Shown piece by piece: positions 1 to 64,000 of a stretch of 64,000 nt of DNA (position 1 is its first letter; each line of letters begins with the position of its first letter). Both the position numbers and the translations under genes were made by a program. The DNA is taken from assembly GCA_964599485.1 (NCBI GenBank), contig CAZRGL010000002.1:2780-66779 (forward strand). Direction: 5' to 3'. The DNA comes from an uncultured Polyangiaceae bacterium. GTDB taxonomy: Bacteria; Myxococcota_A; Polyangia; Polyangiales; Polyangiaceae. Under the pieces are notes generated by a model, which was not told the origin of the DNA, searched no databases, and saw nothing but the letters and a program-made list of their open reading frames with translations.

Positions 1-1795
1 TCAGCGCGGCGGCGCTCTTGTTGGTCACGATGAAGTGGCGCACTACGGCGCTGCGCGTCTCGTCGTCCGGAACGAAGCTGAGCTCTTGCACGTCGAGCTT
101 CCCGTCTGGATCGGTATAGCTGACCTCGACGACGGGCAGTCCGGGCTTGGGGTAGCGCGGGATCACATTGCGTCCGGCGGTGGTGTTGGGATTGACGTGT
201 CGATGATCGAGCCTGTCCATCAACCATTGCAGCTTGCCGTCGAGGCGCAGGCCCGCGAAGGAGCCGTGCTCGGGGTTGGCGCCCATGTACGGGATGGGCT
301 CGGTCTCGAGGTTGGGATGGGTGACACGGGTCAGATAGGGCACCAAGTTGTAGGAGGTGGTGCCGGGAAAGTAGAGATTCTTGAGGCGCCCCTCGCGGCT
401 GATTCCGGCTAGCAGGTAGCCGTTGCCGATGTGCAGCTCCGCGGCGGGGCCATCGACGCCGCGATTGGGATCAGCCTCGAGCTCCTCTGGGGTTGGGATG
501 GGCTCGTACAGCTCGGGGTGCTCCCAGGCCAGCTTGTCGGGATCGACGCGGTTTTTGGGGTTGCCGCCACCAAGCCAAGGATTTCCGCCGCCACCCTCGC
601 CACCCGCGCCGAGTGCTTCGTTGATGATGAGCGCGAAGACCTTGAGCGAGGCAGGTGAGTCGAAGAAGGCAGACAGGGTTACTTGTTGATCGAGGATCTG
701 CACGGCTTCGCCGCCCAGCGACTTTTCCAGCGTGGCGATCAAGTGGTCCCAGGCTTCGGGAAAGGTGTCGGGGGTGTCGGGGATGATCCCGCCGAGCAGC
801 GCGGCGAACTCAGCGGGGCCACCTTGGGCGAGAAAAGTGGTAATGGCCGTGGTGGGCGAAGGCCCGAAAATTCCGGGGATGTAGATGTTGCCTACCAGGG
901 TCAAAAATGGCTGCGAGAGATAGTCAGGCCGGTCCTGCGGATCATCGGGTACGGACTGGTTGTCCGTCTCGCTCATGGCCGCGACGATGGCTTTGCGCAG
1001 CGAGGCCATAGCTGCCAACAAGCTGCTTTTGGATGCGCTCAGCCACACTTCCGCTACCGATTCGTCGTGGACCAGGCGGGGTGAGAAGAAGCTGGGGTAG
1101 TCGCTGAACGCTGTGTTCAGATCCAGCTTGAGGATGGTGTAGATGGGCTCGCCCTCATTGAGGATCAGCTCCGTGGGAACGTCCAGGTTGACACCTGCGA
1201 GCAGCAAGCCAAAGCCCTGCAACAAGCGGCTGAGGCCAGACAAGAAGTGACCGTCGGCCACGTCGAATTCATAATGGTCCACATAGAGCGGTAGCTCGCG
1301 CAGTCGCACCACGTAGCCATCGACGTTCATCCGAAAGCTGGCGTCTTGGCTAGCGAGCTCGAATCGCTTGGCGGCTCGCTCCAGCCGCTGGGCGCTTTTT
1401 GGATTGCCATTGACCGAGCCGCCGAGAATGGTGCGCACCAGCGACGCTTGGTACTTGCTGAAAGAGTCCTTGGGTCGAAGTGAGGCGTCGTAGAGGCCGG
1501 TGTAGAGCTGATCGAGCACCAAAAGCAGATCGGCAAAGCCAGCCATGAAGTTGGCACGGGCATCTTTGGGCGCGGCCGCAATACCAGCCTCGAAGCGTTT
1601 CAGGGCGTGGGCGGTTTCGCCACGCTGCAAGTGACAGAAGCCTCGGGCGAGCTGTTGTTCGAGCGCGCTGTCTGCTTCAGCGCCTGCGTCATCGCAGAAC
1701 AGCGGCACAGCTGGCGTCTCGACGTCGCTGCCGCAAGAGGACACGAGCATGACAGCCCACAGCAATAGGACTAAGGCGAGACGTCGACACAGCAT
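1..1795 (-). CDS. Lipoprotein, partial (C-terminus lies beyond the left edge). The distal visible part resembles the N-terminal beta-sandwich of GH15 glucoamylase/glucodextranase-like proteins.
   Basis: Own minus-strand translation from the ATG at 1795 gives MLCRRLALVLLLWAVMLVSSCGSD (signal peptide plus lipobox). The frame stays open to position 2, which is why it is absent from the complete-ORF track. The segment HIGNGYLLAGISREGRLKNLYFPG resembles the GNG..dG.i..l..P start of GH15-type N domains. Confidence 0.6.
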   Translation of the reverse strand, partial: MLCRRLALVLLLWAVMLVSSCGSDVETPAVPLFCDDAGAEADSALEQQLARGFCHLQRGETAHALKRFEAGIAAAPKDARANFMAGFADLLLVLDQLYTGLYDASLRPKDSFSKYQASLVRTILGGSVNGNPKSAQRLERAAKRFELASQDASFRMNVDGYVVRLRELPLYVDHYEFDVADGHFLSGLSRLLQGFGLLLAGVNLDVPTELILNEGEPIYTILKLDLNTAFSDYPSFFSPRLVHDESVAEVWLSASKSSLLAAMASLRKAIVAAMSETDNQSVPDDPQDRPDYLSQPFLTLVGNIYIPGIFGPSPTTAITTFLAQGGPAEFAALLGGIIPDTPDTFPEAWDHLIATLEKSLGGEAVQILDQQVTLSAFFDSPASLKVFALIINEALGAGGEGGGGNPWLGGGNPKNRVDPDKLAWEHPELYEPIPTPEELEADPNRGVDGPAAELHIGNGYLLAGISREGRLKNLYFPGTTSYNLVPYLTRVTHPNLETEPIPYMGANPEHGSFAGLRLDGKLQWLMDRLDHRHVNPNTTAGRNVIPRYPKPGLPVVEVSYTDPDGKLDVQELSFVPDDETRSAVVRHFIVTNKSAAAL

Positions 1796-1894
1796 TGCCG
1801 AATGATAAGGGCGGATGGCGTCAGCAAGAAGCGCAGAACCGCGGCGTGGAGTTGGGCTCGGCAATCTTGCCCACATGCCCGCCCACGGCAGAAA

Positions 1895-1930
1895 GCCGCC
1901 CCGACTTCCTCGGGGCGACTGTTTTCTTCG
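1895..1930 (-). terminator. Putative stem-loop terminator downstream of the lectin-like gene
   Basis: An 8-bp GC-rich stem (cgccccga at 1897-1904 paired with tcggggcg at 1910-1917) with a 5-nt loop, about 70 nt past the stop at 1988. The U-tract on the minus strand is weak (uuucu); it is better on the plus strand (guuuucuu). Confidence 0.4.
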
Positions 1931-1987
1931 GGGAACGGTTGCTTGCGCTATCGCGCCCCGGCCGGAGACCAGCGCTGAGCGTAGGTC

Positions 1988-2683
1988 TTACTTGCAGGTC
2001 ATGTGCACCTGCTTGCCAAAGCCTGCCTCGGCAGGAATGTAGTGGCTGTAGTGCTTGTCGCCGCAGCGCCAGGTCACCACGAAGCTCTTCGCGCAGCCAG
2101 GAGCTGGGTCACCGAGCTTTCGGTAACTGACGGTATAGCGACAGCTGCTACGCCCGTTGCATTGGGCGGCGACATGGGAGGTCGCGTTGCGCCTTGGGGC
2201 GCGGCAGTTGCCGCCGTAGGTCGCGAAGCCGACCTTGATGGTGCCCTTTTTGATAGGCTTCATCGCTGCAAGGCATTGCTTGGCGCGGACCTCTTTTTTA
2301 CCCAGCAACCATAGTTCATGCCGAAGGTCGGGCGCGTTGTAGAGCTCGCGGGCGCCTTTTTTCTCGAGACGGCACTTGTGGAACTTGTACGCATTCCAGC
2401 CCCACCACTTGCACTGGTTGTTGAACGGCCAGCGGACCACGCAGAACTTGGCTTCGGCACCGCAGTTTCGATTCATCGTGGCCTGCAGCCCTTGGCAATG
2501 GCTGTCCTGGCTGCACCATTGCGCCTTGCTGGGGATTCCCTTGTTCATGCACTGCCCGCAGCCTGCGACTTGGTTGCAGACGCCCACTGCTACTCCGGCG
2601 TCTGCGCTCTGACCTACGGCAAACACACCGAGAAAGGCGAATAAGGATGCAAGAACGGCTTTGCGAATGGTCGACAACTTCAT
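1988..2683 (-). CDS. Secreted Cys-rich protein with a C-terminal SUEL/rhamnose-binding (Gal_Lectin-type) lectin domain
   Basis: Signal peptide MKLSTIRKAVLASLFAFLGVFAVGQSADA. The C-terminus IKVGFATYGGNCRAP...AAQCNGRSSCRYTVSYRKLGDPAPGCAKSFVVTWRCG fits the A.YG..C...C.G+.sC...GDP.pGc.K.f.v.y.C pattern of SUEL-type lectins. Confidence 0.7.
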   Translation of the reverse strand: MKLSTIRKAVLASLFAFLGVFAVGQSADAGVAVGVCNQVAGCGQCMNKGIPSKAQWCSQDSHCQGLQATMNRNCGAEAKFCVVRWPFNNQCKWWGWNAYKFHKCRLEKKGARELYNAPDLRHELWLLGKKEVRAKQCLAAMKPIKKGTIKVGFATYGGNCRAPRRNATSHVAAQCNGRSSCRYTVSYRKLGDPAPGCAKSFVVTWRCGDKHYSHYIPAEAGFGKQVHMTCK

Positions 2684-2989
2684 GGCAACCTCCTGTAAGG
2701 GGTTTTGGATCGGTTCGATTTTTCTTGGGGCGCGCTACGCAGGCCCCAAAAAGCAGGAAGAGAAGGACACTTCGAGCTGCGCCAGGTTCCCAGGAAGAAG
2801 AAAACTTCGCTGCGTTGCGTTCGACGGGCGACTGGCGACTGTATAGCCAGTTTGCCCAGAGCCATCGGAATCATTCAACAAAAGTGTTCGCAGGTCGCTC
2901 GGTTGCGGGCCGCCATATTTCGCGGACGCGTCGTCTGGTTGCTTTGCCAAACCTTGGCCCAACGCACCTGGCAACGGTTTGATGGCGCC

Positions 2990-3703
2990 GTGGATTGCGC
3001 TGTGAAGCAGGGACTGTGGGTGTTGTTGTCGTTGCTACTGCTTGCTGGATGCTCCGATGACAGGTTCGCGATGCGGCTGACCGACGGCACTGCGCTGCAT
3101 TTGGACTGGGTAACCATCGGGGGTGCGAGCAAGCGGCTAGACCGGCTGCTGCTCACGGGCGATGGTTACGCGCGGCGTAACCGTGGCGGCAACCTCTACA
3201 CGCTGCTGGCCATGACCGAGGCGGAGCGTAATGAGCTCGCGAAGCTTCGGGCGCGCCACGGCCCCTTCGATCTCGAAGCACACACCGGGCCCAACGTGAA
3301 GTGGCCGAGCGCCCGCCGTCTTCGTTTCGACGGAAGAGGCGCAAGCAATCGCGAACATGACGTTGTAGCGTTCTCAGAGAAGATGCTCGGGCGCCTGGCT
3401 CACGAAGCGGTGCTCGCCCGCAGCTCCATCGTCGTGACTGCGCTGGTGCAGTCCTTAGAACGCGACGGCCGAGCCACTCTGAAGATCGACCGGGTGCTCA
3501 AAGGCTCAGGGCGTGTGCGCGCAGGGGACCGGGTCGAGACGTATCTACGTGACTCCCGCCCAGGTGCTGGCGGAGTAGTCACGGTGTTCACCCTTTCCGA
3601 ACCGACGCCAAAGGGCGGACGACACTGGCGCGCTGCCGAGACCGGTTACTTGAAGAGAAAAGTCGCCGACGTCGTCAAGCTCCTCGCCCGCCAAGAGCGA
3701 TAA
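2990..3703 (+). CDS. Hypothetical lipoprotein
   Basis: The track ORF 2705-3703 contains VKQGLWVLLSLLLLAGCSDD (signal peptide plus lipobox) right after in-frame GTGs at 2990 and 3002. The upstream 95 codons look like a non-coding extension from a TTG. The exact start is uncertain. Confidence 0.55.
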   Translation: MDCAVKQGLWVLLSLLLLAGCSDDRFAMRLTDGTALHLDWVTIGGASKRLDRLLLTGDGYARRNRGGNLYTLLAMTEAERNELAKLRARHGPFDLEAHTGPNVKWPSARRLRFDGRGASNREHDVVAFSEKMLGRLAHEAVLARSSIVVTALVQSLERDGRATLKIDRVLKGSGRVRAGDRVETYLRDSRPGAGGVVTVFTLSEPTPKGGRHWRAAETGYLKRKVADVVKLLARQER

Positions 3704-3789
3704 TCGGGCTGAGCCTCGAGTTGCTCACAACTTGAAAGGACAGTCGTTGTCGGAGCAGTCTGCCTCGGCCCAAGCAAACCAGCGCGCGG

Positions 3790-6700
3790 TCAGCCCTGGG
3801 TCGTGCGCCGCAGCCACATGCAGGAGGAAGCTGCGGCTGCGGGGTTGTCTTGAGGGCCGAGCCAGAGATCGCAACGGAGCCAGTGTTGGTCCTGCTCGGT
3901 GAGCTGCAAGGCGCCGCGCAGCTGGGTTCCGCTCGCGTCCGAGAGTTGTTTGGTGAACGTGTCGAGCCAGTATTGCAACCAGGCGCGGCAAGCGTCGGTA
4001 TCGTCCCGGCGACTCGAGCCGAGGTGCATCAATCGAAGATGTTGCGCCAACCGGCCCATTGGGAAGGTGGACCTGAACGAGCGCGCGCCGCTGCGCGTGT
4101 CGGCTTCTGTGGCGATCTGGTCGATGTCGAGCGCCATCAGCCCTCTGCTCTCGAACCCGCGCAGCAGCGATTGCGCTGCTGCAATCGCCCCGCTGCTCTG
4201 GATTGGCGCAGGTTGTCGTCCACTGACGGCGCCTTCGACGTAGGGCATTTTCTCTTCGATGGCGTAGGGCTCGCGCAGGCTGAGCTGCTCGCCAAGCAGG
4301 GCGACATGGCTGCTGGCAGGATCGGCGAAGAAGGCGCGCCAACCGTTTGATGGCGCAGTCTGCAACAGTCGGCGGGCTTCGGGTGTCGTTCCGGCGATGA
4401 GCCCGGCTTGGCTCTGGCGGGCAATGGTGGCGGCCGCCGTGAGCAAGGCGGGATCATCGATCGGATCGGCCATGACGATGGCGCCATAGGGAGTTGATTG
4501 GGCGTAGGCCTGCATCAGCGCCCGGCGCAGGGCCCCGTTGTTTATGACAGCGGCTGGCCCTTTGCTCCCGCAAGCCAAGAGATGGAGGCGACAATCAGCG
4601 TCGGGCATTGCGGCCTGAAGGCTTGCCAATGATCGCCAGCAGCGCTCATGTTGGCGCATGCGGGGATCGAACAGGATCTGATCGAGTGCTTTGGCTACGC
4701 CTCGGGCGATCGTCTGCTTGGCCCAGACGACTTCTTCGCGGTCGATCTTGTTGCGGCCGTGGGAAACGAGCACGTGCAACATGCCTGCGAGGGTGCCGCG
4801 CGCTACGGCGTAGGCCGGGTGATCGGTTGGCACCAGGCGGCTAATGATTGCGCGTCCGTACACTTCGGCGATCTCGTTGGCAGCGCTCAGCGCCGTTGAG
4901 CCCGCTGGCTGGCCAGCTCGCAGCTTGTCGCCCAGCCGCGGCAATAGTGCGGCAAGCTGGGTGGCGAAGTCGTCGATGATGGTCTCCCACCAGCCGAGGC
5001 CGATGTAGCTGAAGTACATCTTGGCCGTGTCGCCGAGTTGCTGGGCCAGCTTGCCGGGGGCCAAGTCTGCAAGACAGGTTGGCGCAAAGAGCTCGTTGCT
5101 CGCAGGTAGCGCGAGCGCTTCGTTTGCCGGCATTGAGAACTGCAGTTGTGGCTTCAGGGTGGCCATTGCGCTGTCGACGTCGGTGACCACGAGTGGCTGC
5201 TCGGTGGCGGCTGCGCCGCTGTGGGCCGTATCGATGGCGCCGAGCACCAGAAGACTCAATGGCAACGGCTCGCGCCTACCGAGTGATTGTCCGGCGCGGT
5301 GTTGCTCGAGTTGCAACCGCATTGGTAGGCGGCTCAGTTCGAAGGCGCGGGGCGGGGCGGCTGCTCGTTGGTGCTGCAACTTGACCAGCAAGCGCGTAAT
5401 CCCGATGCGCAACATGGCTCCGTCCTCGAGGGTTGCCTCCCCCCGGACGGGTTGACCGTCTAGCTCGATGCCAATCCTGCTACCGGCGTCGATGACCTTG
5501 GCGCCGCGTTCATCCACCGACAACATAGCGTGATGGTGCGCCACTAGCGGTCTGCGAAGGACTATGTCGCAATCCTGTGCGCGGCCGATCAATCGGCGCG
5601 GTCCGGCGCCAACCTCGAAGATTCGGTCTGTGGCCTCTTCACGCAATTGCAGGACGGTGCTGCCGGGTTGTTCCGGCTGCTCGGCGAAGGCTTTCGGATC
5701 GAGCAGACGTTGCAGCGCATCTTCGAGCTGCTTGGGTGTGTGCCTTCCGAAGCCCAGCCAGCCCAGGCGGCGGCCGAGGTGTTCCAACTCCGCGTTCGTC
5801 CAGCTCGGGATGCCAATGCGGATGAGCGGGTCGTGCTCAGCGGGACGCTGCGCGCGCAAGAACAGCTTCAGCCAGGGCGCGGCGCGGCGCAGCGAGGTGT
5901 CCGATGGCAAGACGCGCTCGTGCTCGACGTGCCACAGCCTCAAGTCGCCGTCCCGTCCGCCTGAGGCGAGCAGACGTCCGTCGGGAGTAAACGCCAGTGA
6001 CAAGATCACATTGTTGTGGCTGCCGAGGCGCACCAACTTGCCCGGGGTGTTCAGGGCGTGCAGGTGCACCCCGCCTCGACTGTCGCCGATCGCGACCAAG
6101 CCGCCGTCGTCGCTCAGCGCCAGGGTGCTGGCTCGCTCGATGGTAAGATCGCCTTTCACAACGCCCGCTTCAGCGTCGATCGTGATGAGTGTGCTGTTGC
6201 CGTCCAGCATTGCGGTCATGGAAGCACTAGGGGTGATCCGCAGCTGCTCGACATCGGCCGCTGCGTCGCTGAGCTGCCGCAGCTCTTGGCGCGCGCCGAG
6301 CACCCAAAGCGATAGCGCTCCGTCGCCAGCAACAACAGCCATCGCGTCGGCCTCCGCGGCGGGGGCCATCGCTTGGACGGCGCCGCAACCAACAGGATCG
6401 AGCCAGCGTTCGGCGGCGGTATCCCAGATGGTGATCCCCATTTGGCCGGCGACGAATAGCAACCGTCCGTCGCGTGACCACCTCAGCGCGCTTGGGTGTC
6501 GCTTGCCAGCCAACAGCTGGCTGTGGCCCTGATCGATACGCCAGATGCGCACATTGCCGCCGCATGCAGTGGCCACGACGCTTGCATCGGCAGCGATCGC
6601 GGCCGCTTCGAAGGGGCGCTTCGGCTCGACGACGTGCATCACCGCCCTCTGTTTGCCTTCCATCGTGTCGTGACGACGGACCTCAATCAGGTTGCGACCG

Positions 6701-9700
6701 GCGTCGTACATCACACTCGTGACCGAATCGCCATCAGGCGCCAGGCCCACCGCTTGAACCGGGCCGCCGAGATCGCGAATCGAGCGCCCCGCCCAGCTGC
6801 TGCGCAACACGCCTCGAGTCGTGCGATGGGCAATGCGGGTGGCAAGCGCTTGGGCGTCGCGGTGGCGGCGATAACCAGGTACGGCAGTGGTCTCGGCCAG
6901 ATAGAGCAGCGCCCCTGGCAAGTCGCCTAGCTTCAGGGCGCCTTCGGTACGTCCGAGCGCAGCACGGAAACGTTGGTGCTGCAGCTCGAGGACATCACTA
7001 TGGCGCGGTCGTGCCACCATGATGGGCGCAGCCGGGGCGTCGTGCAGGACCTGGACGAGGTGCAGATGTCCGCCGGCGGCCACCAGCACAGGATCGGCAT
7101 CTGCGCAGGCGATTGCATGCACATCGTCGAGCGGCGCGGCCGTCCGCAAACAGCGGCCGCTGTCCACGTGCCACAGCCGCAGCGTGCCGCTGCTGGACCA
7201 GGAAAGGACGTGACGACCGTCGTCACTCATGACAGCCCGGCGCGGCGCTGGTTCTTCGAGGCGGCGCACCAACGATCCGCTGACTGCGTCCCAGATGCTC
7301 AACCGGTAGTGGGATCGCTCGGCGTCCCATCCGCCCGACACAGCGCGACGCGCGTCCGCGGTCAGCGCCACCCAGTCTACGGCCAACTCATGGCGTAGCG
7401 TTCGGGTTACTTTGCCGTCGAGCAGTCGCAGCGTCACCGTGGCGTCGTCACTCGCGCTGGCCAGCAGGCGGCCATCGGCCATTGCGGTCACGCTGTTGAC
7501 CCGTCCGCCGTGCGTGCCGAGGTCCTGGTTCTGACCGGTGTCTACGTCGATCAGCACGATGCGCTTACCGACCGCAGCAGCCAGTTGGTGCTCGTTGCAC
7601 AGCGCCAATCCGGTTACACCGGGCATGTTGATGCGCTGCGAATCGGTTGCCGCGGTCTTCCACACGATGATGGACTCAGCGTTGGCTGCTGCTGCTACCG
7701 AGCCGTTCGTGCTCAAGGCGACGTGCTGTGCGTTGATCTTGGCGCCCTGCAGACTGGTGCCACCGGCCAGCATCCAGACCCGTACGCCATCATGGTGCGC
7801 GCTGGCCACGACACGCTCGTCGCGGCTGGTCGAAAGTGCGTGAGGCGGGCTGGGCAGCTCGGTCAGACGCTCGAGCTGGAAGCCAGCTTTGGTCCCATGA
7901 TAGGGCCCTGCCACCCGCTTCATGGTTGCCTCGGTGCGCGCCGTGCCCGTCAAGGCCCGCACACAACATGCTTGGGCTCGCTTGCGGTCGGCGCGTTCGT
8001 AATGAAGCCAAGCTTGCATCAAATGGGCGCGCCACTCCATTGCGTGCGAGCTGGTTGCCGCACGCATCCGCTCCACCGCTTGCTCGTCAGTGATGTCGCC
8101 GTTTCGCCATTCGATCAGGGCCAAGTTGTAGCTCGCCTCGAGATGATGCGGCTCGGCATCGAGTGCTTGTTTCCACGCTGATAGGGCTTCGCTGTTGCGT
8201 CCGATGTCGAGCATCGATGCGCCACGGTTGTTGTGCACCACCGCTTGCTCCTCGTGGGCTGCTGGATCGGGTCGCGCCTGACGCGCACCGCTGAGCTCGA
8301 CGTAGATGCTGCGGAGTGTGGCAGCGATCTCCAACATGTCGGTTGGTCGTTCGTTGGGGTCCCGCGCAAAACAATGCTGGAGCAGCCCCACCAGCCGCGG
8401 CGGCATCATTGGGATGCGCTCGTCCCAGCCGCCGTCATCGAGGTATTGGCGCAGCGCATGTGGCGCGAGCACGCCGCTCATCCAGCGAATCTCGCCGGTG
8501 AACATGTGAAGGACCGTCACAGCCCAGGACCAAACGTCCGTGCGCCGGGTCAGCTCGACGTCCTTCTTTCGGGCCGCTGCGGCTTGCTCTGGCGAGCAGA
8601 AAACCGGCGTCATGCCCGCATAGCCGGCCATCAGCGTCTTGTGACGGCCGCCCTTGCTCGACTCGGCTGCCGGTTCTGCCAGACGCGTGGTTTTCGCCAA
8701 GCCGAAGTCGGTCACCTTGGCGATGCCAGTCTTGGTGAGCATCACGTTGGCCGGCTTCATGTCCTGATGAATGAGGCCGTGGCGGTGCGCGTGATGCAGC
8801 CCGTAGCTCATCTGCAACGCAACATCGATCATCGAGGCCAGCAGCTGCTGGTCGGTCTTGCTCTTGGCCCGCCGGAATTTGCCTTTGTCGATCCAATCAG
8901 CCAGGCTTCCGCCGTCGACCAGCTCGGCGAAAAGCCAAGGTGCGCCAGAGCGCATGCGCACGTAGTAGCAGTCGACCGTGTGCGGATAGACGCCCAGCCG
9001 GGACCACGCTTCGGCCTCTTCGACGAAACCTTCCACCCCGCCTCGCTCGAGCAGCTCGACGCGCGGGATCTTCAGTGCCAGGTCGATCCCCCAACCAAGG
9101 TGGTGCACGCGGTACACCTTGCCCATCCCGCCGGCGCCAAGCGGCTCGATGACTTCGTATAGATGCCAGTCGCCCCCGTCGTCGTCGACGATTTGCTTGC
9201 GGCCTGCTCCGCCGCCGGCGCTGCCGAGCGACGATGACGGAGCCTGTTCTTTGGGGGGCTCTAACGCTCGGGGTTGGGCGGCGTCTTTTCGTTTCTCGTG
9301 TTCAGCAGCTGGTTCGGCAGCGTTCTTGGGGGGGCGTGTCTCTTCTGCGGCCCGCGCTCGTTTCCTTGCTCTGTGCTCAGCCGCTCGGTCGGCGCTGGCC
9401 TCCCGCCCCGCTTCTGGACCAAAACCCAGCTGCTCCCGACGGCGGAACAAGTAGTTCAGCAGCAGGTTGTTGCGGGTGTCACCGCAGTCGGGCCTGAGCA
9501 CGCAAACCAGCATGAAGTCGCGATCCGCGTCGTCATACCGCCTGTTGCGTGACAGCAGTACGCCTCGATTGATCAGCGCTTGCCAGTAGTCCGGTTGCAA
9601 GCTGATGGCCCGGTCGTAGTCCTCGTAGCTTTGCTCGCTGTCGCGTCCGATTCGCTCGGCCACGTGGCCCCGATAGCACCAGTATGCCGCGCGCTGGGGC

Positions 9701-10671
9701 GCCTGGGTGATCAGCTCGTCGAGGATCTCCCAAGCGGCCTGCATCTGTCCTGCGCGCGCGCAGGCATCAGCCCGTGCATAGTCGGGGTGGTCGATGCCTT
9801 CGACGGGGCTTTCTTTGGCGGGCAACAGCTCGGTGACAGCCTGCAGCACTTCGACGCGGGCTCCAGGAAGATCCCGGAAATGCTGCAATGCGCGCCGAAC
9901 TCCTCGCGCCTCCTGCTCCGTGCTCGGCACCACGCCCAATACCGAGCACGCCTGACCAGCGATCACGGCCATGTACAAGTCCTGAGACGCACACAAGCCA
10001 CGCAGCACCTGCTCGCGATCGTTGCGCTGCCGTGTCAGCAGGGCCTCCACCTTCTTGACCTGATCGCTGCCATCCGAACCGAGGTATCCACAACTTGGAG
10101 CCAGCAGTGTGCGTACGACGTCGTAGCCGGCCGCACCCAGCTCGCGGTCGTCGCCGATTGCCGTCCGCAGATGCTCCGCTACCAACCAGTCGATGATGCG
10201 TTCGACAGCAGGCCGATGGCGAATGCGATCATCGAGCCAAGGTTGACCGAGTGTGACCGCTTCGAGGCCGTAGCGAGGCGCGAGCGCCATGCCAAAGATC
10301 GGAGACAGGGCCGCAGTCGGCGGCTGTTGGCTGAGCATACGGCCGAATGCCTCGTCCAAGTTGCTGACGAAGCCGGGTTCTTGCACGCTGATCAAGCGCT
10401 CGTCGATATCGAGTAGCGAGAAGCCTGACTCGCGGTAGCCGCGGGTCAGCAGGTTTCGCAAATAGGGGCGCGCCCAGCTGACCAGCGGGCGGAACGACGG
10501 CACCCGGCGAACCGTGCGCAGTAGCAGCTCGATGGCCCATAGCGATCCGAAGCTCCCGTCGAGGGCGAAGGGTTTTCCGAGGCGGCGCTCGTGCTCGGCG
10601 CGCTCATCGGGCGACAGCCTGCCGATTTGCTTGCTCGAGCCGCTCTTGTCGCCAGTGTCGGGCCCCGCCAT
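3790..10671 (-). CDS. Giant multidomain protein (2293 aa): N-terminal unknown/TPR region, Ser/Thr kinase, TPR, multiple WD40 repeats, FHA, TssB(VipA)-like segment, divergent TssC(VipB)-like domain
   Basis: The start is set at ATG 10671 (MAGPDTGDK), 4 nt after the stop of the upstream TssC-like gene.
- Kinase (about 8330-9170): LGAGGMGKVY, ALKIP, HQDMKPANVML, DFGLAK, SPEQ.
- FHA (about 5400-5605): IGRAQDCDIVLRRPLVAHHHAMLSVDERGAKVIDAGSRIGIELDG.
- C-terminal tail (3793-5322): PLPLSLLVLGAIDT...QPLVVTDVDSAMATLKPQLQFSMP is TssB-like. ALDQILFDPRMRQHERCWRSLASL, YGAIVMADPIDDPALLTAAATIA and WLQYWLDTF...LRCDLWLGP are colinear with the neighbouring TssC-like protein. Confidence 0.85.
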   Translation of the reverse strand: MAGPDTGDKSGSSKQIGRLSPDERAEHERRLGKPFALDGSFGSLWAIELLLRTVRRVPSFRPLVSWARPYLRNLLTRGYRESGFSLLDIDERLISVQEPGFVSNLDEAFGRMLSQQPPTAALSPIFGMALAPRYGLEAVTLGQPWLDDRIRHRPAVERIIDWLVAEHLRTAIGDDRELGAAGYDVVRTLLAPSCGYLGSDGSDQVKKVEALLTRQRNDREQVLRGLCASQDLYMAVIAGQACSVLGVVPSTEQEARGVRRALQHFRDLPGARVEVLQAVTELLPAKESPVEGIDHPDYARADACARAGQMQAAWEILDELITQAPQRAAYWCYRGHVAERIGRDSEQSYEDYDRAISLQPDYWQALINRGVLLSRNRRYDDADRDFMLVCVLRPDCGDTRNNLLLNYLFRRREQLGFGPEAGREASADRAAEHRARKRARAAEETRPPKNAAEPAAEHEKRKDAAQPRALEPPKEQAPSSSLGSAGGGAGRKQIVDDDGGDWHLYEVIEPLGAGGMGKVYRVHHLGWGIDLALKIPRVELLERGGVEGFVEEAEAWSRLGVYPHTVDCYYVRMRSGAPWLFAELVDGGSLADWIDKGKFRRAKSKTDQQLLASMIDVALQMSYGLHHAHRHGLIHQDMKPANVMLTKTGIAKVTDFGLAKTTRLAEPAAESSKGGRHKTLMAGYAGMTPVFCSPEQAAAARKKDVELTRRTDVWSWAVTVLHMFTGEIRWMSGVLAPHALRQYLDDGGWDERIPMMPPRLVGLLQHCFARDPNERPTDMLEIAATLRSIYVELSGARQARPDPAAHEEQAVVHNNRGASMLDIGRNSEALSAWKQALDAEPHHLEASYNLALIEWRNGDITDEQAVERMRAATSSHAMEWRAHLMQAWLHYERADRKRAQACCVRALTGTARTEATMKRVAGPYHGTKAGFQLERLTELPSPPHALSTSRDERVVASAHHDGVRVWMLAGGTSLQGAKINAQHVALSTNGSVAAAANAESIIVWKTAATDSQRINMPGVTGLALCNEHQLAAAVGKRIVLIDVDTGQNQDLGTHGGRVNSVTAMADGRLLASASDDATVTLRLLDGKVTRTLRHELAVDWVALTADARRAVSGGWDAERSHYRLSIWDAVSGSLVRRLEEPAPRRAVMSDDGRHVLSWSSSGTLRLWHVDSGRCLRTAAPLDDVHAIACADADPVLVAAGGHLHLVQVLHDAPAAPIMVARPRHSDVLELQHQRFRAALGRTEGALKLGDLPGALLYLAETTAVPGYRRHRDAQALATRIAHRTTRGVLRSSWAGRSIRDLGGPVQAVGLAPDGDSVTSVMYDAGRNLIEVRRHDTMEGKQRAVMHVVEPKRPFEAAAIAADASVVATACGGNVRIWRIDQGHSQLLAGKRHPSALRWSRDGRLLFVAGQMGITIWDTAAERWLDPVGCGAVQAMAPAAEADAMAVVAGDGALSLWVLGARQELRQLSDAAADVEQLRITPSASMTAMLDGNSTLITIDAEAGVVKGDLTIERASTLALSDDGGLVAIGDSRGGVHLHALNTPGKLVRLGSHNNVILSLAFTPDGRLLASGGRDGDLRLWHVEHERVLPSDTSLRRAAPWLKLFLRAQRPAEHDPLIRIGIPSWTNAELEHLGRRLGWLGFGRHTPKQLEDALQRLLDPKAFAEQPEQPGSTVLQLREEATDRIFEVGAGPRRLIGRAQDCDIVLRRPLVAHHHAMLSVDERGAKVIDAGSRIGIELDGQPVRGEATLEDGAMLRIGITRLLVKLQHQRAAAPPRAFELSRLPMRLQLEQHRAGQSLGRREPLPLSLLVLGAIDTAHSGAAATEQPLVVTDVDSAMATLKPQLQFSMPANEALALPASNELFAPTCLADLAPGKLAQQLGDTAKMYFSYIGLGWWETIIDDFATQLAALLPRLGDKLRAGQPAGSTALSAANEIAEVYGRAIISRLVPTDHPAYAVARGTLAGMLHVLVSHGRNKIDREEVVWAKQTIARGVAKALDQILFDPRMRQHERCWRSLASLQAAMPDADCRLHLLACGSKGPAAVINNGALRRALMQAYAQSTPYGAIVMADPIDDPALLTAAATIARQSQAGLIAGTTPEARRLLQTAPSNGWRAFFADPASSHVALLGEQLSLREPYAIEEKMPYVEGAVSGRQPAPIQSSGAIAAAQSLLRGFESRGLMALDIDQIATEADTRSGARSFRSTFPMGRLAQHLRLMHLGSSRRDDTDACRAWLQYWLDTFTKQLSDASGTQLRGALQLTEQDQHWLRCDLWLGPQDNPAAAASSCMWLRRTTQG

Positions 10672-10675
10672 GCGG

Positions 10676-11992
10676 CTAATCCTTTTGGAGCTTTCCTTCG
10701 AGGGTGATGGTGAGCGGGCCGCCGCGCTCGGCCCAGTTGGGCTTGAGCGCGAGCTCGAAACGATAGCCGCGCGGGCCCGTGTCCTGGACCTCGATGTGGG
10801 CTTCGTAGAAGGGACGCCAACCGATGGCGAACCCACCTGGCTGGCGAGCGCCGACAACATAGTCAGAGAGCCATCGCTGCAGCCCGGTGCTCACCGAGAA
10901 GCGGTCCTTCCAGCAACCGATGTTCTCGCGGTGCAACACTTTGATCATTTGCCCGATGCGCGTTGCGACCAACAAGCTCGGCAGCTCGGCGTTGCGTGGA
11001 TCGTTAGCGGTCGAGGGGTCGAGCAGGCAGGGTGTCTCGGCCACGAGCGCGCCTTCGCCTTCGGTGCTGGGCTTCAGTGTCATGATGCCCAAGTGCGCCA
11101 GGGCAGCACGTTGCTCGTCAGCGAGCACTGCTTCGAGCGGAGTGATGTCCTGCAATTCGGGAGCGAAGGGCACCGCGCCCGGCAACCGAAGTCCCCAGCC
11201 TGTCTCCTCGAAGCTCGCCGCCAACCGTATCCCCACAGCAAGCATGGCGCTGCCCCAGAGCAGGTCCTCTGGGCAGTCAATGCGCTCGTCGTGCCCGTCG
11301 TCATCAGCGGTGTAGGGCATTCGCAGCAGCACCCGGCCGAGAACCAAAGCGCAATGACGAGCCTCTGGTTTCTGCCGCAGCGCTTGCCATCGCACGCGGG
11401 CGGCTTCGTGCACTTCGAGCTGTTGTTGTTCGCCGATGACCCCGGCGTCTCCCAGTTCATGGACCGGCTCGGCTCCAACCAAAACGGGGTCCACAGTCGC
11501 CACAAAAGGAGCGTGGGCCGCTGCTGCTGTAGTGAAGCATTCGGAAAGCAGCCCCATGTCTTGGGGGGAAGGACCGAAGGTGAAGTCCGCCATGACCAAG
11601 CCGAAGGGGGTGCCGCCAAAACTGCCGAACTCACCGGTGTGGAGAAGGCTGTACAAGCCGGCTCTTTCGATGCGTGGTGCGTCCTCGAAGTCCATCAGCA
11701 GATCTTCTTGCGAGATGCTCAGCATCTGGACACGAACTCGGCGATCCTCGGTTGCAACAGTGCTCAGCCAATGCAGCCCGCGCCAACGCGCTTCGAGAGC
11801 CTGCAGGGTGGGGTGGTGCAGGATGAGATCGAGCTGCCGAGCGATACGTCGATCCAGACTGGCGATAGCGGCGGCTACGTCGTCGAAGGCTTCGTGGGCT
11901 TCGCGGACGCCTTCGAGCAAGGCCCCCACCAGCACGTGCTCGGCCAGCGCGAGGTCGCTGAGTGTCGGTTGGTCCTTGTGTCGCTTGTCCAT
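10676..11992 (-). CDS. tssC: T6SS contractile-sheath large-subunit (TssC/VipB/EvpB)-like protein
   Basis: Motifs typical of TssC:
- RQLDLILHHPTLQALEARWRGLHWL
- LSISQEDLLMDF
- GEFGSFGGTPFGLVMADFTF
- AAAAHAPFVAT
- RWQALRQKPEARHCALVLGRVLLRMPY
- LQRWLSDYVV
- YRFELALKPNW
The ATG at 11992 overlaps the upstream stop (TGATG). A TTG at 11995 is an alternative start. Confidence 0.8.
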   Translation of the reverse strand: MDKRHKDQPTLSDLALAEHVLVGALLEGVREAHEAFDDVAAAIASLDRRIARQLDLILHHPTLQALEARWRGLHWLSTVATEDRRVRVQMLSISQEDLLMDFEDAPRIERAGLYSLLHTGEFGSFGGTPFGLVMADFTFGPSPQDMGLLSECFTTAAAAHAPFVATVDPVLVGAEPVHELGDAGVIGEQQQLEVHEAARVRWQALRQKPEARHCALVLGRVLLRMPYTADDDGHDERIDCPEDLLWGSAMLAVGIRLAASFEETGWGLRLPGAVPFAPELQDITPLEAVLADEQRAALAHLGIMTLKPSTEGEGALVAETPCLLDPSTANDPRNAELPSLLVATRIGQMIKVLHRENIGCWKDRFSVSTGLQRWLSDYVVGARQPGGFAIGWRPFYEAHIEVQDTGPRGYRFELALKPNWAERGGPLTITLEGKLQKD

Positions 11993-13170
11993 CAACCCAT
12001 GCCGATGGCGGTTTCGAGGTGCGTGCGAATCGCGCGACGTAGACGCACGGACATATCGGTGAACGCTTCGCGATCGGGTAAGCCCACTTCGATGGTCGCG
12101 ACCGCGCCCCAGAGGTGGCTCGGGAGTGCCGAAATCATCCTCGGGTAGAACTCAGCGCTCCTCTTGGGCTCCGTCGGGGAGTACGCCAGCAACCACAAGA
12201 ACATCGTTGCCACCGCTTCGAAGAGGGCCCCCTGCGCCGGCCCATGCCGCTCGGCGAGTGAGGCAGCGATCGTCTTGCCTGGCTCCATGACCGGGTACAT
12301 CAAGCTGTCGCTCACATCCTTGCCGAGATCTCCCGTCAGCGGTGCGAATTCAGGCAAGGAGATGCCGAGGGCCGTCGTGATTTCGTTGGCAAGAGTCAAC
12401 TGCGCTTTGGTTGCGACCTGCATTTCTGGATTGCATCGCACGCTCGATAGCGTCGACAGACACTGGGCCAGATGATTGATGAGTAGGCGGGCGCCGGCGT
12501 TGCTGTCGGGGATGGCCGTGAGATCTACACTTGGTATCTGTACGCGCTCAGCCTGGCTTGAGGCAGCATCGTCCTGGGCCTCGAGGTTGGGCGCTCCGGT
12601 CGAAACAGCGTCTTGTCGTCTGACAACAGGGTCTTGTTTCCTGAGGAAGTCATAAGCTTCGCCGTACGCGTCGAAGATCAGCTTGCTTGCGTTGCGACCT
12701 GCCTCGGCGACGATTTCGTCGATTCGTTTCTGAAACGACTTGGGCAATCCGCCAGCCGCAGCACTGCCGCGCAGCGCTTCGGCGATGGCGTCGAGCATTT
12801 CACCCCCGCCCGAGCCGACGACGTCGACGAAACAGAGCTTGAGAGCGCACTCGAGCAACGCCAGGTGATCATTGCCGAGCTTGGCGACGGGCTGCTTCAA
12901 TGCTGGGCCAGCCGTCGTGAGCACGTACTTGAGCGCCAGAGCTGACCCTCGGCCGTGGTCGCTCGTGGGCTCGAACAGCGGCGGAAGCTCGGCGCCGATG
13001 ACGTCGCCCAGGTGTACGGCTTTTGCAAACCAAACGCCGCTGAGCTCGAGCTCGGAACGGCCGTGGAAACTGGCTGCCCAAGCGGTCCATTGGGCCAAAC
13101 GCCAAACCAGCGCTCGGCTGCTGATCCCCATGGTCTCGAGCTTGGCCGACAGGATGCGATCGTTCATCAT
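11992..13170 (-). CDS. Hypothetical protein (392 aa), co-oriented and translationally coupled with the TssC-like gene
   Basis: A complete ORF (MMNDRILSAKLETMG...) whose stop overlaps the next gene's start (TGATG at 11990-11994). I recognise no domain. Confidence 0.6.
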   Translation of the reverse strand: MMNDRILSAKLETMGISSRALVWRLAQWTAWAASFHGRSELELSGVWFAKAVHLGDVIGAELPPLFEPTSDHGRGSALALKYVLTTAGPALKQPVAKLGNDHLALLECALKLCFVDVVGSGGGEMLDAIAEALRGSAAAGGLPKSFQKRIDEIVAEAGRNASKLIFDAYGEAYDFLRKQDPVVRRQDAVSTGAPNLEAQDDAASSQAERVQIPSVDLTAIPDSNAGARLLINHLAQCLSTLSSVRCNPEMQVATKAQLTLANEITTALGISLPEFAPLTGDLGKDVSDSLMYPVMEPGKTIAASLAERHGPAQGALFEAVATMFLWLLAYSPTEPKRSAEFYPRMISALPSHLWGAVATIEVGLPDREAFTDMSVRLRRAIRTHLETAIGMG

Positions 13171-13218
13171 GATTCGGCCTCTCGCTGACCAGCAGACGAG
13201 ACTGAGGCGAACAACAGC

Positions 13219-15330
13219 TCAACCATAGAGCCAGCCTCGTTGATGGGCGTGATTTCGAAACGAGTCAGCAAGCTTGCGGTAGGCGCCGGCGATGGCACTG
13301 AGGCGCGTCCGCGACCAACGTCCGGCGGGCTGCTCGTCGCGGGCTCTTTTTCCCATTGCGGTGAAGAAAGCGTCATCTGGCATCGTTTCTTGGCCAGCAG
13401 GTATGAACTTGATCACCTCATCCATGAACGCTGCCGCTCGCTCGATGACGTTGAGCGCCACGATGCCTTCGTCTCGGTCGAGGCCGTCCAGCGACGCGGG
13501 CGTCTGTTTGGCGAATCCTTCGGCGAAACTGAAGAACTGCCCCGCGTCGATCAGCTCCGAAGGCGTATCTCCGGCGCTGTACTGGATGGGGCCATCGCCG
13601 CTCGTTGCCGCCATGTCGGCTTTGCTGATTCGAAACGTGAATGTTCTGGTTGCGGCGCCCTCATTGCGGCATTCGTACTGCACCACCACGTCGGCCTCCT
13701 CGGTGGTGATGGATTGTTTGCGACCCTGGACTGGGTAGTTGCGAAGGTTGAGATAGACGCTGCATTCGGCCAGTGACCGGGCGCGCAAGGGTTGGGTCGT
13801 GCCGTCAGCGTCGTCTGGCTCGGCCTCGTCCGCCTCTAGCTCGACGCGCGCTCGACCCATGACCTTGCCGTCTTGGACCATCATCGGTTGGGCAAACAAG
13901 CCTTGATCACCGCTGGCGCGGAACACCTTGTCTGCACTGTTCGCCAAGCGCACCACGGCCGCCCCATTCTGCATGCTGCAAGCGAGCACCACCCCGCGAA
14001 CGGGGATCGCGACGAGCAAGACCTTCGAGTCGAGCTTTTGGTGCAACACCTTCAATGCGCTCGGCACGAGCAACGCCTCGGTCGCGTGCTCACCGTGTAG
14101 GCTCGCCACACGTGGCGGATCGCCAACTACTTCGAGTCGCGGCGATTGCTTTTCGGCGAGCATGCGTGCCCCTTGGTCGACGAGCTCGTCGAAGCTGCGC
14201 GTGCCCAAGGTTTTTGCCGTCGCAAGATGGTGACCGTTGGCTGTCTCGGCAGCCAAGCAAACCATGGGGCTGACGATTGGGTGGGTTGGATCGGTGGGTG
14301 GGGCGAGCGGTCGAGTCAGCACAGAAGCCGTCAAGCTGGGATGATCTTGGCGCAGGATGTGAGGCTGATAGTCGCTGATCACGGCGCTGTTCAACGCAGC
14401 TCGACTTACCGGTGCGGCTGTGGCCAGCTGATCGTGGATGACTGCGGAGCTTGCCGACGCGATGCTGGCAGGGTCAGGCTTGGCAGGGTCAGGCTTGGCG
14501 GTGTCGGGTTTGGCAGCGTCTGGTTTGAGGGAGCCGATGGAAATGGGGCCACCCGGTTGCTGGACGGGCGCGCTGTTGGCTGGTTGGGAGGCTGGTCTGT
14601 CCACCCCCTTGAGCGTCGCGTCACTGAAGGCATGCGCTACCGCCTTGGGCGGGATGGGACCGGCACAGTTGAAGACGATCCCGTCGATGGGCGCGATGCG
14701 TAACTGCTCGAACAGCGTCTTGCCGTCCACTTTGGTGTGCGGCGGAACCGAGGCGCCATGCCGGGCGCGAAAAGCCTGGTAGGTGTCCTCGGCGGTGAAC
14801 ACGGCGGCGAGGCGGCGGCCCTGGTTGTCGGGCGCCATCATCAGCTGACTGCCCTGCCAGCAGAAGCGGTAGCCCGGGTAGTTGCGCAGCAGCTCGAACT
14901 GATTGTCGCGCTTGGAGTTGCCTTGCAGAATCTCTTCGACTCGCACCGCCTGGCCGAATTCCGCAAGCAAAGGCAGATCCTGAGCGTAGAGCGCCATGCC
15001 ATGGGGACTGGCCAAATCGAGGCCCACGCCGCGCGCTCCGCCCGGGATGTTACGGGCTAAGGATCCGCCCGCCGTGACGAAGAAGTTGTCGCCAATGGTC
15101 AGCTTGTTGGCCTGTGCGTACGCATCCATGGCCTGTTTGCTGGAGAAGGCGCACACCCACCACTCGCCCGCCGAGCCGGGGAACATCCACAGCCCCGACG
15201 ACCCATCGGCGGCGATACGGCTGGGCACGTGCCAGCTCGGGTGCTGCACCAGGTGACGAAACGCTTCCGAGTGGGAGCTACTGCCCTGCTTGTGGGCCGC
15301 CATGGCGTGCACGATTTGGGGTTCGGTCAT
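13219..15330 (-). CDS. Hypothetical protein (703 aa) with two N-terminal SseB-like repeats and a (KPDxA)n linker
   Basis: This is the real 5' part of the 1489-aa track ORF. The start is ATG 15330 (MTEPQIVHAMAAHKQG). Two similar modules (WHVPSRIAADGSSGLWMFPGSAGEWWVCAFSSKQAMDAY and YRFCWQGSQLMMAPDNQGRRLAAVFTAEDTYQAF) are reminiscent of the SseB family. The SseB assignment is tentative. Confidence 0.65.
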   Translation of the reverse strand: MTEPQIVHAMAAHKQGSSSHSEAFRHLVQHPSWHVPSRIAADGSSGLWMFPGSAGEWWVCAFSSKQAMDAYAQANKLTIGDNFFVTAGGSLARNIPGGARGVGLDLASPHGMALYAQDLPLLAEFGQAVRVEEILQGNSKRDNQFELLRNYPGYRFCWQGSQLMMAPDNQGRRLAAVFTAEDTYQAFRARHGASVPPHTKVDGKTLFEQLRIAPIDGIVFNCAGPIPPKAVAHAFSDATLKGVDRPASQPANSAPVQQPGGPISIGSLKPDAAKPDTAKPDPAKPDPASIASASSAVIHDQLATAAPVSRAALNSAVISDYQPHILRQDHPSLTASVLTRPLAPPTDPTHPIVSPMVCLAAETANGHHLATAKTLGTRSFDELVDQGARMLAEKQSPRLEVVGDPPRVASLHGEHATEALLVPSALKVLHQKLDSKVLLVAIPVRGVVLACSMQNGAAVVRLANSADKVFRASGDQGLFAQPMMVQDGKVMGRARVELEADEAEPDDADGTTQPLRARSLAECSVYLNLRNYPVQGRKQSITTEEADVVVQYECRNEGAATRTFTFRISKADMAATSGDGPIQYSAGDTPSELIDAGQFFSFAEGFAKQTPASLDGLDRDEGIVALNVIERAAAFMDEVIKFIPAGQETMPDDAFFTAMGKRARDEQPAGRWSRTRLSAIAGAYRKLADSFRNHAHQRGWLYG
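14467..14526. repeat. 15-bp in-frame tandem repeat x4 (two perfect copies, two degenerate)
   Basis: ggcagggtcaggctt occurs twice, followed by ggcggtgtcgggttt and ggcagcgtctggttt. On the minus strand these encode KPDAAKPDTAKPDPAKPDPA. Confidence 0.8.
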
Positions 15331-15432
15331 CAAGCGCGCTCCGTTGGTGGTTCTACCAGTCTGGGGCGCAGGATTGTGCCTTGTTATCGGTCTAGTAGAC
15401 GCCAGCTCGAGTTTCGCCAACCCTTGGCGAAC
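15331..15432. promoter_or_regulatory. Divergent intergenic region, presumed to hold the promoters for both arms of the sheath/ClpV/kinase locus
   Basis: This is a 102-nt gap between the minus-strand start at 15330 and the plus-strand start at 15433. I could not recognise a specific -35/-10 or -24/-12 element. Confidence 0.3.
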
Positions 15433-18400
15433 ATGAGTGCCTACTTGAGGATCGCCGCCAGCGAGAAAGGGGGGGCCGCGGGCCAGATCGCACGCTTTGA
15501 TGAGGAAGGCGGCGTCGCGGTGCTTGCGGATGGGACCGGCGGAGCGGCAGGGGAGGCCATGGCTCGGGCTGCAGTCGAACCGGCGTTGAAGACGCTCCTG
15601 GCCGAGGGCTCGGTCGAGAAAGCCTTCGCGTCTGCCCACCAAGCCGCTTGCACGCAGAGTGAGGATGAAGGCGCTGGCGCGAGCTTCATCGCGGCTCAGA
15701 TTGACCGGACCGGCACGTTGGTGGTCGGTCATCTCGGCAATGTGCGCGTATACATCGCGCGCAAGACGAACAGGCGCCGGGGTCTTCCGAAACCGCCGGC
15801 ACCGCTCTTCTGTCCCCCTGTTCAGGTCGGCTCGGTCAAGCCGATCGAGACGGCCATGAGCATGGTCTGCCTCAGTCGCGATCACAGCGCGGTTTGCGAT
15901 ATGGTCGAGGGCGGGCATTTGTCGGCGGAGGATGGGCGCAAGCATCCGCTGCGCGGGCGGGTGAGCAAGGGCTTGCGGGCCGGTCCGCTGACGCCTCCAA
16001 CGGTGACGCACATGCGGCTGTTTCCGGATGATCGCGTGCTGCTCTGCTCGGATGGGCTGTGGGATGCAGTGAGCGATCGCGACATGCTTGCTGCGCTGGC
16101 TGAGCACCATTTTGCAGACGACGCTTGTGAGGCATTGGCCGAGCGGGCAGGGAGCAAGTGCTCCTTTGCGGCCGTAGTCATCGATTGTTTTCCCGATCGC
16201 GAGCGCGACGAAGCGCGACGCAATTTGCAGCGCGGACACAAAGCGCAACGCAAGAAACGGGCGAGCAAGAAATCCGGCCGCGAAAAACAGAAGCGTCCCA
16301 GCAGCGAGCGACCCCGTAGCGAGCAGCCCCGTAGCAACAAGCGCCGCAGCAGTGAGCCGCCGAAAAACGGCGACATCATTCGGCGAATGGGGCGCAATCT
16401 CACCGCGCTGGCCATAGCTGGCAAGCTCGATCCGGTCATCGGGCGAAAGCGTGAGGTGCAGCAGCTCGCACAAGCACTCGTGGCGCGGCGCAAAGCCAAC
16501 GCGGTTCTCATCGGTCCGCCCGGCGTAGGCAAGACCGCCATCGTCGAAGGGCTGGCCTTGCAAATGGCAACTGGTGGACTGGGTGATCGTTTTGCCGACA
16601 AGCGTATCGTCGAGATGTCGATGGGCGCGCTGGTCGCAGGCACCAAATATCGCGGCCAGTTCGAAGAGCGACTGCAGGAAGTCATCAGGATTGCCGAGGA
16701 TGATCCAGAGCTGGTCATCTTCATGGACGAGCTGCACACGGCCATGGGCGCCGGTGCGACTAGCGGTAGCGCCACCGATGCTGCGGATTTGCTCAAGCCG
16801 GCGCTGTCGCGCGGCAGCATGCGGCTCATCGGCGCCACTACGACCGAGGAGTACCAGAAGTACATCGCCCGCGACGCTGCCTTCGAACGCAGATTCATCG
16901 TCATCGACGTCAAAGAGCCTTCGGTCGGGCACACCATCGAGATTCTCCAGGGGCTGCGCCCTTCCTTCGAGAAGCACTACCAAGTGCAAATCGTCGATGA
17001 GGCCTTCGAGGCCGCGGCAACGCTTTCCAAGCGCTACATTCCGGGGCGGTACTTGCCCGACAAAGCAATCGATCTGATCGATCGCGCCTGCGCCCGTCTG
17101 CTGGTGCCGCTCACGCCCACCCCGGGCGACGGTAGTACGCTTCGGCGTGATCACATCGTCAAGCTCGTGGCCGACATGTGCGATGTGGACATCGAGTTGA
17201 TCGGCCGCGATGTGCGCGAAGCACGGGAGCGGGTGGGCGAGCTGCTGAGCTACCTCACCGCGCGCCTCTTCGGGCAAGACGCGGCGATGGGTGTGGTGGC
17301 CCGGCAGCTCAAGCGCGCTTACGGCGGACTCAAGGATCCGAAACGTCCCATCGCTTCGTTCCTGTTTGCGGGACCGACCGGTGTCGGCAAGACCGAGACC
17401 GCCAAGGTCGTTTCCGAGTTCTTGTTCGGGGACCGCGATCGGGTTCTGCGGATCGACATGTCGGAATACGAGAGCCGCTGGGCCGTCTCGCGGCTGATTG
17501 GGGCACCGCCGGGCTACATCGGTCACGACGAGGAAGGGCAGCTGACGGGTCCCATGCTCCGGCAAGGGGCGCGGGTCGTGCTCTTCGACGAAATCGAAAA
17601 AGCCCATCCCGACGTGCTGCTGGTGTTGCTGCAGATTCTCGACGAGGGGCGGCTGACCGACTCGCACGGCCGTGTTGCTTCCTTTCACGAAGCGGTCATC
17701 GTCATGACCTCCAACCTGCTGCAGTCTGGCCCGGTTGCGCGCAAAGCCAAGCAGCTGGGCTTCGCATTGCCCAAGAAGGGCGCGCAGTCGGAAGAGGCCG
17801 AGGAACAGGTCGAGGATGACAGCGCGGCGCGCAGCGAGCTCGCCAAACAGCTGCGCCCCGAGCTAGTCGGTCGAATCGGCGCCGTGGTGACCTTCTCGTC
17901 GCTTTCGCCCGAGGCGGCGAAAGCCATCGTGAACAAATGTTGCAACAGCGCCCTGCAGCGACTGCAAGCGCAAGGCGTGGCGCTGCAGTTGCCGGATGGT
18001 TTCCAACAGCGTGTGCTCGAACGTTTGGGCGATCTGCGCTTCGGGGCGCGCATGGTCGAGCGTTTGGTCGACGAAGAGGTCGGCAAGCTGCTCGATCGGT
18101 CCCAGCCTAGTGCTGGCCGGTCGGATGCCAGCATGGGAGCGAGCATGCACGCCAGCATGCGAGGCTCAGCACGAAACGACGTGGCCATGTTGGCGCTCGA
18201 GCTGCCGGAGGGGGTGGATGCCGACGAGGCCAAGCTTCATGCGTTGGTCGCCAAGGTGTGCATCGGCGCGCAAGCTGCCCAGGTGCGCCATGTGGATGCG
18301 TGTGAGGGCCGCGTCGTCGTTCTCGCTGCGACCTTGCGCGCTGCTCTGGCCATCGCGCGGCGCCATGACAGCTTGGATGGCAAAGGGCTGCGACGCTTGG

Positions 18401-18648
18401 TGCATCGGGGCCGGGTGCAGCTCGACGAACAAGGCAATCCTCGCGGCGTCGGCTTGCATGTGCTCGAGATGCTTCGCGGTGTGCTTGCTGAGCATCGAGA
18501 GACGGCGGGCCAGTTGGTGCTCTCTTCAGCTGCTCACGAGGCGCTCGACGCCGACGCGCGCGCCGGCTTCGTGCCGCTCGAGAGCGAGACCTTGCGGGCA
18601 ATGGGTAGCGACATCAGCTTGTGGACGGACGCAGGGAGGACGGCGTGA
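15433..18648 (+). CDS. PP2C (PPM) phosphatase fused to a ClpV/ClpA-type double AAA+ unfoldase, with an unknown C-terminal extension of about 250 aa
   Basis: Start at ATG 15433 (MSAYLRIAASEKGG).
- PP2C: VLADGTGGAAGEAMA, VGHLGNVRVY, LLCSDGLWDAV.
- AAA+ D1: LDPVIGRKREV, GPPGVGKTAIVEGLA, KYRGQFEERL, VIFMDELH, LIGATTTEEY.
- AAA+ D2: GQDAAM, FAGPTGVGKTE, RIDMSEY, LIGAPPGYIGH, VVLFDEIEKAHPDV, ILDEGRLTD.
I see no long coiled-coil M domain between D1 and D2. Confidence 0.85.
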   Translation: MSAYLRIAASEKGGAAGQIARFDEEGGVAVLADGTGGAAGEAMARAAVEPALKTLLAEGSVEKAFASAHQAACTQSEDEGAGASFIAAQIDRTGTLVVGHLGNVRVYIARKTNRRRGLPKPPAPLFCPPVQVGSVKPIETAMSMVCLSRDHSAVCDMVEGGHLSAEDGRKHPLRGRVSKGLRAGPLTPPTVTHMRLFPDDRVLLCSDGLWDAVSDRDMLAALAEHHFADDACEALAERAGSKCSFAAVVIDCFPDRERDEARRNLQRGHKAQRKKRASKKSGREKQKRPSSERPRSEQPRSNKRRSSEPPKNGDIIRRMGRNLTALAIAGKLDPVIGRKREVQQLAQALVARRKANAVLIGPPGVGKTAIVEGLALQMATGGLGDRFADKRIVEMSMGALVAGTKYRGQFEERLQEVIRIAEDDPELVIFMDELHTAMGAGATSGSATDAADLLKPALSRGSMRLIGATTTEEYQKYIARDAAFERRFIVIDVKEPSVGHTIEILQGLRPSFEKHYQVQIVDEAFEAAATLSKRYIPGRYLPDKAIDLIDRACARLLVPLTPTPGDGSTLRRDHIVKLVADMCDVDIELIGRDVREARERVGELLSYLTARLFGQDAAMGVVARQLKRAYGGLKDPKRPIASFLFAGPTGVGKTETAKVVSEFLFGDRDRVLRIDMSEYESRWAVSRLIGAPPGYIGHDEEGQLTGPMLRQGARVVLFDEIEKAHPDVLLVLLQILDEGRLTDSHGRVASFHEAVIVMTSNLLQSGPVARKAKQLGFALPKKGAQSEEAEEQVEDDSAARSELAKQLRPELVGRIGAVVTFSSLSPEAAKAIVNKCCNSALQRLQAQGVALQLPDGFQQRVLERLGDLRFGARMVERLVDEEVGKLLDRSQPSAGRSDASMGASMHASMRGSARNDVAMLALELPEGVDADEAKLHALVAKVCIGAQAAQVRHVDACEGRVVVLAATLRAALAIARRHDSLDGKGLRRLVHRGRVQLDEQGNPRGVGLHVLEMLRGVLAEHRETAGQLVLSSAAHEALDADARAGFVPLESETLRAMGSDISLWTDAGRTA

Positions 18649-19946
18649 AGGTCACGCTCACAGTCATCGAAGGGCCCAATTTGGGCCGCGAATTCGCCTA
18701 CGAGCAACGGGATCGCTTTCTGGTGGGGCGGACGCCAGCGGCGCATCTGTGCGTCTCACGAGATCGCTTCTTTTCGCGGCATCATTTCTTCGTCGAGGTC
18801 AATCCGCCCAACGTCTACCTGGTCGATTTACACAGCACCAACGGCACCAGCGTCAACAGTCGCAAGAACAAGGTCGAGGAGGCCACGCTCGAGCATGGCG
18901 ACATCATCATCGGGGGCGAAACGAAGCTCCGGGTGACCATCGACGACGGCGTGGACGAGTCGGCTGCCGCTGAGGCAAACGAGTCGCGCGAGCAGGTCTG
19001 TTGTCTGAAGTGTGGCAAACATGCCGAACGCGAACGGGCGCGCTCGAGCTCGGAGTCCGTGACCTTCATTTGCCAAGGTTGCCAGGAGAACCTGCGCGGC
19101 CAGCCGATCTTGCCGCAGGGTTATCGTGTGGTTCGTGAGCTCGGTCGCGGCAGCATGGGAAGCGTGTATCTGGCCGAGGACGGTGCCGGCGCGCAGCGGG
19201 CGATCAAGCTCGTCATGCCGAATGCGGCCTTGTCGGCTAAGGTGCGCAACCAGTTCCTCGAACAATCCAGAGCGCAAGCGCGCCTCGACCACCCGCGCAT
19301 CGTGCGCGTCTACGGCGTCGAGCAGCCGCGCGAGGGGGTGTTCTGCGTCGTGATGGAGCACATCGATGGACAGGCGCTCTCGAAACTCATCGCCAATCAG
19401 AACAAGCTCCCAGCTCACAAGGTCGTGCTGATTGCAGCCCAGCTCCTCGAAGGGCTCGACTATGCCCACGGGCGCGCGATGGTTCATCAGAACATCAAGC
19501 CCGCCAACATTCTGCTCGCTCCCGATCGGGGCGAAGCGTCGGGCGGCCTCGCTGTCAAGCTGGCCGATTTCGGCCTGGCGCAGACCTACGAGCTGACCGG
19601 CGCGAGCGGTTTTGCGCGCCTGGACGAAGTGGACGAGTCGCTCGGCTACAAGGCCCCTGAGCAGATCATCGACTTTCGCGGCGTCGATCCGAGGTCGGAT
19701 CTGTACGCTGTTGCGGCGGTCGGCTACCGGATGCTCTGCGGTGAATTGCCCTACGCGCTCGATGCGGGCCGCGATCCCTTCTTGGCGCTGCTCGAAGACG
19801 AAATCGTGCCGCTGAGGAAGCGAGATCGGACAGTGGATTCTGCGTTGGCCGCTGTGATCGAGCGGGGCCTGGCCCGACGCCCCGCCGACCGCTACAGCTC
19901 TGCGGCGAAGATGCGTGAAGCACTGTTGGCTGCCGCGCTCCGCTGA
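18621..19946 (+). CDS. FHA domain, CxxC...CxxC zinc ribbon and a Ser/Thr kinase-like domain in which the catalytic Asp is replaced (HQN): predicted pseudokinase
   Basis: - FHA: FLVGRTPAAHLCVSRDRFFSRHHFFVEVNPPNVYLVDLHSTNGTSVN.
- Zn ribbon: CCLKCGK...FICQGCQ.
- Kinase: GRGSMGSVYLA, AIKLV, MVHQNIKPANILL (aac codon at 19491-19493), DFGLAQ, APEQ.
An alternative start, GTG 18645, overlaps the upstream stop (GTGA). Confidence 0.85.
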   Translation: MDGRREDGVKVTLTVIEGPNLGREFAYEQRDRFLVGRTPAAHLCVSRDRFFSRHHFFVEVNPPNVYLVDLHSTNGTSVNSRKNKVEEATLEHGDIIIGGETKLRVTIDDGVDESAAAEANESREQVCCLKCGKHAERERARSSSESVTFICQGCQENLRGQPILPQGYRVVRELGRGSMGSVYLAEDGAGAQRAIKLVMPNAALSAKVRNQFLEQSRAQARLDHPRIVRVYGVEQPREGVFCVVMEHIDGQALSKLIANQNKLPAHKVVLIAAQLLEGLDYAHGRAMVHQNIKPANILLAPDRGEASGGLAVKLADFGLAQTYELTGASGFARLDEVDESLGYKAPEQIIDFRGVDPRSDLYAVAAVGYRMLCGELPYALDAGRDPFLALLEDEIVPLRKRDRTVDSALAAVIERGLARRPADRYSSAAKMREALLAAALR

Positions 19947-19955
19947 GGGGCTGCT

Positions 19956-20834
19956 TTGCGAAACTTGTGCATCGACTCGAGATGTCCCAAGATCATGGGC
20001 GTGAGCTTGCTTGTTGCGTGCCCGTCTGGCGAACGCCAGCCAACTGTGCTGTTGGTCTCGTGCGTCTTCGCGTTGGCTCTTTGTGGGCTGCTCGGTTGCG
20101 AGAACAAGGTTCGTGCTCCGGCGGGCGGACCGCCTGGCAACACCGTGTCGAGCTCCGGCAGCAGCACGTCGTCGGCCAGCGGTGGAAGCGATGCTGGCGG
20201 CGGTGGTAACAGCGCTGGCGGAAGCACGGCCACCGGCGGGGCCGCAACCGGTGGATCAGCGACCGGCGGGTCAGCGACCGGCGGGTCAGCGACCGGCGGG
20301 TCAGCGACCGGCGGGGCAGGGGGCAACGCCGTCGGAGGAGGCTCCATGGGCGGAGCCGGCGGGCAGGGTCAGGCGCCGGTCGTGCCAGACTTTCATCTGC
20401 CCGACGTCAACGCCACCTCATTGACCTATCAGCTGATGGTCTCGCCGCGCGACTACCTCAAGCAAGTGTCAGGTTGGTACTTCGGGCACGCAACCTGAGG
20501 CTATTGCGGTGTCCAGTTTGGATACCTCGACCAAATGCAGAAGGAAATCAACGCTGCGCCTGCGAAGGTGGCCATTCAGATCGTTGGCGTGAACCAGGAT
20601 CAGCACCAAAGCGGTAGCCCCGCCTTCACCATGAATCGCGACCTGCCTTGGCTCGACGAAGGTCCCATGGATCAAGTCTGGCAGGCCTGGAACGTGTCCT
20701 ACCGCGACGTGGTCATCCTCGATGACGAAAACCGAACCGTCGCCGTCTACAATCTCACCGTGAACGACCTGAGCGACCCGGCCAAATACGCCGAGCTCAA
20801 GACCCTGCTCCTCAGTATAGGCAACGCCCAATAG
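19956..20834 (+). CDS. Thioredoxin-fold (TlpA/redoxin-like) lipoprotein read through an in-frame TGA at 20496-20498: candidate selenoprotein with a UGYC redox motif
   Basis: Track ORFs 19956-20498 and 20535-20834 share one frame and are separated by a single TGA. The joined sequence reads DFHLPDVNATS...VSPRDYLKQVSGWYFGHAT-U-GYCGVQFGYLDQMQKEI...VAIQIVGVNQ, which fits the F.l.D...vs..d..gk....F.a.WC..C...l..l layout of redoxins. The N-terminus has a lipobox (LLGC). The start is either 19956 or 19995. Confidence 0.55.
20256..20315. repeat. Perfect 15-bp tandem repeat x4
   Basis: tcagcgaccggcggg occurs four times, encoding (SATGG)n in the Gly/Ser/Thr linker of the lipoprotein. Confidence 0.9.
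20504..20530 (+). promoter_or_regulatory. SECIS-like hairpin immediately downstream of the in-frame UGA
   Basis: GGUGUCC (20508-20514) pairs with GGAUACC (20520-20526): 7 bp including one G-U pair, with the loop AGUUU. The stem can be extended by 3 more pairs across a C/U mismatch. The apical loop starts 19 nt after the U of UGA and has G at loop position 2. Confidence 0.45.
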
Positions 20835-20891
20835 CCACTCCGCTGCGTCTGGATGCTGGACGCCATTTGATGGCTGTGCTCAGTCAGGGGC

Positions 20892-22280
20892 ATGTTTTCA
20901 CAAGCAGCTTCGCCCTCGACTCTGGCTCGCCTCGCAGGATTGGCATTGGTGTCGGTTGCGCTCGGGTGCGGCGCAACGGACACGCCTGGCCCCGCCGTCG
21001 CCACCGCTACGACAACCGCAGCCGCGACCGCCAGCGTGGTTCAGGAAGCACGCTGTCCGAGCTTTGCACCTGACGCCCAGGCGGCAAAGGACTGCCTTGG
21101 CGACAAGATGAAGGCCATCAAGTGCATCATGGACATGTCAGCCGAGCGTCTGGAAGCTGGCAATGAGCAAGGGGCGGTCGACGCGTTCATAGCGGCCATT
21201 CATCGCCGGCCCGAGCTGTCGTTTGCCTACGTGCGGCTGGCAGATCTTCTGATGAACTTGGACTTGTATGGGCAAGCCGAAGCGGTGCTGAAGGAGGCCG
21301 CGCGACTGGTCACGCCGGAGCGCAGGACCAACATTCATCTACTGCTCGCCACCATTTATGGCGACGCGGATCGTTTCGACCTCAGTGTGGCCGAGCTCGA
21401 AGCGGCGCTCGCTCTCAAGAAGGACAACGCCGTGCTTCGGTTCAATCTCGGCATGTCCTACACCAAGCTCGCTGTGCCCCCGCGCGACAAGGCTCGAAAG
21501 ATGCTCGAGGGGTTTGTCGCCAAGGCCTGCAAGCCACCCGTGGACGCTAGGAATGGTGCACCATGTGAGATGGCGACGGTTACCATCAAGAAGCTCGGCA
21601 GCTGCCCCGATTGCTTCAAGGCTTCCAAGGCGCCGACGATGAAGCGGCCGCCTCTGAAACGCAGCAAGTGCTCCATCGCGCCGCCTTCGAGCGGTGGCCC
21701 GAGCTTGCCGATGATTGTGGTGCCCGCCCTGCCGATTCGACAAGGCGACGCCTTCACGGTTTGGGGCGCGAGCCACCATTTGCGCAACCAGTTCCATCGC
21801 CCAGAGGTGAGCGGCAAGGCCATCGACATCGTCGGTCATGTCGTAGCCACCAACTTCGACCGTGTACCGCGCTGCGCAGTTCATCGCACCGGCAAGGCAG
21901 ACCCACCCGACTGCGTCGCGCCGGTGCCGACCATCTACATCGCTGATAACAAGGACGAGCGGCACGTGGCCATCAAGGTGATGGGCTGGGCGTCGAATTG
22001 GGCCCAGGTCGTGGAGGTCATGCACGCCATCGACAACGCCAAACCTGGCGAGAAAGTCCAATTGATGGATGAGTTCTTCGGCATGAATCTGCCGAACCCC
22101 ATTCCCGCAGTTGGCGCACACGTCCGCGTTACGGGCCGCTACGGCATGACCTATACCAAGTCGACCAGCGGCAGCTCGGCCGATCCTCGCTACGGCATCC
22201 TGACTGCCGACAAGATCACCTACCTGAAGCGGCCCCCCAAGCCGGCGCAGCTGCCGGGCTACGAACGCACCAAAAAGTAG
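20892..22280 (+). CDS. Lipoprotein with TPR-like repeats and an unknown C-terminal domain
   Basis: Signal peptide plus lipobox (LALVSVALGCGATD). TPR-like helices are present (AFIAAIHRRPELSFAYVRLADLLMNLDLYGQAEAVLKEA...). Confidence 0.7.
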   Translation: MFSQAASPSTLARLAGLALVSVALGCGATDTPGPAVATATTTAAATASVVQEARCPSFAPDAQAAKDCLGDKMKAIKCIMDMSAERLEAGNEQGAVDAFIAAIHRRPELSFAYVRLADLLMNLDLYGQAEAVLKEAARLVTPERRTNIHLLLATIYGDADRFDLSVAELEAALALKKDNAVLRFNLGMSYTKLAVPPRDKARKMLEGFVAKACKPPVDARNGAPCEMATVTIKKLGSCPDCFKASKAPTMKRPPLKRSKCSIAPPSSGGPSLPMIVVPALPIRQGDAFTVWGASHHLRNQFHRPEVSGKAIDIVGHVVATNFDRVPRCAVHRTGKADPPDCVAPVPTIYIADNKDERHVAIKVMGWASNWAQVVEVMHAIDNAKPGEKVQLMDEFFGMNLPNPIPAVGAHVRVTGRYGMTYTKSTSGSSADPRYGILTADKITYLKRPPKPAQLPGYERTKK

Positions 22281-22697
22281 CTAGATCTGCTCGACGGACT
22301 TGAGCATTTCGGGCACGAAGTTGGTGCGCGGTCGGATGAGCGTCCTGCGCACCTGGGGCTTGATGACCCGGATTAGGGCGGCGTTAGCGCCTACTCCGCC
22401 GGCTTCGAGTAGGTCGTCGCCGAAGTCGTAGCCGTAGCCTTCGTCGCTATTTGTCGTCCGAATGTTGCTCTTCGTCTGGGACTTGGTTTTGGCCTTGGTT
22501 CGGCGCTCGTGCTTCTTGACGAGCTTCTCGATGCAGGCGCGCTTCTTCGTGGCCACTGTGAGCTTGCTACATTCGGCTGTGCAACTGGCGCGCAGGCCCT
22601 TGTCGAGCTTGCTACAGTCATCCTCGGCCGCAGCGTTCGAGGCAAAAAGCAGCAGCCCCGTAGCTGCAATCAACATCAACGGCCTAATCCTGTTCAC
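22281..22697 (-). CDS. Small secreted protein, Lys-rich, unknown function
   Basis: Signal peptide MNRIRPLMLIAATGLLLFASNAAA. Its stop abuts the stop of the convergent gene. Confidence 0.6.
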   Translation of the reverse strand: MNRIRPLMLIAATGLLLFASNAAAEDDCSKLDKGLRASCTAECSKLTVATKKRACIEKLVKKHERRTKAKTKSQTKSNIRTTNSDEGYGYDFGDDLLEAGGVGANAALIRVIKPQVRRTLIRPRTNFVPEMLKSVEQI

Positions 22698-22889
22698 AAC
22701 ATCACCTCCGGTAAGAGCACGTGAGCACGCACGCCACCAACGGCCGGCAGGCTCGCTGCGCCTGCTGGTGGTTTACAGCACACCCAAGGAGCCGGAATGC
22801 GGCCCCGCGATGCATACGTGCCAGATCTGGTTTCGATCTAGCCGACAGCTTCACGGTCCGATGACATACAATGAGGGCTTGTTGAACTG

Positions 22890-25040
22890 ATGGCTCGTGC
22901 ACGACGCTTCGCGCTGTTGACTGTGCTCGCTATTGCGGCGGGGGGGCTCGGGTGCAATTCCGTTTCCGGGGTGGGCGATTTCCAGTTCGATCTGCCGCCG
23001 GTCGACAAGCCGATCCCTTGTGTCGATCCCGAGCCGGCAATGGTCATCACCGAAGACACCACGCTGTGCGCTGGAACCTTCGCCATACCGGTCAGCTCGG
23101 GCGAAGCAGCCTTGGAGATTGCGGCTGGTGGCGTGACGCTGCAATGCCTCTCCACCATGCTCGACGGCCAGGGCAGCGTGGGGCTCGATCCGGACGACCC
23201 GACTGTGGGGATTCGCGTTGGCGCCTTCGAGGGCGTGACCATCAAGGGCTGCGGTGCGCGCGGCTACCGCTACGGTTTGCTCGCCAAAGGCGCTTCGACC
23301 CTGACGCTCAGCGACGGACACTTCGACGACAATTTCACCGATCCGAGCGCCGAGTGGGTCTATGAGGTCTTTGGCGGCGGGATACGTCTCGAGCAGGTCA
23401 GCGACGCGACAGTCGAATCGAGCAGCTTCGCACGCAACTGGAACGGCATCGAGCTGGTGAGCAGCAGCGCGGTGCAAGTCAGCGACAACACTGCGGATTA
23501 CTGCAGCAATACCGCAGCGCTACTGCTCGATACCCACGACAGCACCGTTCAGGACAACGCCATGTCTTGGGCCATCCGGCCGGCACTGTCCTATCCGGAC
23601 AATTGGTACGGCGTGACCACCTACGACTCGGCCGGGATCCTCATCGAGCAAGGATCGACCAACAACACGATTGTTGGCAACGACACGACGTACGGCGGCA
23701 ACGGCATCTTCTCGCGGGGGCTGTCGGGCTGCCCAACGGGCAACATCATCAAAGACAACGTGGTCTCTTTCAGTCCGCACAACGGCATCGAGTGCTGGTG
23801 CGATGACCATCGCATCGAAGGCAATACCGCCGACGCCTGTCATTTCGGGATCTGGACGGGCGGAGCCGACAACGCAGTCATCGTTGACAACGTGGTCAGT
23901 GGCAGCATCGTCGACGGCATCTCCATTCAGATAGGCGAAGATCGTCACACGCTCATCCAAGACAACGACGTGTCGTCGAGCGGTAGGGTGGGCATCCTGT
24001 TGTCAGGACGCGAGTATCAAGCTGGACACAACCTGGAGCATTGGTCGGGGGCGCTTGCCAACTCGAGCCATATCGTGGTGCAGCGCAACGAGCTGTTCCT
24101 CAACAAAGAAGCCGACTTGTTCGCGACATCGACGCGTCTCTTGGTGCTGGCGTCGAACTGCTCACCTACCCACAACGATGCTTACATCTTTGGCAAGGAG
24201 GTCGAGGTGTCGCGCATCGTGGGTGGTTGCGGTACGGGCGGTGGTCGGACTCCGCCTCAGGCCTCACTTGCTGATCCCGGCCCGGTGCTGCTGGGCGACA
24301 AGGTGAGCTTCGACGCTTCGAGCTCGCAGCCCGCCACCCCCGGCGCGCCACTGAGCTTCTCATGGTTGGTTCAGCCTGCAGGCTCCAAGTTCGTCAATGG
24401 CACCATGCCGCCGATGGTGGCGGGCGGCGTCGAGCTAGGCGCAAAGCTGGATGTGAGCTTCGACGCGGCGGGCTTGTTTGATGTCGACGTGACGGCCGAC
24501 GATGGACGACTCGCGGCGATGGCACACCGGCAAGTTGCGGTCATCCCTTCAGGCAAACGCATCGGGGAAAAGGCGAGCAGTTGGGACTTTGTCTGCGAAA
24601 ATAGCTGCACGACCACCTTCACCGACGAGCCCAACGGGATTGATGGCGAGCAGGTGCACATGAAGACCGACGCAGCCTTCGCGTGGCAGGCGTTGGCTCC
24701 CAAGAGCAAGGACCTCGGTCACAGCGCAAACAACCAAGACACGATTGGCTTCTTCGTGCGCGCTCGCAACACCAACGAGGGCTGGTGGCAGGTGAGCTCG
24801 CCGGTGGTGGTGCTCGCATCCGCTGATGGCACTATTCGCTTCGAGCCCGAAAACGGCGAGGTGCTGTTGCCGCTGCACGGAATTGACTGGGTGTTTCTTG
24901 CCATTCCGCTGAATGGAGGAGGCGGCTGGAAACGAACTGACGTGGGCGGGTCGCTCGACAAGATCGACTGGGTCGAGATACATACCGATACCTGGGGTGA
25001 TGGCTTCGACATCTGGCTCGATGCGTTGACGATCTACTGA
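22890..25040 (+). CDS. Lipoprotein with right-handed parallel beta-helix repeats (NosD/pectin-lyase fold), a PKD-like domain and a C-terminal beta-sandwich
   Basis: Lipobox (AAGGLGCNS). There are repeated G..i......n.i.gn type turns (IVGNDTTYGGNGIFSRG..., IEGNTADACHFGIWTGG..., VVDNVVSGSIVDGISIQ). The PKD-like segment is GDKVSFDASSSQ...LSFSWLV...FDVDVTADDG. Confidence 0.7.
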   Translation: MARARRFALLTVLAIAAGGLGCNSVSGVGDFQFDLPPVDKPIPCVDPEPAMVITEDTTLCAGTFAIPVSSGEAALEIAAGGVTLQCLSTMLDGQGSVGLDPDDPTVGIRVGAFEGVTIKGCGARGYRYGLLAKGASTLTLSDGHFDDNFTDPSAEWVYEVFGGGIRLEQVSDATVESSSFARNWNGIELVSSSAVQVSDNTADYCSNTAALLLDTHDSTVQDNAMSWAIRPALSYPDNWYGVTTYDSAGILIEQGSTNNTIVGNDTTYGGNGIFSRGLSGCPTGNIIKDNVVSFSPHNGIECWCDDHRIEGNTADACHFGIWTGGADNAVIVDNVVSGSIVDGISIQIGEDRHTLIQDNDVSSSGRVGILLSGREYQAGHNLEHWSGALANSSHIVVQRNELFLNKEADLFATSTRLLVLASNCSPTHNDAYIFGKEVEVSRIVGGCGTGGGRTPPQASLADPGPVLLGDKVSFDASSSQPATPGAPLSFSWLVQPAGSKFVNGTMPPMVAGGVELGAKLDVSFDAAGLFDVDVTADDGRLAAMAHRQVAVIPSGKRIGEKASSWDFVCENSCTTTFTDEPNGIDGEQVHMKTDAAFAWQALAPKSKDLGHSANNQDTIGFFVRARNTNEGWWQVSSPVVVLASADGTIRFEPENGEVLLPLHGIDWVFLAIPLNGGGGWKRTDVGGSLDKIDWVEIHTDTWGDGFDIWLDALTIY

Positions 25041-25050
25041 CCTTGTTACT

Positions 25051-26430
25051 ATGGAGCTGCGAACTGGAACCCTGATTGACGGCAAGTTCGTGCTCGAGCG
25101 TCGTATCGGCTCGGGGGGAATGGGCTCGGTGTGGCTCGCGCGCCATCGCACGCTGGGCTCACCGGTGGCCATCAAGTTCTTGCGCCCCGATCTGGCCAAG
25201 GACGAGCGTGCGCTCGAGCGTTTTGCCCGTGAGGCCCAGGCGGCGGCCACGCTCCGCACCCGACATGTGGCGCGGGTGCAAGATCACGGCGTCGAAGGCA
25301 AGCAGGCCTACATGGTGATGGAAGCGCTCGAGGGCGAGGATCTGCACGCCAGGCTGAAGCGGGTTGGCAAGCTCTCGCCCGATGTGACCTTGCAGATCGT
25401 CCGCCAAACCGGCCGTGGGCTCCATTATGCGCACGCCGCTGGCATCGTGCATCGTGACCTCAAACCCGCCAACATCTTCATCGCCCAGGTCGACCGGGAC
25501 GAAGAGGTCAAGATCCTCGACTTCGGCATTGCCAAGCTCGTCGGTGTGCCGACGGTGGGCGCGGCTACACAAACAGGTGTGCTGCTCGGCTCGCCCCACT
25601 ACATGAGCCCCGAGCATGTCCGCGGTCACTGGAAGAAGGTCGATCACCGTGCAGACGTTTGGTCGCTCGGCGTGGTGACTTTTCGGTGTTTGACCGGCGA
25701 GCTGCCCTTCACGGGTGGTGTTCTTGGTGACGTGTTGCTCAAAATTGGTAGCGATCCGCTACCCTCGGCCTGCGCTCTGGCGCCGGACTTGCCTGCTGCG
25801 ATCGACAGTTTCTTCCAAAAAGCGCTGGCCCGTGATGTGGCGGAGCGCTTTCAGAGCACCCACGCGCTGGCCGATGCCTTGGCTCAAGTTCTCGGACGCG
25901 TGGACTCGTCCTCTCGCTGGTCTTTGCCAGATGGGTTGTCGTCGGGCGAGCGCTCCTTTCCCGAGCCGCCCGTGTCGGCGCCCAGCTTTGATACGGAGAC
26001 GGCTGCCACTGCGGTGGCGTCATCCGAGGGAACGCTGACCGATGCCGGCAGCCTCAATGTCGACACCAACAATCGTCCCAGCGCTCCGCCTTGGCGGATG
26101 GTCGCCATTTCGGTCGGGGCGCTCTTCGCAGTGGGCGTCGCAATCCTCGGTGTGCAAGTACAATCCACCGGCCGCCACAACCTCCGTCCCCTCGCTCCAG
26201 TGCTCCCGCAAATCGAGCTCCTCGCCGCGCCCGATTCCACGTCCGCAACCGCTGGCGAGATCCCTGTCGATCTCGCTGATCCATCGGCAGCCATAACCGC
26301 GGCGGTAGGGCCAGGGGCCAGCGGCGCTCCAGCAGGAAGCGCCGTGTCATCGAGCGAACCTAGCTCCACCCCGCGCCCATCGGCTGGGCCGTCCAAAGGA
26401 CGAACCCCCGTCCCCAACTTCGGGTATTGA
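25051..26430 (+). CDS. Ser/Thr protein kinase with a C-terminal TM segment
   Basis: GSGGMGSVWLA, VAIKFL, HRDLKPANIF, DFGIAK, SPEH. There is a hydrophobic stretch WRMVAISVGALFAVGVAILGV. Confidence 0.9.
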   Translation: MELRTGTLIDGKFVLERRIGSGGMGSVWLARHRTLGSPVAIKFLRPDLAKDERALERFAREAQAAATLRTRHVARVQDHGVEGKQAYMVMEALEGEDLHARLKRVGKLSPDVTLQIVRQTGRGLHYAHAAGIVHRDLKPANIFIAQVDRDEEVKILDFGIAKLVGVPTVGAATQTGVLLGSPHYMSPEHVRGHWKKVDHRADVWSLGVVTFRCLTGELPFTGGVLGDVLLKIGSDPLPSACALAPDLPAAIDSFFQKALARDVAERFQSTHALADALAQVLGRVDSSSRWSLPDGLSSGERSFPEPPVSAPSFDTETAATAVASSEGTLTDAGSLNVDTNNRPSAPPWRMVAISVGALFAVGVAILGVQVQSTGRHNLRPLAPVLPQIELLAAPDSTSATAGEIPVDLADPSAAITAAVGPGASGAPAGSAVSSSEPSSTPRPSAGPSKGRTPVPNFGY

Positions 26431-26648
26431 GCCGCGCCAACCCGGACCCGCTCGCCGCAGCCGCCCGCCCGAGGTGTGAGCGAGTCCGAAAAAGGACATT
26501 GGCGAGCCCTAGCGCGGCTGCGAGGCCCTGTTTTCGGACCGCGCAGTGCGCTGGTGCGCTTTGGGATCATTTAGGTTCTGTTTCATCAACAAATGAGCTC
26601 GCTCGGAGCAGGGGCTTCGCAGGGCGGGGCCAGTTCGGGTATTGATGG

Positions 26649-27587
26649 ATGATGGCGGGGCGGTTCAGCCAAATGCTCGTCGTGTTGGTGATAGCGCTGA
26701 GCACTACCGCGGCGACAGCTGCGGGCGACAGAGCTGGCAAGAATGTGAGCGCAGCCAAGAACGAGGCGCGTCCGCTGGCAGAAAAGGGCTATCTGCGGTT
26801 CAAGGCGGGTAAGTTCGACGAAGCGATGGCGCTGTTTCGGAAGGCCGAAAAGCACTACCACGCCCCTGGGCATGTGCTCTACATCGCCCGCTGTCAGCGC
26901 GAGCTGGGAAAGCTGGTGGAGTCGCGCGACAGCTACATCTCCATCGTCAGCGAGCAGCTCGAACGCTATGCGCCTGCCCCATTCGTGGAGGCACAGGCTA
27001 CGGCGCGCGACGAGCTAGCGGCCTTGCGAAAGCGCATCCCGCAACTGCGCATCGTGATCACGCCCGAGCGGCAGGACGTGACCCTCAGCATCGACGGCCG
27101 CGCCCGCGAGCTGAGTAAGCCCATCCACGAGCTCAATCCCGGGCAGCACGTCATCAGGGTGTCCGCCGGCGATGACAGCGTGGAGCGACGTGTCCGTTTG
27201 GTCGAAGGTCAGCAGGAGCGTGTGCAGCTACATCTTGCCTTGCCACCTCCGCCGAGCCGCCCGCGTCCGCTGCTGCTGCCGGCGATTGTGAGCTTCGGGG
27301 TCGCAGGCGGCGGGCTCGTCGTCGGTGTAGCCACCGGTGTGGTGTCGTTGCAGCAAGTCAGCGCCATCGATGAGCAGTGCGTCGACAAGCATTGCCCGCC
27401 CGAGCTCGAAGCAGATGCCGAGCAGGCCACTACACTCGGTACCGTCTCGACCATTGGGCTCGTCGTAGCAGCCGCGGGCGCTGCGGCGGGGGGCACCATG
27501 CTCGTCATCGACCAACTCGGTACCGCGCATTCCACCGCCGAGCTGCAACTGCTTCCTGGTGGCGGACAGCTACGTTGGCGTTTCTGA
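26649..27587 (+). CDS. Membrane protein: TPR-like N-terminus, PEGA-like beta domain, C-terminal TM segments (paralog family A)
   Basis: Signal/TM segment MLVVLVIALSTTAATAAG. YIARCQRELGKLVESRDSY and RIVITPERQDVTLSIDGRARE...NPGQHVIRV are shared with the genes at 45948 and 58383. Confidence 0.7.
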   Translation: MMAGRFSQMLVVLVIALSTTAATAAGDRAGKNVSAAKNEARPLAEKGYLRFKAGKFDEAMALFRKAEKHYHAPGHVLYIARCQRELGKLVESRDSYISIVSEQLERYAPAPFVEAQATARDELAALRKRIPQLRIVITPERQDVTLSIDGRARELSKPIHELNPGQHVIRVSAGDDSVERRVRLVEGQQERVQLHLALPPPPSRPRPLLLPAIVSFGVAGGGLVVGVATGVVSLQQVSAIDEQCVDKHCPPELEADAEQATTLGTVSTIGLVVAAAGAAAGGTMLVIDQLGTAHSTAELQLLPGGGQLRWRF

Positions 27588-27965
27588 GACTCGGGCCGAA
27601 GCGAGCGCTTCGCGAATCGAGGGCAGCAGGCTCGAGCTCACCGGTCCAGTTATGCGCAGCTCCTCGCGCTCGTTGACCCGCGCCGGCGCGTCGCTCATGC
27701 CGTTGTCTGATTCGCAGCGATAGCGCAGTACACCCCCCTCGAGCCGATACGTGAAGCAGCGCAGGTACTCGCAGTCCGAAACCGCTCCGGGAACGAAACT
27801 GCGCAGCACGCGCACATCGGCGTCGAGCAACCAGAACGCCCGCGATCGCGCGTCACTTGGGCCACGCTGCTCGCGACTGGCTAGCAGATAGCACGAGCCG
27901 GCAGGCTGGCATCCCTCGGCGACCAGGAAGATCTCTCCAAGCGGATCGAGCGTGTCGTCGGCCAT
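27570..27965 (-). CDS. Hypothetical protein (131 aa)
   Basis: A complete ORF with GC-rich third positions. It overlaps the convergent upstream gene by 18 nt. I recognise no domain. Confidence 0.45.
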   Translation of the reverse strand: MADDTLDPLGEIFLVAEGCQPAGSCYLLASREQRGPSDARSRAFWLLDADVRVLRSFVPGAVSDCEYLRCFTYRLEGGVLRYRCESDNGMSDAPARVNEREELRITGPVSSSLLPSIREALASARVSETPT

Positions 27966-27993
27966 CGCGCGACATTGTATCAGGGCGCCAAGG

Positions 27994-29328
27994 TCAGCGG
28001 CGGGACTGGTCCACGTCGATGTTGGCGGCGCGCAGCCAGCGATAGAGCGTGGTGCGGGCTACGCCGAGCTCGGTGGCGAGGGCTTTGATGTTTCCGCCTG
28101 CTGCCGCCAATCGGGCCCGCAAGTCGTCTGCGGAGGGGCGAGCGACTTTTGGCGCAGGCTCGGCGGAGACTGGAGCCGAGGCTTGCTGCGGCGCGAGGCG
28201 TGCAGCGACCGCATCGCTGAGCTGTAGCGGGCCACCAGAGGGTGAGTCGACCAGCGCATGCTCGACCACCGCAGCCAGCTCGCGCACGTTTTGTGGCCAG
28301 TGGTAGCGCAGCATGGCGATGGCGAGCGGCCGACTGATGATGACCTCCTGTGCGCCCAGTCGCTCGAGAAATGTGTGGGCAAGCACCAGGATATCCTCGG
28401 GGCGCTCACGCAGCGGAGGCACCCGGATGACGAAGCGATCGAGGCGCCCGAACAGGTCTTGGCGAAAGCGCTGCGTTTCGACAGCGCCTTGCAACGGCAC
28501 ATGGGTTGCGGCGACGACGCGCGCTGCAGAGTGCATTGGGCGATCGGAGCCGACTTGCCGGTATTGGCCGCTCTCGAGCAATCGCAGCAAACTGGCTTGA
28601 AGGGTGGGCGAAGCGTCTCCAACTTCGTCGAGGAACAGCGTGCCTGCCCCAGCTGTCTGCACCAAGCCCGCGCGCGCGCCGCCAGCCCCCGAAAAAGCGC
28701 CCTTGGCGTGGCCGAACAGCTCGCTGTGCACCACACCATCGGCCAGCGCGCTACAGTCGATGGTCACGAAATTGCCGGCCCGCCCGCTCTCGTCGTGCAG
28801 CGCTCTGGCGACGAGCTCTTTGCCGACCCCCGTCTCGCCCTGGATCAAGACGGTGAGCTCACGGGGCGCGAGACGCTCGATTTGTCGGACGACGCGTCCG
28901 ATTGCGGCACTGATGCCCAGCAACTGTGGATGGCTGGGTGGCTCGTGAAATACCGGACCCAGGTGGTAGAGCAGCATGATCCGGCCAACAGCGATGATAT
29001 CGCCAAACTCGAGCTGTTTGCTGTCGATGCGTTGGCCGTTGACGAAGCTGCCGTTGTGGCTGCCTGCGTCGCGGGCGACCACCACGTCGCTGTTGCGCCG
29101 CACTTCGAGATGCGTGCGAGAGACTCTGTGGTCCTCGAATGCGCCTGCTCCGAAATGCGGTGCGCCTCGACCCAACACGATGGTCTCTGCGTCGCGCAAC
29201 ACGTGCCGCTGACCCACGCATTTGGGGTGGGCGTGCGCAACGATCGTCAGTTGCGGCAACTGCGGCGCGCTGCTCGCGTCGGCGCCTTCAGTAGGGAAGT
29301 CGGTGTGGGTGTTGCTCTCGTCGTGCAC
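27994..29328 (-). CDS. FHA-domain sigma-54-dependent transcriptional activator (bacterial enhancer-binding protein)
   Basis: - FHA: IVLGRGAPHFG...RVSRTHLEVRRNSDVVVARDAGSHNGSFVNGQRI.
- AAA+: LIQGETGVGKELVARALH, SELFGHAKGAFSGA, GTLFLDEVGD, RVVAAT.
- C-terminal HTH: ALATELGVARTTLYRWLR. Confidence 0.9.
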   Translation of the reverse strand: MHDESNTHTDFPTEGADASSAPQLPQLTIVAHAHPKCVGQRHVLRDAETIVLGRGAPHFGAGAFEDHRVSRTHLEVRRNSDVVVARDAGSHNGSFVNGQRIDSKQLEFGDIIAVGRIMLLYHLGPVFHEPPSHPQLLGISAAIGRVVRQIERLAPRELTVLIQGETGVGKELVARALHDESGRAGNFVTIDCSALADGVVHSELFGHAKGAFSGAGGARAGLVQTAGAGTLFLDEVGDASPTLQASLLRLLESGQYRQVGSDRPMHSAARVVAATHVPLQGAVETQRFRQDLFGRLDRFVIRVPPLRERPEDILVLAHTFLERLGAQEVIISRPLAIAMLRYHWPQNVRELAAVVEHALVDSPSGGPLQLSDAVAARLAPQQASAPVSAEPAPKVARPSADDLRARLAAAGGNIKALATELGVARTTLYRWLRAANIDVDQSRR

Positions 29329-29526
29329 GGCCAGCGCTGATTGTAGTTCAGCCCGACTCTAGCGCTACCTGTTGCTCGTCGCGACCGCTGTGCGGCGAAA
29401 CCCACAAAGAAGCGATGAGCCATAGCAGCATTCCGACGCGACGCGACTAGCCGTCGATGTCACACTCGGCCCGCTGGTGTGGACGTTTCTGTTGGGTTGG
29501 GGCGTTCCCTACCTCGATGAGCGCTC

Positions 29527-30525
29527 ATGTACCGAATTGACCACCACCACCTGCGTCACGTGTCGCTTGGGCTCAGCCTCGCGTTGTTGCTCGTCGGCTG
29601 CGATCCCGTCAACGTGCCAGCCGCGCAGCCCAACAGCACGCCGCTGCCCGAGGCCACGCCCACCAACGCGTCCACAGCAAACGCGCCTATCGTAAGGGCG
29701 TCCGCAGAGATCACGACAGTAGCGGCAGCGTCGCGCGCCTCGCGACCCAACCCGGCGCGCGCCTATTTGTGGAAGAAACAGAATCCGCGTTATGAGCCGC
29801 TCGTTAGCCGCCTGCTAGCGCCTGCTGGGACGAAGCGCGTCGCTGTCACGAAGGGCAGCTATGCTTGGTGGTTGCGTCATTTGCCGCTGCGTCGGAAAGG
29901 TACACCGGTGCGCGCCCACGATGGTGCGCTGCTGTTGGCGGCGGGCGATCATCGCATCTCGGCGGTGGTTGATCTCGACTTGGTGCCCGGTGATCTGCAG
30001 CAGTGCGCCGATTCGGTGTTGCGGCTGAGGGCGGAGTATCTTTTCTCCCGCGGTCGCTTCGACAAGATCAGCTTTCGTTACACGAGCGGATATCGCAGCA
30101 GCTGGCTGGCATGGTCACGGGGCGCGCGACCCGTTGTCACGGGCAACAAGGTGACAACGGGCGGCGGCGGTCGCGCCGACAGCTCCCACGCTGGCTTCGA
30201 GGGTTATCTGCGCAATCTGTTCATCTATGCGGGCACGGTGTCACTTGCTCGTGAGGCAGCGCGCCTCGAAAAGCAGGACATCGAAATCGGTGACTTCTTC
30301 GTCTTGCCAGGTGGGCCGGGCCATGCCGTCCTCATCGTCGATCTAGCGCGAGCGCCGGATGGCCGCTTGTACGCCCTGTTGGCGCAAGGCTTCATGCCAG
30401 CCCAAGACTTCCAGGTGCTGCGTGCGGCCAACGGCTCGAGCTGGTTCGCCCTAGATTCTTCGAGCGTGGGCGTCGACACCCCGATGTGGCCGACCTTCCC
30501 TTGGTCAGCGCTGCGCCGGTTGTAG
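29527..30525 (+). CDS. Lipoprotein, DUF4846-like
   Basis: Lipobox (LALLLVGCDP). GDFFVLPGGPGHAVLIVDLA...ALLAQGFMPAQDFQVL matches my recollection of DUF4846. The family assignment is tentative. Confidence 0.6.
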   Translation: MYRIDHHHLRHVSLGLSLALLLVGCDPVNVPAAQPNSTPLPEATPTNASTANAPIVRASAEITTVAAASRASRPNPARAYLWKKQNPRYEPLVSRLLAPAGTKRVAVTKGSYAWWLRHLPLRRKGTPVRAHDGALLLAAGDHRISAVVDLDLVPGDLQQCADSVLRLRAEYLFSRGRFDKISFRYTSGYRSSWLAWSRGARPVVTGNKVTTGGGGRADSSHAGFEGYLRNLFIYAGTVSLAREAARLEKQDIEIGDFFVLPGGPGHAVLIVDLARAPDGRLYALLAQGFMPAQDFQVLRAANGSSWFALDSSSVGVDTPMWPTFPWSALRRL

Positions 30526-30585
30526 TTGAAGCAGCTGGCGCACAGGTTGTGGGTGTTTGTCATCCTGATCGCCTACCATAGAGCC

Positions 30586-31605
30586 ATGCTTAGATGGTCC
30601 TTGCTCAGGTGGTCCGCGCTAGCGCTTGCTAGCCTGCTCTTGGCTTGCGGTGGTGAGGTCATGGTGTTCGGAACCGGTCCTGGCGCTGGCGGTCACGGCG
30701 GTGCACCCACCACGTCGAGCAGCGCATCGTCCTCATCCAGTAGCTCTTCGTCCTCGAGCGCATCGTCATCGTCCTCGTCGAGCGCATCGTCGTCATCGTC
30801 TTCGAGTGCATCTTCGTCGAGCGCATCTTCGTCGAGCGCGTCTTCGTCGAGCGCGTCGTCATCGAGCGCGTCGTCATCGAGCACATCGAGCACCTCGACA
30901 TCGTCGAGCAGTGGTGGGCCTTACGAAGAGATGTTCGCCTCCACTTACAACGCGCTCTACAAAATCAACCCGGACAACCACGCTATAGCGTTGGTGGGGA
31001 CTTTCGCGGGCTGTTCGAACATACACGACCTCGCCATGGACGGTAGTGGCCAGCTCTTTGCGAGTAGCTACCAGGGCATGCACAAGATCGACAAGAGCTC
31101 GGCAACCTGCTCGACCTTCGCTTGGAGCCAGAAGCCAAACAATCTTGCCGTCTTTCCCAAGGGCGCCATCGACCAACAAACCGACGTCTTGGTGGGTTTC
31201 AACAACCACAACTACTTGGCCTTCAGCAAGTCCAACAGCGAAGAGAAGTACCTCGGCCAGTTCAGCGGTCCAGGTAACTCCACGCCTTGGGGAGATTTGG
31301 TCTGGGTACCAGGTATGGGTTCGGTCGTGTCAGCCTATGGTGGTGTTGGTGGCTGCAATCCGGCGTGCCTGGTGCAATTCGATCCCAAGAGCGGCACCAT
31401 GATCAAGAACTACGGCTCACCGGGTTTGCAGGGGCTCATGGGCCTGGCCCACTTCAATGGAGTCACCTATGGCTTCGCCTACCAGGGCAAAGTCTACGAG
31501 CTGATCTTCGGCGCGAACAACGTTACAGCGAAGGAGGTGGTCATGAACAACCCGCCTCCTCAACTCCAATGGACCGGCGCCGCCGCCACGCTGTCAGCGC
31601 TTTAG
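30586..31605 (+). CDS. Lipoprotein with a poly-Ser linker of about 65 aa and a C-terminal beta-rich domain
   Basis: The likely start is ATG 30586 (MLRWSLLRWSALALASLLLACGGE, with a lipobox). The track ORF starts at TTG 30526. Confidence 0.65.
   Translation: MLRWSLLRWSALALASLLLACGGEVMVFGTGPGAGGHGGAPTTSSSASSSSSSSSSSSASSSSSSSASSSSSSSASSSSASSSSASSSSASSSSASSSSTSSTSTSSSSGGPYEEMFASTYNALYKINPDNHAIALVGTFAGCSNIHDLAMDGSGQLFASSYQGMHKIDKSSATCSTFAWSQKPNNLAVFPKGAIDQQTDVLVGFNNHNYLAFSKSNSEEKYLGQFSGPGNSTPWGDLVWVPGMGSVVSAYGGVGGCNPACLVQFDPKSGTMIKNYGSPGLQGLMGLAHFNGVTYGFAYQGKVYELIFGANNVTAKEVVMNNPPPQLQWTGAAATLSAL
30712..30912. repeat. Low-complexity Ser(Ala/Thr)-coding tract with 15-bp periodicity
   Basis: Units such as tcgagcgcatcttcg, tcgagcgcgtcttcg and tcgagcgcgtcgtca recur, encoding (SSSSA)n. 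Confidence 0.8.
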
Positions 31606-31635
31606 GAAGACACACACCGGGCAGCACCTGTTGGG

Positions 31636-31992
31636 CTAGCTTTCGACGTCGGTGCTCGAGAACACCTCGTGGATCTCGATCTTGCCGGGGCCGTCGAACA
31701 TGTCTTTTGGGGGCCGATTCTTGTGCGCCTCGGCAAAAGATGGGCTCTTGGTCCAAGCGACGAAGTCAGCGAGCGAGCTCCACCAGGTTTTGACCTCGTA
31801 GCAGCCTTTTTTCGTTGGGTCCTCGACCCACTGTCCGCTGTCGCTGTCACGCTTCATGGGACGGGGCCGGTGCACCTCGTTGCGAATGAAGCCGGGCGAC
31901 TGGTCGACCAGGTGGACCCGCTTGCTGAAGCGTTCTTCGAAGTTGGCCTCGTAGCCTGCGGCCACTTTCATGCGGTTGGTCACGACGATCAT
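31636..31992 (-). CDS. Antibiotic-biosynthesis-monooxygenase (ABM/IsdG-like) domain protein
   Basis: MIVVTNRMKVAAGYEANFEERF...GFIRNEV...SLADFVAWTKSPSFAEAH is a typical ABM ferredoxin-like fold signature. Confidence 0.7.
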   Translation of the reverse strand: MIVVTNRMKVAAGYEANFEERFSKRVHLVDQSPGFIRNEVHRPRPMKRDSDSGQWVEDPTKKGCYEVKTWWSSLADFVAWTKSPSFAEAHKNRPPKDMFDGPGKIEIHEVFSSTDVES

Positions 31993-32181
31993 GGCTCCTG
32001 GCTTAGTACAGCTCCCCGCAAGAAAGTACCCACCTCGGCAGCTCCGAACGACAAGGCTTTGCTACGAGACCTCGACCTACCACCACGCCATTGGCATCGC
32101 GCCTTGCCCTCGTCGCCCGGTCTCGCTTTCAGACAAGCAGTGAGCTGAGGACCCTTTTGCGCCCTCGACCGTCACACTCTG

Positions 32182-33126
32182 ATGGTCGACCACGACGCCC
32201 AAAACATGAAGCGCGCTCCGTCAGCGTTGGCCGTCATCTTCATCACGGCCTCGGTTCTGCAGGTTTCGTCCTTGGCGGCGCCCTCGCAAGTGTCCGCCGC
32301 GCCGGCCAGCTCAGCAAGCTGGAGCGCGAGCCATCCGCGCGTCGTCGAGGATCTCACAGCCGGCAAACCACTGGTCGTACATGTCGTGGTGCCGCTGTGC
32401 AGCAACGCCCAGATCTCCTGCGGAAGCCCCTCGCTCGGTAACCCTCAGAGCTTGCGCGGCAACTTGTATTGGGGGGCGCTGTTCGGTAACAAGCGCTTCT
32501 TCGACAAGGACAAGCGCTACACCCTGGTCAGCTCGACCAAGAAGAAGGCGGCGGGATTGCTCGAACGGGCGGTCTACCGCCGCTGGGTGGACGCCAAAGC
32601 GTGGCCCTCGGCCAATCGAAAGGCAACGAGTGCCAAGAAGATAGAGCAACTCGTGGTGCTCGATGCGGTGCACGGCTCGTACATCAACACTGCGGTCGAG
32701 ACCTTCTGGGCGGGCGCTACGGGCGGCGGCAAGATCGAGATCGTCGAGGCAGGCAAGACGCGACGGCTCACGGTGCACGTCATGGGCTACGCCGGACACA
32801 ATCGGCTGATGGATGGTGTTCGGCTCTCCAAGCTCGCCCAGCCTCGCAGCAAGCGCGCCCCGACGGCCTCCTTCGTGCTCGCTTGCTTCTCCGACGACTA
32901 CTTCAGCAAGCCGCTAATTGGTGCCGGCTCCCGGCCCTTGGTGATGACCAGCTCCTTCATCGCGCCGGAAGGCTACGCGACCGTGGCCATGGTCACAGCC
33001 CTGGGCGACAACAAAAGCATGGCGGCCGCCCGAAGCGCCGTCGTGTCGGCCTACGCCAAATACCAACGCATCAGTGTCAGGCACGCTGCGCGCTACTTCC
33101 CGAGCATGTCCAAGCCGAAGCGCTGA
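32182..33126 (+). CDS. Secreted hypothetical protein
   Basis: The signal peptide follows the alternative start ATG 32206 (MKRAPSALAVIFITASVLQVSSLAAPSQVSA). I recognise no domain. Confidence 0.6.
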   Translation: MVDHDAQNMKRAPSALAVIFITASVLQVSSLAAPSQVSAAPASSASWSASHPRVVEDLTAGKPLVVHVVVPLCSNAQISCGSPSLGNPQSLRGNLYWGALFGNKRFFDKDKRYTLVSSTKKKAAGLLERAVYRRWVDAKAWPSANRKATSAKKIEQLVVLDAVHGSYINTAVETFWAGATGGGKIEIVEAGKTRRLTVHVMGYAGHNRLMDGVRLSKLAQPRSKRAPTASFVLACFSDDYFSKPLIGAGSRPLVMTSSFIAPEGYATVAMVTALGDNKSMAAARSAVVSAYAKYQRISVRHAARYFPSMSKPKR

Positions 33127-33203
33127 CGATTCGGTGCCGGATATTTGGCTCGAGATCTGGCCTCGCCAATAGTGGTCGACAATGGGCAGGCTTTCGGATT
33201 GGC

Positions 33204-33914
33204 TCAGGGCCGTCGGCGCAGGGGCTCGAAGCGCATGACGTCGTAGGGCATCTCGAAGGTGATGAGCTTGCCGTCGATCTGCAGCTCGATCTCGACGCCG
33301 AACTTGTCGCACGCCTGGTAAGCAGTGATGCCATCAAAATGGACGCGAAGCTGGTACCAGTCGGGTTTGGTAGGCAAGACGACGCTGGCAGCTCCCTTGG
33401 CGGTGGGCTCGTATGCGTCCCACGGGATCACGTCGAGTGATCGCACGCTGAGGTCTTTGCGACTGGTCCAGCTGCTCGAGCGACAGTGAGCGTGCAGCCA
33501 ACCGAGCTTCGTCACGCGCACCTCGTTGGCTTTGCCTTGCACGCTATTCAGATTGATCGCCAGCACATGGATTTTGGCGGGTTTGCCACCATGCACGTGA
33601 CGCGCGGTGTTGCTTGTTTCGAGCACGCTGACGCCCGCCACCCTGGCGATCTCTTTTAGCTTCGGGCGCGGCGCGGGCCCGCTAGAGGGTGCGGCGGAGG
33701 CGCTGCTGCTCGCTGCAGTCGCCGTGATGTTCGAGGTGCTCGGGCTGGCCGGGCCAGGTGAGGCAAGCGTGGTTGCGGACGGCGGCAGCGAAGGAGCTGC
33801 TGTGGCGATCGGCGATTGCACGTGCGTCGGTTTACGCGGTTCGCTGCTGCACGCTACCACCAGCACCGCGCCTGCGACGGCGATCAACGCCTTGCCTCGT
33901 CGTGGACCACTCAC
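33204..33914 (-). CDS. Hypothetical lipoprotein
   Basis: LIAVAGAVLVVACSSE is a lipobox, followed by a Pro/Ser/Ala-rich linker. Confidence 0.6.
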   Translation of the reverse strand: MSGPRRGKALIAVAGAVLVVACSSEPRKPTHVQSPIATAAPSLPPSATTLASPGPASPSTSNITATAASSSASAAPSSGPAPRPKLKEIARVAGVSVLETSNTARHVHGGKPAKIHVLAINLNSVQGKANEVRVTKLGWLHAHCRSSSWTSRKDLSVRSLDVIPWDAYEPTAKGAASVVLPTKPDWYQLRVHFDGITAYQACDKFGVEIELQIDGKLITFEMPYDVMRFEPLRRRP

Positions 33915-33981
33915 AAACGCAACTATACGACTGTAGCGTCTGCGCGGCAGCCTTCCACGACGTACGAGTTGTTCGTGTTGC

Positions 33982-35196
33982 TCAGCGAAGCTCGGCGGAG
34001 CGCTTACCCAGGAGTCTTCTGGCGACGATTAGCATTTGGATCTGCTGGGTGCCCTCGAAGATGTCGAGGATCTTGGAGTCGCGAGCCCACTTTTCGAGCA
34101 GCTGCTTTTCGGTGTAGCCGGCCGCGCCGCACAGCTCGACACAACGCAGCGTGATGTCGTTGCCCACCCGTGCGGCCTTGGCTTTCGACATCGATGCCTC
34201 GACCGAGTTGGGGATCGAGTTGTCGGCCATCCAGGTTGCTTTCATCGTCAACAGTCGCGCCGCTTCGAGCTCGGCTTCCATGCGGTAGATCTCCGCTTCG
34301 GCTGCGCTCGAAGTGAACAAGGTGCCTTCGTGTTTTGCTGCGACGCCTTCGCGGCCAAGCAGCTTCTTGGTGAGCTCGAGCGAAGCACGCGCTACACCCA
34401 CGGCCATTGCCGCGACCAATGGGCGGGTGTTGTCGAAAGTCTTCTTGGCGCCGGAGAGGCCCTTCTGCGCTTGGATCTCCGGGCTGCCGAGGATGTTGGT
34501 CTTCGGAATGCGGCAATCGGTGAAGCTGACCGTGGCCGTGTCGGAGGCGCGAATGCCCAGCTTCTTGTCGAGCCGTTCGACCACCATTCCTGGTGTGCCC
34601 TTTTCGACAACGAAGCTCTTGATGGCTTTGCGGCCCAATTTGCGATCGAGCGTGGCCCACACCACCACCGCGCCGGCGCGCTCGCCAGAGGTGACGAAGA
34701 TCTTCTCGCCGTTGAGCACCCACTCTTCGCCCTCGAGCACGGCGGTGGTGCGCACTGCTGAGGGATCCGAGCCGGCCTCGGGCTCGGTGATGGCCATGGC
34801 TGCCCACAGACCGCCGAAGCGCTTGCGCTGTTCGTCATTGCCGACGGCGCTGATCGCCGAGTTGCCCAGCCCTTGGCCAGGAATGGTCAGCGCCAGACCG
34901 ACGTCGCCCCAGCAGAGCTCGGCCATGGCGAGGGCGGTTGCCATGTTGGCGCCGTTGCGATTGCCGCTCTCATCGGTCTTGCGTTTCTTGCCGCCGCCAG
35001 CGCCAGCGCCAGCCCCAGCTCCTGTGCCGGAGTCGTTCATGCCTTGGAGCAAGGACGCAAGCAAATCGAGCTCCTTCGGATAGGCGTGCTCGGCGGTGTC
35101 GTACTTTCGTGAGATGGGGCGAAAACAGTGCTCGCCGACCTGCCTGGCCTGGTCGATGAGGGGGCGGAGTTTCTTGGGGATTTCGAGATGAATCAT
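33982..35196 (-). CDS. Acyl-CoA dehydrogenase
   Basis: Start at ATG 35196 (MIHLEIPKKL). Motifs: WGDVGLAL, ITEPEAGSD, and the C-terminal ARDSKILDIFEGTQQIQMLIVARRLLG. The longer track ORF (to 35373) would overlap the upstream gene. Confidence 0.85.
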   Translation of the reverse strand: MIHLEIPKKLRPLIDQARQVGEHCFRPISRKYDTAEHAYPKELDLLASLLQGMNDSGTGAGAGAGAGGGKKRKTDESGNRNGANMATALAMAELCWGDVGLALTIPGQGLGNSAISAVGNDEQRKRFGGLWAAMAITEPEAGSDPSAVRTTAVLEGEEWVLNGEKIFVTSGERAGAVVVWATLDRKLGRKAIKSFVVEKGTPGMVVERLDKKLGIRASDTATVSFTDCRIPKTNILGSPEIQAQKGLSGAKKTFDNTRPLVAAMAVGVARASLELTKKLLGREGVAAKHEGTLFTSSAAEAEIYRMEAELEAARLLTMKATWMADNSIPNSVEASMSKAKAARVGNDITLRCVELCGAAGYTEKQLLEKWARDSKILDIFEGTQQIQMLIVARRLLGKRSAELR

Positions 35197-35206
35197 GGCT
35201 TGCTCC

Positions 35207-36535
35207 TCAGACCAGAAGGCCCCCTTCGATGACGCCGATGGCGCGCAGATCCCGATACCAATGTTCGACTGGGTGGTCCTTGACGTAGCCGTGGCCACCG
35301 AGCAGCTGCACTCCGTCGGTGCCGATGCCCATGCCCTTGTCGGTGCATTGCAGCCGCGCCAGGAAGGCCTCACGGCGGAAGCTGCGCCCGAGATCAGCGC
35401 GGCTCGCAGCCCGATAAACCATCAGTCGCATGCACTCGAGCTCGATGGCGATGTCCGCGATCATGAAAGCGATTGATTGCCGGTTGGTGATGGGCTCGCC
35501 GAATGCGCCCCGCTCGTTGCAGTAAGGGATGACGTAGTCGAGCACTGCTTGGGCTGTGCCGACGGCCATGGCGCCCCAACCGATGCGGGCGCGATCAATC
35601 ACTGCGCCGAAGTCGAATCCTTCCGCGCCTTCGCCGCCGAGCAGGGCGTCATGAGGAACCTTGACGCCATCGAGTTGCAGTCGACAGAGGCCAGCGCCCC
35701 GCAAACCCATGGCGGGCTCCGGCTCTACAGTCAGTCCTTGGGCATCGCGCTCGACCAAGAACAAGCGCGGCCCCATACCGGCGACCTTGGCGGCGACCAC
35801 GAAGAGCTTGGCGGTCTCGCCGAGGGGCACCATCGACTTCTGACCATGGAGCGACCAGCCGTCGTCGTTGCGGACCGCACCAGCGCCCAGAACGTGGGGA
35901 TCGAAAAGCGGTCGCGGCTCGAGCAAGGCCATCGCGGCCGGCACGAAGCCCTCCTCGACGAAGGCTGGCAAGTAGCGGCTTTGTTGCTCCGCGTTGCCCC
36001 AGTCTACAAGCGCGTGCACTACTGCAAGAGGAGCGAGAGCCGCGAAGGCGAGCCCCATGTCTCCCCTCGACAGCTCTTCGGCAATGAGCACGGTCGAGAC
36101 TGCCGAACGCTCACGGCCCGCCCCACCTAGCGCCTCCGGAACTGCGAGCATGGTGATGCCTAGCTCGTGGATCTGCTCGAGCAGCTCGGCAGGCGGCGCG
36201 CAGGCGGCGTCGGCCGCTTCAGCCGCGGGCCGCAACATCTCCTCGGCGAAGCGCCGCATGCCATCCTGCACCATGGCCTGCTCTTCAGTAGGTTGCAGAT
36301 CGAAGAGCTTTGGCGCCGTCGGTCTTTCGAGACGTTCGGGCTTGTCTGCCGTCGGTCTGGACTTGAAGAACTTTGCCGCCGATTGAGCAGCCGCGAAGCC
36401 GCTCTTGGTGCCCTCGTAGAGCACCTTCTTCGCGACATCCCTCAGCCCGAGGCGATCGATGAGCTCGGAGCCGCCGAAGCGGGTGAGCAAACCCAGCGAA
36501 GCACCCATGATTCGATTGATCGGGGTCTGGTTCAT
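35207..36535 (-). CDS. Acyl-CoA dehydrogenase family protein (second, adjacent)
   Basis: Start at ATG 36535 (MNQTPINRIMG). Motifs: YCNERGAFGEPITNRQSIAFMIADI and LLGGHGYVKDHPVEHWYRDLRAIGVIEG. Confidence 0.8.
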   Translation of the reverse strand: MNQTPINRIMGASLGLLTRFGGSELIDRLGLRDVAKKVLYEGTKSGFAAAQSAAKFFKSRPTADKPERLERPTAPKLFDLQPTEEQAMVQDGMRRFAEEMLRPAAEAADAACAPPAELLEQIHELGITMLAVPEALGGAGRERSAVSTVLIAEELSRGDMGLAFAALAPLAVVHALVDWGNAEQQSRYLPAFVEEGFVPAAMALLEPRPLFDPHVLGAGAVRNDDGWSLHGQKSMVPLGETAKLFVVAAKVAGMGPRLFLVERDAQGLTVEPEPAMGLRGAGLCRLQLDGVKVPHDALLGGEGAEGFDFGAVIDRARIGWGAMAVGTAQAVLDYVIPYCNERGAFGEPITNRQSIAFMIADIAIELECMRLMVYRAASRADLGRSFRREAFLARLQCTDKGMGIGTDGVQLLGGHGYVKDHPVEHWYRDLRAIGVIEGGLLV

Positions 36536-36677
36536 GCTGCCTAGGCATCTACCAGATATGCCGGTCGGTTCCACGCGCAACGCGTGCGGTTTGAAGGCCG
36601 ATAACACACGTAACGTCACTTTGTAGTAAACAGGACAGCGCCCTTCGCAACGACCACCTATCTCGCCACCGAGCACA

Positions 36678-37808
36678 ATGTCACGCAATCTCAGAGTCAT
36701 GGCCGAAGCACGCGTGGGGGAGCGTGTACGCAAGTGGACCCTCGACCGCCTGATTGACGTTGGCGGGATGGCATCGGTCTACGCCGCTACCCATCGCAAC
36801 GGAAACGAGGTCGCCATCAAGGTATTGCATCCGCAATACGCCGAGATGGAAGAGGCCAAGGAGCGCTTCCTGCGTGAAGGATATGCTGCCAACAAAGTCA
36901 AACACCCGAACGTAGTAGCGGTGCTCGATGACGATGAGCTCACTGATGGCACACCGTTCTTGGTGATGGAGCTGCTCGAAGGCCAGCCTCTGGAAACCCG
37001 CCTGCAGCGGCGAGGCGTGTTGCCTCCGCAGGAAGTCCTCTTCATTGCGCACGAGGTGCTCAGCGCGCTGGCCGCTGGCCACGCCGAAGGCATCATCCAC
37101 CGCGACATCAAGCCGCCCAACATTTTTCTCACGGCGCTCGGTGAGGTCAAAGTGCTCGACTACGGCTTGGCGCGCATGCACAGCGGTCCGGATGGAATGT
37201 CGATGACCCGCACGGGCACGGTCATCGGCACGGCGAGCTTCATGGCGCCCGAGCAAGCTCGAGGCAAGAGCAAGCTCATCGATCACCGTGTGGACATCTG
37301 GTCGGTGGGGGCGACCATCTTCCGCGGGTTGACAGGTCGCAACGTGCACACCGAGAGGCATTCGACGGATCTCCTACTGGCAGCCATGACCAATCACGCG
37401 CCCAAGCTCAAGACGCTGCTACCCGAGATCCACGACAACCTCGCGGAGGTGGTCGACAGGGCTTTGGCGTTCCAGAAGACCGATCGTTGGCCGGACGCGG
37501 TCACGATGCAGCAGGCGGTGGCCGCGGTGTACGAAGGCGGTATGGGTCAACCACTGCCTCAGTCACGACAAGCGAGCTCGGCCGCGAGCTGGGCCGCACC
37601 GGTCTCGACGCCAGCGCCTGGCGCGCCGGACCTCGACGACACCCACGTCAGCGTGATGCTCGAAGAGCCGGAGGATGGCGACAGCATCTTCGTGGCAATT
37701 GACGACGGCAGTGGTGCAAGCCAACCCGTCACGCTGCGCAAGAAGGGCTCATCGACTGACGACGAGCTCGAAGAAGTCAGCGTCATCTTCGACGAGGATT
37801 CGGGGTAG
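36678..37808 (+). CDS. Ser/Thr protein kinase (soluble, acidic C-terminus)
   Basis: VAIKVLHP, HRDIKPPNIFL, DYGLAR, APEQ. It is a close paralog of the kinase at 59420-60898 (THRNGNEVAIKVLHP versus THRNGSEVAIKVLHP). Confidence 0.9.
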   Translation: MSRNLRVMAEARVGERVRKWTLDRLIDVGGMASVYAATHRNGNEVAIKVLHPQYAEMEEAKERFLREGYAANKVKHPNVVAVLDDDELTDGTPFLVMELLEGQPLETRLQRRGVLPPQEVLFIAHEVLSALAAGHAEGIIHRDIKPPNIFLTALGEVKVLDYGLARMHSGPDGMSMTRTGTVIGTASFMAPEQARGKSKLIDHRVDIWSVGATIFRGLTGRNVHTERHSTDLLLAAMTNHAPKLKTLLPEIHDNLAEVVDRALAFQKTDRWPDAVTMQQAVAAVYEGGMGQPLPQSRQASSAASWAAPVSTPAPGAPDLDDTHVSVMLEEPEDGDSIFVAIDDGSGASQPVTLRKKGSSTDDELEEVSVIFDEDSG

Positions 37809-37934
37809 CTCCGCACGACTGTTGAACATTGCAAGTCCGGGTGGGCGGGAATCGAAGGCCTTGTTTGTGGCGTCGCTCGCTTCCCAACGCGGTTCTGGAT
37901 TGATCCCCGGCGGGACAGGCCTTAGTCACTCGCA

Positions 37935-38486
37935 ATGGTTGAAGGGTTCAACGCGCGGGCGACACAACAGGGCTACAAGGGCCCAAATCTCGACGAAGAA
38001 GCAACGATCTTCATCCACACCGACAAGTCCATCTACGCTTTGGATCCAGATGGGGTGTGTCGATACGCGATCGGCACCGACGGCTCACCGCTCGAGACAA
38101 TCGACCGCTGTGTGGGTGCTCAATACGTTGCCAGCCTCGATCTGCGGCTTCCCGCAGGCCTCGTCGCCAATCCGAGCGAGGGCTCGCATGCGCTCTTCGT
38201 CGGCCAGGGCGAATCGCAGCGCGCCGCGTTGATCAAAACGCCGCAGATCACCAAGGTCGTGTACGCCGACGAGGACAATGAACAGACCCAGCCCAATGCG
38301 CGGCAGTGGGTCGCCCCCGAAGTGCAGCAGTCCTGGATGCGTTCGACCCGCGTCGGCAGCCCTGCGGTCGTCGACAGCCTCTTGGACGCGAGTGCGAAGG
38401 AGCCAATCTCGTCGCGCCTCGCCCGAATCGCTGCGAACGCGAAGTTGCCGAGCAAGCCTCCTCCGCGGCCGGACGGCGACAGCTAG
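37935..38486 (+). CDS. Hypothetical protein (183 aa)
   Basis: A complete ORF. I recognise no domain. Confidence 0.5.
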   Translation: MVEGFNARATQQGYKGPNLDEEATIFIHTDKSIYALDPDGVCRYAIGTDGSPLETIDRCVGAQYVASLDLRLPAGLVANPSEGSHALFVGQGESQRAALIKTPQITKVVYADEDNEQTQPNARQWVAPEVQQSWMRSTRVGSPAVVDSLLDASAKEPISSRLARIAANAKLPSKPPPRPDGDS

Positions 38487-38571
38487 CAAGGCCGGTTTCG
38501 GGACAAGCAGATCGACTGGGCAGTCGATTGGCCAGCAGAGCGATCGGGAGAACAGGGCATATGGAGGATCG

Positions 38572-41500
38572 ATGAGCGGATCGCAGGGGCGTGAGCAGGA
38601 TCGAAGCACGACACCGAAGGGCAACCGGTCGGGATCCATGCTGGTGGCAGGTTGTGACCTTGGCAAAGCCAGCGCCAAGCTCGTGGTTGCCCAAATGGGA
38701 AGCGATGGCCTGTTGCAGACGGTCTCCTCGGAGGTCGTCTCACATCATGCAGATCCGCTCGGTGTCTTTCAGCAATGGTACCGGCGCGTCGAGGCCCAGA
38801 GATTCGAAGCGGTGGCGGTGACGGGCTTGTACGCCCGCGAGATCGTCGCCCCGGCACTGACTGGCCTGCCGGTGGACGCTTGTCTGGCCGAGGCATTGAA
38901 GCTGCACGATCACTGGCAAGGGCCGATCAACCTGATCAGTATCGGCGCTCAAGGCTACGCGGTGCTGGTTCGAAACAGCGCTGCCGAAATCGAGGTGCTC
39001 GAAAACGAGAAGTGTTCCTCCGGAACGGGCGAGACCATGGTGAAGATCGCCTCGCGCTTCGGGCTATCGATCACCGAGGCGGACGAGCTCGCCCTGCGCG
39101 CAACCGAGTCGATTCCCATCACGGCGCGCTGCTCGGTCTTCGCCAAGAGCGAGATGACGCATTTTGGCAATCAGGGCCGGTCCGCCGATCAGTTGTTCCG
39201 CGGCTACTTTGCTTCGGTGGCCCGCTATGCGGCGGCGCTTCTCTTTCGAAACCGTGTCGCAGGTCCGGTGTTGCTGGTCGGTGGCGGCAGTCGATTGCAG
39301 AGCTTGGTCTCGGCGCTGAGCGAGCTATGCGGCGCCGAGGTCATCGTTCCGCCGGATGCTCAGCTGTGGGAGGCCAAGGGCGCGGCAAGTATTGCGGCTG
39401 GCCGGGTGCGGGCTGGGCGGAGCGTGAGCTTGCCCGATGACCCGGCTGAGCTCATCGTGAGGCAGAAACGGCGCTTCCGTACGATGGCGCCAGCCAAGCA
39501 ATTCGCCAGCCAAGTCACCCGTTTGTCCCCGAGCATCGATGTCGGTGCCAGCGCGCAGCCCGTCGTGTTGGGCCTGGATCTCGGCTCGACTGGAAGCAAG
39601 GCGGTCGTCACCGCCGCTGCCAGCGGCGAGATGCTCTTCGACGTCTACGACCGAACCCGAGGCAACCCGGTCGACGGGGCCAAGCGACTGATCGAGGCTG
39701 TCCTCGGTCGGGGCAAGCCCGACGTGCGTGCTATTGGCGTGACCGGCTCGGGCCGCGAGGCCGTAGCTGCCGTGCTGCGGGCGACTTATCCGCAGCATCA
39801 TGATCGCATCGTCGTGCTCAACGAGATCGTGGCCCACGCCACGGCCGCGATTCGTTGCGACGAAAAGAGCGGCGAGAGTTTGTCTGTGGTGGAAATTGGC
39901 GGACAGGACGCCAAGTTCATCCAAATTGCTGGTGGCCAGATTGTCGCGAGCGACATGAACAAGGCCTGCAGTGCTGGCACAGGCTCGTTCCTCGAAGAGC
40001 AAGCGCACTTCTATGGCGTCGACGACATCAGCGAATACGGCCGCCTCGCTGAGCAAGCTGAAGGCCCGCCGGATCTGGGGCAGATGTGTACGGTGTTTGT
40101 TGCCGAAACAGCGGACCAGGCCGTCAAGGAAGGCATGGCGCTGCCCGACATCTTTGCGGGCTTCCAGTTCTCCGTGATCCACAACTACATCAATCGCGTA
40201 ATGGGTCAGCGCACCTTTGGTGAGCGCATCTTCTTCCAAGGAAAGCCGGCGACCAGTCCGTCGCTGGCTTGGACCTTGGCGGCGGTGACCAAGCGAAAGG
40301 TGATCGTGCCGCACAACCCAGGGGCGATGGGCGCTTGGGGCATTGGGCTCTGCACCATCGATGAGCTCGGCGCCGAGCAGCTGCGGGCTGCCGAGCGCTT
40401 CGATGTGGCTGAGTTGCTTGCGGCCAACGTGGTCGATCGGGGCGAAATCCGTTGCCAAGACGAACGCTGCTCCACGCTCTGCATCATCGAGAAGACCGCC
40501 GTCGCGGTGGGTGAGCAGACCAAGACGGTATTCAGCGGCGGGGCCTGCCCCAAGTTCGAGGAGGCCCAGCGCACCCGGCCGAAACTGCCGCGTGATGCAC
40601 CGAGCGCTTTCGATCAACGGCGGGCGCTGTTGCAGCCCTATTTGGTGCAGCCCTATTTGGTGCAGCCCAATTTGGTGCAGCCCAATCGGGCACCGGGCGA
40701 GGGCAAGCGGGTCGTTGCGGTTCCCCTCGTCGCTGGCATATACCACTATCTTCCCTGGATCGTCACGCTGCTACGGGAGCTAGGGCTGGGCGTGCTCGTG
40801 CCGCGCTCGAATAGTCAGTCGCTGGCCCGCGGCGAGGAGCGCTGCTTCGCCTACGATGCTTGCGCGCCAGCCAAAGTGGCCCATGGCATCGCCGACGTCG
40901 AAGCAGATGTGCTTCTACTGCCCAAGGTGCTCTCAATTGGCGATCGGGAAGGCCCTGGAGGACGTACTTGCGCCGTTGAGCAAGGGCTCGGTGAGATGAT
41001 TGGTCGCTACCTCGAGAGCCGCGGCAGCAAGGTGGAGCTGTTGCAGCCCATCGTGTCACTACAAGCTGGGCTGAGCAGCGGGTGGCTGATGTGGCAGCTC
41101 ACTCGCTTTGCGGAGCAGCTCGGTGTGGGTCGCGCCGCCATGCTGGCTGCGGCCGTTGCTGCGGCCCGGGCGCAGCGCCGCTACGAAGCCGACTTGGCGG
41201 CCATCGGCGAGGAGAGCCTTCGTTATGGCAAGGCACACAATCTGCCGACCGTAGTGGTGTGCGGCGCCCTGCACATGATTCACGACAAGGCCACCAACGC
41301 GCAGATCCCCAGTTTGCTGCGACAAAACGGTGTGCTTGCGCTGCCCATGGATTGCTTGGTGGTGCCGGGCGAGGTGCCCAAGCTGGAGCGAGTGCCCTGG
41401 GGCGATGCCAACCGCGCACTTCGCGTAGGCTTGGCAGCGCGGCAGTGGGGCAACATCTACCCGTTGATGCTGTCCTCGTTTGGCTGCGGGCCGGCGTCTT

Positions 41501-42906
41501 TCGCTGAACAGTTCTTCACCGCCTTGATGGCGGGCCATCCCCATACTTGTCTCGAGAGCGATGCCCACGGAGGTACGGCTGGTTATGTGACGCGGATCCA
41601 GGCGTTTCTGCATGCAGTCGGACGCCACGATGGCCGTCCGTCGGCTCCGGAGGCCGGCGTCCTCGCCGCATGCGAAGTCCAACCACGCCGCAGCATCTTG
41701 CAAGAGCGGCAGTCGCGTATGGTGGCCCTTTCGGTTTCGGAGCGCTTTGGCTCGGTAGCCGCTGCTTTTTACCGTTCCCTGGGCTTCGATGCGGTAGCCG
41801 GCCCGCCCACCAGTCACGAGAGCTTCGCTTGCGGACAGCAGGATTGCTCAGGCAAAGAGTGCTTGGTGTACCAGGCGATCTGGGGCTCGTTCCGCCAGTA
41901 CATCGACGCTTCACTCGATTCCAAACGAACGATCCTGTTGCAGCTGTCTGATGGCGGCCCGTGTCGCAATTGCGTGTTTGCGGTCAAAGATCAGCTCAAC
42001 CTCGAGCGGCTCGGTCTCGGCCAGCAGTTGGGGATCCGGGCACTCAAGACCGAGCCGGAGTACCGCTTCGATTACTTGACGCGGTTTTGGGCGAGCGTGG
42101 TGAGTTGGGACATCCTCTTTCAGCTCGCAGCATACTATCGACCGGTGGAACGAAGCGTTGGCGCCGTGGATAAAACCTTCCACGCCATGTGTGACCGGCT
42201 CGAGGAGCACGTGGCCCGACCGGTGCGCTCGGGTTGGCGCGCGCTGATCGACACCAAGCGTTGGTACGACCGTTTGCTGCAGCTCATCGAGGACGCAGCC
42301 AAAGCCTTCGTGGACGTCAGCATCAGTCGCAGGGCAGACGAGAGCGACACAACCAAGCGGGTGCTCATCAGCGGTGATGTGTATCTGCGGCTCGACGCCT
42401 TCGCCAACGACCGGTTGATACGCCGCCTCAACGAGCGCGGATTGCACGTGCTGGTCGAGCCACTGTCGGTCTTCGGCGAGTACTTCACCACCGAGGAGTC
42501 GGTGGACGTCAAAGGCTTGCACGCTGACGTGTTCGAGGCGCACATCTATCGCTTGGTGCTGCCGCCTCTTCGTCGCCGCCTATATGCGCGGGCGCGACTT
42601 CATGCGCCCTGGATCCCCGAGCCCGAGGTGCCCGACATGCTCGAGCGAGCGCGTCAGGTCATGGACCGCTTTCCCATCAGCGAGGGGCCGATGGTGGTGG
42701 GCGGCGTGCTGCACAACTGGGATCAAGGTAACTGCGACGGCGTCGTTGTCGTCGCCCCTTGGGGCTGCGCGCCTTCGCTTTTGGCTGAAAGCGTGCTGCG
42801 GCACGAAAAGCAGATTCCGTTGTTGTTCTTGTACAGTGACGGCTCGCCGATTGACGACCGGCGCATCGACGCATTTACCTATCGGCTTGGTGCCCACGAC
42901 GGCTAG
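38572..42906 (+). CDS. Large BadF/BadG/BcrA/BcrD-type ATPase (2-hydroxyacyl-CoA dehydratase activase-like, two ATPase modules) fused to dehydratase-component-like domains
   Basis: Start at ATG 38572, preceded by ggagga. The two actin-fold ATPase modules are:
- MLVAGCDLGKASAKLVV...EKCSSGTGETMVKIASRFGL
- VVLGLDLGSTGSKAVVT...NKACSAGTGSFLEEQAHFYGV
The long C-terminal part is typical of the roughly 1400-aa fused 'CoA enzyme activase' proteins. Confidence 0.8.
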   Translation: MSGSQGREQDRSTTPKGNRSGSMLVAGCDLGKASAKLVVAQMGSDGLLQTVSSEVVSHHADPLGVFQQWYRRVEAQRFEAVAVTGLYAREIVAPALTGLPVDACLAEALKLHDHWQGPINLISIGAQGYAVLVRNSAAEIEVLENEKCSSGTGETMVKIASRFGLSITEADELALRATESIPITARCSVFAKSEMTHFGNQGRSADQLFRGYFASVARYAAALLFRNRVAGPVLLVGGGSRLQSLVSALSELCGAEVIVPPDAQLWEAKGAASIAAGRVRAGRSVSLPDDPAELIVRQKRRFRTMAPAKQFASQVTRLSPSIDVGASAQPVVLGLDLGSTGSKAVVTAAASGEMLFDVYDRTRGNPVDGAKRLIEAVLGRGKPDVRAIGVTGSGREAVAAVLRATYPQHHDRIVVLNEIVAHATAAIRCDEKSGESLSVVEIGGQDAKFIQIAGGQIVASDMNKACSAGTGSFLEEQAHFYGVDDISEYGRLAEQAEGPPDLGQMCTVFVAETADQAVKEGMALPDIFAGFQFSVIHNYINRVMGQRTFGERIFFQGKPATSPSLAWTLAAVTKRKVIVPHNPGAMGAWGIGLCTIDELGAEQLRAAERFDVAELLAANVVDRGEIRCQDERCSTLCIIEKTAVAVGEQTKTVFSGGACPKFEEAQRTRPKLPRDAPSAFDQRRALLQPYLVQPYLVQPNLVQPNRAPGEGKRVVAVPLVAGIYHYLPWIVTLLRELGLGVLVPRSNSQSLARGEERCFAYDACAPAKVAHGIADVEADVLLLPKVLSIGDREGPGGRTCAVEQGLGEMIGRYLESRGSKVELLQPIVSLQAGLSSGWLMWQLTRFAEQLGVGRAAMLAAAVAAARAQRRYEADLAAIGEESLRYGKAHNLPTVVVCGALHMIHDKATNAQIPSLLRQNGVLALPMDCLVVPGEVPKLERVPWGDANRALRVGLAARQWGNIYPLMLSSFGCGPASFAEQFFTALMAGHPHTCLESDAHGGTAGYVTRIQAFLHAVGRHDGRPSAPEAGVLAACEVQPRRSILQERQSRMVALSVSERFGSVAAAFYRSLGFDAVAGPPTSHESFACGQQDCSGKECLVYQAIWGSFRQYIDASLDSKRTILLQLSDGGPCRNCVFAVKDQLNLERLGLGQQLGIRALKTEPEYRFDYLTRFWASVVSWDILFQLAAYYRPVERSVGAVDKTFHAMCDRLEEHVARPVRSGWRALIDTKRWYDRLLQLIEDAAKAFVDVSISRRADESDTTKRVLISGDVYLRLDAFANDRLIRRLNERGLHVLVEPLSVFGEYFTTEESVDVKGLHADVFEAHIYRLVLPPLRRRLYARARLHAPWIPEPEVPDMLERARQVMDRFPISEGPMVVGGVLHNWDQGNCDGVVVVAPWGCAPSLLAESVLRHEKQIPLLFLYSDGSPIDDRRIDAFTYRLGAHDG
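40633..40686. repeat. 15-bp in-frame tandem repeat, about 3.6 copies
   Basis: cagccctatttggtg x2, then cagcccaatttggtg, then cagcccaat. These encode QPYLVQPYLVQPNLVQPN inside the activase-like gene. Confidence 0.9.
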
Positions 42907-42912
42907 CCGGCG

Positions 42913-42928
42913 TTCAATACGTATTGAA
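42913..42928. repeat. Perfect 16-bp AT-rich palindrome between convergent genes
   Basis: ttcaatacgtattgaa lies 7 nt after the stop at 42906 and 29 nt before the convergent stop at 42957. Confidence 0.7.
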
Positions 42929-42956
42929 GGGCAGGCAGGGGCACCCCTCCCGCATT

Positions 42957-44435
42957 TCAGTCGAGGGCGCCGTCGGTTGGGGGGCAGTAGGACAGTGACT
43001 TTGGTGGCAGCTTGTCGATCAGCGCGACATCGTCACCATTGAGCCAGGCGCCCAGTGCTTGGTGTAGCGACACCTTCGGCCCGGGGGTGTCAATGGTGGC
43101 GAAGAAGGTGTAGTTCTCGTTGGTCAGGCCAACGTGCTGACCGCATGCTTGGCTGAAGATACCAGGGGTGCGCGTCATCGCAGCCTTCTCTTCGGCCGTG
43201 CTCAATAGCGATGGAACCAGGAGCATCGTTGCTCGGCTCCAAGGGGCGGCATCCTCCATGCTGAGCGCGGGGTTCATCTCGACGACCTTGCCGAGCGACT
43301 TTGGATCCAGCATGTCATGGCGCACGAAGAACGGCGTGGTGATGTGATTGAGTTGCACGTGAGATCCCGAAGCACACTGTTTGGGGTCGTCCTTGTGCGC
43401 GTCCAAGCAGGATTGGTCGTGGAACATGTTCATGGCAGTGCCGGCCTCGTGCCCTGCGGCGAGCATGCTGTCCCATTGTGCGAGAATCGTCGCATCGGTG
43501 ATGGTGCTCACGTCGTGATGAAGCGATGCATCGAGCACGCCATGCAACTTGGTAGAGGGGTCGAGCTTGCCCGCAAGCCAATCGAGGTGGAAGGCCACGC
43601 CAGCCGAGCCTGCCGAAGTGCCACTGAAGATGACCGAGCTCGCCTCGCTCAGCTTCGGGACGGTGACGCTCTTGTCGTCGGACACGACTTCACCCTTGAG
43701 GAGCATGTCGATCGCGGCCTCCATCACAGCATGACCGCGCACGTTGATCCGGAACTTCTTGTCCGGATCGGTGTCGTCGACCATCACGACGTCACCCTTG
43801 TCGCCTCGGTGCTTATCGGAGTTGCAATAGAAAATGAACACGATGTTGGCGTTGCCCAGAGGATTGCTCGGATCGCGCTTCATGATGCCGGCATCGGCGC
43901 GTGATATTGGTCCATAGTTGGTGCTCATCCGGGACGCGTTGTAGCTGGCCGTGAGGCCACACCAGCGGTCGTAGCAACTCTGATAGTCGGAGCACCCGCC
44001 GCCACCCTGCACGTGAAAGAGCCACTTGCTCTCGTTGCCGGCGCCTTCGGATGAGCGGATGAAGATCGCCCCGGGGCTGCCATCGTTGCAAACGGCGTTG
44101 GGGTAGTCTGCGAGTGGAATCAAGACGCGCTTGAGCGGTAAGTCGTTGCCCATCTTGACGTCGGTGGGCTTGCAATCAGGGCCTTTCGGCGCGTCCTGGA
44201 TCATCGGCACATCAGACACGCTTCCTCCGGAGCCGCCCTCGGAGCCGCCGCCTTCGGAGCTACCGCCTTCGGAGCCGCCGCCGGTTGCGCCCGTGGAGCT
44301 GCTGCCCCCGCCAGCGCCTTCCCCCCCAGCTCCGGGCCCGTTCGGCTCAGCGTCACTGCTGCAAGCAGCGAGCAACGATGTTGCTGCAATGAGGATCGCG
44401 CTCGACAACCAACCAGCTCGTTTCTTGGATAGCAT
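42957..44435 (-). CDS. Pectin-acetylesterase/Notum-family lipoprotein
   Basis: Lipobox (TSLLAACSS), then a Gly/Ser/Glu linker. Motifs: CNDGSPGAIFIR, WLFHVQGGGGCSDYQSC, NIVFIFYCNSD, FSGTSAGSAGV. Confidence 0.75.
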   Translation of the reverse strand: MLSKKRAGWLSSAILIAATSLLAACSSDAEPNGPGAGGEGAGGGSSSTGATGGGSEGGSSEGGGSEGGSGGSVSDVPMIQDAPKGPDCKPTDVKMGNDLPLKRVLIPLADYPNAVCNDGSPGAIFIRSSEGAGNESKWLFHVQGGGGCSDYQSCYDRWCGLTASYNASRMSTNYGPISRADAGIMKRDPSNPLGNANIVFIFYCNSDKHRGDKGDVVMVDDTDPDKKFRINVRGHAVMEAAIDMLLKGEVVSDDKSVTVPKLSEASSVIFSGTSAGSAGVAFHLDWLAGKLDPSTKLHGVLDASLHHDVSTITDATILAQWDSMLAAGHEAGTAMNMFHDQSCLDAHKDDPKQCASGSHVQLNHITTPFFVRHDMLDPKSLGKVVEMNPALSMEDAAPWSRATMLLVPSLLSTAEEKAAMTRTPGIFSQACGQHVGLTNENYTFFATIDTPGPKVSLHQALGAWLNGDDVALIDKLPPKSLSYCPPTDGALD

Positions 44436-44629
44436 GCAGCTGTGGTCTGCAAGTGCTGTTCCGCCGCCTGCGCTTCGTCATTTCGGCCGGCTGTGCTCGC
44501 TACCTGTCGAGACCACCAGACAATGTCCAAGAATCTGGACAGTCGCCCCTGTCGAGCTTCCTGGGCAATGAGCTTGCTGAGCAACATGCTCCGGGTTTGG
44601 CGAATCCAACCCGAACGATTCATCCGCTC

Positions 44630-45448
44630 TCAGTCGGAGTAGTAGAAACCGCCGCCGCCGAGGGTGAGCTTGAGGAACGCGCCGTTCATGCTCGGAGCGC
44701 TGAGGCCCGCAATGTCGAGGCCATCATCGTCTTGCCAGTTGGTCGCCGCCACGCTGAAGAGCGCGCCGATAGGTCTATCACATATGACATACCTGTCAGG
44801 GGTATGCAATTAATGCGAGGCTCGAGAGGCACAGGAGCGCGGATATTCGATCTCGGCGCCGAGCATGAAGCCGCCTTGTTCCTTGAACAGGAAGCGTTGC
44901 ACGCCGAGCCCGAGCTCCATATAGGCTGCTCCACCATCGATCGTGGCGCTCTTGCCCGCCGGGATGGTGAGCCCGCCGACCGTAATCTCACCGCCTCCGG
45001 TTTCCACCGACGTGCGGGAGTTGTTCAGCTCGATGGACTGGCCGTAGCCGCCAACGCCGATGAACGGAAACACCAAGAAGCGGTTGCGGTTGTACGCAGC
45101 CCAGCCGAAATCGACGCCACCGCCCCCGCCGCCAAATGTAGCGCTGCCACGGTCGCCACCCTCGGAGGGTACGTACATTCCCCAGCCGCGCCCGCCGACC
45201 ATGAAATGACCAGACAGCAGCACCCAGCCGCCTCCGCCTAGCTGCGCGCCCACGGCGTTGATGGCGGCGCCCCCGAGCGCTTCGGTCTTGGCCAGATCGT
45301 CGGCAATGTTGCCGAACGACCCAGCGAACATGCCTGCGAAAGCGTGGCCGAAACCGCCCCAATTGGGCGTTGGCTCCGCTGCAGCGGTGCTCGTCAGCGT
45401 GCTCGTCGTGACGAGGGCAAGTGCCCCGATGACCGATCTGGTGAACAT
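44630..45448 (-). pseudogene. OMP-like Gly-rich beta-barrel protein interrupted by an in-frame TAA (44810-44812) inside an AT-rich patch
   Basis: The track ORF 44810-45448 (signal peptide MFTRSVIGALALVTTSTLTSTAAA) stops at TAA. The same frame then continues for 59 more codons: ...PIGALFSVAATNWQDDDGLDIAGLSAPSMNGAFLKLTLGGGGFYYSD, ending at TGA 44630-44632. This looks like the terminal strands of a barrel. Confidence 0.5.
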
Positions 45449-45509
45449 GGTTCCAACTTCGGCGTGTCAGCGGTTCGAGTCAAGAGCTGCTGTGGGCATG
45501 CGCGGGCTG

Positions 45510-45806
45510 TTACTCGGGCGCTTCGTCGTCAGCAGGAGGTTGGAGCTGGACGGGCGCTCCGTCCTCGTCCGGAGGTTGGAGCTTGACGTGGGATCCGTCG
45601 CAGATCGGGGCCCGAGCGCTGCGTTTGCAGCAGCAGAGCGCCAGTTTTTTTGCCTCGTCGAGGTTGATCTCGATGGGCTCGAATCCGCTGCCAGGATGGG
45701 AGTCGTCGCAAGTCGCGTTCTTGGTGGAGCGACCGCAGTGACACCCCCGGTGCACGCCCGCACCGAGGACGACAACCAGGGGCCCGAGGGCGGCGATCAT
45801 GGGCAC
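45510..45806 (-). CDS. CDGSH iron-sulfur domain protein (two motifs)
   Basis: The two motifs are CHCGRSTKNATCDDSH and CCCKRSARAPICDGSH. Confidence 0.75.
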   Translation of the reverse strand: MPMIAALGPLVVVLGAGVHRGCHCGRSTKNATCDDSHPGSGFEPIEINLDEAKKLALCCCKRSARAPICDGSHVKLQPPDEDGAPVQLQPPADDEAPE

Positions 45807-45947
45807 ATTGCTAACTCGCTGAGCGAAGCATGGGCCAAAGACAATTGCAACCTGGTGAGTGTCGGCGCCGCGCGCACGAAAGCCCTCACGTGCCTGCTGA
45901 AAGCGCTTCGGCTACGATGTGCGACCGCGGACCCGTGGCACCAACCG

Positions 45948-47039
45948 ATGACAACAACACATTCGAACCAGCCCCGCCGACTCCACCCGCTACTCCTGCT
46001 GCTGCTCGTGGTGCTCGTGGGCGTACCGTCACTGGTCGCCCACGGAGCCGATCCGACACCGAGCGAGCGTGCCACCGCAAGAGCTGTTGGGCGCGTGGCG
46101 CTGGCGCAATTCAAGAAGGGTGACTACCCAGCCGCGCTAGCGGGTTTTTCGCGCGCCCATTCGCTGGTCGGTCTGACCACCACTGGATTGTGGTTGGCGC
46201 GCTGTCAGGAAAAACTCGGCAAGTTGGTCGAGGCTTCCGAGACCCTGCTCGAGGTAACCCGCATGACGCTCGATGCTTCGGCTCTACCCGTGCATCGCAA
46301 GGCACAGCAGGAAGCCGCCACCGAAAGACAGCAACTCTTGCCCCGCCTTGCCCAGCTTACCCTGGTGGTGAGTGGCGATCAGGATGGCCTCAGATTCGAG
46401 CTCGATGGTCGCCCGCTCAAAGCCGCCATGATCGGCGTCGCGCTGCCGGTCAACCCTGGTAAGCACCATTTCGAGGTCGCCCGCGGTGAGCAGCGGGTCG
46501 ACGAACGGTTCACGCTCGAGGAGGGCGAGGAGCGCCAGATCGAGCTGGCGGCGCCTGCCGTGACCGCGGCGGGGACGGCGAGCGCGACGGTTTCTCCAAC
46601 CGCAAGTGCCCGCGCTTCCGCGAAGACCTCGGCCGCACCGCCGCCGCCACCACCACCACCACCACCGCTGCCGCCGCCGCCGCCGCCGCGAGACGAGGCA
46701 CAAGGCAGTCGCTGGCAGGTTGCCTTGGGCTGGATAGCACTCGGTCTCGGCGCCGGTGGTGTGGCGCTCGGCGGAGTGAGCGCTGCGCTGGCCGCCGACA
46801 AGCTGACCTCTCTCGAGGACGGCTGCAATGCGGTGGGCGAATGCCCATCCAGCCTTCACGACGACGTCGATAGCTACGATCTGTACCGGACCTTGTCCAC
46901 GACTGGATTCGTGGCCGGCGGTGTCTTGGCTGCGGGCGGCATCGTGCTGCTGGTAACGGCGCCATCGGCACCTTCGGTCCAATCGAGCTTGAGGCCCCTG
47001 CTGTGGCCAGGCGGCGTAGGGGTGGAGGGGCGTTTCTGA
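45948..47039 (+). CDS. Membrane protein: TPR-like, PEGA-like, poly-Pro tract, TM (paralog family A)
   Basis: Start at ATG 45948 (MTTTHSNQPRRLHPLLLLLLVVLVGVPSLVAHG). Motifs: WLARCQEKLGKLVEASETL and LTLVVSGDQDGLRFELDGRPL...NPGKHHFEV. The poly-Pro tract is at about 46638-46690. The track ORF's upstream 230 codons are antisense to other genes. Confidence 0.7.
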   Translation: MTTTHSNQPRRLHPLLLLLLVVLVGVPSLVAHGADPTPSERATARAVGRVALAQFKKGDYPAALAGFSRAHSLVGLTTTGLWLARCQEKLGKLVEASETLLEVTRMTLDASALPVHRKAQQEAATERQQLLPRLAQLTLVVSGDQDGLRFELDGRPLKAAMIGVALPVNPGKHHFEVARGEQRVDERFTLEEGEERQIELAAPAVTAAGTASATVSPTASARASAKTSAAPPPPPPPPPPLPPPPPPRDEAQGSRWQVALGWIALGLGAGGVALGGVSAALAADKLTSLEDGCNAVGECPSSLHDDVDSYDLYRTLSTTGFVAGGVLAAGGIVLLVTAPSAPSVQSSLRPLLWPGGVGVEGRF

Positions 47040-48130
47040 TGAGCAGCAAACATCGTTGCAGGGGGCTGAACTCATTGAAGGGCGCATGCTTGCTCTTGCT
47101 GACGAGCACGACGGGCTGCCTGTTCAGCGATGATTTCACCAAGAAAGAAAGCGCAGGGCACGGCTTCGGCTGCAGCGATCCGCCCGCGGCCGACGTCGCC
47201 ACCAGCTGCTCGCAGAGCGGCGGCGGACCTCAGCTCGCCTGCGGCTCCAATAGCAGTCTCGATTGTTGCGAGACGCGCTGCGTTCCCGGCGGGACCTTCA
47301 AGCGGGGCTACGACGGTGTGACCTTCGTTCCGACGGGTACCGAAGCCACCGTGTCGAGCTTCTATCTCGATCGCTTCCAGGTCACTGTCGGACGGTTCCG
47401 AGCTTGGGTCGACAATGGTCAATACGTGCCCGCTGACGGGGCGGGCGTGCACCCTCGTGCGGGAGCAGACAGCGGCTGGCACGCAGAGTGGGGTCAGGCG
47501 TTGCCCTCGGGAGTCGTCAACATGAAGGGTTTTCTCACCGATACCTGCACCGACGCCCACCACACTTGGACCGACACGCCTGGCACGGCCGCGCAAGAGG
47601 CGCGGGTCATGAATTGCGCCGACTGGTACTTGGCTTTTGCGTTTTGCATCTGGGACGGTGGCCGCTTGCCCAGTGAGGCAGAGTGGAACTATGTCGCCGC
47701 CGGGGGTACACAACAGCGCGCCTATCCCTGGAGCAAGCCGCCGACGAGCACCACCATCACAACCAAGCACGCCAGCTATGGCTGCAACCTCACCACCTGC
47801 ATCAAGGACACGACTTTGACCATACCGGGCGCCCACCTCGACGGCATGGCCTTGTGGGGACACGCCGACATGGCGGGCAACGTCTACGATTGGTTGCTCG
47901 ATGGCAGGCGCTTGACCGACGACAACGGCACTTGGGTCGACCAGCCCTTTCCCAGCCCCTGCGTCAACTGCATCGACATGACCGATTTCAATCAGAACGA
48001 GGACCACCGGGTCATCCGTGGGGGTGCGTTCTTCTCCAGCGAAGAAGACCTGCTCAATGGGGCCCGCTATTCCTTCCCGCCCGGAACCATTCCGCTCGGC
48101 ATCGGCATCCGCTGTGCGCGCGATTTCTGA
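47039..48130 (+). CDS. FGE/SUMF1-domain (formylglycine-generating-enzyme-like) lipoprotein
   Basis: The ATG at 47039 overlaps the upstream stop (TGATG). Lipobox (LLLTSTTGC). Motifs: CADWYLAFAFCIWDGGRLPSEAEWNY, GNVYDWLLD, RVIRGGAF, GIRCARDF. Confidence 0.8.
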   Translation: MSSKHRCRGLNSLKGACLLLLTSTTGCLFSDDFTKKESAGHGFGCSDPPAADVATSCSQSGGGPQLACGSNSSLDCCETRCVPGGTFKRGYDGVTFVPTGTEATVSSFYLDRFQVTVGRFRAWVDNGQYVPADGAGVHPRAGADSGWHAEWGQALPSGVVNMKGFLTDTCTDAHHTWTDTPGTAAQEARVMNCADWYLAFAFCIWDGGRLPSEAEWNYVAAGGTQQRAYPWSKPPTSTTITTKHASYGCNLTTCIKDTTLTIPGAHLDGMALWGHADMAGNVYDWLLDGRRLTDDNGTWVDQPFPSPCVNCIDMTDFNQNEDHRVIRGGAFFSSEEDLLNGARYSFPPGTIPLGIGIRCARDF

Positions 48131-48158
48131 CCCGGGTCGTGTCGCACGCCTTCACTGA

Positions 48159-48335
48159 CATGATCCGTCGAGCATCTACGACCTCGATGCCAGGTGGAAG
48201 CTCACCATTGGTGGCGCAGGTGCAACGGAATGGGAAGGGCTCGCGGTCGTACCCAATAACCCCAATCGGGTCATTCTAGGTCGCGAGCGTGGCGGGACAC
48301 GCGACCTATATTGGATTGAGCTGCCCGACCAGTGA
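48159..48335 (+). pseudogene. Possible C-terminal gene remnant with no start codon
   Basis: The frame opens right after a TGA at 48156-48158 and reads HDPSSIYDLDARWKLTIGGAGATEWEGLAVVPNNPNRVILGRERGGTRDLYWIELPDQ*. It is protein-like (an EGLAV...LYWIEL beta-propeller-type ending), but there is no ATG/GTG/TTG near its beginning. Confidence 0.3.
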
Positions 48336-50443
48336 AGTCGCTCCAGGTCGGGTATGATCCGGCTATGAGCAAGTCGCGTAAGGGGCGCCGTGAAGAGTTG
48401 GCGCCCACCCCGTTTGCAGCCGTCACCAAAGACGAGTCGCCCAAAACGAAGGACGAGGATTGCGAGCCGACGATTGGCGAGGGACAGATTCAGCGTGGGG
48501 CTGCCCGAATCCAGAAGACAGGTGCTGCCGTGCCATCGGAACGACTTGAAGCACAACGGCTGCGCAACGACTCTGCAATGATTCGAGAGGCCTCCATCGA
48601 CGAAGATCCGCCTGCTTCGGTCGACTTGAGCGCGATGCCGCTGCACGAGATGAGCGCTGATCAGCGCTACAGCCGCGAAAGAGCGTTGGGCGAAGGCGGC
48701 ATGGGTGAGATCCTGTTGGTTCACGATGAGCGGCTCAGACGAAAAGTCGCGCTCAAGCGAATGCGCGCGGATGCCACGAGCGATGAGGGCCGCGCTCGAT
48801 TCTTGCGCGAGGGCCGCATTCAGGCGCAGCTCGAGCATCCCAACATCGTGCCTGTTTACGATATGGGAATCGGCTTGGGTGGTGCCTCCTATTTCACGAT
48901 GCGGCGCGTGCACGGTCGAACCTTGGGCGAGATCATCGAAGCGTTGCGCGAGGGTGACACGACCATCGGTACGCATTTCGGAACCCACAAGCTCCTCAAC
49001 ATCTTTTGCAGCGTGTGCCTCACCCTCGAGTTCGCTCATTCGCACGGCGTGGTTCATCGCGATCTCAAACCCGACAACGTGATGCTCGGCGAGTTTGGTG
49101 AGGTCAACGTGCTCGATTGGGGTTTGGCCAAAGTCGCCGGCGAGCGAGAGGTGTCTCCGAGCGAGCTTGCAACAGCGCTTGGCAAGAAGACTCCCTCGCT
49201 GATGGACGTGCGGGCCGATGGCGCATCGCCCACCGTAGTCGGTGCCGTGATGGGTACGCCCGGTTTCATGGCTCCGGAGCAGGTGCGTGGCGAGCTCGAT
49301 CGAGTTGGTCCCGAGGCGGACGTCTACGCGCTCGGCTCCATCTTGTTTGAAATCCTCACGTTGCAGCCCCTGCATGATGTTCGAGGTGGCAGCCCCAAGA
49401 TGATCTCCACGCTCGACGGCGCCGATGCACGGGCACGAGCGCGTGCACCTGAGCGCGACGTGGCGCTCGAGTTGGAGCGCATCTGTATCAAGGCGACAGC
49501 CTCCGAGCCCGAGGACCGCTTTCGAAGCGCCCGCGCATTGTGTGACGAGGTGCAAAATTACCTCGAGGGAGAGCTGGATCTGCAGCGGCGCTTGGCGCTC
49601 GCCAAACGCCATGCCGACGAGGCGGAGCAAGTCCTCAGCAGCCCTGCTGGCGAATACGTCGAAGCGCGGGCCAAAGCAGCCCGCCATCTTCGCTCGGCTC
49701 TCGCCTTCGACCCCTCTCACCGCGGCGCCCTCGACGCCATGATGAGGCTGTTGGTCGAGCTGCCCAAAGACGTTCCGCCCGAAGCCGAGCAAGCCCTCTT
49801 CGACAAGCGCATGAGTGATCGGGACGCGGTGCGCAAAGCGGTGCTCACCGTCCATGTGGTAATCCTCCTGCTAGCTATTCCGATGCAGCTTTGGATCGGT
49901 GTGCGAAGCTGGCTGGTGTTTGCGTTGTTCAACGGTGCGCTGATGGGCCTGTGTGCTGCCGTTGGGTTCGCCGGTGGTGGCGTGCAGCCGAAAGGTCTCG
50001 GTTTCATCGTGGCGGCCTACTGCTTGGTGCTGGCTGCCATGAGCGTGCTGGCGGCCCCGCTGGCAGCGCCGGCCTTCGCAGCGGCCTACGGTACGCTCTT
50101 GTTGGTCAGCACCCGCGCCAGCGGGAAGGCTCGCAAGATGATGCTGTTCGGAAGCCTGATGGCCTTGCTGTTGCCAGGCTTGGCGCAACTGCATGGCTGG
50201 ATACCACGCACCTTCGAATTCGCGTCGGGCAGCGTGCTCATCAGGTCGAGCCTGCTGGTTTTCGATCCCGTGCCCACCATCGTGTGTCTGGCAGCCTTCT
50301 CGCTTGCCTTGGCCCTCGGCCCCCTGTTTGTGGGTGCGCGGTGGGTTGAGGCGTTGATGAAGGCGGAGCGCCAACATGCGCTGCTCACCTGGCAACTGAA
50401 GCAGTTCGTCTCTGATGCTGCGCAGCTCGAGCAAGACCACTGA
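48332..50443 (+). CDS. Ser/Thr protein kinase with a multi-pass C-terminal membrane domain
   Basis: GEGGMGEILLV, VALKRM, HRDLKPDNVML, DWGLAK, APEQ, followed by several hydrophobic helices. ATG 48365 (MSKSRKG) is a likelier start than GTG 48332. Confidence 0.9.
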   Translation: MKSLQVGYDPAMSKSRKGRREELAPTPFAAVTKDESPKTKDEDCEPTIGEGQIQRGAARIQKTGAAVPSERLEAQRLRNDSAMIREASIDEDPPASVDLSAMPLHEMSADQRYSRERALGEGGMGEILLVHDERLRRKVALKRMRADATSDEGRARFLREGRIQAQLEHPNIVPVYDMGIGLGGASYFTMRRVHGRTLGEIIEALREGDTTIGTHFGTHKLLNIFCSVCLTLEFAHSHGVVHRDLKPDNVMLGEFGEVNVLDWGLAKVAGEREVSPSELATALGKKTPSLMDVRADGASPTVVGAVMGTPGFMAPEQVRGELDRVGPEADVYALGSILFEILTLQPLHDVRGGSPKMISTLDGADARARARAPERDVALELERICIKATASEPEDRFRSARALCDEVQNYLEGELDLQRRLALAKRHADEAEQVLSSPAGEYVEARAKAARHLRSALAFDPSHRGALDAMMRLLVELPKDVPPEAEQALFDKRMSDRDAVRKAVLTVHVVILLLAIPMQLWIGVRSWLVFALFNGALMGLCAAVGFAGGGVQPKGLGFIVAAYCLVLAAMSVLAAPLAAPAFAAAYGTLLLVSTRASGKARKMMLFGSLMALLLPGLAQLHGWIPRTFEFASGSVLIRSSLLVFDPVPTIVCLAAFSLALALGPLFVGARWVEALMKAERQHALLTWQLKQFVSDAAQLEQDH

Positions 50444-50494
50444 GCGATACGAGGGTGTCAGCGGGCGCAGATTCCGATACAACGAAGGACACCA

Positions 50495-53260
50495 ATGCGC
50501 GCGCGAATGATGGCCTCGCTCTTCGGCATCTGGGTGATGGCTCAGGTCGCAGCGTGCTCGAGCCTGTCGCCCCTGGTGCTCGGCGTCTGTGGCAACAACG
50601 TCGTCGAGCCCAGCAACGGTGAGGAATGCGACGGCTACAGTCAGGGTGAAAACACCTCCTGCAATGGGTCCGCCCATAACCATCGCTGTCGCTTCGACTG
50701 TCTGTCCAAAGCCAAAGGCGGGGAGGGTTTCCAATGCCCGGATGGCCTGCGCTGCGGCGCTGATGGCGTCTGCCGCAGGCCGAGCGGCAACTTCTTGGTG
50801 AGTGGCAGCGTGGACCAAGCGCCGGGCGACTGGGTTGCGATGGTGGACGTGGACGGAAATGGGGTCGATGACCTGGTCAGTGCGCATACGCAGCACTTGT
50901 CTACAGTTTTTCTAGGTCTCGGCGACCAGGGTGCTGGTCAGCATGTCTTCATGACCCCGATCACCTCGAACGATCGTGGCCATCCCGCTGTCGGCGACCT
51001 CGATAGCGATGGGTACGGTGACGTGATCCTGTCCGAAAAGGAGGGATTGTCCGTGCTGCGCGGCTCGCCGCTCAAGACGCTCGAGCCGAGCACCTATCTG
51101 ACCTATGCGTTGCCTGGTGATGCGCAGTCCTTCGTGGCGATCGATCTTGCGCCCAATACCATCGAGGGGCTCAGCACCACCTACTACGGCGCCGAAGGCA
51201 TTGTCGTTTCAGGCAAGTATCTGCTGTCGATGATCGATCCGCCGCTCACGAGCTTCATGCACGAGGCGGATGACCCCTCCGTGAAGGTGAAGTTGCCCGA
51301 ATCAGCCAACCAGCTCGTTGCGAGGCCGATCGTCGCGCAGCTCGACGAGTCCACCGAGACTGCTGAGTTGTTGTTGGCGTTTCGCGACATCTTGCTGATC
51401 TTCGTACCGAAGGTTCGGATTGTCGCCGGCAGCTTGGTCGTCGATCTAGATCAACGTCCCGACATCAATGTGCCAGACGGGGCGAAAATCAACAATCGAG
51501 GCGTATTTGCCTTCGTCAATACCGATGGCCACGTCGATCTATTGCTGAGCACCGACAAGGGCCTCTATTTCGCTGATGGCAACGGTGATGGCAATTTCGC
51601 CAAACCAATCATCCCAAACAAGCTCAGTGGTGAGTGCAACCTGCCTACTGATTCGCTTCTCGCTGCCGCTGATCTCGACGGCGATCTGTTTCCCGACTTC
51701 GTATTCGCCAAGGGCATCGTACTGTCCTCCCACGACAGTTTTTGCAAGGCTGGGCAGCTCGCTCTACGGAAGCCAGGAAACGGCAGCTGGACCAATGCGG
51801 TGATTGCAGATTTCAATGACGACGGGCGAACTGATCTGGTGGCTGCCTCCTCAGACACAGCCGGCGTCGATTTCTACAATGGAACCGACAGCGGCTTGTT
51901 GAACCACTCGAAGCTTGCAACCGCCAACAAGATCGACCACCTCACCGCCGGCGACTTCGATGGCGACAACTTGCTCGATTTGGCCATGGTGGAGCTGGAG
52001 GTCGATGGTCTGCGCGATGGGCTCTCCATTGCTTTTGGCGTGCCAGCAGGGCCACCAACGACAGTGACACCCATCGGCGCCCTCTATGAGATTAGCGACG
52101 TCAGCGCCACCAACATGGCCAAACGAGACGAGGACTTCGTCGATGGGATCAACGATCTCGTCGTGGTGGCCCAGTACCCGTCGGATAGCGGGCAAGTCGG
52201 AAGCGGTTTCGCCTTGTTGTTCGGGCGACCGGACCGTCAGCTACAGTCCCCTTTTCCTGTCCTGTACGAGGTCGGCAACAACAACGATCTTCGCTACAGC
52301 CCGTACACAGCAGTTGTCACGAACAGCAGCCTCGCTGCGCCCAATGCAGCCGCTGCGCGCGCTGTCGTGAGCGTCGGCTATCGCGTCAACAAGGCGCTCA
52401 ACGCGCCAGACATTGCTCTTTCGGTGACCAGTGCTAGCGAAGATGCCACGTTGAGCACCTTCGGAGCCCCAACTGACACCGAGCTGACTGAGATGTCGGC
52501 AGCACGGCTCGTTGGCTTGATGACTGCGGTCGATATCGACGGCGACGGTGCTGAGGAGCACGCCATGTTGGTTGGCAGCAGAGATGAGCAAGGTCTGAGC
52601 TTGCGCGTTGGTGTTACGGATCAGGAAAAGGGTAGCGTCTTGAGGCCTGTCGCTTCGCTCGCCGATGTCACCCTCTTGGGCTTTCGTTTCGGGTCGAACG
52701 ATCCAGTGACCGAGGGACCGGAAAAATGGTCCACCAAGCTGCACAACCGCCTGCAACCCTGCTTGCTCGAAGAGGAGGCGAAAGAACCAGCCTTGCTCTT
52801 CGCCGTCGTGGAGCGGAGCCCCGAAGGAGAAGCGCTGGCCACGGCGGTCTACGTCGTCCGCAACGCGACCCTCAATGCGCTACTTGCCGCGATCCAGAGT
52901 GGGCCTTTGGTTTTCGAGCGTGTACCAGCACCACAAGGCGAGACGCTGCTTGGATTCAGCTGCGTGGATACCGATGGGCAAGGCGGCAAAGAGCTGGCCT
53001 TGCTCACGGTTACATCCGCCGAAGAGGATCGTCGCGCGCGCATCCATCTATTTGGAGTAGGCGAGCAAGGCGTCCAGCTCCAGAGCGAAGCCCACCTCGA
53101 GCTGGATGCGCTTCAGCTACCTGTCCTCTCGCAGCAGACCGTTGACGCGCCGCTCGTCGGCTTGACGAGAGGCGACATCAACGGCGATGGCATTGACGAC
53201 CTCGTCGTGTTCACCCACGACGAGACACTCCTGGTCGAGGGTTTGCCCGTCATTCCCTGA
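50495..53260 (+). CDS. FG-GAP/VCBS-repeat lipoprotein with an N-terminal myxobacterial-type Cys-rich repeat
   Basis: Lipobox (AQVAACSS) and the Cys-rich element CGNNVVEPSNGEECDG. There are repeated Ca-binding-like loops: DVDGNGVDDLV, GDLDSDGYGDVIL, ADLDGDLFPDFVF, ADFNDDGRTDLVA, GDFDGDNLLDLAM, DIDGDGAEEH, GDINGDGIDDLVV. Confidence 0.8.
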   Translation: MRARMMASLFGIWVMAQVAACSSLSPLVLGVCGNNVVEPSNGEECDGYSQGENTSCNGSAHNHRCRFDCLSKAKGGEGFQCPDGLRCGADGVCRRPSGNFLVSGSVDQAPGDWVAMVDVDGNGVDDLVSAHTQHLSTVFLGLGDQGAGQHVFMTPITSNDRGHPAVGDLDSDGYGDVILSEKEGLSVLRGSPLKTLEPSTYLTYALPGDAQSFVAIDLAPNTIEGLSTTYYGAEGIVVSGKYLLSMIDPPLTSFMHEADDPSVKVKLPESANQLVARPIVAQLDESTETAELLLAFRDILLIFVPKVRIVAGSLVVDLDQRPDINVPDGAKINNRGVFAFVNTDGHVDLLLSTDKGLYFADGNGDGNFAKPIIPNKLSGECNLPTDSLLAAADLDGDLFPDFVFAKGIVLSSHDSFCKAGQLALRKPGNGSWTNAVIADFNDDGRTDLVAASSDTAGVDFYNGTDSGLLNHSKLATANKIDHLTAGDFDGDNLLDLAMVELEVDGLRDGLSIAFGVPAGPPTTVTPIGALYEISDVSATNMAKRDEDFVDGINDLVVVAQYPSDSGQVGSGFALLFGRPDRQLQSPFPVLYEVGNNNDLRYSPYTAVVTNSSLAAPNAAAARAVVSVGYRVNKALNAPDIALSVTSASEDATLSTFGAPTDTELTEMSAARLVGLMTAVDIDGDGAEEHAMLVGSRDEQGLSLRVGVTDQEKGSVLRPVASLADVTLLGFRFGSNDPVTEGPEKWSTKLHNRLQPCLLEEEAKEPALLFAVVERSPEGEALATAVYVVRNATLNALLAAIQSGPLVFERVPAPQGETLLGFSCVDTDGQGGKELALLTVTSAEEDRRARIHLFGVGEQGVQLQSEAHLELDALQLPVLSQQTVDAPLVGLTRGDINGDGIDDLVVFTHDETLLVEGLPVIP

Positions 53261-53850
53261 TGCGCATTTGGTTGCAGAAGACGCTCTTACGCGCGGCCAT
53301 GAAGCTCGGCGGACAGGACGCGGAGACCAAGCCCAGTGTCTCCTTCGAGGCGGCTGCCGCCCGCACCATCCGCGATGGTCGAGATGAGTCCGAGGCGGGT
53401 CGAGCGCAGGCGGAGGAGGCCGAGTCACCAGCGGGCTATCGTCAGATGGTGCCTCGCGGTCACCTGCCGTCGCCCCTCGGTACGGCATTGTTGCTCGCGG
53501 CGTTTGACGACGATGTGTTCGTGCCGGTGTTTGTCGGACCCAGTGAGGCGTTGGCGTTCCGTCATCGACTTGCCGGTCGTCCCTACGCGCGGCCGCTTTC
53601 CTATGACTTGATCGATCGGTTGCTGGCGCTCACTGGCGGGCATGTGAGCGAAGTGCGCATCGAGCAACTGCGCGCTGACCGCTTCATCGCCACCATCGTG
53701 CTGAGCCTGGCCGATGGCAGCAGCAGCTCCCTCGATGCGCGTGCTTCGGACGCCATCATTTTGGCGATGGGCAGCGGAGCACCGATCTTCGTCGCCGAAG
53801 CAGTCGTTGCACACACCGGTCGCCCGCTAGGCGATTTGTCCAAGATATGA
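53260..53850 (+). CDS. Bifunctional nuclease (BFN/DUF151) family protein
   Basis: VPVFVGPSEALAFRHRLAGRPYARPLSYDLI...VRIEQLRADRFIATIVL...LDARASDAIILAMGSGAPIFVAE. The ATG at 53260 overlaps the upstream stop (TGATG). ATG 53446 is an alternative start. Confidence 0.7.
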   Translation: MRIWLQKTLLRAAMKLGGQDAETKPSVSFEAAAARTIRDGRDESEAGRAQAEEAESPAGYRQMVPRGHLPSPLGTALLLAAFDDDVFVPVFVGPSEALAFRHRLAGRPYARPLSYDLIDRLLALTGGHVSEVRIEQLRADRFIATIVLSLADGSSSSLDARASDAIILAMGSGAPIFVAEAVVAHTGRPLGDLSKI

Positions 53851-53931
53851 TCGAGGTGTGGCGTAGTCGCGTCACCGATGCGCCGGTGCGCCGGTCGATG
53901 AGGTGGCTGGGGAGCGGCCGCTCGTCCAAGT

Positions 53932-54906
53932 GTGCAGATCTTGGAGCATCGCCCCGCTGGCACGCGCCGTGCGGGGCATCGCCCCATGAATGCTGATGTG
54001 CGTCGTCTAACGATGTTGGCGCTGATGGCGCTGGCGATGAGCTGCGGTCCGAGCTCCACCGATGCACCCAGCCCAGCTCCGTCCGGGCTGGGCCAAGGTG
54101 GGCAGGTTCCATTCCGGCCTTCTCAACCCTGGCAGCCTGCTGCAGACCCCGAACCTCGATCAGATCCCGAGCTGCTGGGCTGCCTGAACGATGCCTCCCC
54201 AAACCCGACGGCGCCGTGGCGCTGCGATGTGGAGCTATGTGGCGACGACCGCTGCATGCCCACGGTGGTCTACCTGCCAGCTAGCGAGCCAGCGAAGGAG
54301 GACTACCCAGCGGTGGTGCTCGTACACGGCAAGGGAAGCTGGCAGGACAAGAAACACAAGTGGTTGCCGATGGCCGAGGCCCTCGCCGAGCGCGGCTTCG
54401 TGGCGGCCTACCCCGACGTACGTATTGCCGATCCTGTTGCGGGCCCTGACGACTGTGTGCTCACCGCGACCTGGCTGCGGGCTCAAACAGCCGTCGAGGT
54501 AGCTGCTGTCGGCATCATCGGTGGCAGCATGGGAAACCTCTCGGCGCTCACCGCAGTGCAGCGCCATCCCGACGACTTCAGCGCCTACGTCAACTTGTAC
54601 GGGGCACTTGCCGACGGGCCGTGGGGACATACCAAGGCGGGCAGCATCGAAGCGATGCGGGCTGCGACGCTCATTCAAGTCGGTAGCGAGGACCCCAAAC
54701 CCCTGTTGATGGCAAGCATTCTGTTCGAGCAAATCGGTCAACGCAATCCGAGCCTGCACCACAGTTTGCGCGTCTACGACGGCGGCAAGCACGGCTTTAT
54801 TTTTCGCAACAACAATGCCGGTCAGCAAGGCCAGCTCGAGCTGGTTCAGTTTCTCGATTGGGCGTTGCGTGAGCCAGATGCCCCCGCGCCCAGTTGGTAT
54901 CAATGA
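53932..54906 (+). CDS. Alpha/beta-hydrolase lipoprotein
   Basis: The likely start is ATG 53986 (MNADVRRLTMLALMALAMSCGPSS). Motifs: VVLVHGKGSW and the nucleophile elbow GIIGGSMGN. Confidence 0.7.
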   Translation: MQILEHRPAGTRRAGHRPMNADVRRLTMLALMALAMSCGPSSTDAPSPAPSGLGQGGQVPFRPSQPWQPAADPEPRSDPELLGCLNDASPNPTAPWRCDVELCGDDRCMPTVVYLPASEPAKEDYPAVVLVHGKGSWQDKKHKWLPMAEALAERGFVAAYPDVRIADPVAGPDDCVLTATWLRAQTAVEVAAVGIIGGSMGNLSALTAVQRHPDDFSAYVNLYGALADGPWGHTKAGSIEAMRAATLIQVGSEDPKPLLMASILFEQIGQRNPSLHHSLRVYDGGKHGFIFRNNNAGQQGQLELVQFLDWALREPDAPAPSWYQ

Positions 54907-54922
54907 GCAAAACGAAGCTGGG

Positions 54923-55168
54923 TCATCGAACGCATTCGTCGTCCACCGCGCTGCACTGTTTTCTCGTCTTGCAGACTCTGGACTTGGCGCAGTCTGCATT
55001 GGTGGCGGCGCGGCAGCGGTTGCCGACTTTGGTGCACCAGCCCAAGTCCTTACAGATGCCCGAAGCCAGGCAATCGGCGTCTTTGGAAGGCGCACAGATT
55101 CCATTCGTCGGAAAACACTCACCGAGTCGTTTGCAGGGGTTGAGCCGGCGCTTGCGGTGACGGGGGGG
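54923..55168 (-). pseudogene. Same-frame continuation (two more Cys-rich repeats) after the TGA stop of the upstream Cys-rich lipoprotein gene
   Basis: After TGA 55169-55171 the frame reads PPRHRKRRLNPCKRLGECFPTNGICAPSKDADCLASGICKDLGWCTKVGNRCRAATNADCAKSRVCKTRKQCSAVDDECVR*, ending at TGA 54923-54925. It has no start codon or signal peptide of its own. Confidence 0.45.
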
Positions 55169-56500
55169 TCATTGCAGGGGGGAGGTTGAGGGTACACGGC
55201 AGCGGCCGTCTACGGCTTTGCACAGGCCGTAGCCGCTGCAGGCTTGGGTGCTCGTGCAGTCTTCGTCTTTTTCGGTGGCGCAGCGCGACCCGTCGTGGCC
55301 GCAACGACCGTATCGTCGGCAGGAGGTCGACGCTTTGCACTTGGCGGCCTCAGTCAGCTCGCAAAAACCATTACGGAACTTGCATTGCCCTTTGGTCTTG
55401 CACAGCTCCGAAGCCTGACAGTCAGCGTCGCTCTTGGCCAAACAGAAACCCATTTCGGGGTGACATGCGCCTTCGAGCCGGCAGCGTGCCGAGTTGCGGC
55501 AGCTCGCTTTGCTCGTGGCACAGACTCCGTCTTTCGCCACGCACATGCCACGCTCGGTGCACGCCGCGGTCGTCGCACAATCGCTGTTGTCGAGCGCTAC
55601 GCAGCGACCCCGCTGATAGTTGCAGCGCCCCGAGTCGCCGCATGCCTTGGCGCGCTTGCAGTCCTCGACGCTCAGGGTCACGCATTCGTTGTGTCGGGCG
55701 TAGCAGCGTCCCTCATCATCGCAATCCGAGCTCGCAGCGCAGGTCTCGTCGTCGACGGCGACACAGGCTCCGTCACGCGCTGAGCATCTTCCATCGGTGA
55801 TGCAGGCGTGGGCTTTGGCGCAATGTTCGTCTTTGGTGGCGGCGCAGCCCTTGTCAGAGGCGGCGCAGAGGCCCTCCATGCGGCATGGTCCGTACCGGGT
55901 CTGGCACGCGCTGTCGCCGTCAGGGGGGCGGATACAGGAACCGCTGCGCACCACGCATTTGCCGTCCGCGCAGCCCCGTTCTTGGGCGCAATCTTCCTTC
56001 GATTTGGCCACACATTGGCCGGCGCTGACGCTGCACCATCCATGCTCCTCGCAGACGCCGGAGGAGCGGCAGGTTTCGGGGGTGGATGCGCAGCGCCCGG
56101 CAATGGAATTGCACCATCCTCGCCACGAGCAGGGCACGAAGCCAATGTCGCCGTGCTCCTTCTTGCATTCCGCATCCGTCGTTGCTGCCACCATGCACTT
56201 GCCTTCGGAGGCTTTGCATTGGCCTCGCGCCCTGCAGGCGATGGAAAGTGCGCAGTCTGCATCACTGGTTGCGATGCATTTGCCATCGCGCAGCGTGCAT
56301 TCCCCCAGGTTGCGGCATGCTTCCAGTAAGGTGCAATGGTCGGGCTTCGGGGGAGGCGACACAGAGGCGGTGGCGCTCGCTGTTGCAGTTGCCGTGGCAC
56401 TTGGAGTCGGTGTGGGGCCAGAACGAGCAGCCGAGCAGCTGATGGCGATAGCGGCAAAAGGGAACAAGAAGCAGATGAACGACCACGGTGCGTTGCGCAT
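55169..56500 (-). CDS. Cys-rich tandem-repeat lipoprotein, about 20 half-repeats of the form DC..s..C...G.C....G.C
   Basis: Lipobox (AAIAISCSA). The spacing is regular, for example DADCALSIACRARGQCKASEGKC, DEHCAKAHACITDGRCSARDGAC, NSDCATTAACTERGMCVAKDGVC. Confidence 0.75.
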   Translation of the reverse strand: MRNAPWSFICFLFPFAAIAISCSAARSGPTPTPSATATATASATASVSPPPKPDHCTLLEACRNLGECTLRDGKCIATSDADCALSIACRARGQCKASEGKCMVAATTDAECKKEHGDIGFVPCSWRGWCNSIAGRCASTPETCRSSGVCEEHGWCSVSAGQCVAKSKEDCAQERGCADGKCVVRSGSCIRPPDGDSACQTRYGPCRMEGLCAASDKGCAATKDEHCAKAHACITDGRCSARDGACVAVDDETCAASSDCDDEGRCYARHNECVTLSVEDCKRAKACGDSGRCNYQRGRCVALDNSDCATTAACTERGMCVAKDGVCATSKASCRNSARCRLEGACHPEMGFCLAKSDADCQASELCKTKGQCKFRNGFCELTEAAKCKASTSCRRYGRCGHDGSRCATEKDEDCTSTQACSGYGLCKAVDGRCRVPSTSPLQ

Positions 56501-56576
56501 GGTTGCATCCTAATGCTCCCCGCGCGGCACGTGCAGCGCGAATCTGCTCTGTCTCGACTATGCTTCCTCGGGCAGC

Positions 56577-57935
56577 ATGCCGTCGTCCAAGAAACGCTTC
56601 TGGGGATCGAACCCTTGGTGGATCCCACGGTTTTTCGGGCGCGTTCCCGGCGAAGTAGACGACGAGCACCTGCGCTTGCTCGGTGTCGTCGTCCTCGCGA
56701 TGCTCATCGAGGAATACGACATGGCGATGCTGACGGCGGCGCTCAAGCACATCGCTGCCGATCTGCACATGCGCGAGACCGACCTCGGTTTCTATTTGGG
56801 CCTCATTCGCCTCGGAGCGTTGCCAGCGTTTTTCGTGGTGCCACTGGCTGATCGTGTTGGGCGCCGCAAAGTGTTTCTTTGGTCTTTGGCCCTCACCGGC
56901 GGGCTCACCTTTCTGACTGCCTTCAGCCAGACTGCCATGCAGTTCGTGCTGCTGCAGATGCTCACCCGCACCTTCTTCGTGGCCGGCGCTGCGATTTCGA
57001 TCGTCATAATCACCGAGGAATTCCCAGCAGCGCACCGCGGTTGGGGGATCGGCTTGTTGGGTGCGCTGGGCTCGGTGGGGCACGGAATCGCCGCGGGTTT
57101 GTTTGCTTCGATCGAACGGTTGCCGTTTGGCTGGCGCTTTTTGTATGCGGTGGGCGTGGTGGCACTGCTGTTGTTGCCGCTGTTCCGCCGTTCCCTGCGT
57201 GAGACCAAGCGATTCGAAGCACTGCAGCTGCAGGCAGATCGTACGCGCACCGATAGGGCAGGGTGGCTCGGCTGGGCGGCGCCGCTCAAAGAGCTGGCCT
57301 GTACCCATCCTGGCCGGGCCACCGGCGTGGCTTTGCTGGGACTGCTGCCCTCGATTGGGATCGTGGCAGCATTTCAGTTCACTGGCTATTTCACCCAGAA
57401 GGTGCACGGTTGGTCGCCCCCGCAATACTCGGCCATGGTGATCGTTGGTGGCCTGGTGGGGATCGTTGGCAACGTCGTGGCCGGCAGCTTGGGCGACCGG
57501 ATCGGCCGGCGGTTGGTCGGCTTCGTGATGCTGGCCTTCTTTCCAGGCTTCGTGGCGCTGTTCTATTGGGGCCCCTCCTGGTGCTTACCCTTTGCTTGGG
57601 TGGCCTTCTTGTTCTGTTCGCAGGGCGGCCGAGTGACCTTGCGCGCCATCGCTACCGAGCTCTTTCCGACCTCGCATCGCGGTGCCGCCTCCGGTGTATT
57701 CAACGTTCTCGACGTCACTGGTGCGGCCTTGGGCTTGTTCTTGCTCTACTTCACGAGCGATCAACCAGGCGACCAGGCGCGTCTGATGCCTTACTTGGCC
57801 CTGGCGACGCTGGTTGGCGGCGCCTTGCTGCTGGCCTTTCCCGAGACCCGACAGCGTGAGCTCGAATCGATCAGTAGCTCAGATTCAGACGCAGACTCAG
57901 CCTCGGCCTCGGACACCGAAGAGTCTCGTTCTTGA
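56577..57935 (+). CDS. MFS transporter
   Basis: About 12 hydrophobic helices. There is an MFS-type loop motif, PLADRVGRRKV, between TM2 and TM3. Confidence 0.8.
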   Translation: MPSSKKRFWGSNPWWIPRFFGRVPGEVDDEHLRLLGVVVLAMLIEEYDMAMLTAALKHIAADLHMRETDLGFYLGLIRLGALPAFFVVPLADRVGRRKVFLWSLALTGGLTFLTAFSQTAMQFVLLQMLTRTFFVAGAAISIVIITEEFPAAHRGWGIGLLGALGSVGHGIAAGLFASIERLPFGWRFLYAVGVVALLLLPLFRRSLRETKRFEALQLQADRTRTDRAGWLGWAAPLKELACTHPGRATGVALLGLLPSIGIVAAFQFTGYFTQKVHGWSPPQYSAMVIVGGLVGIVGNVVAGSLGDRIGRRLVGFVMLAFFPGFVALFYWGPSWCLPFAWVAFLFCSQGGRVTLRAIATELFPTSHRGAASGVFNVLDVTGAALGLFLLYFTSDQPGDQARLMPYLALATLVGGALLLAFPETRQRELESISSSDSDADSASASDTEESRS

Positions 57936-58373
57936 TCACCGGCACGCCACCGGCAGCGGTATCGTCTGTCCGATCGGTTTCAGGATTCGGAGCAAGTCGA
58001 CGAGCCGCAGATTGTTGGCAGGAAGGCTGCAGATCTGTAGGAGCGGCCCGTAGACAGCCTTGATTTGCGGCGGCGCAGAATGTGATTCTTGCTCCAAAGC
58101 CATGCAGCAGCGCTGATTGCGTGCGCTGAGCGCCGGTTGGGACGTCACCGTCGGCTTGGGTATCGGCACGTTGGGGTACTCGTCATCGTGATCGTCATCG
58201 TGATCGTCATCGTCATCGCCCGTCCACTCTGCCGCTGCGTCAGTCACCGGCGGGATCTCCACCGCCACTGGCTCGCCGCTGGCGGCTGCTCCAGGTTTGG
58301 CGGCGCAGCCCTGCAACAGAAACGCCAAACAGATGCACAACCATCGTTGCGTCGTAGAGGGCGCCGCAAACAT
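57936..58373 (-). CDS. Hypothetical lipoprotein with an acidic D/H tract
   Basis: Lipobox (AFLLQGCAA) and the tract DDDDDHDDDHDDE. Confidence 0.55.
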   Translation of the reverse strand: MFAAPSTTQRWLCICLAFLLQGCAAKPGAAASGEPVAVEIPPVTDAAAEWTGDDDDDHDDDHDDEYPNVPIPKPTVTSQPALSARNQRCCMALEQESHSAPPQIKAVYGPLLQICSLPANNLRLVDLLRILKPIGQTIPLPVACR

Positions 58374-58382
58374 GGGGCCTGA

Positions 58383-59429
58383 TCAGAAGCGGCCCTCGAG
58401 CCACAGGCTTGCGCCACCGGGTAGCGGGACGAGTGACAAGGCGACGGGTTCTGGTGGGCTGGCCGGTGTGCTGCTCGAGTCCTCGGGCTCTTCGTCGCGT
58501 CCGATGGTGAGCAGCAGCGTCAAGCCCACGCCGACACCAACCACACCCGCCACCATGGTTATGGTGCTGACCGTAGCCAGCGTCTGCCCACTGTCGGCGA
58601 GCTCCACGCCGTCGGCGGTGCACTGCGCCGGAACAGGGCAGGTCTGCTCGAGATCATCCTTCTTGCCGATGGCCATCACGCCCGTAGCAGCCGAAGCGCC
58701 CACCGCGGCTAGCCCGACGGCGCCTACGATGATGCCGGGCGCCAGCGAGCCGCTGCGGGGCGCGGCTTTGGCGGTGCTCACAGCCGTCGGCGTTGGTGGG
58801 GCCGGAACGGCTGCCTTCTTTGGCGGTCCAGCGGCGACGGTGAGATCTTTGCGGGCAGCTTCCGCCAGCTTCAGCTCGTACGTGTTGTCCTCACGCTCCG
58901 AGGCGGTCACGACGACGAGGTTCAGTCCAGGATCGACTGGCAGCTCCACGCCGAGGCTCCCTGCGTCGAGCACGAGATCACCCAGGCGCACTTTGGTCTC
59001 AGCCGGCGCGTCTTCCGCCAAACGAATACGTAGCTTGGGGATGCGCGGTCCGAGCTCTGCGACCTTCTTCTTGGCGATGGGCGCTCGCTCATCACTGGGC
59101 TCCAGCATCTTGTCGAGCTGCTGATAGTGTTGCCACGCGCTTGCCAGCTTGCCGAGCTTCTCTTCACACTTGGCCAGGTTGAACAGCGTTCCGCGCGCAA
59201 CGAGCACCCGCAAGCTCTGCTGAAACAACACGATGGCTCGTTTGCAGCCGCCCGGTTTCTTGACCTCGTCGCGCCCTTTCTTGAAGAGCTGCTGGGCTAG
59301 TGCTTTTGGGTCTTGCCCCTCGTCAGCTGGCTGGCTGCTGGCCGAGGGGCAGACCGTCGAAATCAGAGCCATCGCGACCGCTGCAATTGCGAGTCGGGCG
59401 CGAGCCATGGAGCCTGCTGTCAATCCCAT
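58383..59429 (-). CDS. Membrane protein: TPR-like, PEGA-like, TM (paralog family A)
   Basis: Motifs: FNLAKCEEKLGKLASAWQHY and KLRIRLAEDAPAETKVRLGDLVL...DPGLNLVVV, plus a C-terminal TM segment. The alternative start ATG 59408 avoids overlap with the upstream kinase. Confidence 0.7.
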   Translation of the reverse strand: MGLTAGSMARARLAIAAVAMALISTVCPSASSQPADEGQDPKALAQQLFKKGRDEVKKPGGCKRAIVLFQQSLRVLVARGTLFNLAKCEEKLGKLASAWQHYQQLDKMLEPSDERAPIAKKKVAELGPRIPKLRIRLAEDAPAETKVRLGDLVLDAGSLGVELPVDPGLNLVVVTASEREDNTYELKLAEAARKDLTVAAGPPKKAAVPAPPTPTAVSTAKAAPRSGSLAPGIIVGAVGLAAVGASAATGVMAIGKKDDLEQTCPVPAQCTADGVELADSGQTLATVSTITMVAGVVGVGVGLTLLLTIGRDEEPEDSSSTPASPPEPVALSLVPLPGGASLWLEGRF

Positions 59430-60898
59430 CGATCGGCGACGTCCTTCGGAGACTTGGTAGTAGGTGCTGTTTTGGTCGTACGCGTCTTGCGCCAGGTAGT
59501 CGGTGTCGTGGCCGGGAGCCGGCTCCTTTGTGCGGTCGGCAACGTCGGGGCCGTGCTGGCGGTCTCGTTTGATACCGAGCTGCTGCCAGTTTCCGAGGCG
59601 CTCGAGCCGGGCCCGCTGGTCGAAACAGCTGGAGTAGAGCTGACCGTGTCGATGTCGAGGCCAGGCGATGCCGCGGGAGCGCTGCTGGTAAAACGCTGGG
59701 TCTCGACGCTCGTTGGCTCTTGGTTGTCCGCTGTCAGACGCATGACCGCCACCGTGGCCCCCACCGCTATGGCCGCCAGGGCACCAACGACCAGCAAACC
59801 GCGTCGCGGCGTCGACATCGCTGTTGCCAAGGATGCTTGGGACTGTGCTGTGCCTCCCGGTGTGGCCTCGAGCGATGACGACACACCGCTCTCCGTGGTG
59901 ACGGCTGCCGGTTCAGGCTCGAGGCTCGCTTGCGAATCGGTCGGTGACGGCAACAGATCCGCCGTCACCAGAGGGACCGACATCGGTGCGTCCTCGATGT
60001 CGGCCTCTAGCAGCGCGGTGTAGCTCTCCCGGAGGGCCGCCTGCATCGCGCGCGCGCTCTGCCAGCGGTCGTCCTTTTCGTAGGCCAGCGCGCGGTCGAC
60101 GAGCTGGATCACGGCGGGGTGCTGCTCGGGACCGACCGTCGCGAGTGAGGGCGCATGCCTGGTAATCGCCATAGCCACCGCCTCGTTCACCGTACCGCCG
60201 CGATGCACATAATCGCCCGTGAGCAGAGCAAACATCATGGCGCCCACAGCCCAAAGATCGCTGCGCGCGTCGACCTCGTTCCAACGACCTCGCGCTTGCT
60301 CCGGCGGCATGTAGGCGGGCGTGCCCATCAGCGCACCGGTTTGGGTCAAGCTGCTGTCACTGGACGACAGCTCGCGCAAGCTCGCGATGCCGAAGTCGAG
60401 CACCTTGATGACGCCTTCTGTCGTCAGAAAGAGATTGTCGGGTTTGAGATCGCGGTGCACCACGCCTGCTTCGTGGGCGACAGCCAGTGCGTCGAGCAAC
60501 TGATCGACCAAGGGCAGCACTTCCTCGGCCGGCAGCTTCTTGTCGTTGCGCTTCCAGCGGGCACGGAGCGTCTCGCCTTCGAGTAGCTCCATGACCAAGA
60601 AGGCCGCGCCGTCATCGGTCACGTCGTCGTCGTAGACGGTCACCGCGCCATGGTGCTTGACCTTGTTGGCGAGGTAGCCCTCGCGCAAGAAGCGTTCGCG
60701 AAAATGTTGCTTGAGCGACAGATCCGGGTGCAGGACCTTGATCGCCACCTCGCTGCCATTGCGATGAGTGGCCCGATACACCGCTGCCATAGCGCCGCGT
60801 CCGAGCAGTCGTTCCAGACGCCACTTGTCCTTCAGCACCGCGCCGACACGCTGCCGTACAAGCTGGCTGAGCTCACTGCGTTCGGCCATGTGAATCAA
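59420..60898 (-). CDS. Ser/Thr protein kinase with a C-terminal TM segment and a Ser/Thr-rich tail
   Basis: GRGAMAAVYRA, VAIKVLHP, HRDLKPDNLFL, DFGIAS, PPEQ. Confidence 0.9.
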   Translation of the reverse strand: MIHMAERSELSQLVRQRVGAVLKDKWRLERLLGRGAMAAVYRATHRNGSEVAIKVLHPDLSLKQHFRERFLREGYLANKVKHHGAVTVYDDDVTDDGAAFLVMELLEGETLRARWKRNDKKLPAEEVLPLVDQLLDALAVAHEAGVVHRDLKPDNLFLTTEGVIKVLDFGIASLRELSSSDSSLTQTGALMGTPAYMPPEQARGRWNEVDARSDLWAVGAMMFALLTGDYVHRGGTVNEAVAMAITRHAPSLATVGPEQHPAVIQLVDRALAYEKDDRWQSARAMQAALRESYTALLEADIEDAPMSVPLVTADLLPSPTDSQASLEPEPAAVTTESGVSSSLEATPGGTAQSQASLATAMSTPRRGLLVVGALAAIAVGATVAVMRLTADNQEPTSVETQRFTSSAPAASPGLDIDTVSSTPAVSTSGPGSSASETGSSSVSNETASTAPTLPTAQRSRLPATTPTTWRKTRTTKTAPTTKSPKDVADRWD

Positions 60899-60935
60899 TC
60901 AAGAGGGTAGCACGCGCGGAGTCGACCTCGAGCGG

Positions 60936-62177
60936 CTACGGGTTCCTTGCGCAGCGTATGCCGATGATGGAGCTGCGGGTCGTCGTGGCTCCGTAGTTGC
61001 GCAGTCCCGACAGCAAGTTCGTGGAAATGGTGGTTCCGTCCCCACCTCGAAACACGCGGCGGTCGCCAGCTGCGGGTTTGACCAGGCTTGCGCAGTCGAC
61101 GCAATTGGGCGTTTCGTACGGGTCGTAGAGGAAGTCGAGGGTCCATTCCCAGAGGTTGCCGGCCAAATCGGCCTGGCCCCATTTGCCGTTGCCCTTCGGG
61201 CGTGAGCCAACGGGTTGATAATCATCCAGCGTGCAACCGGAGACGTTGTCGCCCCAACAATTGTAGGCTGCATAGCTATTGTCGATTGGCGCCCCCCAAG
61301 GATAAGCACGTTGGTCTGGTCCAGCCGTGGCCGCGTAGTTCCACTCGGCTTCGGTCGGCAAGCGGGCGCCGTCCCAGGCGCAGAATGCGAATGCCTCGTA
61401 CCAGGTCACGCAGTTGATTGGGCGGTTTTCGTTGGTGCCTGCTGTTGATGTCCACGTTGCCATGGCGGGCTCGCATTCCAGCGCTGCCCTCAACTTACTG
61501 GTGTCGGCCTTCAGATTGACCGCCCAGAATTTGTCCCAGCCACTCGAGGCGATTTTGGAGTGCGCACCGTCCCCATCTGATGGCGGATTCACCTGGGTTC
61601 CTTGGCCAGCGAGCACGAACTTACGGAAGCGACCGACGGTCACCTCGTAAGTTTCGAGTACGAAGTCGCTGACAGTCGCCTTCGTCGCGTCGACGTTGCA
61701 ATTGGCGCCATAGCTGGCGTTGCCGCTGATGCAGCTGCGGTGGTAGGTGCCGCCCATGACCAGCTGTCGCTGGCAACAGGTGCTGTTCAGATTGGGGCCG
61801 CAATCCTTGGTGAGCCCCACGCAGCTCGGCGGCTCGGTTGGGATTTTGCCGCCCGTGCCGCCGCCGCCTTGACCGCCTCCGCCCGTGTTGGTGCTACCGC
61901 CCGTGTTGGTGCTACCGCCCGTGTTGGTACTGCCGCCGGTCGTGTCGCCGCCTTGGCCGCCACCACCTTGATCGGATGTCGTGCTCGCGGTGCCATTGCC
62001 GCCTTGCGCCGTGCCGACCTCGTAGTCCGAGAAGCTCGCCCCGATGATCTCAGCGCAAGCGGCCAGCAGTCCCAGGCTGCAAAGCCACAGTGCGATCCAC
62101 CGCGAGGCGCGTTTCGATGTCGATGGCATTGCTGTGAAAAGAGTCGGTGATGCAGCCGAGCGTGTCAACCTCGCCAC
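60936..62177 (-). CDS. FGE/SUMF1-domain lipoprotein (paralog of 47039-48130)
   Basis: Motifs: WLCSLGLLAAC (lipobox), CVTWYEAFAFCAWDGARLPTEAEWNY, GNLWEWTLD, RVFRGG, GIRCARNP. The start may be ATG 62129. Confidence 0.8.
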   Translation of the reverse strand: MARLTRSAASPTLFTAMPSTSKRASRWIALWLCSLGLLAACAEIIGASFSDYEVGTAQGGNGTASTTSDQGGGGQGGDTTGGSTNTGGSTNTGGSTNTGGGGQGGGGTGGKIPTEPPSCVGLTKDCGPNLNSTCCQRQLVMGGTYHRSCISGNASYGANCNVDATKATVSDFVLETYEVTVGRFRKFVLAGQGTQVNPPSDGDGAHSKIASSGWDKFWAVNLKADTSKLRAALECEPAMATWTSTAGTNENRPINCVTWYEAFAFCAWDGARLPTEAEWNYAATAGPDQRAYPWGAPIDNSYAAYNCWGDNVSGCTLDDYQPVGSRPKGNGKWGQADLAGNLWEWTLDFLYDPYETPNCVDCASLVKPAAGDRRVFRGGDGTTISTNLLSGLRNYGATTTRSSIIGIRCARNP

Positions 62178-62209
62178 GGCTCAGCCAAAGTCCACTCAGC
62201 TGGTGGTGC

Positions 62210-63304
62210 TCAGTCGGTACAAGCGTCTGGCGCGGCGCACACACCTGAAACGCAACTGGCGCTGTAACAGGCGTCATCGCCTTCGCACTTGGAACCGTTA
62301 TTGACCAAAGCTCGGCAGGTGCCATCCACGCAGCGATGGAAGGGCTTGCAGCTCTTCGCCACCGCCGAGGCGCATGACTCGCCAGCGGCAGGAAGCGGCT
62401 TGCAGGTGCCTTCCAGCGACATCGGCGGGATGTCGCAATACTCATCAGCCGGGCACATGTCAGGCGCAGCCCCGTGGCAGCCCGCTCCGCTGGATGCGGG
62501 TTTTTCGCACTCGGAGGTGAGCTTGTCGGGTGGCGTGAACGCTGTGGCCGCACAGTGCAGTCCAGACTTACACCAAGGGCCACCTGGGAACGCGCAGTCG
62601 CCGCCTTCGGCGCCTACGAACACGTCGTCGTCAGTGGAGCACTTGCCGGCCGTGCTGGTTTTTGGATCGGCGCCCATGCATACCTGCCCTGGTTTGCATG
62701 GCGCCTCGCCTGGCATGCAGCTGTCGGCTTGGTTGAGCGGTTTCGTGCACACATCCTCGTAACACATCATGCCGTTCTTGCAGTTGCCGGTCTCCTTGCA
62801 GGTGGCGCCTTCGGCTTGCCGCTGGCTGCATGTTCCCGGACAGGCGCTGTCGACTTTGCAATAGAGATCTCCAGTGCAGTCGAGGCCGCGCACGCAGTCG
62901 CCGCCCTCGGCAGCGGTGCCGACGAAGGTCTGCTGACACGCTTCAACCGAATTGGACAGCGGCGCGTCGCAGCCAAGGGCCATCAGCCCGTCTAGACAGC
63001 TTTGGGCCTTGCCGGCCTCGTAGCTGGCGGTCCCGGCCTCGATCGATGCGTTCAGGGATGCCACCAGCCCGTTTTCGAGCTGTGAGGTCATGAAAGTAAC
63101 GCAGTCTTCTGGAATGAAGATGGGCAGCAGGTCACCCCAGCACTTCGAAATCATGCCGCAATAGGCTTGGGCCGTGGTCGCTGCCAGCTCGTCCAGCGCG
63201 ACGCCGGAGCTGCTGCCGCCGCCGTTGTCGTCGACGTCACCACCGCAGAAGCTGAGCGTCAAGAAGAGCATGAGTGAGCTCAACGCGAAAGAAGTCTTGC
63301 GCAT
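62210..63304 (-). CDS. Cys-rich secreted lipoprotein
   Basis: Start at ATG 63304 (MRKTSFALSSLMLFLTLSFCGGD). There are many Cys pairs (GGDCVRGLDCTGDLYC..., GATCKETGNCKNGMMC..., GSKCEGDDACYSASC). The upstream part of track ORF 62210-63856 is antisense to the radical SAM gene. Confidence 0.7.
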   Translation of the reverse strand: MRKTSFALSSLMLFLTLSFCGGDVDDNGGGSSSGVALDELAATTAQAYCGMISKCWGDLLPIFIPEDCVTFMTSQLENGLVASLNASIEAGTASYEAGKAQSCLDGLMALGCDAPLSNSVEACQQTFVGTAAEGGDCVRGLDCTGDLYCKVDSACPGTCSQRQAEGATCKETGNCKNGMMCYEDVCTKPLNQADSCMPGEAPCKPGQVCMGADPKTSTAGKCSTDDDVFVGAEGGDCAFPGGPWCKSGLHCAATAFTPPDKLTSECEKPASSGAGCHGAAPDMCPADEYCDIPPMSLEGTCKPLPAAGESCASAVAKSCKPFHRCVDGTCRALVNNGSKCEGDDACYSASCVSGVCAAPDACTD

Positions 63305-63346
63305 GTTCGATACCTCCCAGTAAACCTGCCATGATCCTACCCTGCG

Positions 63347-64000
63347 ATGAGCGTGCCAGCAGCATTTCGTGAGGGCTTCGAGCAAGGCCCCATCAGACCG
63401 CCCAACGAGGCGTTCAGCCTGCTGGTGCGCGTGACGCGCAACTGTCCTTACAATCACTGCACCTTCTGTCCGGTCTACAAGGACGCTCCGTTCAGCTTGC
63501 GCAAGGTCGAGCAGGTCAAAGCAGACATCGCGTCGATGGCGCGCATTGCCGAGCAGCTCGCTCCGCATATCCATGCCGGACAGCCATCTTTGGGTCCCGT
63601 GGCGCATCTTGCCTACAGTTGCCCTGAGGCCATGCAGGTGGCCCGCTTTCTCGCCAGCGGAGAAAAGACGGCGTTCTTGCAGGATGCCAACAGCCTCATC
63701 ATGCCGTTCGAGGGACTGCTCGAGGTCCTGCAAGCCCTGCGTGAGGCCTTTCCGTCGTTGGAGCGGGTGACCACTTATGCGCGCGCCCACACGGTGTGCA
63801 AACGAAGCGTGGAGCAACTCACCAGCTTGCGCGAGGCGGGTCTCGATCGTATCCACATTGGCCTCGAGTCAGGTAGCGACGAAGTGCTCGCGTTGGTCAA
63901 GAAGGGCATCACCGCCGAGCGGCATATCGTGGCGGGCTGCCGCGTCAAAGAGGCGGGTATCGAGCTGAGCGAATATGTGATGCCGGGTCTCGGTGGCCGC
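63347..64000 (+). CDS. Radical SAM protein, partial (runs off the right edge)
   Basis: Own translation from ATG 63347: MSVPAAFREGFEQGPIRPPNEAFSLLVRVTRNCPYNHCTFCPVYK...RIHIGLESGSDEVL. This is a Cys triad followed by a GxE-type SAM-binding region. The frame stays open to position 64000. Confidence 0.75.
   Translation, partial: MSVPAAFREGFEQGPIRPPNEAFSLLVRVTRNCPYNHCTFCPVYKDAPFSLRKVEQVKADIASMARIAEQLAPHIHAGQPSLGPVAHLAYSCPEAMQVARFLASGEKTAFLQDANSLIMPFEGLLEVLQALREAFPSLERVTTYARAHTVCKRSVEQLTSLREAGLDRIHIGLESGSDEVLALVKKGITAERHIVAGCRVKEAGIELSEYVMPGLGGR

Follow-up and report, generated by a model that had tools for sequence, protein, structure and literature searches.

A six-gene locus (3790-19946) in the 64,000-nucleotide stretch of DNA analysed here, which comes from an uncultured Polyangiaceae bacterium and is called the window below, encodes T6SS sheath parts fused to Ser/Thr signalling domains. 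As its likeliest function we tentatively infer a secretion-independent module derived from a T6SS sheath, the assembly of which would be under Ser/Thr phosphorylation control and which an unfoldase would dismantle and perhaps degrade. Pfam domains and profile comparisons bear out the fusion of sheath parts to signalling domains described in the initial annotation. The proposal made there of a non-secretory sheath polymer keeps its support from the sheath homology, the signalling fusion and the absence of other core genes, but the ClpV-like unfoldase, the phosphatase control and the pseudokinase do not stand as worded. The features of the locus are listed below.

3790-10671, minus strand: giant 2293-aa protein (Pfam; public gene call of the same length; orthologue P0026)
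9763-10617, minus strand: N-terminal domain of the giant protein, aa ~19-303, of unknown fold (BLASTP)
8341-9159, minus strand: kinase domain of the giant protein, aa 505-777 (Pkinase 1e-31; motif alignment with both orthologues)
5884-7527, minus strand: WD40 beta-propeller region of the giant protein, aa 1049-1596 (multiple WD40 and beta-propeller Pfam families)
5383-5604, minus strand: FHA domain of the giant protein, aa 1690-1763 (Pfam FHA 6.8e-11; sequence inspection)
4939-5271, minus strand: TssB/VipA-like tail segment, aa ~1801-1911 of the giant protein (hhalign; solved-chain profile search)
3838-4749, minus strand: TssC/VipB-like tail segment, aa ~1975-2278 of the giant protein (hhalign; Pfam VipB; solved chains; Foldseek)
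10676-11992, minus strand: TssC-like protein, 438 aa (Pfam VipB 1.3e-60, VipB_2 1.6e-15)
11992-13170, minus strand: 392-aa protein of unknown function, predicted all-helical (translationally coupled to the TssC-like gene)
13219-15330, minus strand: 703-aa protein with an SseB-like N-terminal domain, a low-complexity linker and an uncharacterised C-terminal half (Pfam)
15331-15432, no strand: divergent intergenic region, 102 nt (sequence reading)
15433-18648, plus strand: 1071-aa PP2C-AAA+ protein (Pfam, NCBIfam; orthologue P0032)
17755-17763, plus strand: LGF tripeptide, aa 775-777 (aligns with the VGF ClpP-docking loop of ClpC)
18645-19946, plus strand: 433-aa FHA-kinase protein (Pfam; motif inspection)

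Gene layout and conservation

The six gene calls and their junctions were re-read from the sequence and are as the initial annotation had given them. The genes form two divergent arms, with the minus arm starting at an ATG at 15328-15330 and the plus arm at an ATG at 15433; in the orthologous Polyangiaceae locus, a 297-aa gene sits between the arms where the window has its 102-nt spacer. The four nucleotides CCGC (10672-10675) separate the stop of the TssC-like gene from the ATG of the giant gene, and the start of the latter at 10671 matches both the public gene call and the alignment to the orthologue. The 392-aa and TssC-like genes overlap in TGATG (11990-11994), and the 1071-aa and 433-aa genes in GTGA (18645-18648). 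No convincing membrane segment was seen in any of the six proteins.

The arrangement is conserved, as all six genes recur in synteny and in the same divergent layout on one contig binned as Polyangiaceae. Identities between orthologues range from 46 to 66% (giant protein 57% over 2283 aa, TssC-like protein 53%, 392-aa protein 46%, 703-aa protein 56%, AAA+ protein 65%, FHA-kinase 66%). The flanking genes on both sides are unrelated between the two genomes and the relative has two extra genes inserted, so that the six genes appear as a conserved unit. No mobile-element flanks were found around the module, its neighbours being ordinary metabolic and regulatory genes. A search of representative genomes from 185,579 species found no relative of the giant tail, and only two were found among 1.84 billion representative proteins.

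Sheath-like proteins and the search for other T6SS genes

By sequence, the 438-aa protein is unambiguously a TssC/VipB homologue, as first proposed from its resemblance to TssC. It scored 254.2 bits against TIGR03355, just below the equivalog cutoff of 271.5, its best solved chain was the TssC of 5urw (3.3e-61), and it aligns with canonical TssC over nearly the full length, C-terminal gp25-like domain included. The nearest non-self relatives are 28-36% identical, the closest being P0002, a fused TssB-TssC protein encoded in a locus with TssE/TssF. No free tssB gene was found in any six-frame ORF, the TssB HMM and profile matching the tail of the giant protein only. Elsewhere, another orphan TssC-like gene adjoins transposases.

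Four independent tests (Pfam, a profile search of solved chains, profile-profile comparison and predicted fold) identify the last 510 residues of the giant protein as a divergent fusion of a TssB-like and a TssC-like part, and the sheath-like nature ascribed to this tail is thus upheld as far as sequence and modelling reach. With hhalign, the TssB segment matched 16 TssB sequences (probability 95.7%, E 9.2e-9, 107 columns) and the TssC segment matched the TssC family (probability 98%, E 2.6e-13, 302 columns). Among solved chains, the tail profile matched TssB 5urw_1A (5.8e-5), VipA (1e-3) and TssC (6e-8 and 3.6e-7). Family models gave a mixed outcome: the Pfam match to VipB was weak and sub-threshold (9.4e-6) and VipA (PF05591) gave no Pfam match, despite the hhalign result for TssB, and the score against TIGR03355 was 17.8 bits (cutoff 271.5). 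BLASTP aligned the tail with the adjoining TssC-like protein (8e-6). The AlphaFold model of the tail, of moderate quality (pLDDT 73), had a T6SS sheath as its best Foldseek match, followed by the R-pyocin sheath, with low TM-scores to sheath structures (0.28 to 0.38). In the alignment, the TssC part lacks ~100 internal residues of canonical TssC; the N-terminal strand of TssB (LPLSLLVLG in the giant tail) and the hairpin and strand at the C-terminus of TssC are kept in both tail orthologues. Outside its orthologue, the tail is closest to P0028, a fused TssB-TssC protein from a locus with TssK.

The initial annotation had recognised no tube, spike, baseplate or membrane-complex genes in the window, and every search agreed with it. 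Pfam scans of ORFs spanning 1 to 57935 found no T6SS core genes besides the sheath parts, nor did phmmer comparison of the six-frame window ORFs with every ORF of 14 T6SS/sheath-gene loci. Ad hoc HMMs for the Hcp, VgrG and TssA, E, F, G, K, L and M families, the identity of which was verified with Pfam, were then run against six-frame ORFs of the window, of the orthologous contig and of the DNA past the window end. None of these families was found in the 64 kb, in the 9 kb beyond or in the stretch of 35 kb that was read from the 49.5-kb related contig, the matches being limited to the TssC-like protein, the tails and the AAA+ protein. TssJ, covered by the Pfam scans of window ORFs alone, was not found in them. 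No Hcp, VgrG or baseplate homologue that would make this an ordinary split T6SS was therefore found among the ORFs or just outside the window. Since both genomes are known from metagenomic contigs alone, a complete T6SS may be encoded elsewhere in them.

The two remaining minus-arm proteins gave few leads. The 392-aa protein was without match in Pfam, NCBIfam and PADLOC, its syntenic orthologue is its only relative, and its AlphaFold model was unusable (pLDDT 36). It does not resemble TssB (hhalign probability 0.07%). The description of the 703-aa protein as SseB-like proved right for its N-terminal domain (14980-15309), which exceeds the Pfam threshold (3.5e-7), and its C-terminal ~180 aa have stand-alone homologues on actinomycete replicons. 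Profiles of the 392-aa protein, the 703-aa protein and the giant N-terminal domain each matched the TssE/F/G/K and TssA families with a probability below 4%.

Kinases, FHA domains and the PP2C-AAA+ unfoldase

From the N-terminus, the giant protein consists of its N-terminal domain, TPR, a non-RD Hanks kinase, TPR, two WD40 propeller regions, an atypical FHA domain and the sheath-like tail. The N-terminal domain, for which no match to Pfam or to any T6SS family profile was found, recurs in N-terminal position in the TssC-like protein of the related Polyangiaceae contig (BLASTP, 28-29% identity, E 4e-19 to 9e-21). The catalytic loop of the kinase reads HQD (8761-8769), which makes it a non-RD kinase. 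The catalytic Lys (in LALK), the catalytic-loop Asp (HQD) and DFG are present in both orthologues, and by these motifs the domain is predicted to be a competent Hanks-type kinase. In the FHA domain of both orthologues, the Gly-Arg pair is retained and the conserved Ser (SxxH) and Asn (NG) are substituted; this domain is thus without two phosphate-contacting residues.

The 433-aa protein combines a canonical FHA domain (18720-18908), a CxxC..CxxC zinc ribbon (18999-19085) and a kinase domain (19122-19907). Its catalytic loop is HQN (19485-19493), with the catalytic Asp replaced by Asn, and the label of pseudokinase fits the protein of this genome; it does not extend to the orthologue, which has HRD. 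The kinase is therefore predicted to be catalytically dead only here.

The 1071-aa protein, which aligns with P0032 over 99% of its length, has a PP2C/SpoIIE-like domain (15433-16182), a Lys/Arg/Ser-rich linker, a double AAA+ core of ClpC/ClpA type (16420-18093) and a C-terminal extension of ~180 aa (18094-18645) that is conserved. The core has intact Walker A/B motifs and pore loops and aligns with B. subtilis ClpC (E 6e-70). The initial annotation had placed this unfoldase with the ClpV accessories of T6SS, an assignment that was rejected: it scored 490-520 bits with ClpC-type proteins against 338-370 bits with ClpV of real T6SS loci, it reached 518.6 bits with the ClpV/TssH model TIGR03345 (cutoff 885), and Pfam found no Clp_N, ClpV N-domain or M-domain/UVR in it. 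Between the D1 lid and D2 lie 69 linker residues, compared with about 120 in ClpC. The orthologue has VGF in place of LGF, and the ClpP-docking motif is absent from the three ClpV sequences of T6SS loci that were compared. With two intact AAA+ modules and a predicted ClpP loop, the protein fits the ClpC/ClpA class. No ClpP gene was found in the cluster; the retained docking tripeptide makes degradation, and not recycling alone, plausible. The PP2C-like domain expected from the initial annotation is present, scoring 68.5 bits against the Stp1 model (cutoff 230), and keeps the DGxGG and DG motifs. Its final DN, the last metal-binding motif, is changed to CS in the window and SA in the orthologue, and the phosphatase control proposed with it is for this reason uncertain.

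Possible roles and comparison with known systems

In the reading that we tentatively favour, the TssC-like protein and the giant tail, the two sheath-type subunits of the module, would co-assemble into a cytoplasmic oligomer or filament. With the giant subunit, the assembly would acquire a sensor (TPR, WD40), an FHA-type domain and a non-RD Ser/Thr kinase that is constitutively competent. Subunit association would in this way be coupled to phosphorylation, which the 433-aa protein might read or relay through its phosphothreonine-binding FHA domain, zinc ribbon and kinase/pseudokinase. The PP2C-like domain, in place of the usual unfoldase N-domain, would recognise and perhaps dephosphorylate the phosphorylated assembly. 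The ClpC/ClpA-like unfoldase would then extract subunits and, because the ClpP-docking loop is kept, probably feed them to ClpP. The 392-aa and SseB-like 703-aa proteins could be assembly partners or cargo. In E. coli, VipA and VipB reportedly assemble into tubules that ClpV takes apart. The TssB/TssC pair HsiB1/HsiC1 polymerises into tubules alone, without tube or baseplate (PMC3597794). Against a polymer count the lack of a TssB belonging to the TssC-like protein, the ~100 TssC residues missing from the tail, and the moderate model with its low TM-scores. The loss of DN in the PP2C-like domain and of the phosphate-binding residues in the giant FHA domain also means that parts of the phospho-wiring may be degenerate.

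Alternatively, these genes could serve an ordinary T6SS from another part of the genome as its accessory or regulatory module, with their sheath-like products inserting into, capping or nucleating a canonical sheath. Kinase signalling and a dedicated unfoldase would thereby reach that sheath, in an arrangement that amounts to the PpkA/PppA/Fha pathway in elaborate, fused form. Both sheath-like parts do descend from T6SS sheaths, with P0002 and P0028 located in TssE/TssF or TssK loci, the kinase, FHA and PP2C domains are classical post-translational regulators of T6SS, and the DNA inspected covers 73 kb of one genome and 35 kb of the other. We nevertheless regard this as rather unlikely given the high divergence of these parts (at most 36% identity to any other TssC, and the Pfam results for the tail), an unfoldase outside the ClpV lineage and with a ClpP loop, the absence of a PpkA-type membrane anchor from all module proteins, and the recurrence of the six genes together in two genomes with no T6SS genes found nearby.

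The missing TssC-core residues and poor family-model scores of the tail, and the absence of a TssB for the TssC-like protein, would also suit a model without any polymer. The TssB/TssC-like parts would have decayed to a heterodimerisation or docking handle, tethering the TssC-like protein to the giant kinase, or to a recognition element for the unfoldase, with the abundance of the complex set by ClpC-like/ClpP proteolysis. The ClpP-docking loop agrees with this, and the N-terminal domain common to the orthologous TssC-like protein and the giant protein suggests a pairing outside the sheath fold. It is unlikely, however, as the elements that link sheath protomers are kept in both tails and the TssC-like protein covers nearly the whole of canonical TssC. 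It appears improbable that the module serves a social bacterium in conflict or defence, with WD40/TPR sensing an invader and the kinase triggering sheath-like polymerisation or Clp proteolysis as an abortive response. The combination of a giant kinase with TPR/WD40, FHA and AAA+ does resemble the repeat-rich NTP-dependent conflict systems of multicellular prokaryotes (PMC7159879), and the extremely patchy distribution and the transposases beside the other orphan TssC-like gene point the same way. In PADLOC-DB 2.0, however, only generic kinase and AAA matches were obtained, with none for the TssC-like, 392-aa and 703-aa proteins, and the module has no recognisable toxin/effector domain and ordinary genes at its flanks.

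Several known systems share parts with the secretion-independent module that we favour. It resembles T6SS TssB/TssC (VipA/VipB) and ClpV/TssH in its VipB and VipB_2 families, its TssB-/TssC-like tail and the adjoining Clp/Hsp100 double-ring unfoldase, but has no tube, spike, baseplate, TssA, membrane complex (TssJ by Pfam only) or free TssB; its unfoldase, without the ClpV N-domain and M-domain, is nearer to ClpC, and one of its sheath subunits forms the C-terminal end of a kinase of 2293 aa. As in the PpkA/PppA/Fha1 pathway, a kinase of Hanks type, a PP2C-like domain and FHA domains adjoin sheath genes. In the module, however, a sheath subunit carries the kinase and FHA domains, the unfoldase carries the PP2C-like domain and the second kinase carries another FHA; no transmembrane/periplasmic sensor is present, and both the PP2C and the giant FHA domain have lost the residues described above. 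In the ClpC/ClpP and McsB system of Firmicutes, the ClpC N-domain is said to recognise a phospho-arginine mark and to deliver the marked protein to ClpP. The module likewise has a ClpC-like core with a ClpP tripeptide and a co-encoded kinase, and its unfoldase N-terminal domain could recognise a phosphorylated substrate; this domain is PP2C-like and not Clp_N, M-domain and MecA-type control are absent, and the kinases are Ser/Thr and not arginine kinases. Finally, the fused TssB-TssC proteins of genuine T6SS loci (P0002, P0028) are 495-560 aa long and encoded among baseplate genes, in contrast to the fusion in the module, which is appended to a kinase-WD40-FHA protein away from such genes; they share with it the union of TssB and TssC in one polypeptide and are the nearest relatives of the sheath parts of the module.

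The six-gene module and its conservation

The six open reading frames of the module (3790-19946) and their junctions are exactly as described in the initial annotation, and the proteins match those of the public gene calls for the same metagenomic contig. The start codons of the two divergent arms were read in the sequence at 15330 and 15433, with 102 nt between them. Only 4 nt separate the stop of the TssC-like gene from the ATG of the giant gene, a TGATG overlap joins the 392-aa and TssC-like genes, and a GTGA overlap joins the AAA+ and FHA-kinase genes. No convincing membrane segment was found in any of the six proteins.

Products of the six genes and their identity to the orthologues on a related contig
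Minus strand: 703-aa SseB-like protein, 56%
11992-13170, minus strand: 392-aa protein, 46%
Minus strand: 438-aa TssC-like protein, 53%
Minus strand: giant 2293-aa kinase-WD40-FHA protein with a sheath-type tail (aa 1784-2293), 57% over 2283 aa
15433-18648, plus strand: 1071-aa AAA+ unfoldase with a PP2C-like domain, 65%
18645-19946, plus strand: 433-aa FHA-kinase, 66%, with the 4-nt overlap there too

A search with the tail of the giant protein against 1.84 billion representative proteins uncovered only two real relatives and one borderline hit:

2246-aa protein of the same architecture, 46% identical in the tail
Fragment at a contig end
Fused TssB-TssC protein, borderline (8e-6)

The 2246-aa protein is encoded on a 49.5-kb contig binned as Polyangiaceae, which carries the complete set of six genes in an identical divergent layout. 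The arrangement, whose conservation had been left as a question by the initial annotation, hence recurs on one Polyangiaceae-binned contig. As two unrelated genes are inserted in the module there and the flanks differ from those of the window, the six genes are a conserved unit, kept together in two genomes with no other T6SS genes nearby. The inserts, at 9046-9939 and 4601-5518 of that locus (L042), lie inside the module on the opposite strand, encode a 297-aa protein with a weak TerB match and a 305-aa protein with a hydrophobic segment, and have no counterpart in the window. Patterns derived from the alignments of the 703-aa protein and of the tail were found in none of the representative genomes of 185,579 species (GTDB), and a search of JGI metagenome contigs, which covered the 703-aa patterns, was likewise without a match. 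The module is very rare and known from metagenomes only.

Two of the six proteins are of unknown function. The 392-aa protein sits in the usual place of tssB and was considered as a disguised TssB, a possibility rejected by hhalign (probability 0.07%); its AlphaFold model (pLDDT 36) was too poor for use, and a word-based search returned only the protein itself. Against every T6SS family, profile comparisons stayed below 4% probability for the 392-aa and 703-aa proteins and for the giant protein's N-terminal domain. Compared with JGI and ENA contigs that are otherwise near-identical to the window, the 392-aa gene has an in-frame 15-nt deletion, with the loss of 'ARSEL' near aa 349; the protein encoded on those contigs is 397 aa long, and the Polyangiaceae orthologue has five residues at this position. 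The contigs are too alike for strain polymorphism to serve as a gauge of selection. The C-terminal ~180 residues of the 703-aa protein (13219-13830, aa ~500-703) have stand-alone homologues, for example at 3315-3866 of comparison locus L044, which are annotated as hypothetical and occur on replicons of Micromonospora, Streptomyces and Nonomuraea (tblastn 3e-6 to 5e-4). These homologues match no Pfam family.

Two sheath-type proteins

The module encodes two T6SS-derived sheath-type proteins, one of which forms the C-terminus of a sensor kinase. The 438-aa protein matched the Pfam families VipB (1.3e-60) and VipB_2 (1.6e-15), and scored 254 bits with TIGR03355, slightly below the equivalog cutoff of 271.5. 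Its top solved relative was the TssC chain of 5urw (3.3e-61), the Myxococcus xanthus sheath. These matches mark the 438-aa protein as a genuine homologue of TssC/VipB. The nearest other TssC proteins are 28-36% identical to it, and a search with the TssC-like alignment gave ordinary TssC only, at 27-42% identity. The Polyangiaceae TssC-like protein, 1103 aa in length, begins with ~290 residues that share homology with the giant protein's N-terminal domain (E about 1e-20); therefore, both sheath-type proteins can carry the same N-terminal domain.

In the giant protein, the following domains precede the tail (Pfam):

TPRs
aa 505-777: kinase
aa 1049-1596: WD40 propellers
aa 1690-1763: FHA

The assignment of the last 510 residues as TssB/TssC-like was the weakest part of the initial annotation, and several independent tests now agree with it. 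The tail matched Pfam VipB at 9.4e-6 (25.3 bits, slightly below threshold) and the neighboring TssC-like protein by BLASTP at 8e-6. A profile of three tail sequences matched solved TssC chains (6e-8 and 3.6e-7), the TssB chain 5urw_1A (5.8e-5) and VipA chains (near 1e-3). Using hhalign, the tail aligned with the TssC family over 302 columns (probability 98%, E 2.6e-13) and with a TssB set of 16 sequences taken from ordinary T6SS loci over 107 columns (probability 95.7%, E 9.2e-9). Structure prediction, proposed earlier as a check, gave an AlphaFold model (pLDDT 73.4, pTM 0.65) whose top PDB match was a T6SS sheath (E 9e-4, probability 1.0), followed by an R-type pyocin sheath, with TM-scores to these matches that are low (0.28 to 0.38). 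In an alignment with fused TssB-TssC proteins, the tail retains the N-terminal TssB strand motif as well as the C-terminal TssC helix, hairpin and last strand, and is without about 100 internal residues of canonical TssC.

Further sheath-type genes were noticed in other loci. Solitary truncated TssB-TssC-like fusions are encoded in two Polyangia genomes at L011 10001-11413 (P0023, 470 aa) and L047 10001-11449 (P0022, 482 aa), without the C-terminal gp25-like domain and without T6SS neighbors; one adjoins two M23 peptidases, a kinase and a response regulator, and the other has polysaccharide lyases and sigma factors around it, on a contig of 3.2 Mb. The orphan TssC-like protein P0003 (L005 8910-11889) shares 36% identity with that of the window and is encoded in a tight three-gene operon, preceded by an LRV/HEAT-repeat protein and followed by a weakly DUF6197-like 175-aa protein, with transposases and a DnaB/primase pair nearby. 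Its LRV-repeat and DUF6197-like partners were considered as kin of the 392-aa and 703-aa proteins and found to be unrelated. A 654-aa TssB-TssC fusion (P0016, L009 10001-11965) is encoded in a locus with PAAR-like toxin, Imm11, LysM and CsgG-like genes, with no recognizable baseplate or tube genes within 10 kb upstream or 3 kb downstream.

The unfoldase and the phospho-signaling domains

The plus arm encodes a ClpC-like unfoldase with a PP2C-like N-domain and an FHA-(pseudo)kinase. The initial annotation took the AAA+ protein for a ClpV equivalent, but it is closer to ClpC/ClpA and does not qualify as a ClpV. After the orthologue, its nearest relatives are ClpC-type proteins (490-520 bits), compared with 338-370 bits for ClpV of real T6SS loci, and its D2 module is nearest to Bacillus subtilis ClpC (6e-70). 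It has no Clp_N domain, and only 69 residues are found where ClpC has ~120 and ClpV ~175, so the M-domain is lacking. Its Walker A/B motifs are complete, as are the two pore loops. In line with the VGF of ClpC, the loop that docks to ClpP, the protein has the tripeptide LGF and its orthologue VGF, and no comparable loop is present in the three ClpV sequences compared. Clp ATPases with a loop of this type are expected to dock to ClpP, so the unfoldase may degrade its substrate and not merely recycle it.

The PP2C-like domain retains the DGxGG and DG motifs, and its final DN metal-binding motif is replaced by CS in the window and by SA in the orthologue. Judging from these residues, the domain may have no phosphatase activity; a weak phosphatase and a phospho-binding domain are both conceivable. 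Its position on a ClpC-like motor suggests an undescribed way to direct Ser/Thr-phosphorylated proteins to Clp machines.

After the D2 small domain, the unfoldase carries a C-terminal extension of ~180 aa (18094-18645) that the orthologue shares and for which neither Pfam families nor T6SS profiles gave a match. Outside the family, the unfoldase is most closely related to P0033 (L043 10001-12601), an 866-aa ClpC-like AAA+ protein that lacks Clp_N and has an LGF loop. Genes for HSP70, GrpE, two DnaJ-like proteins and several large proteins without a Pfam match accompany that of P0033, in what may be a dedicated chaperone system.

The kinase of the giant protein is of the non-RD type (HQD) and keeps Lys and DFG in the window as well as in the orthologue; the FHA domain of the giant protein lacks the conserved Ser and Asn, also in both. 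The FHA domain of the 433-aa protein keeps the canonical Arg/Ser/His/Asn residues, and its CxxC..CxxC ribbon is present. The description of this small kinase as dead holds for the window, where Asp is changed to Asn (HQN), but not for the orthologue, which has HRD. Four further Hanks-type kinases and one FHA-sigma54 activator are encoded in the window (25051-26430, 36678-37808, 48332-50443, 59420-60898 and 27994-29328). They are consistent with a myxobacterial genome, and none is kept beside the module in the related contig.

Other T6SS genes and the proposed function of the module

The absence of any other T6SS core gene, noted initially, held up in three approaches within the DNA examined. 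Pfam scans of the remaining ORFs (1 to 57935) found no T6SS gene, and these ORFs were typical of myxobacteria (several Hanks kinases, the FHA-sigma54 activator, acyl-CoA dehydrogenases, hydrolases). In a phmmer comparison of every six-frame ORF of 50 aa or more with the full ORF sets of 14 T6SS or sheath-gene loci, matches were limited to the TssC-like protein, the AAA+ protein and kinases. Family HMMs were built by clustering the ORFs of canonical loci, with the identity of Hcp, VgrG and TssA/E/F/G/K/L/M verified with Pfam and TssJ having no model of its own. Searched against six-frame ORFs from the window, from the orthologous contig and from the DNA past the window end, they matched only TssC-like proteins, tails and AAA+ proteins. 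No T6SS gene is present in the 9 kb of contig past the window end, and the contig extends only about 3 kb upstream, mostly the end of a 1124-aa gene. At L048 7205-8737 (~2.3-3.8 kb past the window end), a 510-aa protein with AhpC/redoxin and protein kinase domains adjoins a radical SAM gene.

With a likelihood that we place a little short of even, the module specifies a phospho-governed co-assembly of sheath-type parts that is taken apart by the unfoldase. The two sheath-type parts would co-assemble, with phosphorylation by the built-in kinase and FHA-mediated binding governing assembly. The unfoldase would recognize the phosphorylated assembly via its PP2C-like domain and then pull out subunits, probably for ClpP. 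Such extraction can be likened to the recycling of contracted sheaths by ClpV and to phospho-arginine targeting, in which phospho-arginine marks proteins to ClpC. VipA/VipB polymerize into tubules without tube or baseplate. Tubules built by TssB/TssC pairs in the absence of both are described in PMC3597794.

The module could instead be an accessory of a T6SS encoded elsewhere. We regard this as rather unlikely. The module does not itself qualify as a T6SS, with no tube, spike, baseplate or membrane complex detected in the DNA searched. A non-polymeric docking handle inside a signaling/proteolysis complex is, in our view, unlikely. A conflict system is improbable: PADLOC matches were generic only, on which a known defense system was rejected, and neither a toxin domain nor mobile-element flanks came to light. 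The co-assembly model, taken further, depicts a self-contained, non-secretory cytoplasmic assembly of sheath subunits, written by a Ser/Thr kinase fused to one of the subunits and erased by a ClpC-like unfoldase, which senses phosphorylation via a PP2C-derived domain and feeds ClpP; this fuller version is put forward tentatively. To the same tentative degree, the module may represent a type of system not seen before, derived from a contractile sheath and without a role in secretion.

To our knowledge, the sheath proteins of contractile injection systems occur solely within machines having a tube and baseplate. Literature searches on DUF877, on orphan TssC and on kinases fused to TssB-TssC yielded nothing of relevance, and no paper was found on kinase-fused sheath subunits or orphan sheath modules of this kind. 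If the fuller version is true, the module would be the first contractile-injection-system sheath exapted as a signaling scaffold or cytoskeletal element, and Ser/Thr phosphorylation would play the part in it that phospho-arginine has in tagging proteins for Clp proteolysis. A conserved module in which sheath-type subunits, one of them fused to a sensor kinase, are joined only by a ClpP-type unfoldase and signaling partners would be evidence that the sheath fold is reusable beyond injection, and would give a simple system (two subunits and one unfoldase) for the control of sheath assembly and disassembly by phosphorylation. The module would surprise a T6SS or Clp specialist, and its function is one that we infer. 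Fused TssB-TssC proteins exist in genuine T6SS loci too, so the fusion itself is not new. Among known systems, the module most resembles a combination of the T6SS sheath/ClpV cycle with the threonine-phosphorylation pathway of T6SS and a ClpC-type phospho-tag protease.

Follow-up and report, generated by a model that had tools for sequence, protein, structure and literature searches.

What is a sequence resembling a T6SS sheath protomer doing at the C-terminal end of a giant kinase? The locus that raises this question lies in a 64,000-nucleotide (64-kb) stretch of DNA from an uncultured Polyangiaceae bacterium, which is called the window below. The giant gene (3790..10671, minus strand) encodes 2,293 aa with the domain order N-domain, TPR, Ser/Thr kinase, TPR, two WD40 regions, FHA, TssB-like, TssC-like. 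No TM-like segment was found in the protein, which is described here as cytoplasmic. The initial annotation, made from the letters alone, had read its end as FHA, TssB-like and TssC-like domains fused to a kinase-WD40 platform. The papers searched describe neither kinase–sheath fusions nor natural TssB–TssC fusions, and the giant's gene set was not found in them either.

The giant is a single gene. The ORF spans 3790..10860 on the minus strand; its most likely start is Met64 (nt 10671), which is positioned 4 nt past the stop of a TssC-like gene and gives the 2,293-aa product. The identical 2,293-aa call, with the same start, is present in four independent metagenome assemblies. An orthologue, P0001 (2,246 aa), is 57% identical to the giant end to end with the domain order unchanged, and the contig that bears it is also labelled Polyangiaceae; a third metagenomic fragment of the family runs uninterrupted from WD40 into the tail. 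The four matching assemblies, together with orthologues in two further metagenomes, rule out that the ORF is an artefact of assembly or of a frameshift. The coordinates and reading frame first given for the tail are correct, and the possibility that the giant ORF is really several genes, which would have refuted the original proposal, fails on the four assemblies, P0001 and the continuous third fragment. A search for homologs of the fusion architecture among 1.84 billion representative proteins has found no more than three lineages, which makes the family a very rare one. Relatives of the tail were recovered only by a full HMMER scan; a word-index search of 5.8 billion proteins with the tail as query gave no match, and alignments of the tail and of a neighbouring 703-aa protein found no relative in genome-contig and metagenome-contig collections.

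The N-terminal domain of the giant (aa 19-303; 9763..10617, minus strand) has an unknown fold and, at 68% identity to the orthologue, is among the better conserved parts of the protein; in the orthologue's gene set, the TssC-containing protein begins with this domain as well. An AF2 model of this domain, made from two sequences, was unusable (pLDDT 38). The Hanks-type Ser/Thr kinase domain (aa 505-777; 8341..9159, minus strand; Pfam Pkinase 1e-31) retains all of its motifs as read from the sequence: the Gly-rich loop, the Lys (LALK), HQD..N, DFG, and SPE. A WD40 beta-propeller region (5884..7674, minus strand), recognised by domain search and sequence, contains two propeller-sized blocks. The FHA domain of the initial annotation is confirmed at nt 5383..5604 (minus strand; aa 1690-1763; Pfam FHA 7e-11), but it is not constant across the family, being present in two of the three members and absent from P0002. 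When it is aligned with the window's two other FHA domains, GR and the His are kept, while the Ser of SxxH is replaced by Ala and the Asn of NG by Ile; the domain is thus without two of the usual phosphothreonine-contact residues.

After the FHA domain, profile and model evidence places a TssB/VipA-like segment at about 5020..5322 (minus strand). It begins with an N-terminal arm strand (MRLQLEQ), which is followed by LPLSLLVLG, VDSAMATLKP, and LADLAPGKL; the GDFGG of relatives is GAIDT in the window. The TssB-likeness of the window sequence, taken alone, is weak. Pfam VipA (PF05591) does not match the window tail even at E<=10, and its score for the orthologue's tail (19.5 bits) is below the cut-off of 24. 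A TssB HMM built from unrelated free-standing fusions matches the window tail with E=0.007 and the orthologue's tail with 6e-8, the sole matches among all six-frame ORFs. When the three tails are combined, their profile matches solved TssB/VipA chains in the PDB at 3.8e-5 to 9e-4 (5urw_1A 3.8e-5, 5myu_a 7e-4, 3j9g_A 8.5e-4). The TssB/VipA layout proposed for this part of the protein is supported by the three-tail profile against solved TssB and by the TssB HMM, but only weakly by the window sequence alone. The initial annotation had also held that the fused copy is the only TssB-like sequence in the locus and that no separate tssB precedes the stand-alone tssC. Both statements stand: the TssB HMM detected no other TssB-like ORF among the six-frame ORFs of the 64-kb window, and the gene upstream of the stand-alone TssC-like gene encodes a 397-aa protein without a family match, not tssB.

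The TssB-like segment is joined by a helical connector (4810..5019, minus strand), which occupies the position of sheath domain 3 and carries a family-specific YF.Y.GLGWW stretch, to a TssC/VipB-like segment (3850..4809, minus strand) that includes the C-terminal strands (LRCDLWL) and is supported by Pfam, BLASTP, profile and AF2/Foldseek evidence. Pfam VipB (PF05943) matches the giant's last 336 aa with E=2.2e-6 and 27.4 bits (cut-off 27), or 25.1 bits when 536 aa are used; PF18945 does not match the tail, and TIGR03355 gives 18.6 bits against a cut-off of 271.5. Colinearity with the neighbouring TssC-like protein had been proposed from four motif pairs. Three of these are covered by a BLASTP alignment of the segment with the neighbour (E=7e-6, 26% identity over 220 aa), and the fourth (WLQYWLD/LRCDLWL) is included when hhalign is used to align the three-tail profile with the neighbour's family (probability 91%, E=1e-6), an alignment that is colinear over TssC residues 40-420 of 439. 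In the PDB, the three-tail profile matches TssC chains with 7e-8 and 5e-7; phmmer with a single tail found no match there. Finally, an AF2 model of the tail (pLDDT 82.3, pTM 0.82) was compared with the PDB by Foldseek. T6SS sheath large subunits rank first (5urx_1B 4.3e-6, 5myu 1.5e-5, 9n4v_A 4.4e-4), with target-normalised TM values of 0.51-0.53, and a pyocin sheath is next after them. (It should be noted that genuine TssC-type sequences were part of the AF2 input alignment; the fold match therefore does not count as evidence separate from the sequence match.)

The giant's C-terminal ~530 residues are a diverged single-chain homologue of the T6SS sheath protomer, TssB-like and then TssC-like, in which the TssB arm and strands are followed by the helical connector, the TssC body and the C-terminal strands. 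The similarity to sheath proteins is well beyond chance. Each motif match covers few residues and the window sequence by itself scores only borderline, as a chance or compositional resemblance, or an artefactual ORF, would have it; yet this explanation is scarcely credible, and is in effect already refuted, by the agreement of independent methods (Pfam, BLASTP, PDB profile, hhalign, and Foldseek) and by the recurrence of the 2,293-aa gene in four assemblies with orthologues in two other metagenomes. The other outcome that would have refuted the original proposal, a tail with no profile or structural similarity to VipA/VipB, likewise fails.

The tail shares its element order, profile and fold with the T6SS sheath proteins TssB/TssC (VipA/VipB; Myxococcus xanthus 5urw/5urx, Vibrio cholerae 3j9g). 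It differs from them in that it is one chain, not two, in that it carries ~1,760 residues of signalling domains N-terminally, and in that curated model cut-offs are missed or only just reached. In addition, ~60 conserved core residues (TssC ~275-335) are deleted in all three tails. It has to be asked whether such a tail is merely a diverged remnant, a protein-binding or dimerisation module of a signalling kinase with no strand exchange or assembly cycle, with the TssC-like and Clp genes unrelated to it or only loosely related in function. The loss of the core residues and, in the window, of the GDFGG motif would fit, as would the family cut-offs barely reached or missed and the fact that no other part of the giant evolves as fast as the tail (42-50% identity, compared with 67-80% in the N-terminal half). 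What makes a mere remnant distinctly unlikely is that three lineages have preserved the tail over its entire length, many of its Trp, Cys, Pro and Gly residues being invariant, that neither the arm strand nor the C-terminal strands have been lost, and that synteny with the giant is shown by the TssC-like gene, the PP2C–Clp gene and the two unknown genes in each of the two lineages for which context is available.

As to the origin of the tail, duplication of the neighbouring TssC-like gene was considered and rejected: the free-standing fusion P0003 is matched by the tail profile in a single uninterrupted alignment of 74 bits, the neighbour with 17 bits. By sequence comparison, then, the tail is closest to free-standing TssB–TssC fusion proteins. 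Four such single-chain proteins from metagenomes (P0003, P0005, P0006, P0009) have 495-627 aa, and P0003 matches Pfam VipA with 6e-13 and VipB with 7e-47. Like the tail, they have the TssB-then-TssC order in one polypeptide; unlike the giant, they are without kinase, WD40 and FHA, and they keep the core segment that is missing from the giant's tail. They adjoin T6SS genes, namely TssK, VgrG with DUF4123, and DUF2169 with Rhs.

The stand-alone TssC-like gene (10676..11992, minus strand; about 438-439 aa) has no TssB partner. Its product matches VipB (1e-60) and VipB_2 (2e-15), scores 254 bits with TIGR03355, under the 271.5 cut-off, and has as its best solved match the Myxococcus xanthus T6SS sheath (5urw TssC, 3e-61). 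Its identity to any other TssC found is 26-34%, and these nearest relatives lie in the standard tssB-tssC-hcp-tssE-tssF-tssG order. The start of this gene is overlapped by the end of the gene for the conserved 397-aa protein (11992..13185, minus strand), upstream of which is a gene for the conserved 703-aa protein (13219..15330, minus strand), whose N-terminal half is SseB-like and is connected by a Pro/Ala-rich linker to a C-terminal half of unknown kind. Searched as profiles against the PDB, neither this protein nor the 397-aa one gave a usable match. These genes and the giant (SseB-like, 397-aa, TssB-less TssC-like, giant) are syntenic in two lineages at 47-57% identity. Divergently transcribed from the set in both lineages is a gene (15433..18648, plus strand) for a 1,071-aa fusion of a PP2C phosphatase to a double AAA+ unfoldase of the ClpB/ClpA/ClpV type; in the window, its 3' end is overlapped by a gene for a 441-aa FHA–Ser/Thr kinase (18621..19946, plus strand). 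A 1,489-aa ORF at 13219..17688 was rejected as a gene because the first half of its translation is read from the strand complementary to the PP2C–Clp gene.

ClpV takes contracted sheaths apart, and its N-domain recognises TssC. The PP2C–Clp protein resembles ClpV/TssH in being a double AAA+ Hsp100 encoded beside sheath-type genes, but there is no ClpV-type N-domain; in its place, the N-terminal ~280 aa consist of a PP2C domain and a basic linker. The Clp part scores higher with ClpB (594 bits) than with ClpV (TIGR03345, 519 bits; cut-off 885), and both scores are far under the curated cut-offs.

As judged from the available DNA, the giant's locus is not a T6SS cluster: genes for the tube, the spike, the baseplate and the membrane complex (Hcp, VgrG, TssE/F/G/K/L/M/A) all went undetected in the 64-kb window, a further difference from the loci of T6SS sheaths. 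No T6SS core gene was found on 27 kb of the orthologous contig either. Among the proteins of the giant's gene set, a PHROGs search found no tail, tube or baseplate family, and PADLOC gave generic kinase and AAA+ matches only. The 703-aa and 397-aa proteins, to both of which only sequence methods have been applied, could be tube or baseplate proteins too diverged to be recognised. Furthermore, coverage ends with these 64 kb and, for the orthologue, 27 kb, which leaves room for a canonical T6SS in another part of the genome.

A kinase, a phosphatase and an FHA protein constitute the minimal threonine-phosphorylation pathway of canonical T6SS (PMC13584744). As in the PpkA/TagE, PppA/TagG, Fha1/TagH pathway of the Pseudomonas aeruginosa H1-T6SS, a Hanks-type kinase, a PP2C domain and FHA are encoded together here, along with sheath and Clp-type proteins. 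Here, however, the domains are fused to a sheath-like protomer and to an unfoldase, no T6SS cluster surrounds the genes, and the FHA domain of the giant has the two substitutions noted above. The gene set might be an accessory regulator of a canonical T6SS located elsewhere, such that the giant's tail would dock on the end of a real TssBC sheath or co-assemble with it, bringing in the kinase and WD40 platform, and PP2C–Clp would be ClpV and PppA in one. All three T6SS threonine-phosphorylation parts are indeed present alongside sheath-like proteins and a Clp protein, T6SS genes adjoin the tail's free-standing relatives, the best solved match of the TssC-like protein is a T6SS sheath, and the genome is covered only in part. 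This role is a serious possibility but somewhat unlikely, given the absence of T6SS core genes from the 64 kb and the 27 kb, the set's own TssC-like gene with its low identity to any other TssC found, a Clp protein without the ClpV-type N-domain, and a giant kinase that is cytoplasmic and, unlike PpkA, has no membrane anchor or periplasmic sensor.

The reading favoured here is that the locus encodes a sheath-derived, phosphorylation-gated cytoplasmic assembly/disassembly device and not a secretion machine. It remains tentative, slightly short of probable, since its function, interaction, assembly and phosphorylation are all inferred. The tail and the TssC-like protein would join through strand-exchange contacts like those between sheath subunits, for which there are no interaction data. 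The product is predicted to be a limited oligomer or ring, and not a long tube-wrapping sheath, because the N-terminal arm carries a mass of ~190 kDa, an arm is missing from the free TssC-like protein, and ~60 core residues are missing from the tail. The two kinases and the PP2C domain may control its assembly, and the Clp unfoldase could dismantle it, as ClpV does for contracted sheaths. Points against the assembly reading include the weak TssB-likeness of the window sequence alone, the giant's FHA without two of the usual phosphothreonine-contact residues, and the closer match of the Clp part to ClpB than to ClpV. In its most specific form, which is rather unlikely as it stands, the proposal is of a self-contained, tube-less T6SS descendant, in which a phosphorylation signal would trigger the building of a sheath-type lattice or ring from kinase-tethered single-chain protomer and TssB-less TssC, and the phosphatase–unfoldase would dismantle it; its use would lie in the cytoplasm, in signalling, scaffolding or mechanical work, and not in secretion.

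To our knowledge, T6SS-type sheath proteins (TssB/TssC) have been described only as parts of the T6SS secretion machine. In the present locus, such a protomer forms one polypeptide with a eukaryote-like kinase platform, and the set brings an unfoldase and a phosphatase of its own; no T6SS core gene was detected in the examined sequence. The natural single-chain TssB–TssC proteins may themselves serve the study or engineering of sheaths. If the giant's set does assemble, the T6SS sheath and unfoldase pair would be reusable alone under phosphorylation control, and there would be a natural system that physically links kinase, FHA, phosphatase, sheath and unfoldase, which bears on the question of how threonine phosphorylation starts T6SS assembly.

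The sheath-like sequence forms the 3' end of a very long minus-strand ORF (3790..10860), whose initial 63 codons overlap with the gene upstream. Translation of this giant protein probably begins at Met64 (nt 10671), positioned 4 nt past the stop of the upstream gene for a stand-alone TssC-like protein. In four metagenome assemblies that are independent of one another but share this gene order and have identical copies of the TssC-like protein (P0007), gene callers arrived at the same start and, in all four, a 2,293-aa product. Pfam and NCBIfam place an unassigned N-terminal region, TPR, a Hanks-type kinase, TPR, two WD40 propeller regions and an FHA domain (5383..5604, minus strand) in that order; the ~530 residues that follow, the tail, have no match in either database at default threshold. 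The kinase keeps its Gly-rich loop, catalytic Lys, HQD..N, DFG and SPE motifs, and no TM-like segment shows up in a simple hydrophobicity scan over stretches of 20 residues. The giant is therefore likely to be a non-RD kinase that is cytoplasmic and active, its activity being inferred from motifs only. Its FHA domain has Ala at the SxxH Ser and Ile at the NG Asn, and the FHA of the orthologue has the same substitution pattern (Ala and Leu). Given these substitutions, the canonical form of the window's two other FHA domains, and the lack of any FHA between WD40 and tail in a third family member (P0002, contig L005), it is doubtful that the giant's FHA would read phosphothreonine.

When the last 336 residues are scanned alone, they match Pfam VipB at E=2.2e-6 (27.4 bits, cut-off 27); a 536-residue piece of the giant's C-terminus gives 25.1 bits. 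BLASTP aligns the tail with the neighbouring 439-aa TssC-like protein at E=7e-6 over 220 residues. Three of the four motif pairs that the initial annotation had picked out between these proteins fall inside this alignment; the fourth, at the C-terminal strands, is covered by an hhalign comparison of the tail profile with the TssC-like family (91% probability, E=1e-6), which spans TssC residues 40 to 420 of 439 and bears out the proposed colinearity. A profile of three tails matches solved TssC chains at positions 182-416 (9n4v_A, 7e-8; 5urw_1B, 5e-7) and solved TssB/VipA chains at positions 43-127 (5urw_1A, 3.8e-5; others, 7e-4 to 9e-4), with no unrelated protein among the solved structures better than E=0.3. 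An AF2 model of the tail from a seven-sequence alignment (pLDDT 82.3, pTM 0.82) finds T6SS sheath large subunits as its best Foldseek matches in the PDB (4.3e-6, 1.5e-5, 4.4e-4), followed by R-pyocin sheath, as the suggested kinship to VipA/VipB would predict. Because the alignment held TssC-type sequences, this modeled fold supports the sequence evidence but is not separate from it. Chance or artefact could be argued from a VipB score so near its cut-off; set against the profile matches and the recurrence of the same 2,293-aa gene in four assemblies, it is a most improbable explanation.

Pfam VipA does not match the window tail alone, and the GDFGG of the tail's relatives reads GAIDT there; judged on its own sequence, the TssB-likeness is weak. 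The N-terminal parts of three free-standing fusions supplied a TssB HMM; among all six-frame ORFs of 40 aa or more, from the window as well as the orthologous contig, it matched the two giant tails only (6e-8 for the orthologue, 0.007 for the window). Within the reach of this search, the claim that the fused copy is the only TssB-like sequence stands, as does the lack of a separate tssB before the stand-alone tssC, where the upstream gene encodes a 397-aa protein without family match.

When 1.84 billion representative proteins were scanned in full with HMMER, only two true relatives of the tail emerged. The fusion architecture nonetheless has homologues: the orthologue P0001 (2,246 aa) is built like the giant, and P0002 is a contig-truncated fragment whose WD40 region runs continuously into the tail. 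With three lineages found, all of them metagenomic, this is a very rare family. The same scan gave P0003, a free-standing one-chain TssB–TssC protein of 495 aa (VipA 6e-13, VipB 7e-47), which the tail profile matches at 74 bits in one continuous stretch, versus 17 bits for the neighbouring TssC-like protein; an origin of the tail as a local duplicate of the neighbouring gene was rejected on this comparison. Further one-chain proteins were found (P0005, P0006 and P0009). P0005 (L002 10001..11536) adjoins VgrG with DUF4123, P0006 (L004 6143..8026) adjoins DUF2169 with Rhs, and P0003 (L006 1864..3351) adjoins TssK. The simplest history, an inference, is that a kinase–WD40 gene captured one such single-chain sheath protein. 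P0003 and P0005 apparently lack the C-terminal VipB_2 part. In P0009 (544 aa, on an ENA contig of 2.3 kb), ~125 TssB residues are followed immediately by 'QLDAILHAPEFQALE', the conserved opening of the TssC body; apparently missing are the C-terminal helices of TssB and the N-terminal region of TssC (sheath domain 3).

The neighbouring protein (10676..11992, minus strand) is a clear TssC homologue (VipB 1e-60, VipB_2 2e-15; best solved match Myxococcus xanthus TssC, 3e-61). Comparison with the orthologous contig L001, which is labelled Polyangiaceae, defines a gene set in which this protein is conserved alongside the giant, together with the 397-aa protein, a 703-aa protein that is SseB-like in its N-terminal half (13219..15330, minus strand) and, divergently transcribed across a 102-bp intergenic region (15331..15432), a 1,071-aa PP2C–Clp fusion (15433..18648, plus strand). 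A 1,489-aa ORF (13219..17688, minus strand) was rejected as a gene; it joins the SseB-like gene, which makes up its C-terminal 703 aa, to an N-terminal half read from the strand opposite PP2C–Clp. The first ~240 residues of PP2C–Clp are a Stp1-type PP2C phosphatase (6e-19) that keeps the DGTGG and SDGLWD motifs; it takes the place of the usual Clp N-domain, and a basic linker of low complexity connects it to a ClpB/ClpA/ClpV-type double AAA+ (Hsp100) unfoldase. The fusion is kept in the orthologous locus (N-terminal part, 51% identity), and in the window an FHA-kinase gene overlaps its end. The stand-alone TssC-like protein has an N-terminus ~25-50 residues shorter than canonical TssC, its residue 40 lining up with M. 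xanthus TssC residue 67, a shortening that may accompany the loss of a ClpV-type N-domain in the adjacent Clp protein. The giant's own N-terminal domain (~285 aa, 9763..10617, minus strand) is 68% identical between orthologues, and the TssC-containing protein of L001 (1,103 aa) carries a copy of it as an N-terminal extension (L001 6698..7567, plus strand), which hints, by inference, that this domain brings both sheath-like proteins to a common partner.

As far as sequence can tell, the locus is not a T6SS cluster. Using single-sequence queries from metagenomic T6SS clusters, which limits sensitivity, phmmer detected no Hcp, TssA/B/E/F/G/K/L/M or VgrG among all six-frame ORFs, while the nearest other TssC relatives (26-34% identity) lie in the standard tssB-tssC-hcp-tssE-tssF-tssG order. 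Pfam matches among the large ORFs of all 64 kb include acyl-CoA dehydrogenases and FGE-sulfatase proteins as well as kinases and an FHA–sigma-54 activator. The kinase genes number at least six and, with that activator (27994..29328), make up a content that fits a myxobacteria-like genome; an FGE-sulfatase (SUMF1-like) domain protein lies beside a Ser/Thr kinase in two pairs (47003..50443 and 59420..62177).

In T6SS and pyocin sheaths, an N-terminal arm (TssB) and C-terminal strands (TssC) join a neighbour's sheet, linking the subunits; phage and pyocin sheaths have a single-chain layout, to which fusion of TssB and TssC via the outer domain is a return. Strand-exchange contacts are plausible for the tail, which retains its arm strand as well as its C-terminal strands. 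Against a long, closed, tube-wrapping sheath stand the ~190 kDa that would hang on the arm, the armless free TssC-like protein, and the ~60 residues of the conserved TssC core that all three tails lack; such a sheath is unlikely, and a ring, cap or small lattice is more likely. That the tail is a remnant domain, now used for binding only, would suit the missing core but not the retained strands, and we consider it unlikely. Kinase, PP2C and FHA constitute a minimal T6SS threonine-phosphorylation pathway (PMC13584744), which the corresponding parts of this locus match, and its Clp unfoldase beside sheath genes recalls ClpV. The gene set might regulate, in an accessory role, a T6SS whose genes lie elsewhere, none having been detected here; this is possible but rather doubtful. 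Our tentative preference, held at somewhat less than even confidence and with every step inferred, is a sheath-type assembly that would act in the cytoplasm, its formation gated by phosphorylation and reversed by the Clp unfoldase. No description of a kinase–sheath fusion, a natural TssB–TssC fusion or such a gene set was found in the literature, which was incompletely covered, so this is absence of evidence only. A tube-less sheath machine, should the giant's gene set turn out to be one, would be categorically new.

Follow-up and report, generated by a model that had tools for sequence, protein, structure and literature searches.

We found that gene E, in a 64-kb stretch of DNA from an uncultured Polyangiaceae bacterium (the window, meaning the whole stretch analysed), encodes a PP2C-family domain in the N-terminal, substrate-selecting place of a double AAA+ Clp/Hsp100 unfoldase, as the preliminary description of this DNA had proposed. 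We read the product as a phospho-signal-directed, probably ClpP-coupled unfoldase with a PP2C-derived receptor domain, and we give this reading a probability of roughly one half. Gene E and its relatives form a small Hsp100 subfamily that has not been described before. The features of the locus are listed in Table 1.

Table 1. Features of gene E and its neighbours, with nucleotide positions in the window and residue numbers in the gene E product.
Feature	Position	Strand	Residues	Remarks
Gene A	3790..10671	-		Giant: TPR repeats, non-RD Ser/Thr kinase, more TPR, WD40 propellers, FHA
Gene B	10676..11995	-		439 aa; orphan TssC-like sheath large-subunit paralog
Gene C	11992..13170	-		392 aa; no detectable family
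Gene D	13219..15330	-		703 aa; weak SseB-N match, Pro/Lys-rich repeat
Divergent intergenic region	15331..15432	.		102 bp, between genes D and E
Gene E	15433..18648	+	1-1071	Fusion: PP2C-like domain, linker, Clp D1 + D2, cyclase-fold domain
PP2C/PPM-like N-domain	15433..16182	+	1-250	Catalytic residues degenerate
Motif LADGTGG			31-37
Motif LLCSDGLWD			203-211
Linker	16183..16377	+	251-315	Basic, Ser-rich, low-complexity, by composition; K/R/S-rich over residues ~251-315 (R14, K9, S8 of 66)
AAA+ module D1 + lid	16378..17142	+	316-570	Pfam AAA, AAA_lid_9; alignment to ClpC, ClpB
D1 Walker A	16513-16536	+	361-368	GPPGVGKT
D1 pore loop	16645-16656	+		KYRG
D1 Walker B	16714-16737	+	428-435	VIFMDELH
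D1-D2 connector	17143..17343	+		Short, without M-domain or coiled-coil insertion
AAA+ module D2 + D2-small	17344..18093	+	638-887	Pfam AAA_2, ClpB_D2-small
D2 Walker A	17371-17394	+	647-654	GPTGVGKT
D2 pore loop	17500-17523	+		GAPPGYIG
D2 Walker B	17575-17604	+	715-724	VVLFDEIEKA
LGF tripeptide	17755..17763	+	775-777	At ClpP-docking-loop position
Spacer	18094..18174	+	888-914	Disordered, Ser/Met/Ala-rich
Cyclase-homology (CHD) fold domain	18175..18645	+	915-1071	Class III nucleotidyl-cyclase homology, degenerate
Gene F	18645..19946	+		FHA domain, four-Cys motif, Ser/Thr kinase domain; Pfam FHA, Pkinase

Gene E is a single intact open reading frame that runs from ATG 15433 to the stop codon at 18646-18648 and contains every motif quoted in the preliminary description. 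The public protein P0001 is identical to its product, and gene callers chose the same start. The identical 1071-aa protein is encoded on 5 contigs from at least 4 metagenome samples, a 1057-aa ortholog with 65% identity shares its layout, and 11 more long proteins have the same junction between N-domain and AAA+ part. These results confirmed that the fusion is real and neither an assembly nor a frameshift artefact, so that an error near the linker splitting the gene in two was excluded. A search for the same fusion in other genomes recovered at least 13 clusters forming one family, with the PP2C-like N-domain and the Clp D1-D2 core in common and, in most of them, a C-terminal class III cyclase-fold domain.

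Pfam annotation matched AAA (residues 358-487), AAA_lid_9 (498-560), AAA_2 (638-816, 177.9 bits), ClpB_D2-small (824-887) and, in the N-domain, SpoIIE; no match to Clp_N (PF02861) or M-domain/UVR (PF02151) was obtained in gene E. Both AAA+ modules carry Walker A/B motifs and pore-loop Tyr residues, in agreement with the two intact Clp/Hsp100 modules noted earlier, and one continuous ClpA match spans residues 285-887. The LPDKAID-GQ region measures 71 aa in gene E, compared with 66 in ClpA, 123 in ClpC, 188 in ClpB and 152-193 in TssH. The LGF tripeptide conforms to the [LIV]-G-[FL] pattern of ClpP docking and aligns with VGF of B. subtilis ClpC and IGL of ClpA. A [LIV/P/R]GF tripeptide occurs in 11 of the 13 family members amid an otherwise variable loop and is also present in ClpC (as IGL in ClpA), whereas ClpB, ClpK and three TssH sequences lack this ClpP loop and its GF tripeptide. 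The best reading of these sequence features is a Clp/Hsp100 threading motor of ClpA/ClpC type without an M-domain. No clpP gene was found in the window or adjoining any family member.

The scores against known classes set gene E apart. The NCBIfam models gave 593.6 bits for ClpB, 575.7 for ClpA and 518.6 for ClpV1 (TIGR03345), the last two below the curated equivalog cutoffs of 993.15 for ClpA and 884.95 for VI_ClpV1. Identity in tblastn searches against plasmids was 46% to ClpB, 42% to ClpK, 40% to ClpA and 36-39% to TssH, and the PDB matches were ClpC (490 bits, 43% identity), ClpB (466) and ClpA (419). In a neighbour-joining tree (697 columns, 100 bootstraps), the 13 fusion proteins were monophyletic (100%), as were the three TssH proteins (100%), and neither group was nested in the other; because the tree is unrooted and distance-based, it is compatible with a sister relationship between the two. 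An assignment of gene E to ClpV/TssH was rejected, as this was the lowest-scoring of the main Clp classes (518.6 against 884.95 bits) and the protein lies outside the TssH clade and has no Clp_N.

The N-domain has the PPM fold by homology. A profile HMM built from 22 stand-alone PP2Cs matched gene E with 101.7 bits, over residues 21-241 only, Pfam SpoIIE matched residues 180-241 with 32.3 bits (cutoff 25), and PDB matches to PP2Cs, tPphA and PstP among them, were found at about 1e-8; NCBIfam Stp1_PP2C gave 68.5 bits against a cutoff of 230. Motif 2 (ADGTGG, D33/G34) and motif 8 (SDGLWD, D207/G208) are retained. A MAFFT alignment with stand-alone PP2Cs showed that motif 1 has changed from NED to GQI and motif 11 from DN to SF, so that only motifs 2 and 8 of the acidic metal-ligand set (motifs 1, 2, 8 and 11) keep their Asp. 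In motif 6, GDSR reads GNVR, Asn replacing the third-metal Asp. The ortholog, too, is without the GDSR Asp and without motifs 1 and 11. The earlier assignment of residues 1 to about 250 to a PPM phosphatase thus held for the fold and for the DGTGG and LLCSDGLWD motifs, and failed for the complete catalytic set. An insertion after motif 6 comprises ~30 aa in gene E and ~23-24 aa in ortholog P0002, and these two alone have the basic Ser-rich form of the linker, which is shorter and Ala/Pro-rich in the rest of the family alignment.

Across the family, the complete set of catalytic PP2C motifs is found in just 3 of 16 sequences, and in several the Asp of motif 2 or of motif 8 is gone as well. Ten residues (G102, R105, Y107, R110, P128, D150, V158, D200, R201 and W210) are invariant in all 16 N-domains, and H100 is nearly so. 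Because catalytic motifs have been lost while structural core residues are invariant, the domain appears to be kept in the family for a role other than catalysis. Since the gene E domain keeps only two of its four classical acidic ligands for metal and lacks the third-metal Asp, a receptor role would be easier to reconcile with it than efficient phosphatase activity, and the coupling of dephosphorylation to unfolding proposed earlier is doubtful. D33 and D207 are retained, so residual phosphatase activity may persist. We therefore weighed a T6SS-independent phosphatase-unfoldase, in which the N-domain would dephosphorylate the substrates that the motor remodels and act as an eraser opposing the FHA-kinase. 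The kinase gene is translationally coupled to gene E, and three family members look fully active as PP2Cs from their motifs, which makes activity probable for the ancestral fusion; but the losses in gene E and its ortholog, the further ligands lost in most family members and a partner kinase without the catalytic Asp make such an enzyme rather unlikely here.

The C-terminal tail, previously described as about 250 uncharacterised residues, proved to be 184 aa after D2-small, made up of a ~27-aa linker and a class III cyclase-fold domain. The family tail profile matched the CHD of Rv1900c (E 4.9e-5) and 3mr7 (3.7e-4); Pfam Guanylate_cyc gave no match in the gene E tail. An AF2 model of the tail built from a 10-sequence alignment reached pLDDT 87.7 and pTM 0.81, with pLDDT below 50 over the first ~20 residues and a mean of 73 at residues 21-30. 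The top 50 Foldseek PDB matches of the model were all class III cyclases (TM about 0.55-0.62), which supports a class III CHD fold for this domain as modelled. In the family alignment, the first metal Asp position is occupied by E923 and the second by G959, so gene E has neither of the two metal-binding Asp residues. These are replaced in most family members too; P0150 and P0153 keep D-I-V-x-S-T and GDG.

The position of this domain bears on ClpP coupling. Its 157 aa behind D2-small could get in the way of ClpP docking, and the LGF may be a relic of ancestry; both points count against our preferred reading. They fit a remodeller or disaggregase that works without ClpP, in the manner of ClpB, ClpG and ClpK, and that is gated by phospho-signalling and the cyclase-like domain. 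Such a protein would agree with the strong similarity to ClpB and ClpK, with the extra domain near the ClpP-facing side, with the lack of a linked clpP in every member and with the P0003 locus, where Hsp70, GrpE and DnaJ genes and no kinase were found and the neighbourhood hints at a chaperone function instead of proteolysis. We consider it improbable, as an M-domain through which Hsp70 could couple is lacking and GF is kept in 11 of 13 members within a variable loop, whereas ClpB, ClpK and TssH are without it.

The operon partner conserved in the family, an FHA-(Cys4)-Ser/Thr kinase, is coupled translationally. The GTG start of gene F overlaps the gene E stop codon by 4 nt (GTGA), and an FHA-kinase ortholog with the same 4-nt overlap lies directly downstream at L001, L008, L009 and on the P0156 contig, giving five lineages with gene E; in a sixth lineage the ortholog is 7 kb off. 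The catalytic loop of gene F reads HQN in place of HRD, and the kinase may be inactive. Giant kinase-WD40 genes adjoin a family member in two lineages, as gene A here and as a related giant beside P0153. The non-RD kinase of gene A reads HQD, has an intact DFG and is predicted to be active.

Upstream of gene E lies the divergent D-C-B-A operon, of which gene A is the last gene and has an ortholog at L001. Genes D, C and B are 58%, 46% and 52% identical to their L001 orthologs; gene D gave no further family match, and the stop of gene C overlaps the start of gene B by 4 nt. Since genes A-F are conserved between the window and L001 and the flank past gene F differs, the A-F block is a unit. We also observed an antisense reading frame, 13219..17688(-), which is gene D reading on through gene E antisense. 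Gene B matched Pfam VipB (205 bits) and VipB_2, and in the PDB it matched TssC 5urw best (E 3e-61), in an alignment that begins at TssC residue 67; its N-terminus is ~30-40 aa shorter than canonical TssC. It scored 254.2 bits against TIGR03355 (cutoff 271.5) and has no TssB partner in the window, so it falls short of TssC proper with clear fold-level homology.

The sheath-gene neighbour reported earlier is thus present, 3.4 kb from gene E on the opposite strand, in an arrangement kept in one close ortholog (L001). Its linkage was found only in the window and one Polyangiaceae ortholog, two related genomes; a TssC-like gene is missing from five other loci of the family, where the FHA-kinase is the recurring neighbour. 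We searched all ORFs of at least 50 aa with 12 Ralstonia T6SS proteins (phmmer, E<=1) and scanned about 50 ORFs with Pfam, and found no TssB, Hcp, VgrG or TssA/E/F/G/J/K/L in the window. A T6SS cluster was rejected as the identity of this locus, gene B being the sole core gene in 64 kb, and the T6SS association proposed earlier was not sustained.

It had further been proposed that gene E is a ClpV-type recycler of T6SS sheaths, with PP2C in place of the TssC-binding N-domain, coupling dephosphorylation to disassembly. The nearby TssC-like gene, its remodelled N-terminus, which would fit an altered recognition mode, and the FHA, kinase and PP2C parts, which recall the T6SS threonine-phosphorylation pathway, all speak for it. 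We nevertheless regard it as quite improbable: TssB, Hcp, VgrG, baseplate and membrane-complex genes are absent from the 64 kb, the TssC-like gene is missing at five other loci, the PP2C motifs are degenerate, and the core scores lowest against TssH, lies outside its clade, has a 71-aa connector instead of 152-193 aa and carries the ClpP-type LGF loop. Of the phylogenetic expectation set earlier, grouping with a T6SS clade failed, since the family forms its own clade (100%) apart from TssH, and the TssC linkage held in the one Polyangiaceae ortholog only. Alternatively, a bacterium of multicellular type might use the same block within a system for anti-phage defence or conflict, with an AAA+ effector and the sheath-like protein as effector scaffold. 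Its Ser/Thr kinases, FHA, WD40, AAA+ and cyclase-like parts recall themes in PMC7159879, and generic kinase + AAA models of PADLOC matched. These were domain-level matches to no specific system, genes B, C and D had no PHROG match, no mobile-element signs were seen at the locus, and PMC7159879 does not describe the gene E architecture, which together render this origin very improbable.

For the phospho-signal-directed unfoldase that we prefer, we propose the following mechanism. The PP2C-derived domain, which has taken the place of the usual substrate- and adaptor-binding Clp_N in a hexameric motor, would sit above the D1 pore. Its main task there would be to bind phospho-Ser/Thr proteins or the FHA-kinase partner, rather than to dephosphorylate efficiently. 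Local kinases, of which gene A is predicted active, would mark proteins, and these would then be captured, pulled through both AAA+ rings and most probably passed to ClpP for degradation. This is by analogy with phospho-arginine, which marks proteins for ClpC-ClpP via the ClpC N-domain (PMC5506225, citing Trentini 2016). As the module is wired head-to-head to the operon with the orphan TssC-like protein, that protein or its polymer would be the most obvious candidate client. The absence of a linked clpP, the HQN loop of gene F, the chaperone genes beside P0003 and the restriction of the TssC linkage to two genomes count against this reading.

Among known systems, gene E resembles class III adenylyl/guanylyl cyclases such as Rv1900c and Ma1120 in the shared fold and significant profile matches of its tail, and differs from them in the replaced metal Asp residues and in carrying the domain on an Hsp100 C-terminus. 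It shares with PPM/PP2C phosphatases (tPphA, PstP, Stp1 and T6SS PppA) a homologous fold over ~220 aa, conserved DGxGG, SDGLWD and DHS/HPLR flap regions, and the pairing with an FHA protein and a Hanks-type kinase. Unlike these enzymes, the gene E domain is fused to an unfoldase, has lost motifs 1/11 and the third-metal Asp and carries the ~30-aa insertion. In Agrobacterium TagF-PppA and the PpkA/PppA/Fha threonine-phosphorylation pathway, a PP2C is likewise fused to another module beside FHA, kinase and sheath genes; gene E differs in having an AAA+ unfoldase as fusion partner, no TagF, degenerate phosphatase motifs and no T6SS core genes besides the TssC-like one. Its likeness to ClpV/TssH lies in the double AAA+ Hsp100 build, in the nearby TssC-family gene and in an N-terminal domain placed where a sheath subunit would be recognised (PMC4239648). 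In ClpV/TssH this domain is a Clp_N with an alpha-0 helix and a groove binding TssC or TagJ (PMC4239648), whereas gene E has no such domain, shows its lowest identity among Clp classes to TssH, has the shorter connector and lies in no T6SS cluster. Unlike ClpC/ClpA, it has no Clp_N and, unlike ClpC, no M-domain/UVR; its PP2C-like N-domain, cyclase-fold C-domain, ClpA score (576 against 993 bits) and separate deep clade also set it apart, and ClpP binding is putative. It shares with ClpC/ClpA the two AAA+ modules with intact Walker A/B, the pore loops and [LIV]GF at the ClpP-loop position, with ClpA the connector length, and with ClpC the top sequence similarity; ClpC reads a phospho-mark, phospho-arginine, with its N-domain (PMC5506225), as gene E would.

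The preliminary description treated gene E as a single gene joining a phosphatase to a double AAA+ unfoldase, and this was borne out. An open frame on the + strand runs from an ATG at 15433 to a stop at 18646-18648 and encodes 1071 aa. All quoted motifs were found, including intact Walker A and B motifs in both AAA+ modules, and the Lys/Arg/Ser-rich linker is a 66-aa stretch between the PP2C-like and first AAA+ blocks. The order of the Pfam domains was as expected (AAA, AAA_lid_9, AAA_2, ClpB_D2-small), with SpoIIE/PP2C N-terminally. Neither a frameshift nor a chimeric assembly can explain the region 16190-16370: five contigs in the public collection, drawn from at least four metagenome samples, encode an identical 1071-aa product, and the junction recurs throughout the family. 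A long antisense ORF at 13219..17688 was also rejected as a separate gene; it is merely gene D (13219..15330) read on through E in antisense.

Coordinates of the sequence motifs of protein E and of the genes around it
Feature	Position	Strand	Description
LADGTGG, protein E	residues 31-37		
LLCSDGLWD, protein E	residues 203-211		
GPPGVGKT, protein E	residues 361-368		
VIFMDELH, protein E	residues 428-435		
GPTGVGKT, protein E	residues 647-654		
VVLFDEIEKA, protein E	residues 715-724		
Gene A	3790-10671	-	~2290 aa; TPR repeats, kinase, WD40 propellers, FHA; catalytic loop HQD, DFG intact
Gene B	10676-11995	-	TssC-like, 439 aa; TIGR03355 254 bits vs cutoff 271.5
Gene C	11992-13170	-	392 aa; no detectable family
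Gene D	13219-15330	-	703 aa; weak SseB-N match; KPDxAKPD-type Pro/Lys repeat
Gene F	18645-19946	+	FHA-Ser/Thr kinase

We compared the AAA+ core of E with known Clp ATPases. NCBIfam scores were 594 (ClpB), 576 (ClpA) and 519 bits (ClpV1), all far under the cutoffs, and the ClpA match formed one continuous stretch (aa 285-887). Scores against PDB entries were 490 (ClpC), 478 (ClpC1), 466 (ClpB) and 419 bits (ClpA), and identity to plasmid genes was 46% for ClpB, 42% for ClpK, 40% for ClpA and 36-39% for TssH. A distance tree was built from 697 well-aligned columns of 13 family members, eight ClpC, three TssH and one each of ClpB, ClpA and ClpK. The results showed that the fusion proteins formed a single clade (split support 100%) and TssH a separate one (100%), with neither nested in the other; being unrooted, the tree places the fusion proteins outside TssH and does not give their exact sister group. 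The region from the D1 lid to D2 measured 63-78 aa in the family, compared with 66 in ClpA, 123 in ClpC, 188 in ClpB and 152-193 in TssH. In addition, LGF of E (aa 775-777) aligned exactly on VGF of B. subtilis ClpC and IGL of ClpA, and GF was kept in 11 of the 13 family members within an otherwise variable loop, while ClpB, ClpK and all three TssH had no such tripeptide at the aligned position. In Clp ATPases, this tripeptide is the established ClpP-docking element. Connector length and the ClpP-type loop, two discrete characters, assign E to the ClpA/ClpC functional class, indicating that its AAA+ core is, as judged from sequence, ClpA/ClpC-like and not ClpV-like.

The first 250 or so residues had been described as a PPM phosphatase, a claim that held for homology and failed for much of the active site. 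An HMM of 22 stand-alone PP2Cs matched residues 21-241 with 101.7 bits, the alignment reaching neither motif 1 at one end nor motif 11 at the other. This helper set is bona fide, its profile matching structures of tPphA, PstP, Stp1 and PppA with E-values of 1e-45 to 1e-67. A MAFFT alignment with the stand-alone PP2Cs showed that E keeps motif 2 (D33, G34), motif 8 (D207, G208), DHS and the HPLR flap region, whereas motifs 1, 6 and 11 are lost, with NED replaced by GQI, GDSR by GNVR and DN by SF. About 30 extra residues follow motif 6; this insertion is only about 23-24 aa long in P0002, a 65%-identical ortholog that has the same motif losses. In PPM enzymes, the Asp residues of motifs 1 and 11 help to hold the binuclear metal centre; because both are lost, phosphatase activity of the E N-domain would be expected to be low or absent. 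Among 16 sequences compared, all PP2C motifs were intact only in P0151, P0153 and the fragment P0149, and in others the Asp of motif 2 or of motif 8 was missing as well. Ten residues were nevertheless invariant in 16/16 sequences (G102, R105, Y107, R110, P128, D150, V158, D200, R201 and W210), and H100 nearly so. This invariant structural core, together with scattered motif loss, argues that the fold is conserved and catalysis has been given up repeatedly. The family would thus offer a natural, testable series from enzyme to pseudoenzyme.

The C-terminal tail, previously put at about 250 aa and called uncharacterised, is 184 aa long after D2-small and could be assigned a fold. Single-sequence AF2 gave an unusable model (pLDDT 44), whereas a 10-sequence alignment of family tails gave pLDDT 87.7 and pTM 0.81. 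In a Foldseek comparison, the 50 best PDB matches of this model were all class III adenylyl/guanylyl cyclase catalytic domains, with Rv1900c and Ma1120 leading, and a tail sequence profile independently matched Rv1900c (E 4.9e-5) and 3mr7 (E 3.7e-4). The tail is therefore a cyclase-fold domain. The metal motifs D-I/V-V-x-S-T and GDG are retained in the tails of P0150 and P0153; E has E923 and G959 at metal-motif positions, and most family members are degenerate likewise.

The family was recovered only when an N-domain profile of three sequences was used for an exhaustive HMMER search, which returned long proteins (850-1057 aa) matching the whole N-domain at their own N-termini. Alignment showed the PP2C-like domain and Clp D1-D2 in 13 members, ten of which carry the tail. 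Word-based searches for fusion kin returned only stand-alone PP2Cs with the N-domain alone and nothing with the tail alone, and an alignment of gene D used as query found no loci in the genome and metagenome contig collections. Scanning genome contigs with a degenerate DNA pattern for the family-specific motif K-x-N-A-L-L-V-G-x-x-GVGKT gave at least 119 loci, and none of the matches listed had a PP2C-like domain. These matches included PP2C-less Clp-like ATPases of 751 and 776 aa (L044 3957-7974 and L108 2648-6651), 45-48% identical to the AAA+ part of E. In both cases an overlapping Ser/Thr kinase gene comes next; at its C-terminal end the L108 kinase carries an FGE-sulfatase-like region. Because these PP2C-less ATPases are also paired with kinases, the pairing of E-type AAA+ proteins with a kinase may be older than the PP2C fusion.

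Gene neighbourhoods were compared at seven loci (the window, L001, L002, L007, L008, L009 and the P0156 contig). An F ortholog lies directly downstream of the fusion gene in the window, L001 (P0002), L008 (P0151), L009 (P0145) and the P0156 contig, and in all five its start overlaps the fusion stop by 4 nt (GTGA at 18645-18648 in the window). The F orthologs are 47-66% identical where DNA could be compared. At L007 (P0153), 7 kb separates the fusion from the F ortholog, and a 1699-aa kinase-WD40 protein adjoins the fusion. P0003 (L002 1-12601) adjoins Hsp70, GrpE, two DnaJ-like genes and three large uncharacterised proteins, with no kinase gene at this locus. Of the compared loci, only the window and L001 have the TssC-like gene, gene C or gene D. 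The genomic partner of the family is thus a kinase and not T6SS.

Several further features of these loci were observed. The catalytic loop of F in the window reads VHQNIKPAN, with the HRD Asp changed to Asn as in pseudokinases; HRD is kept in the L001 and L007 orthologs, and L009 has HRA. A conserved four-Cys motif (CxxC...CxxC), zinc ribbon-like, lies between the FHA and kinase domains. P0003 (866 aa) lacks the tail and has a very degenerate PP2C-like domain (LADATR, HVGVLR). P0151 and P0153 form a subclade with intact PP2C motifs, and their genes are accompanied by an ECF-type sigma-70 gene and an 86-aa gene (L007 11624-12648, L008 1128-2131).

Operon D-C-B-A lies head-to-head with E across 102 bp. 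Genes A-F keep the same order in L001 (46-67% identity) while genes beyond F differ, which argues that A-F is a functional block. The best PDB match of B was TssC 5urw (E 3e-61), the alignment starting at TssC residue 67. The N-terminus of B is about 30-40 aa shorter than that of canonical TssC, and its ALLEGV (aa 24-30, kept in L001) faintly resembles the LLDEII ClpV-binding motif of VipB. In L001 (951-4271, -), the TssC-like domain makes up the last 420 aa of a 1106-aa ORF, and the N-terminal extension of this ORF includes a copy, at 29% identity, of the segment 82-317 of the giant kinase A. This suggests an uncharacterised domain shared by, and possibly linking, A and the TssC-like protein. 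Genes C and D matched no Pfam (bar the weak SseB-N in D), NCBIfam, PDB, PADLOC or PHROG family.

When 12 canonical T6SS proteins from a Ralstonia cluster were compared by phmmer with all window ORFs of at least 50 aa, only B and E matched, and Pfam scans of about 50 window ORFs found no further T6SS family. We conclude from this that the locus is no T6SS cluster; within the 64-kb window B lacks a TssB partner. The proposal that E is a ClpV of a T6SS consequently fails, given an AAA+ core outside the TssH clade, a ClpP-type loop and this lack of a cluster. Its one surviving part is the adjacency of E to a sheath-type gene, an orphan TssC paralog, conserved in L001. That an orphan TssC-like gene occurs here without TssB or the rest of a T6SS suggests that a sheath protein has been put to use outside secretion.

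Elsewhere, the window contains two neighbour pairs of an FGE-sulfatase-domain protein and a Ser/Thr kinase (47003-50443, 59420-62177). Over its full length it encodes six or more Pkinases, as well as an FHA-sigma54 activator (27994-29328, -). Myxococcota-like genomes typically show such gene content. At 38278-42906 (+), a 1542-aa protein joins BcrAD/BadFG ATPase domains to a CoA-enzyme-activase domain (DUF2229); its gene adjoins two acyl-CoA dehydrogenase genes (33982-36733) and has no relation to E.

Hsp100 unfoldases choose their clients via N-domains. E combines a complete threading motor, a PP2C-derived domain at this client-selecting position, a ClpP-type loop and a cyclase-fold appendage, and its gene is partnered with that of the FHA-kinase. 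Our main reading, to which we give about even odds, is that the N-domain would bind proteins bearing phospho-Ser/Thr, or else the FHA-kinase complex, for the motor to unfold, probably into ClpP; the likeliest client here would be the TssC-like protein or its polymer. Several observations weaken this reading: E keeps D33 and D207, neither E nor the family loci have a linked clpP gene, the C-terminal domain is near the ClpP face, F has HQN here versus HRD in L001, and P0003 occurs in a chaperone context. A more far-reaching reading, to which we give about one chance in five, is a phospho-Ser/Thr degron machine. Its phospho-reader would be a PP2C-derived pseudophosphatase on an Hsp100 unfoldase coupled to ClpP, working alongside a giant WD40 kinase and a dedicated FHA-kinase (or pseudokinase). 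In this lineage such a machine would govern how a non-secretory polymer of the TssB-less orphan TssC paralog is assembled or turned over.

In full-text literature searches, neither a PP2C-Clp fusion nor an orphan TssC operon turned up, and the E architecture was likewise not found in a conflict-systems survey (PMC7159879). PADLOC gave domain-level matches only, with no specific defence system. We rate the family as a putative new Hsp100 subfamily with signalling-derived terminal domains. A PP2C-derivative N-domain beside an FHA-kinase gene would tie Hanks-type Ser/Thr signalling directly to bacterial protein unfolding or degradation. For annotation, a Clp ATPase near a TssC gene is not automatically ClpV.

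Among known systems, E resembles ClpA/ClpC-type unfoldases, but its N-domain and curated scores set it outside ClpA, ClpC and ClpV alike, and its catalytic residues set it apart from both PP2C phosphatases and class III cyclases. To our knowledge, the one well-studied case in which a Clp N-domain reads a phospho-mark is that of ClpC and phospho-arginine. The proposed reading of phospho-Ser/Thr by the E N-domain would parallel the recognition of phospho-arginine by the ClpC N-domain (PMC5506225).
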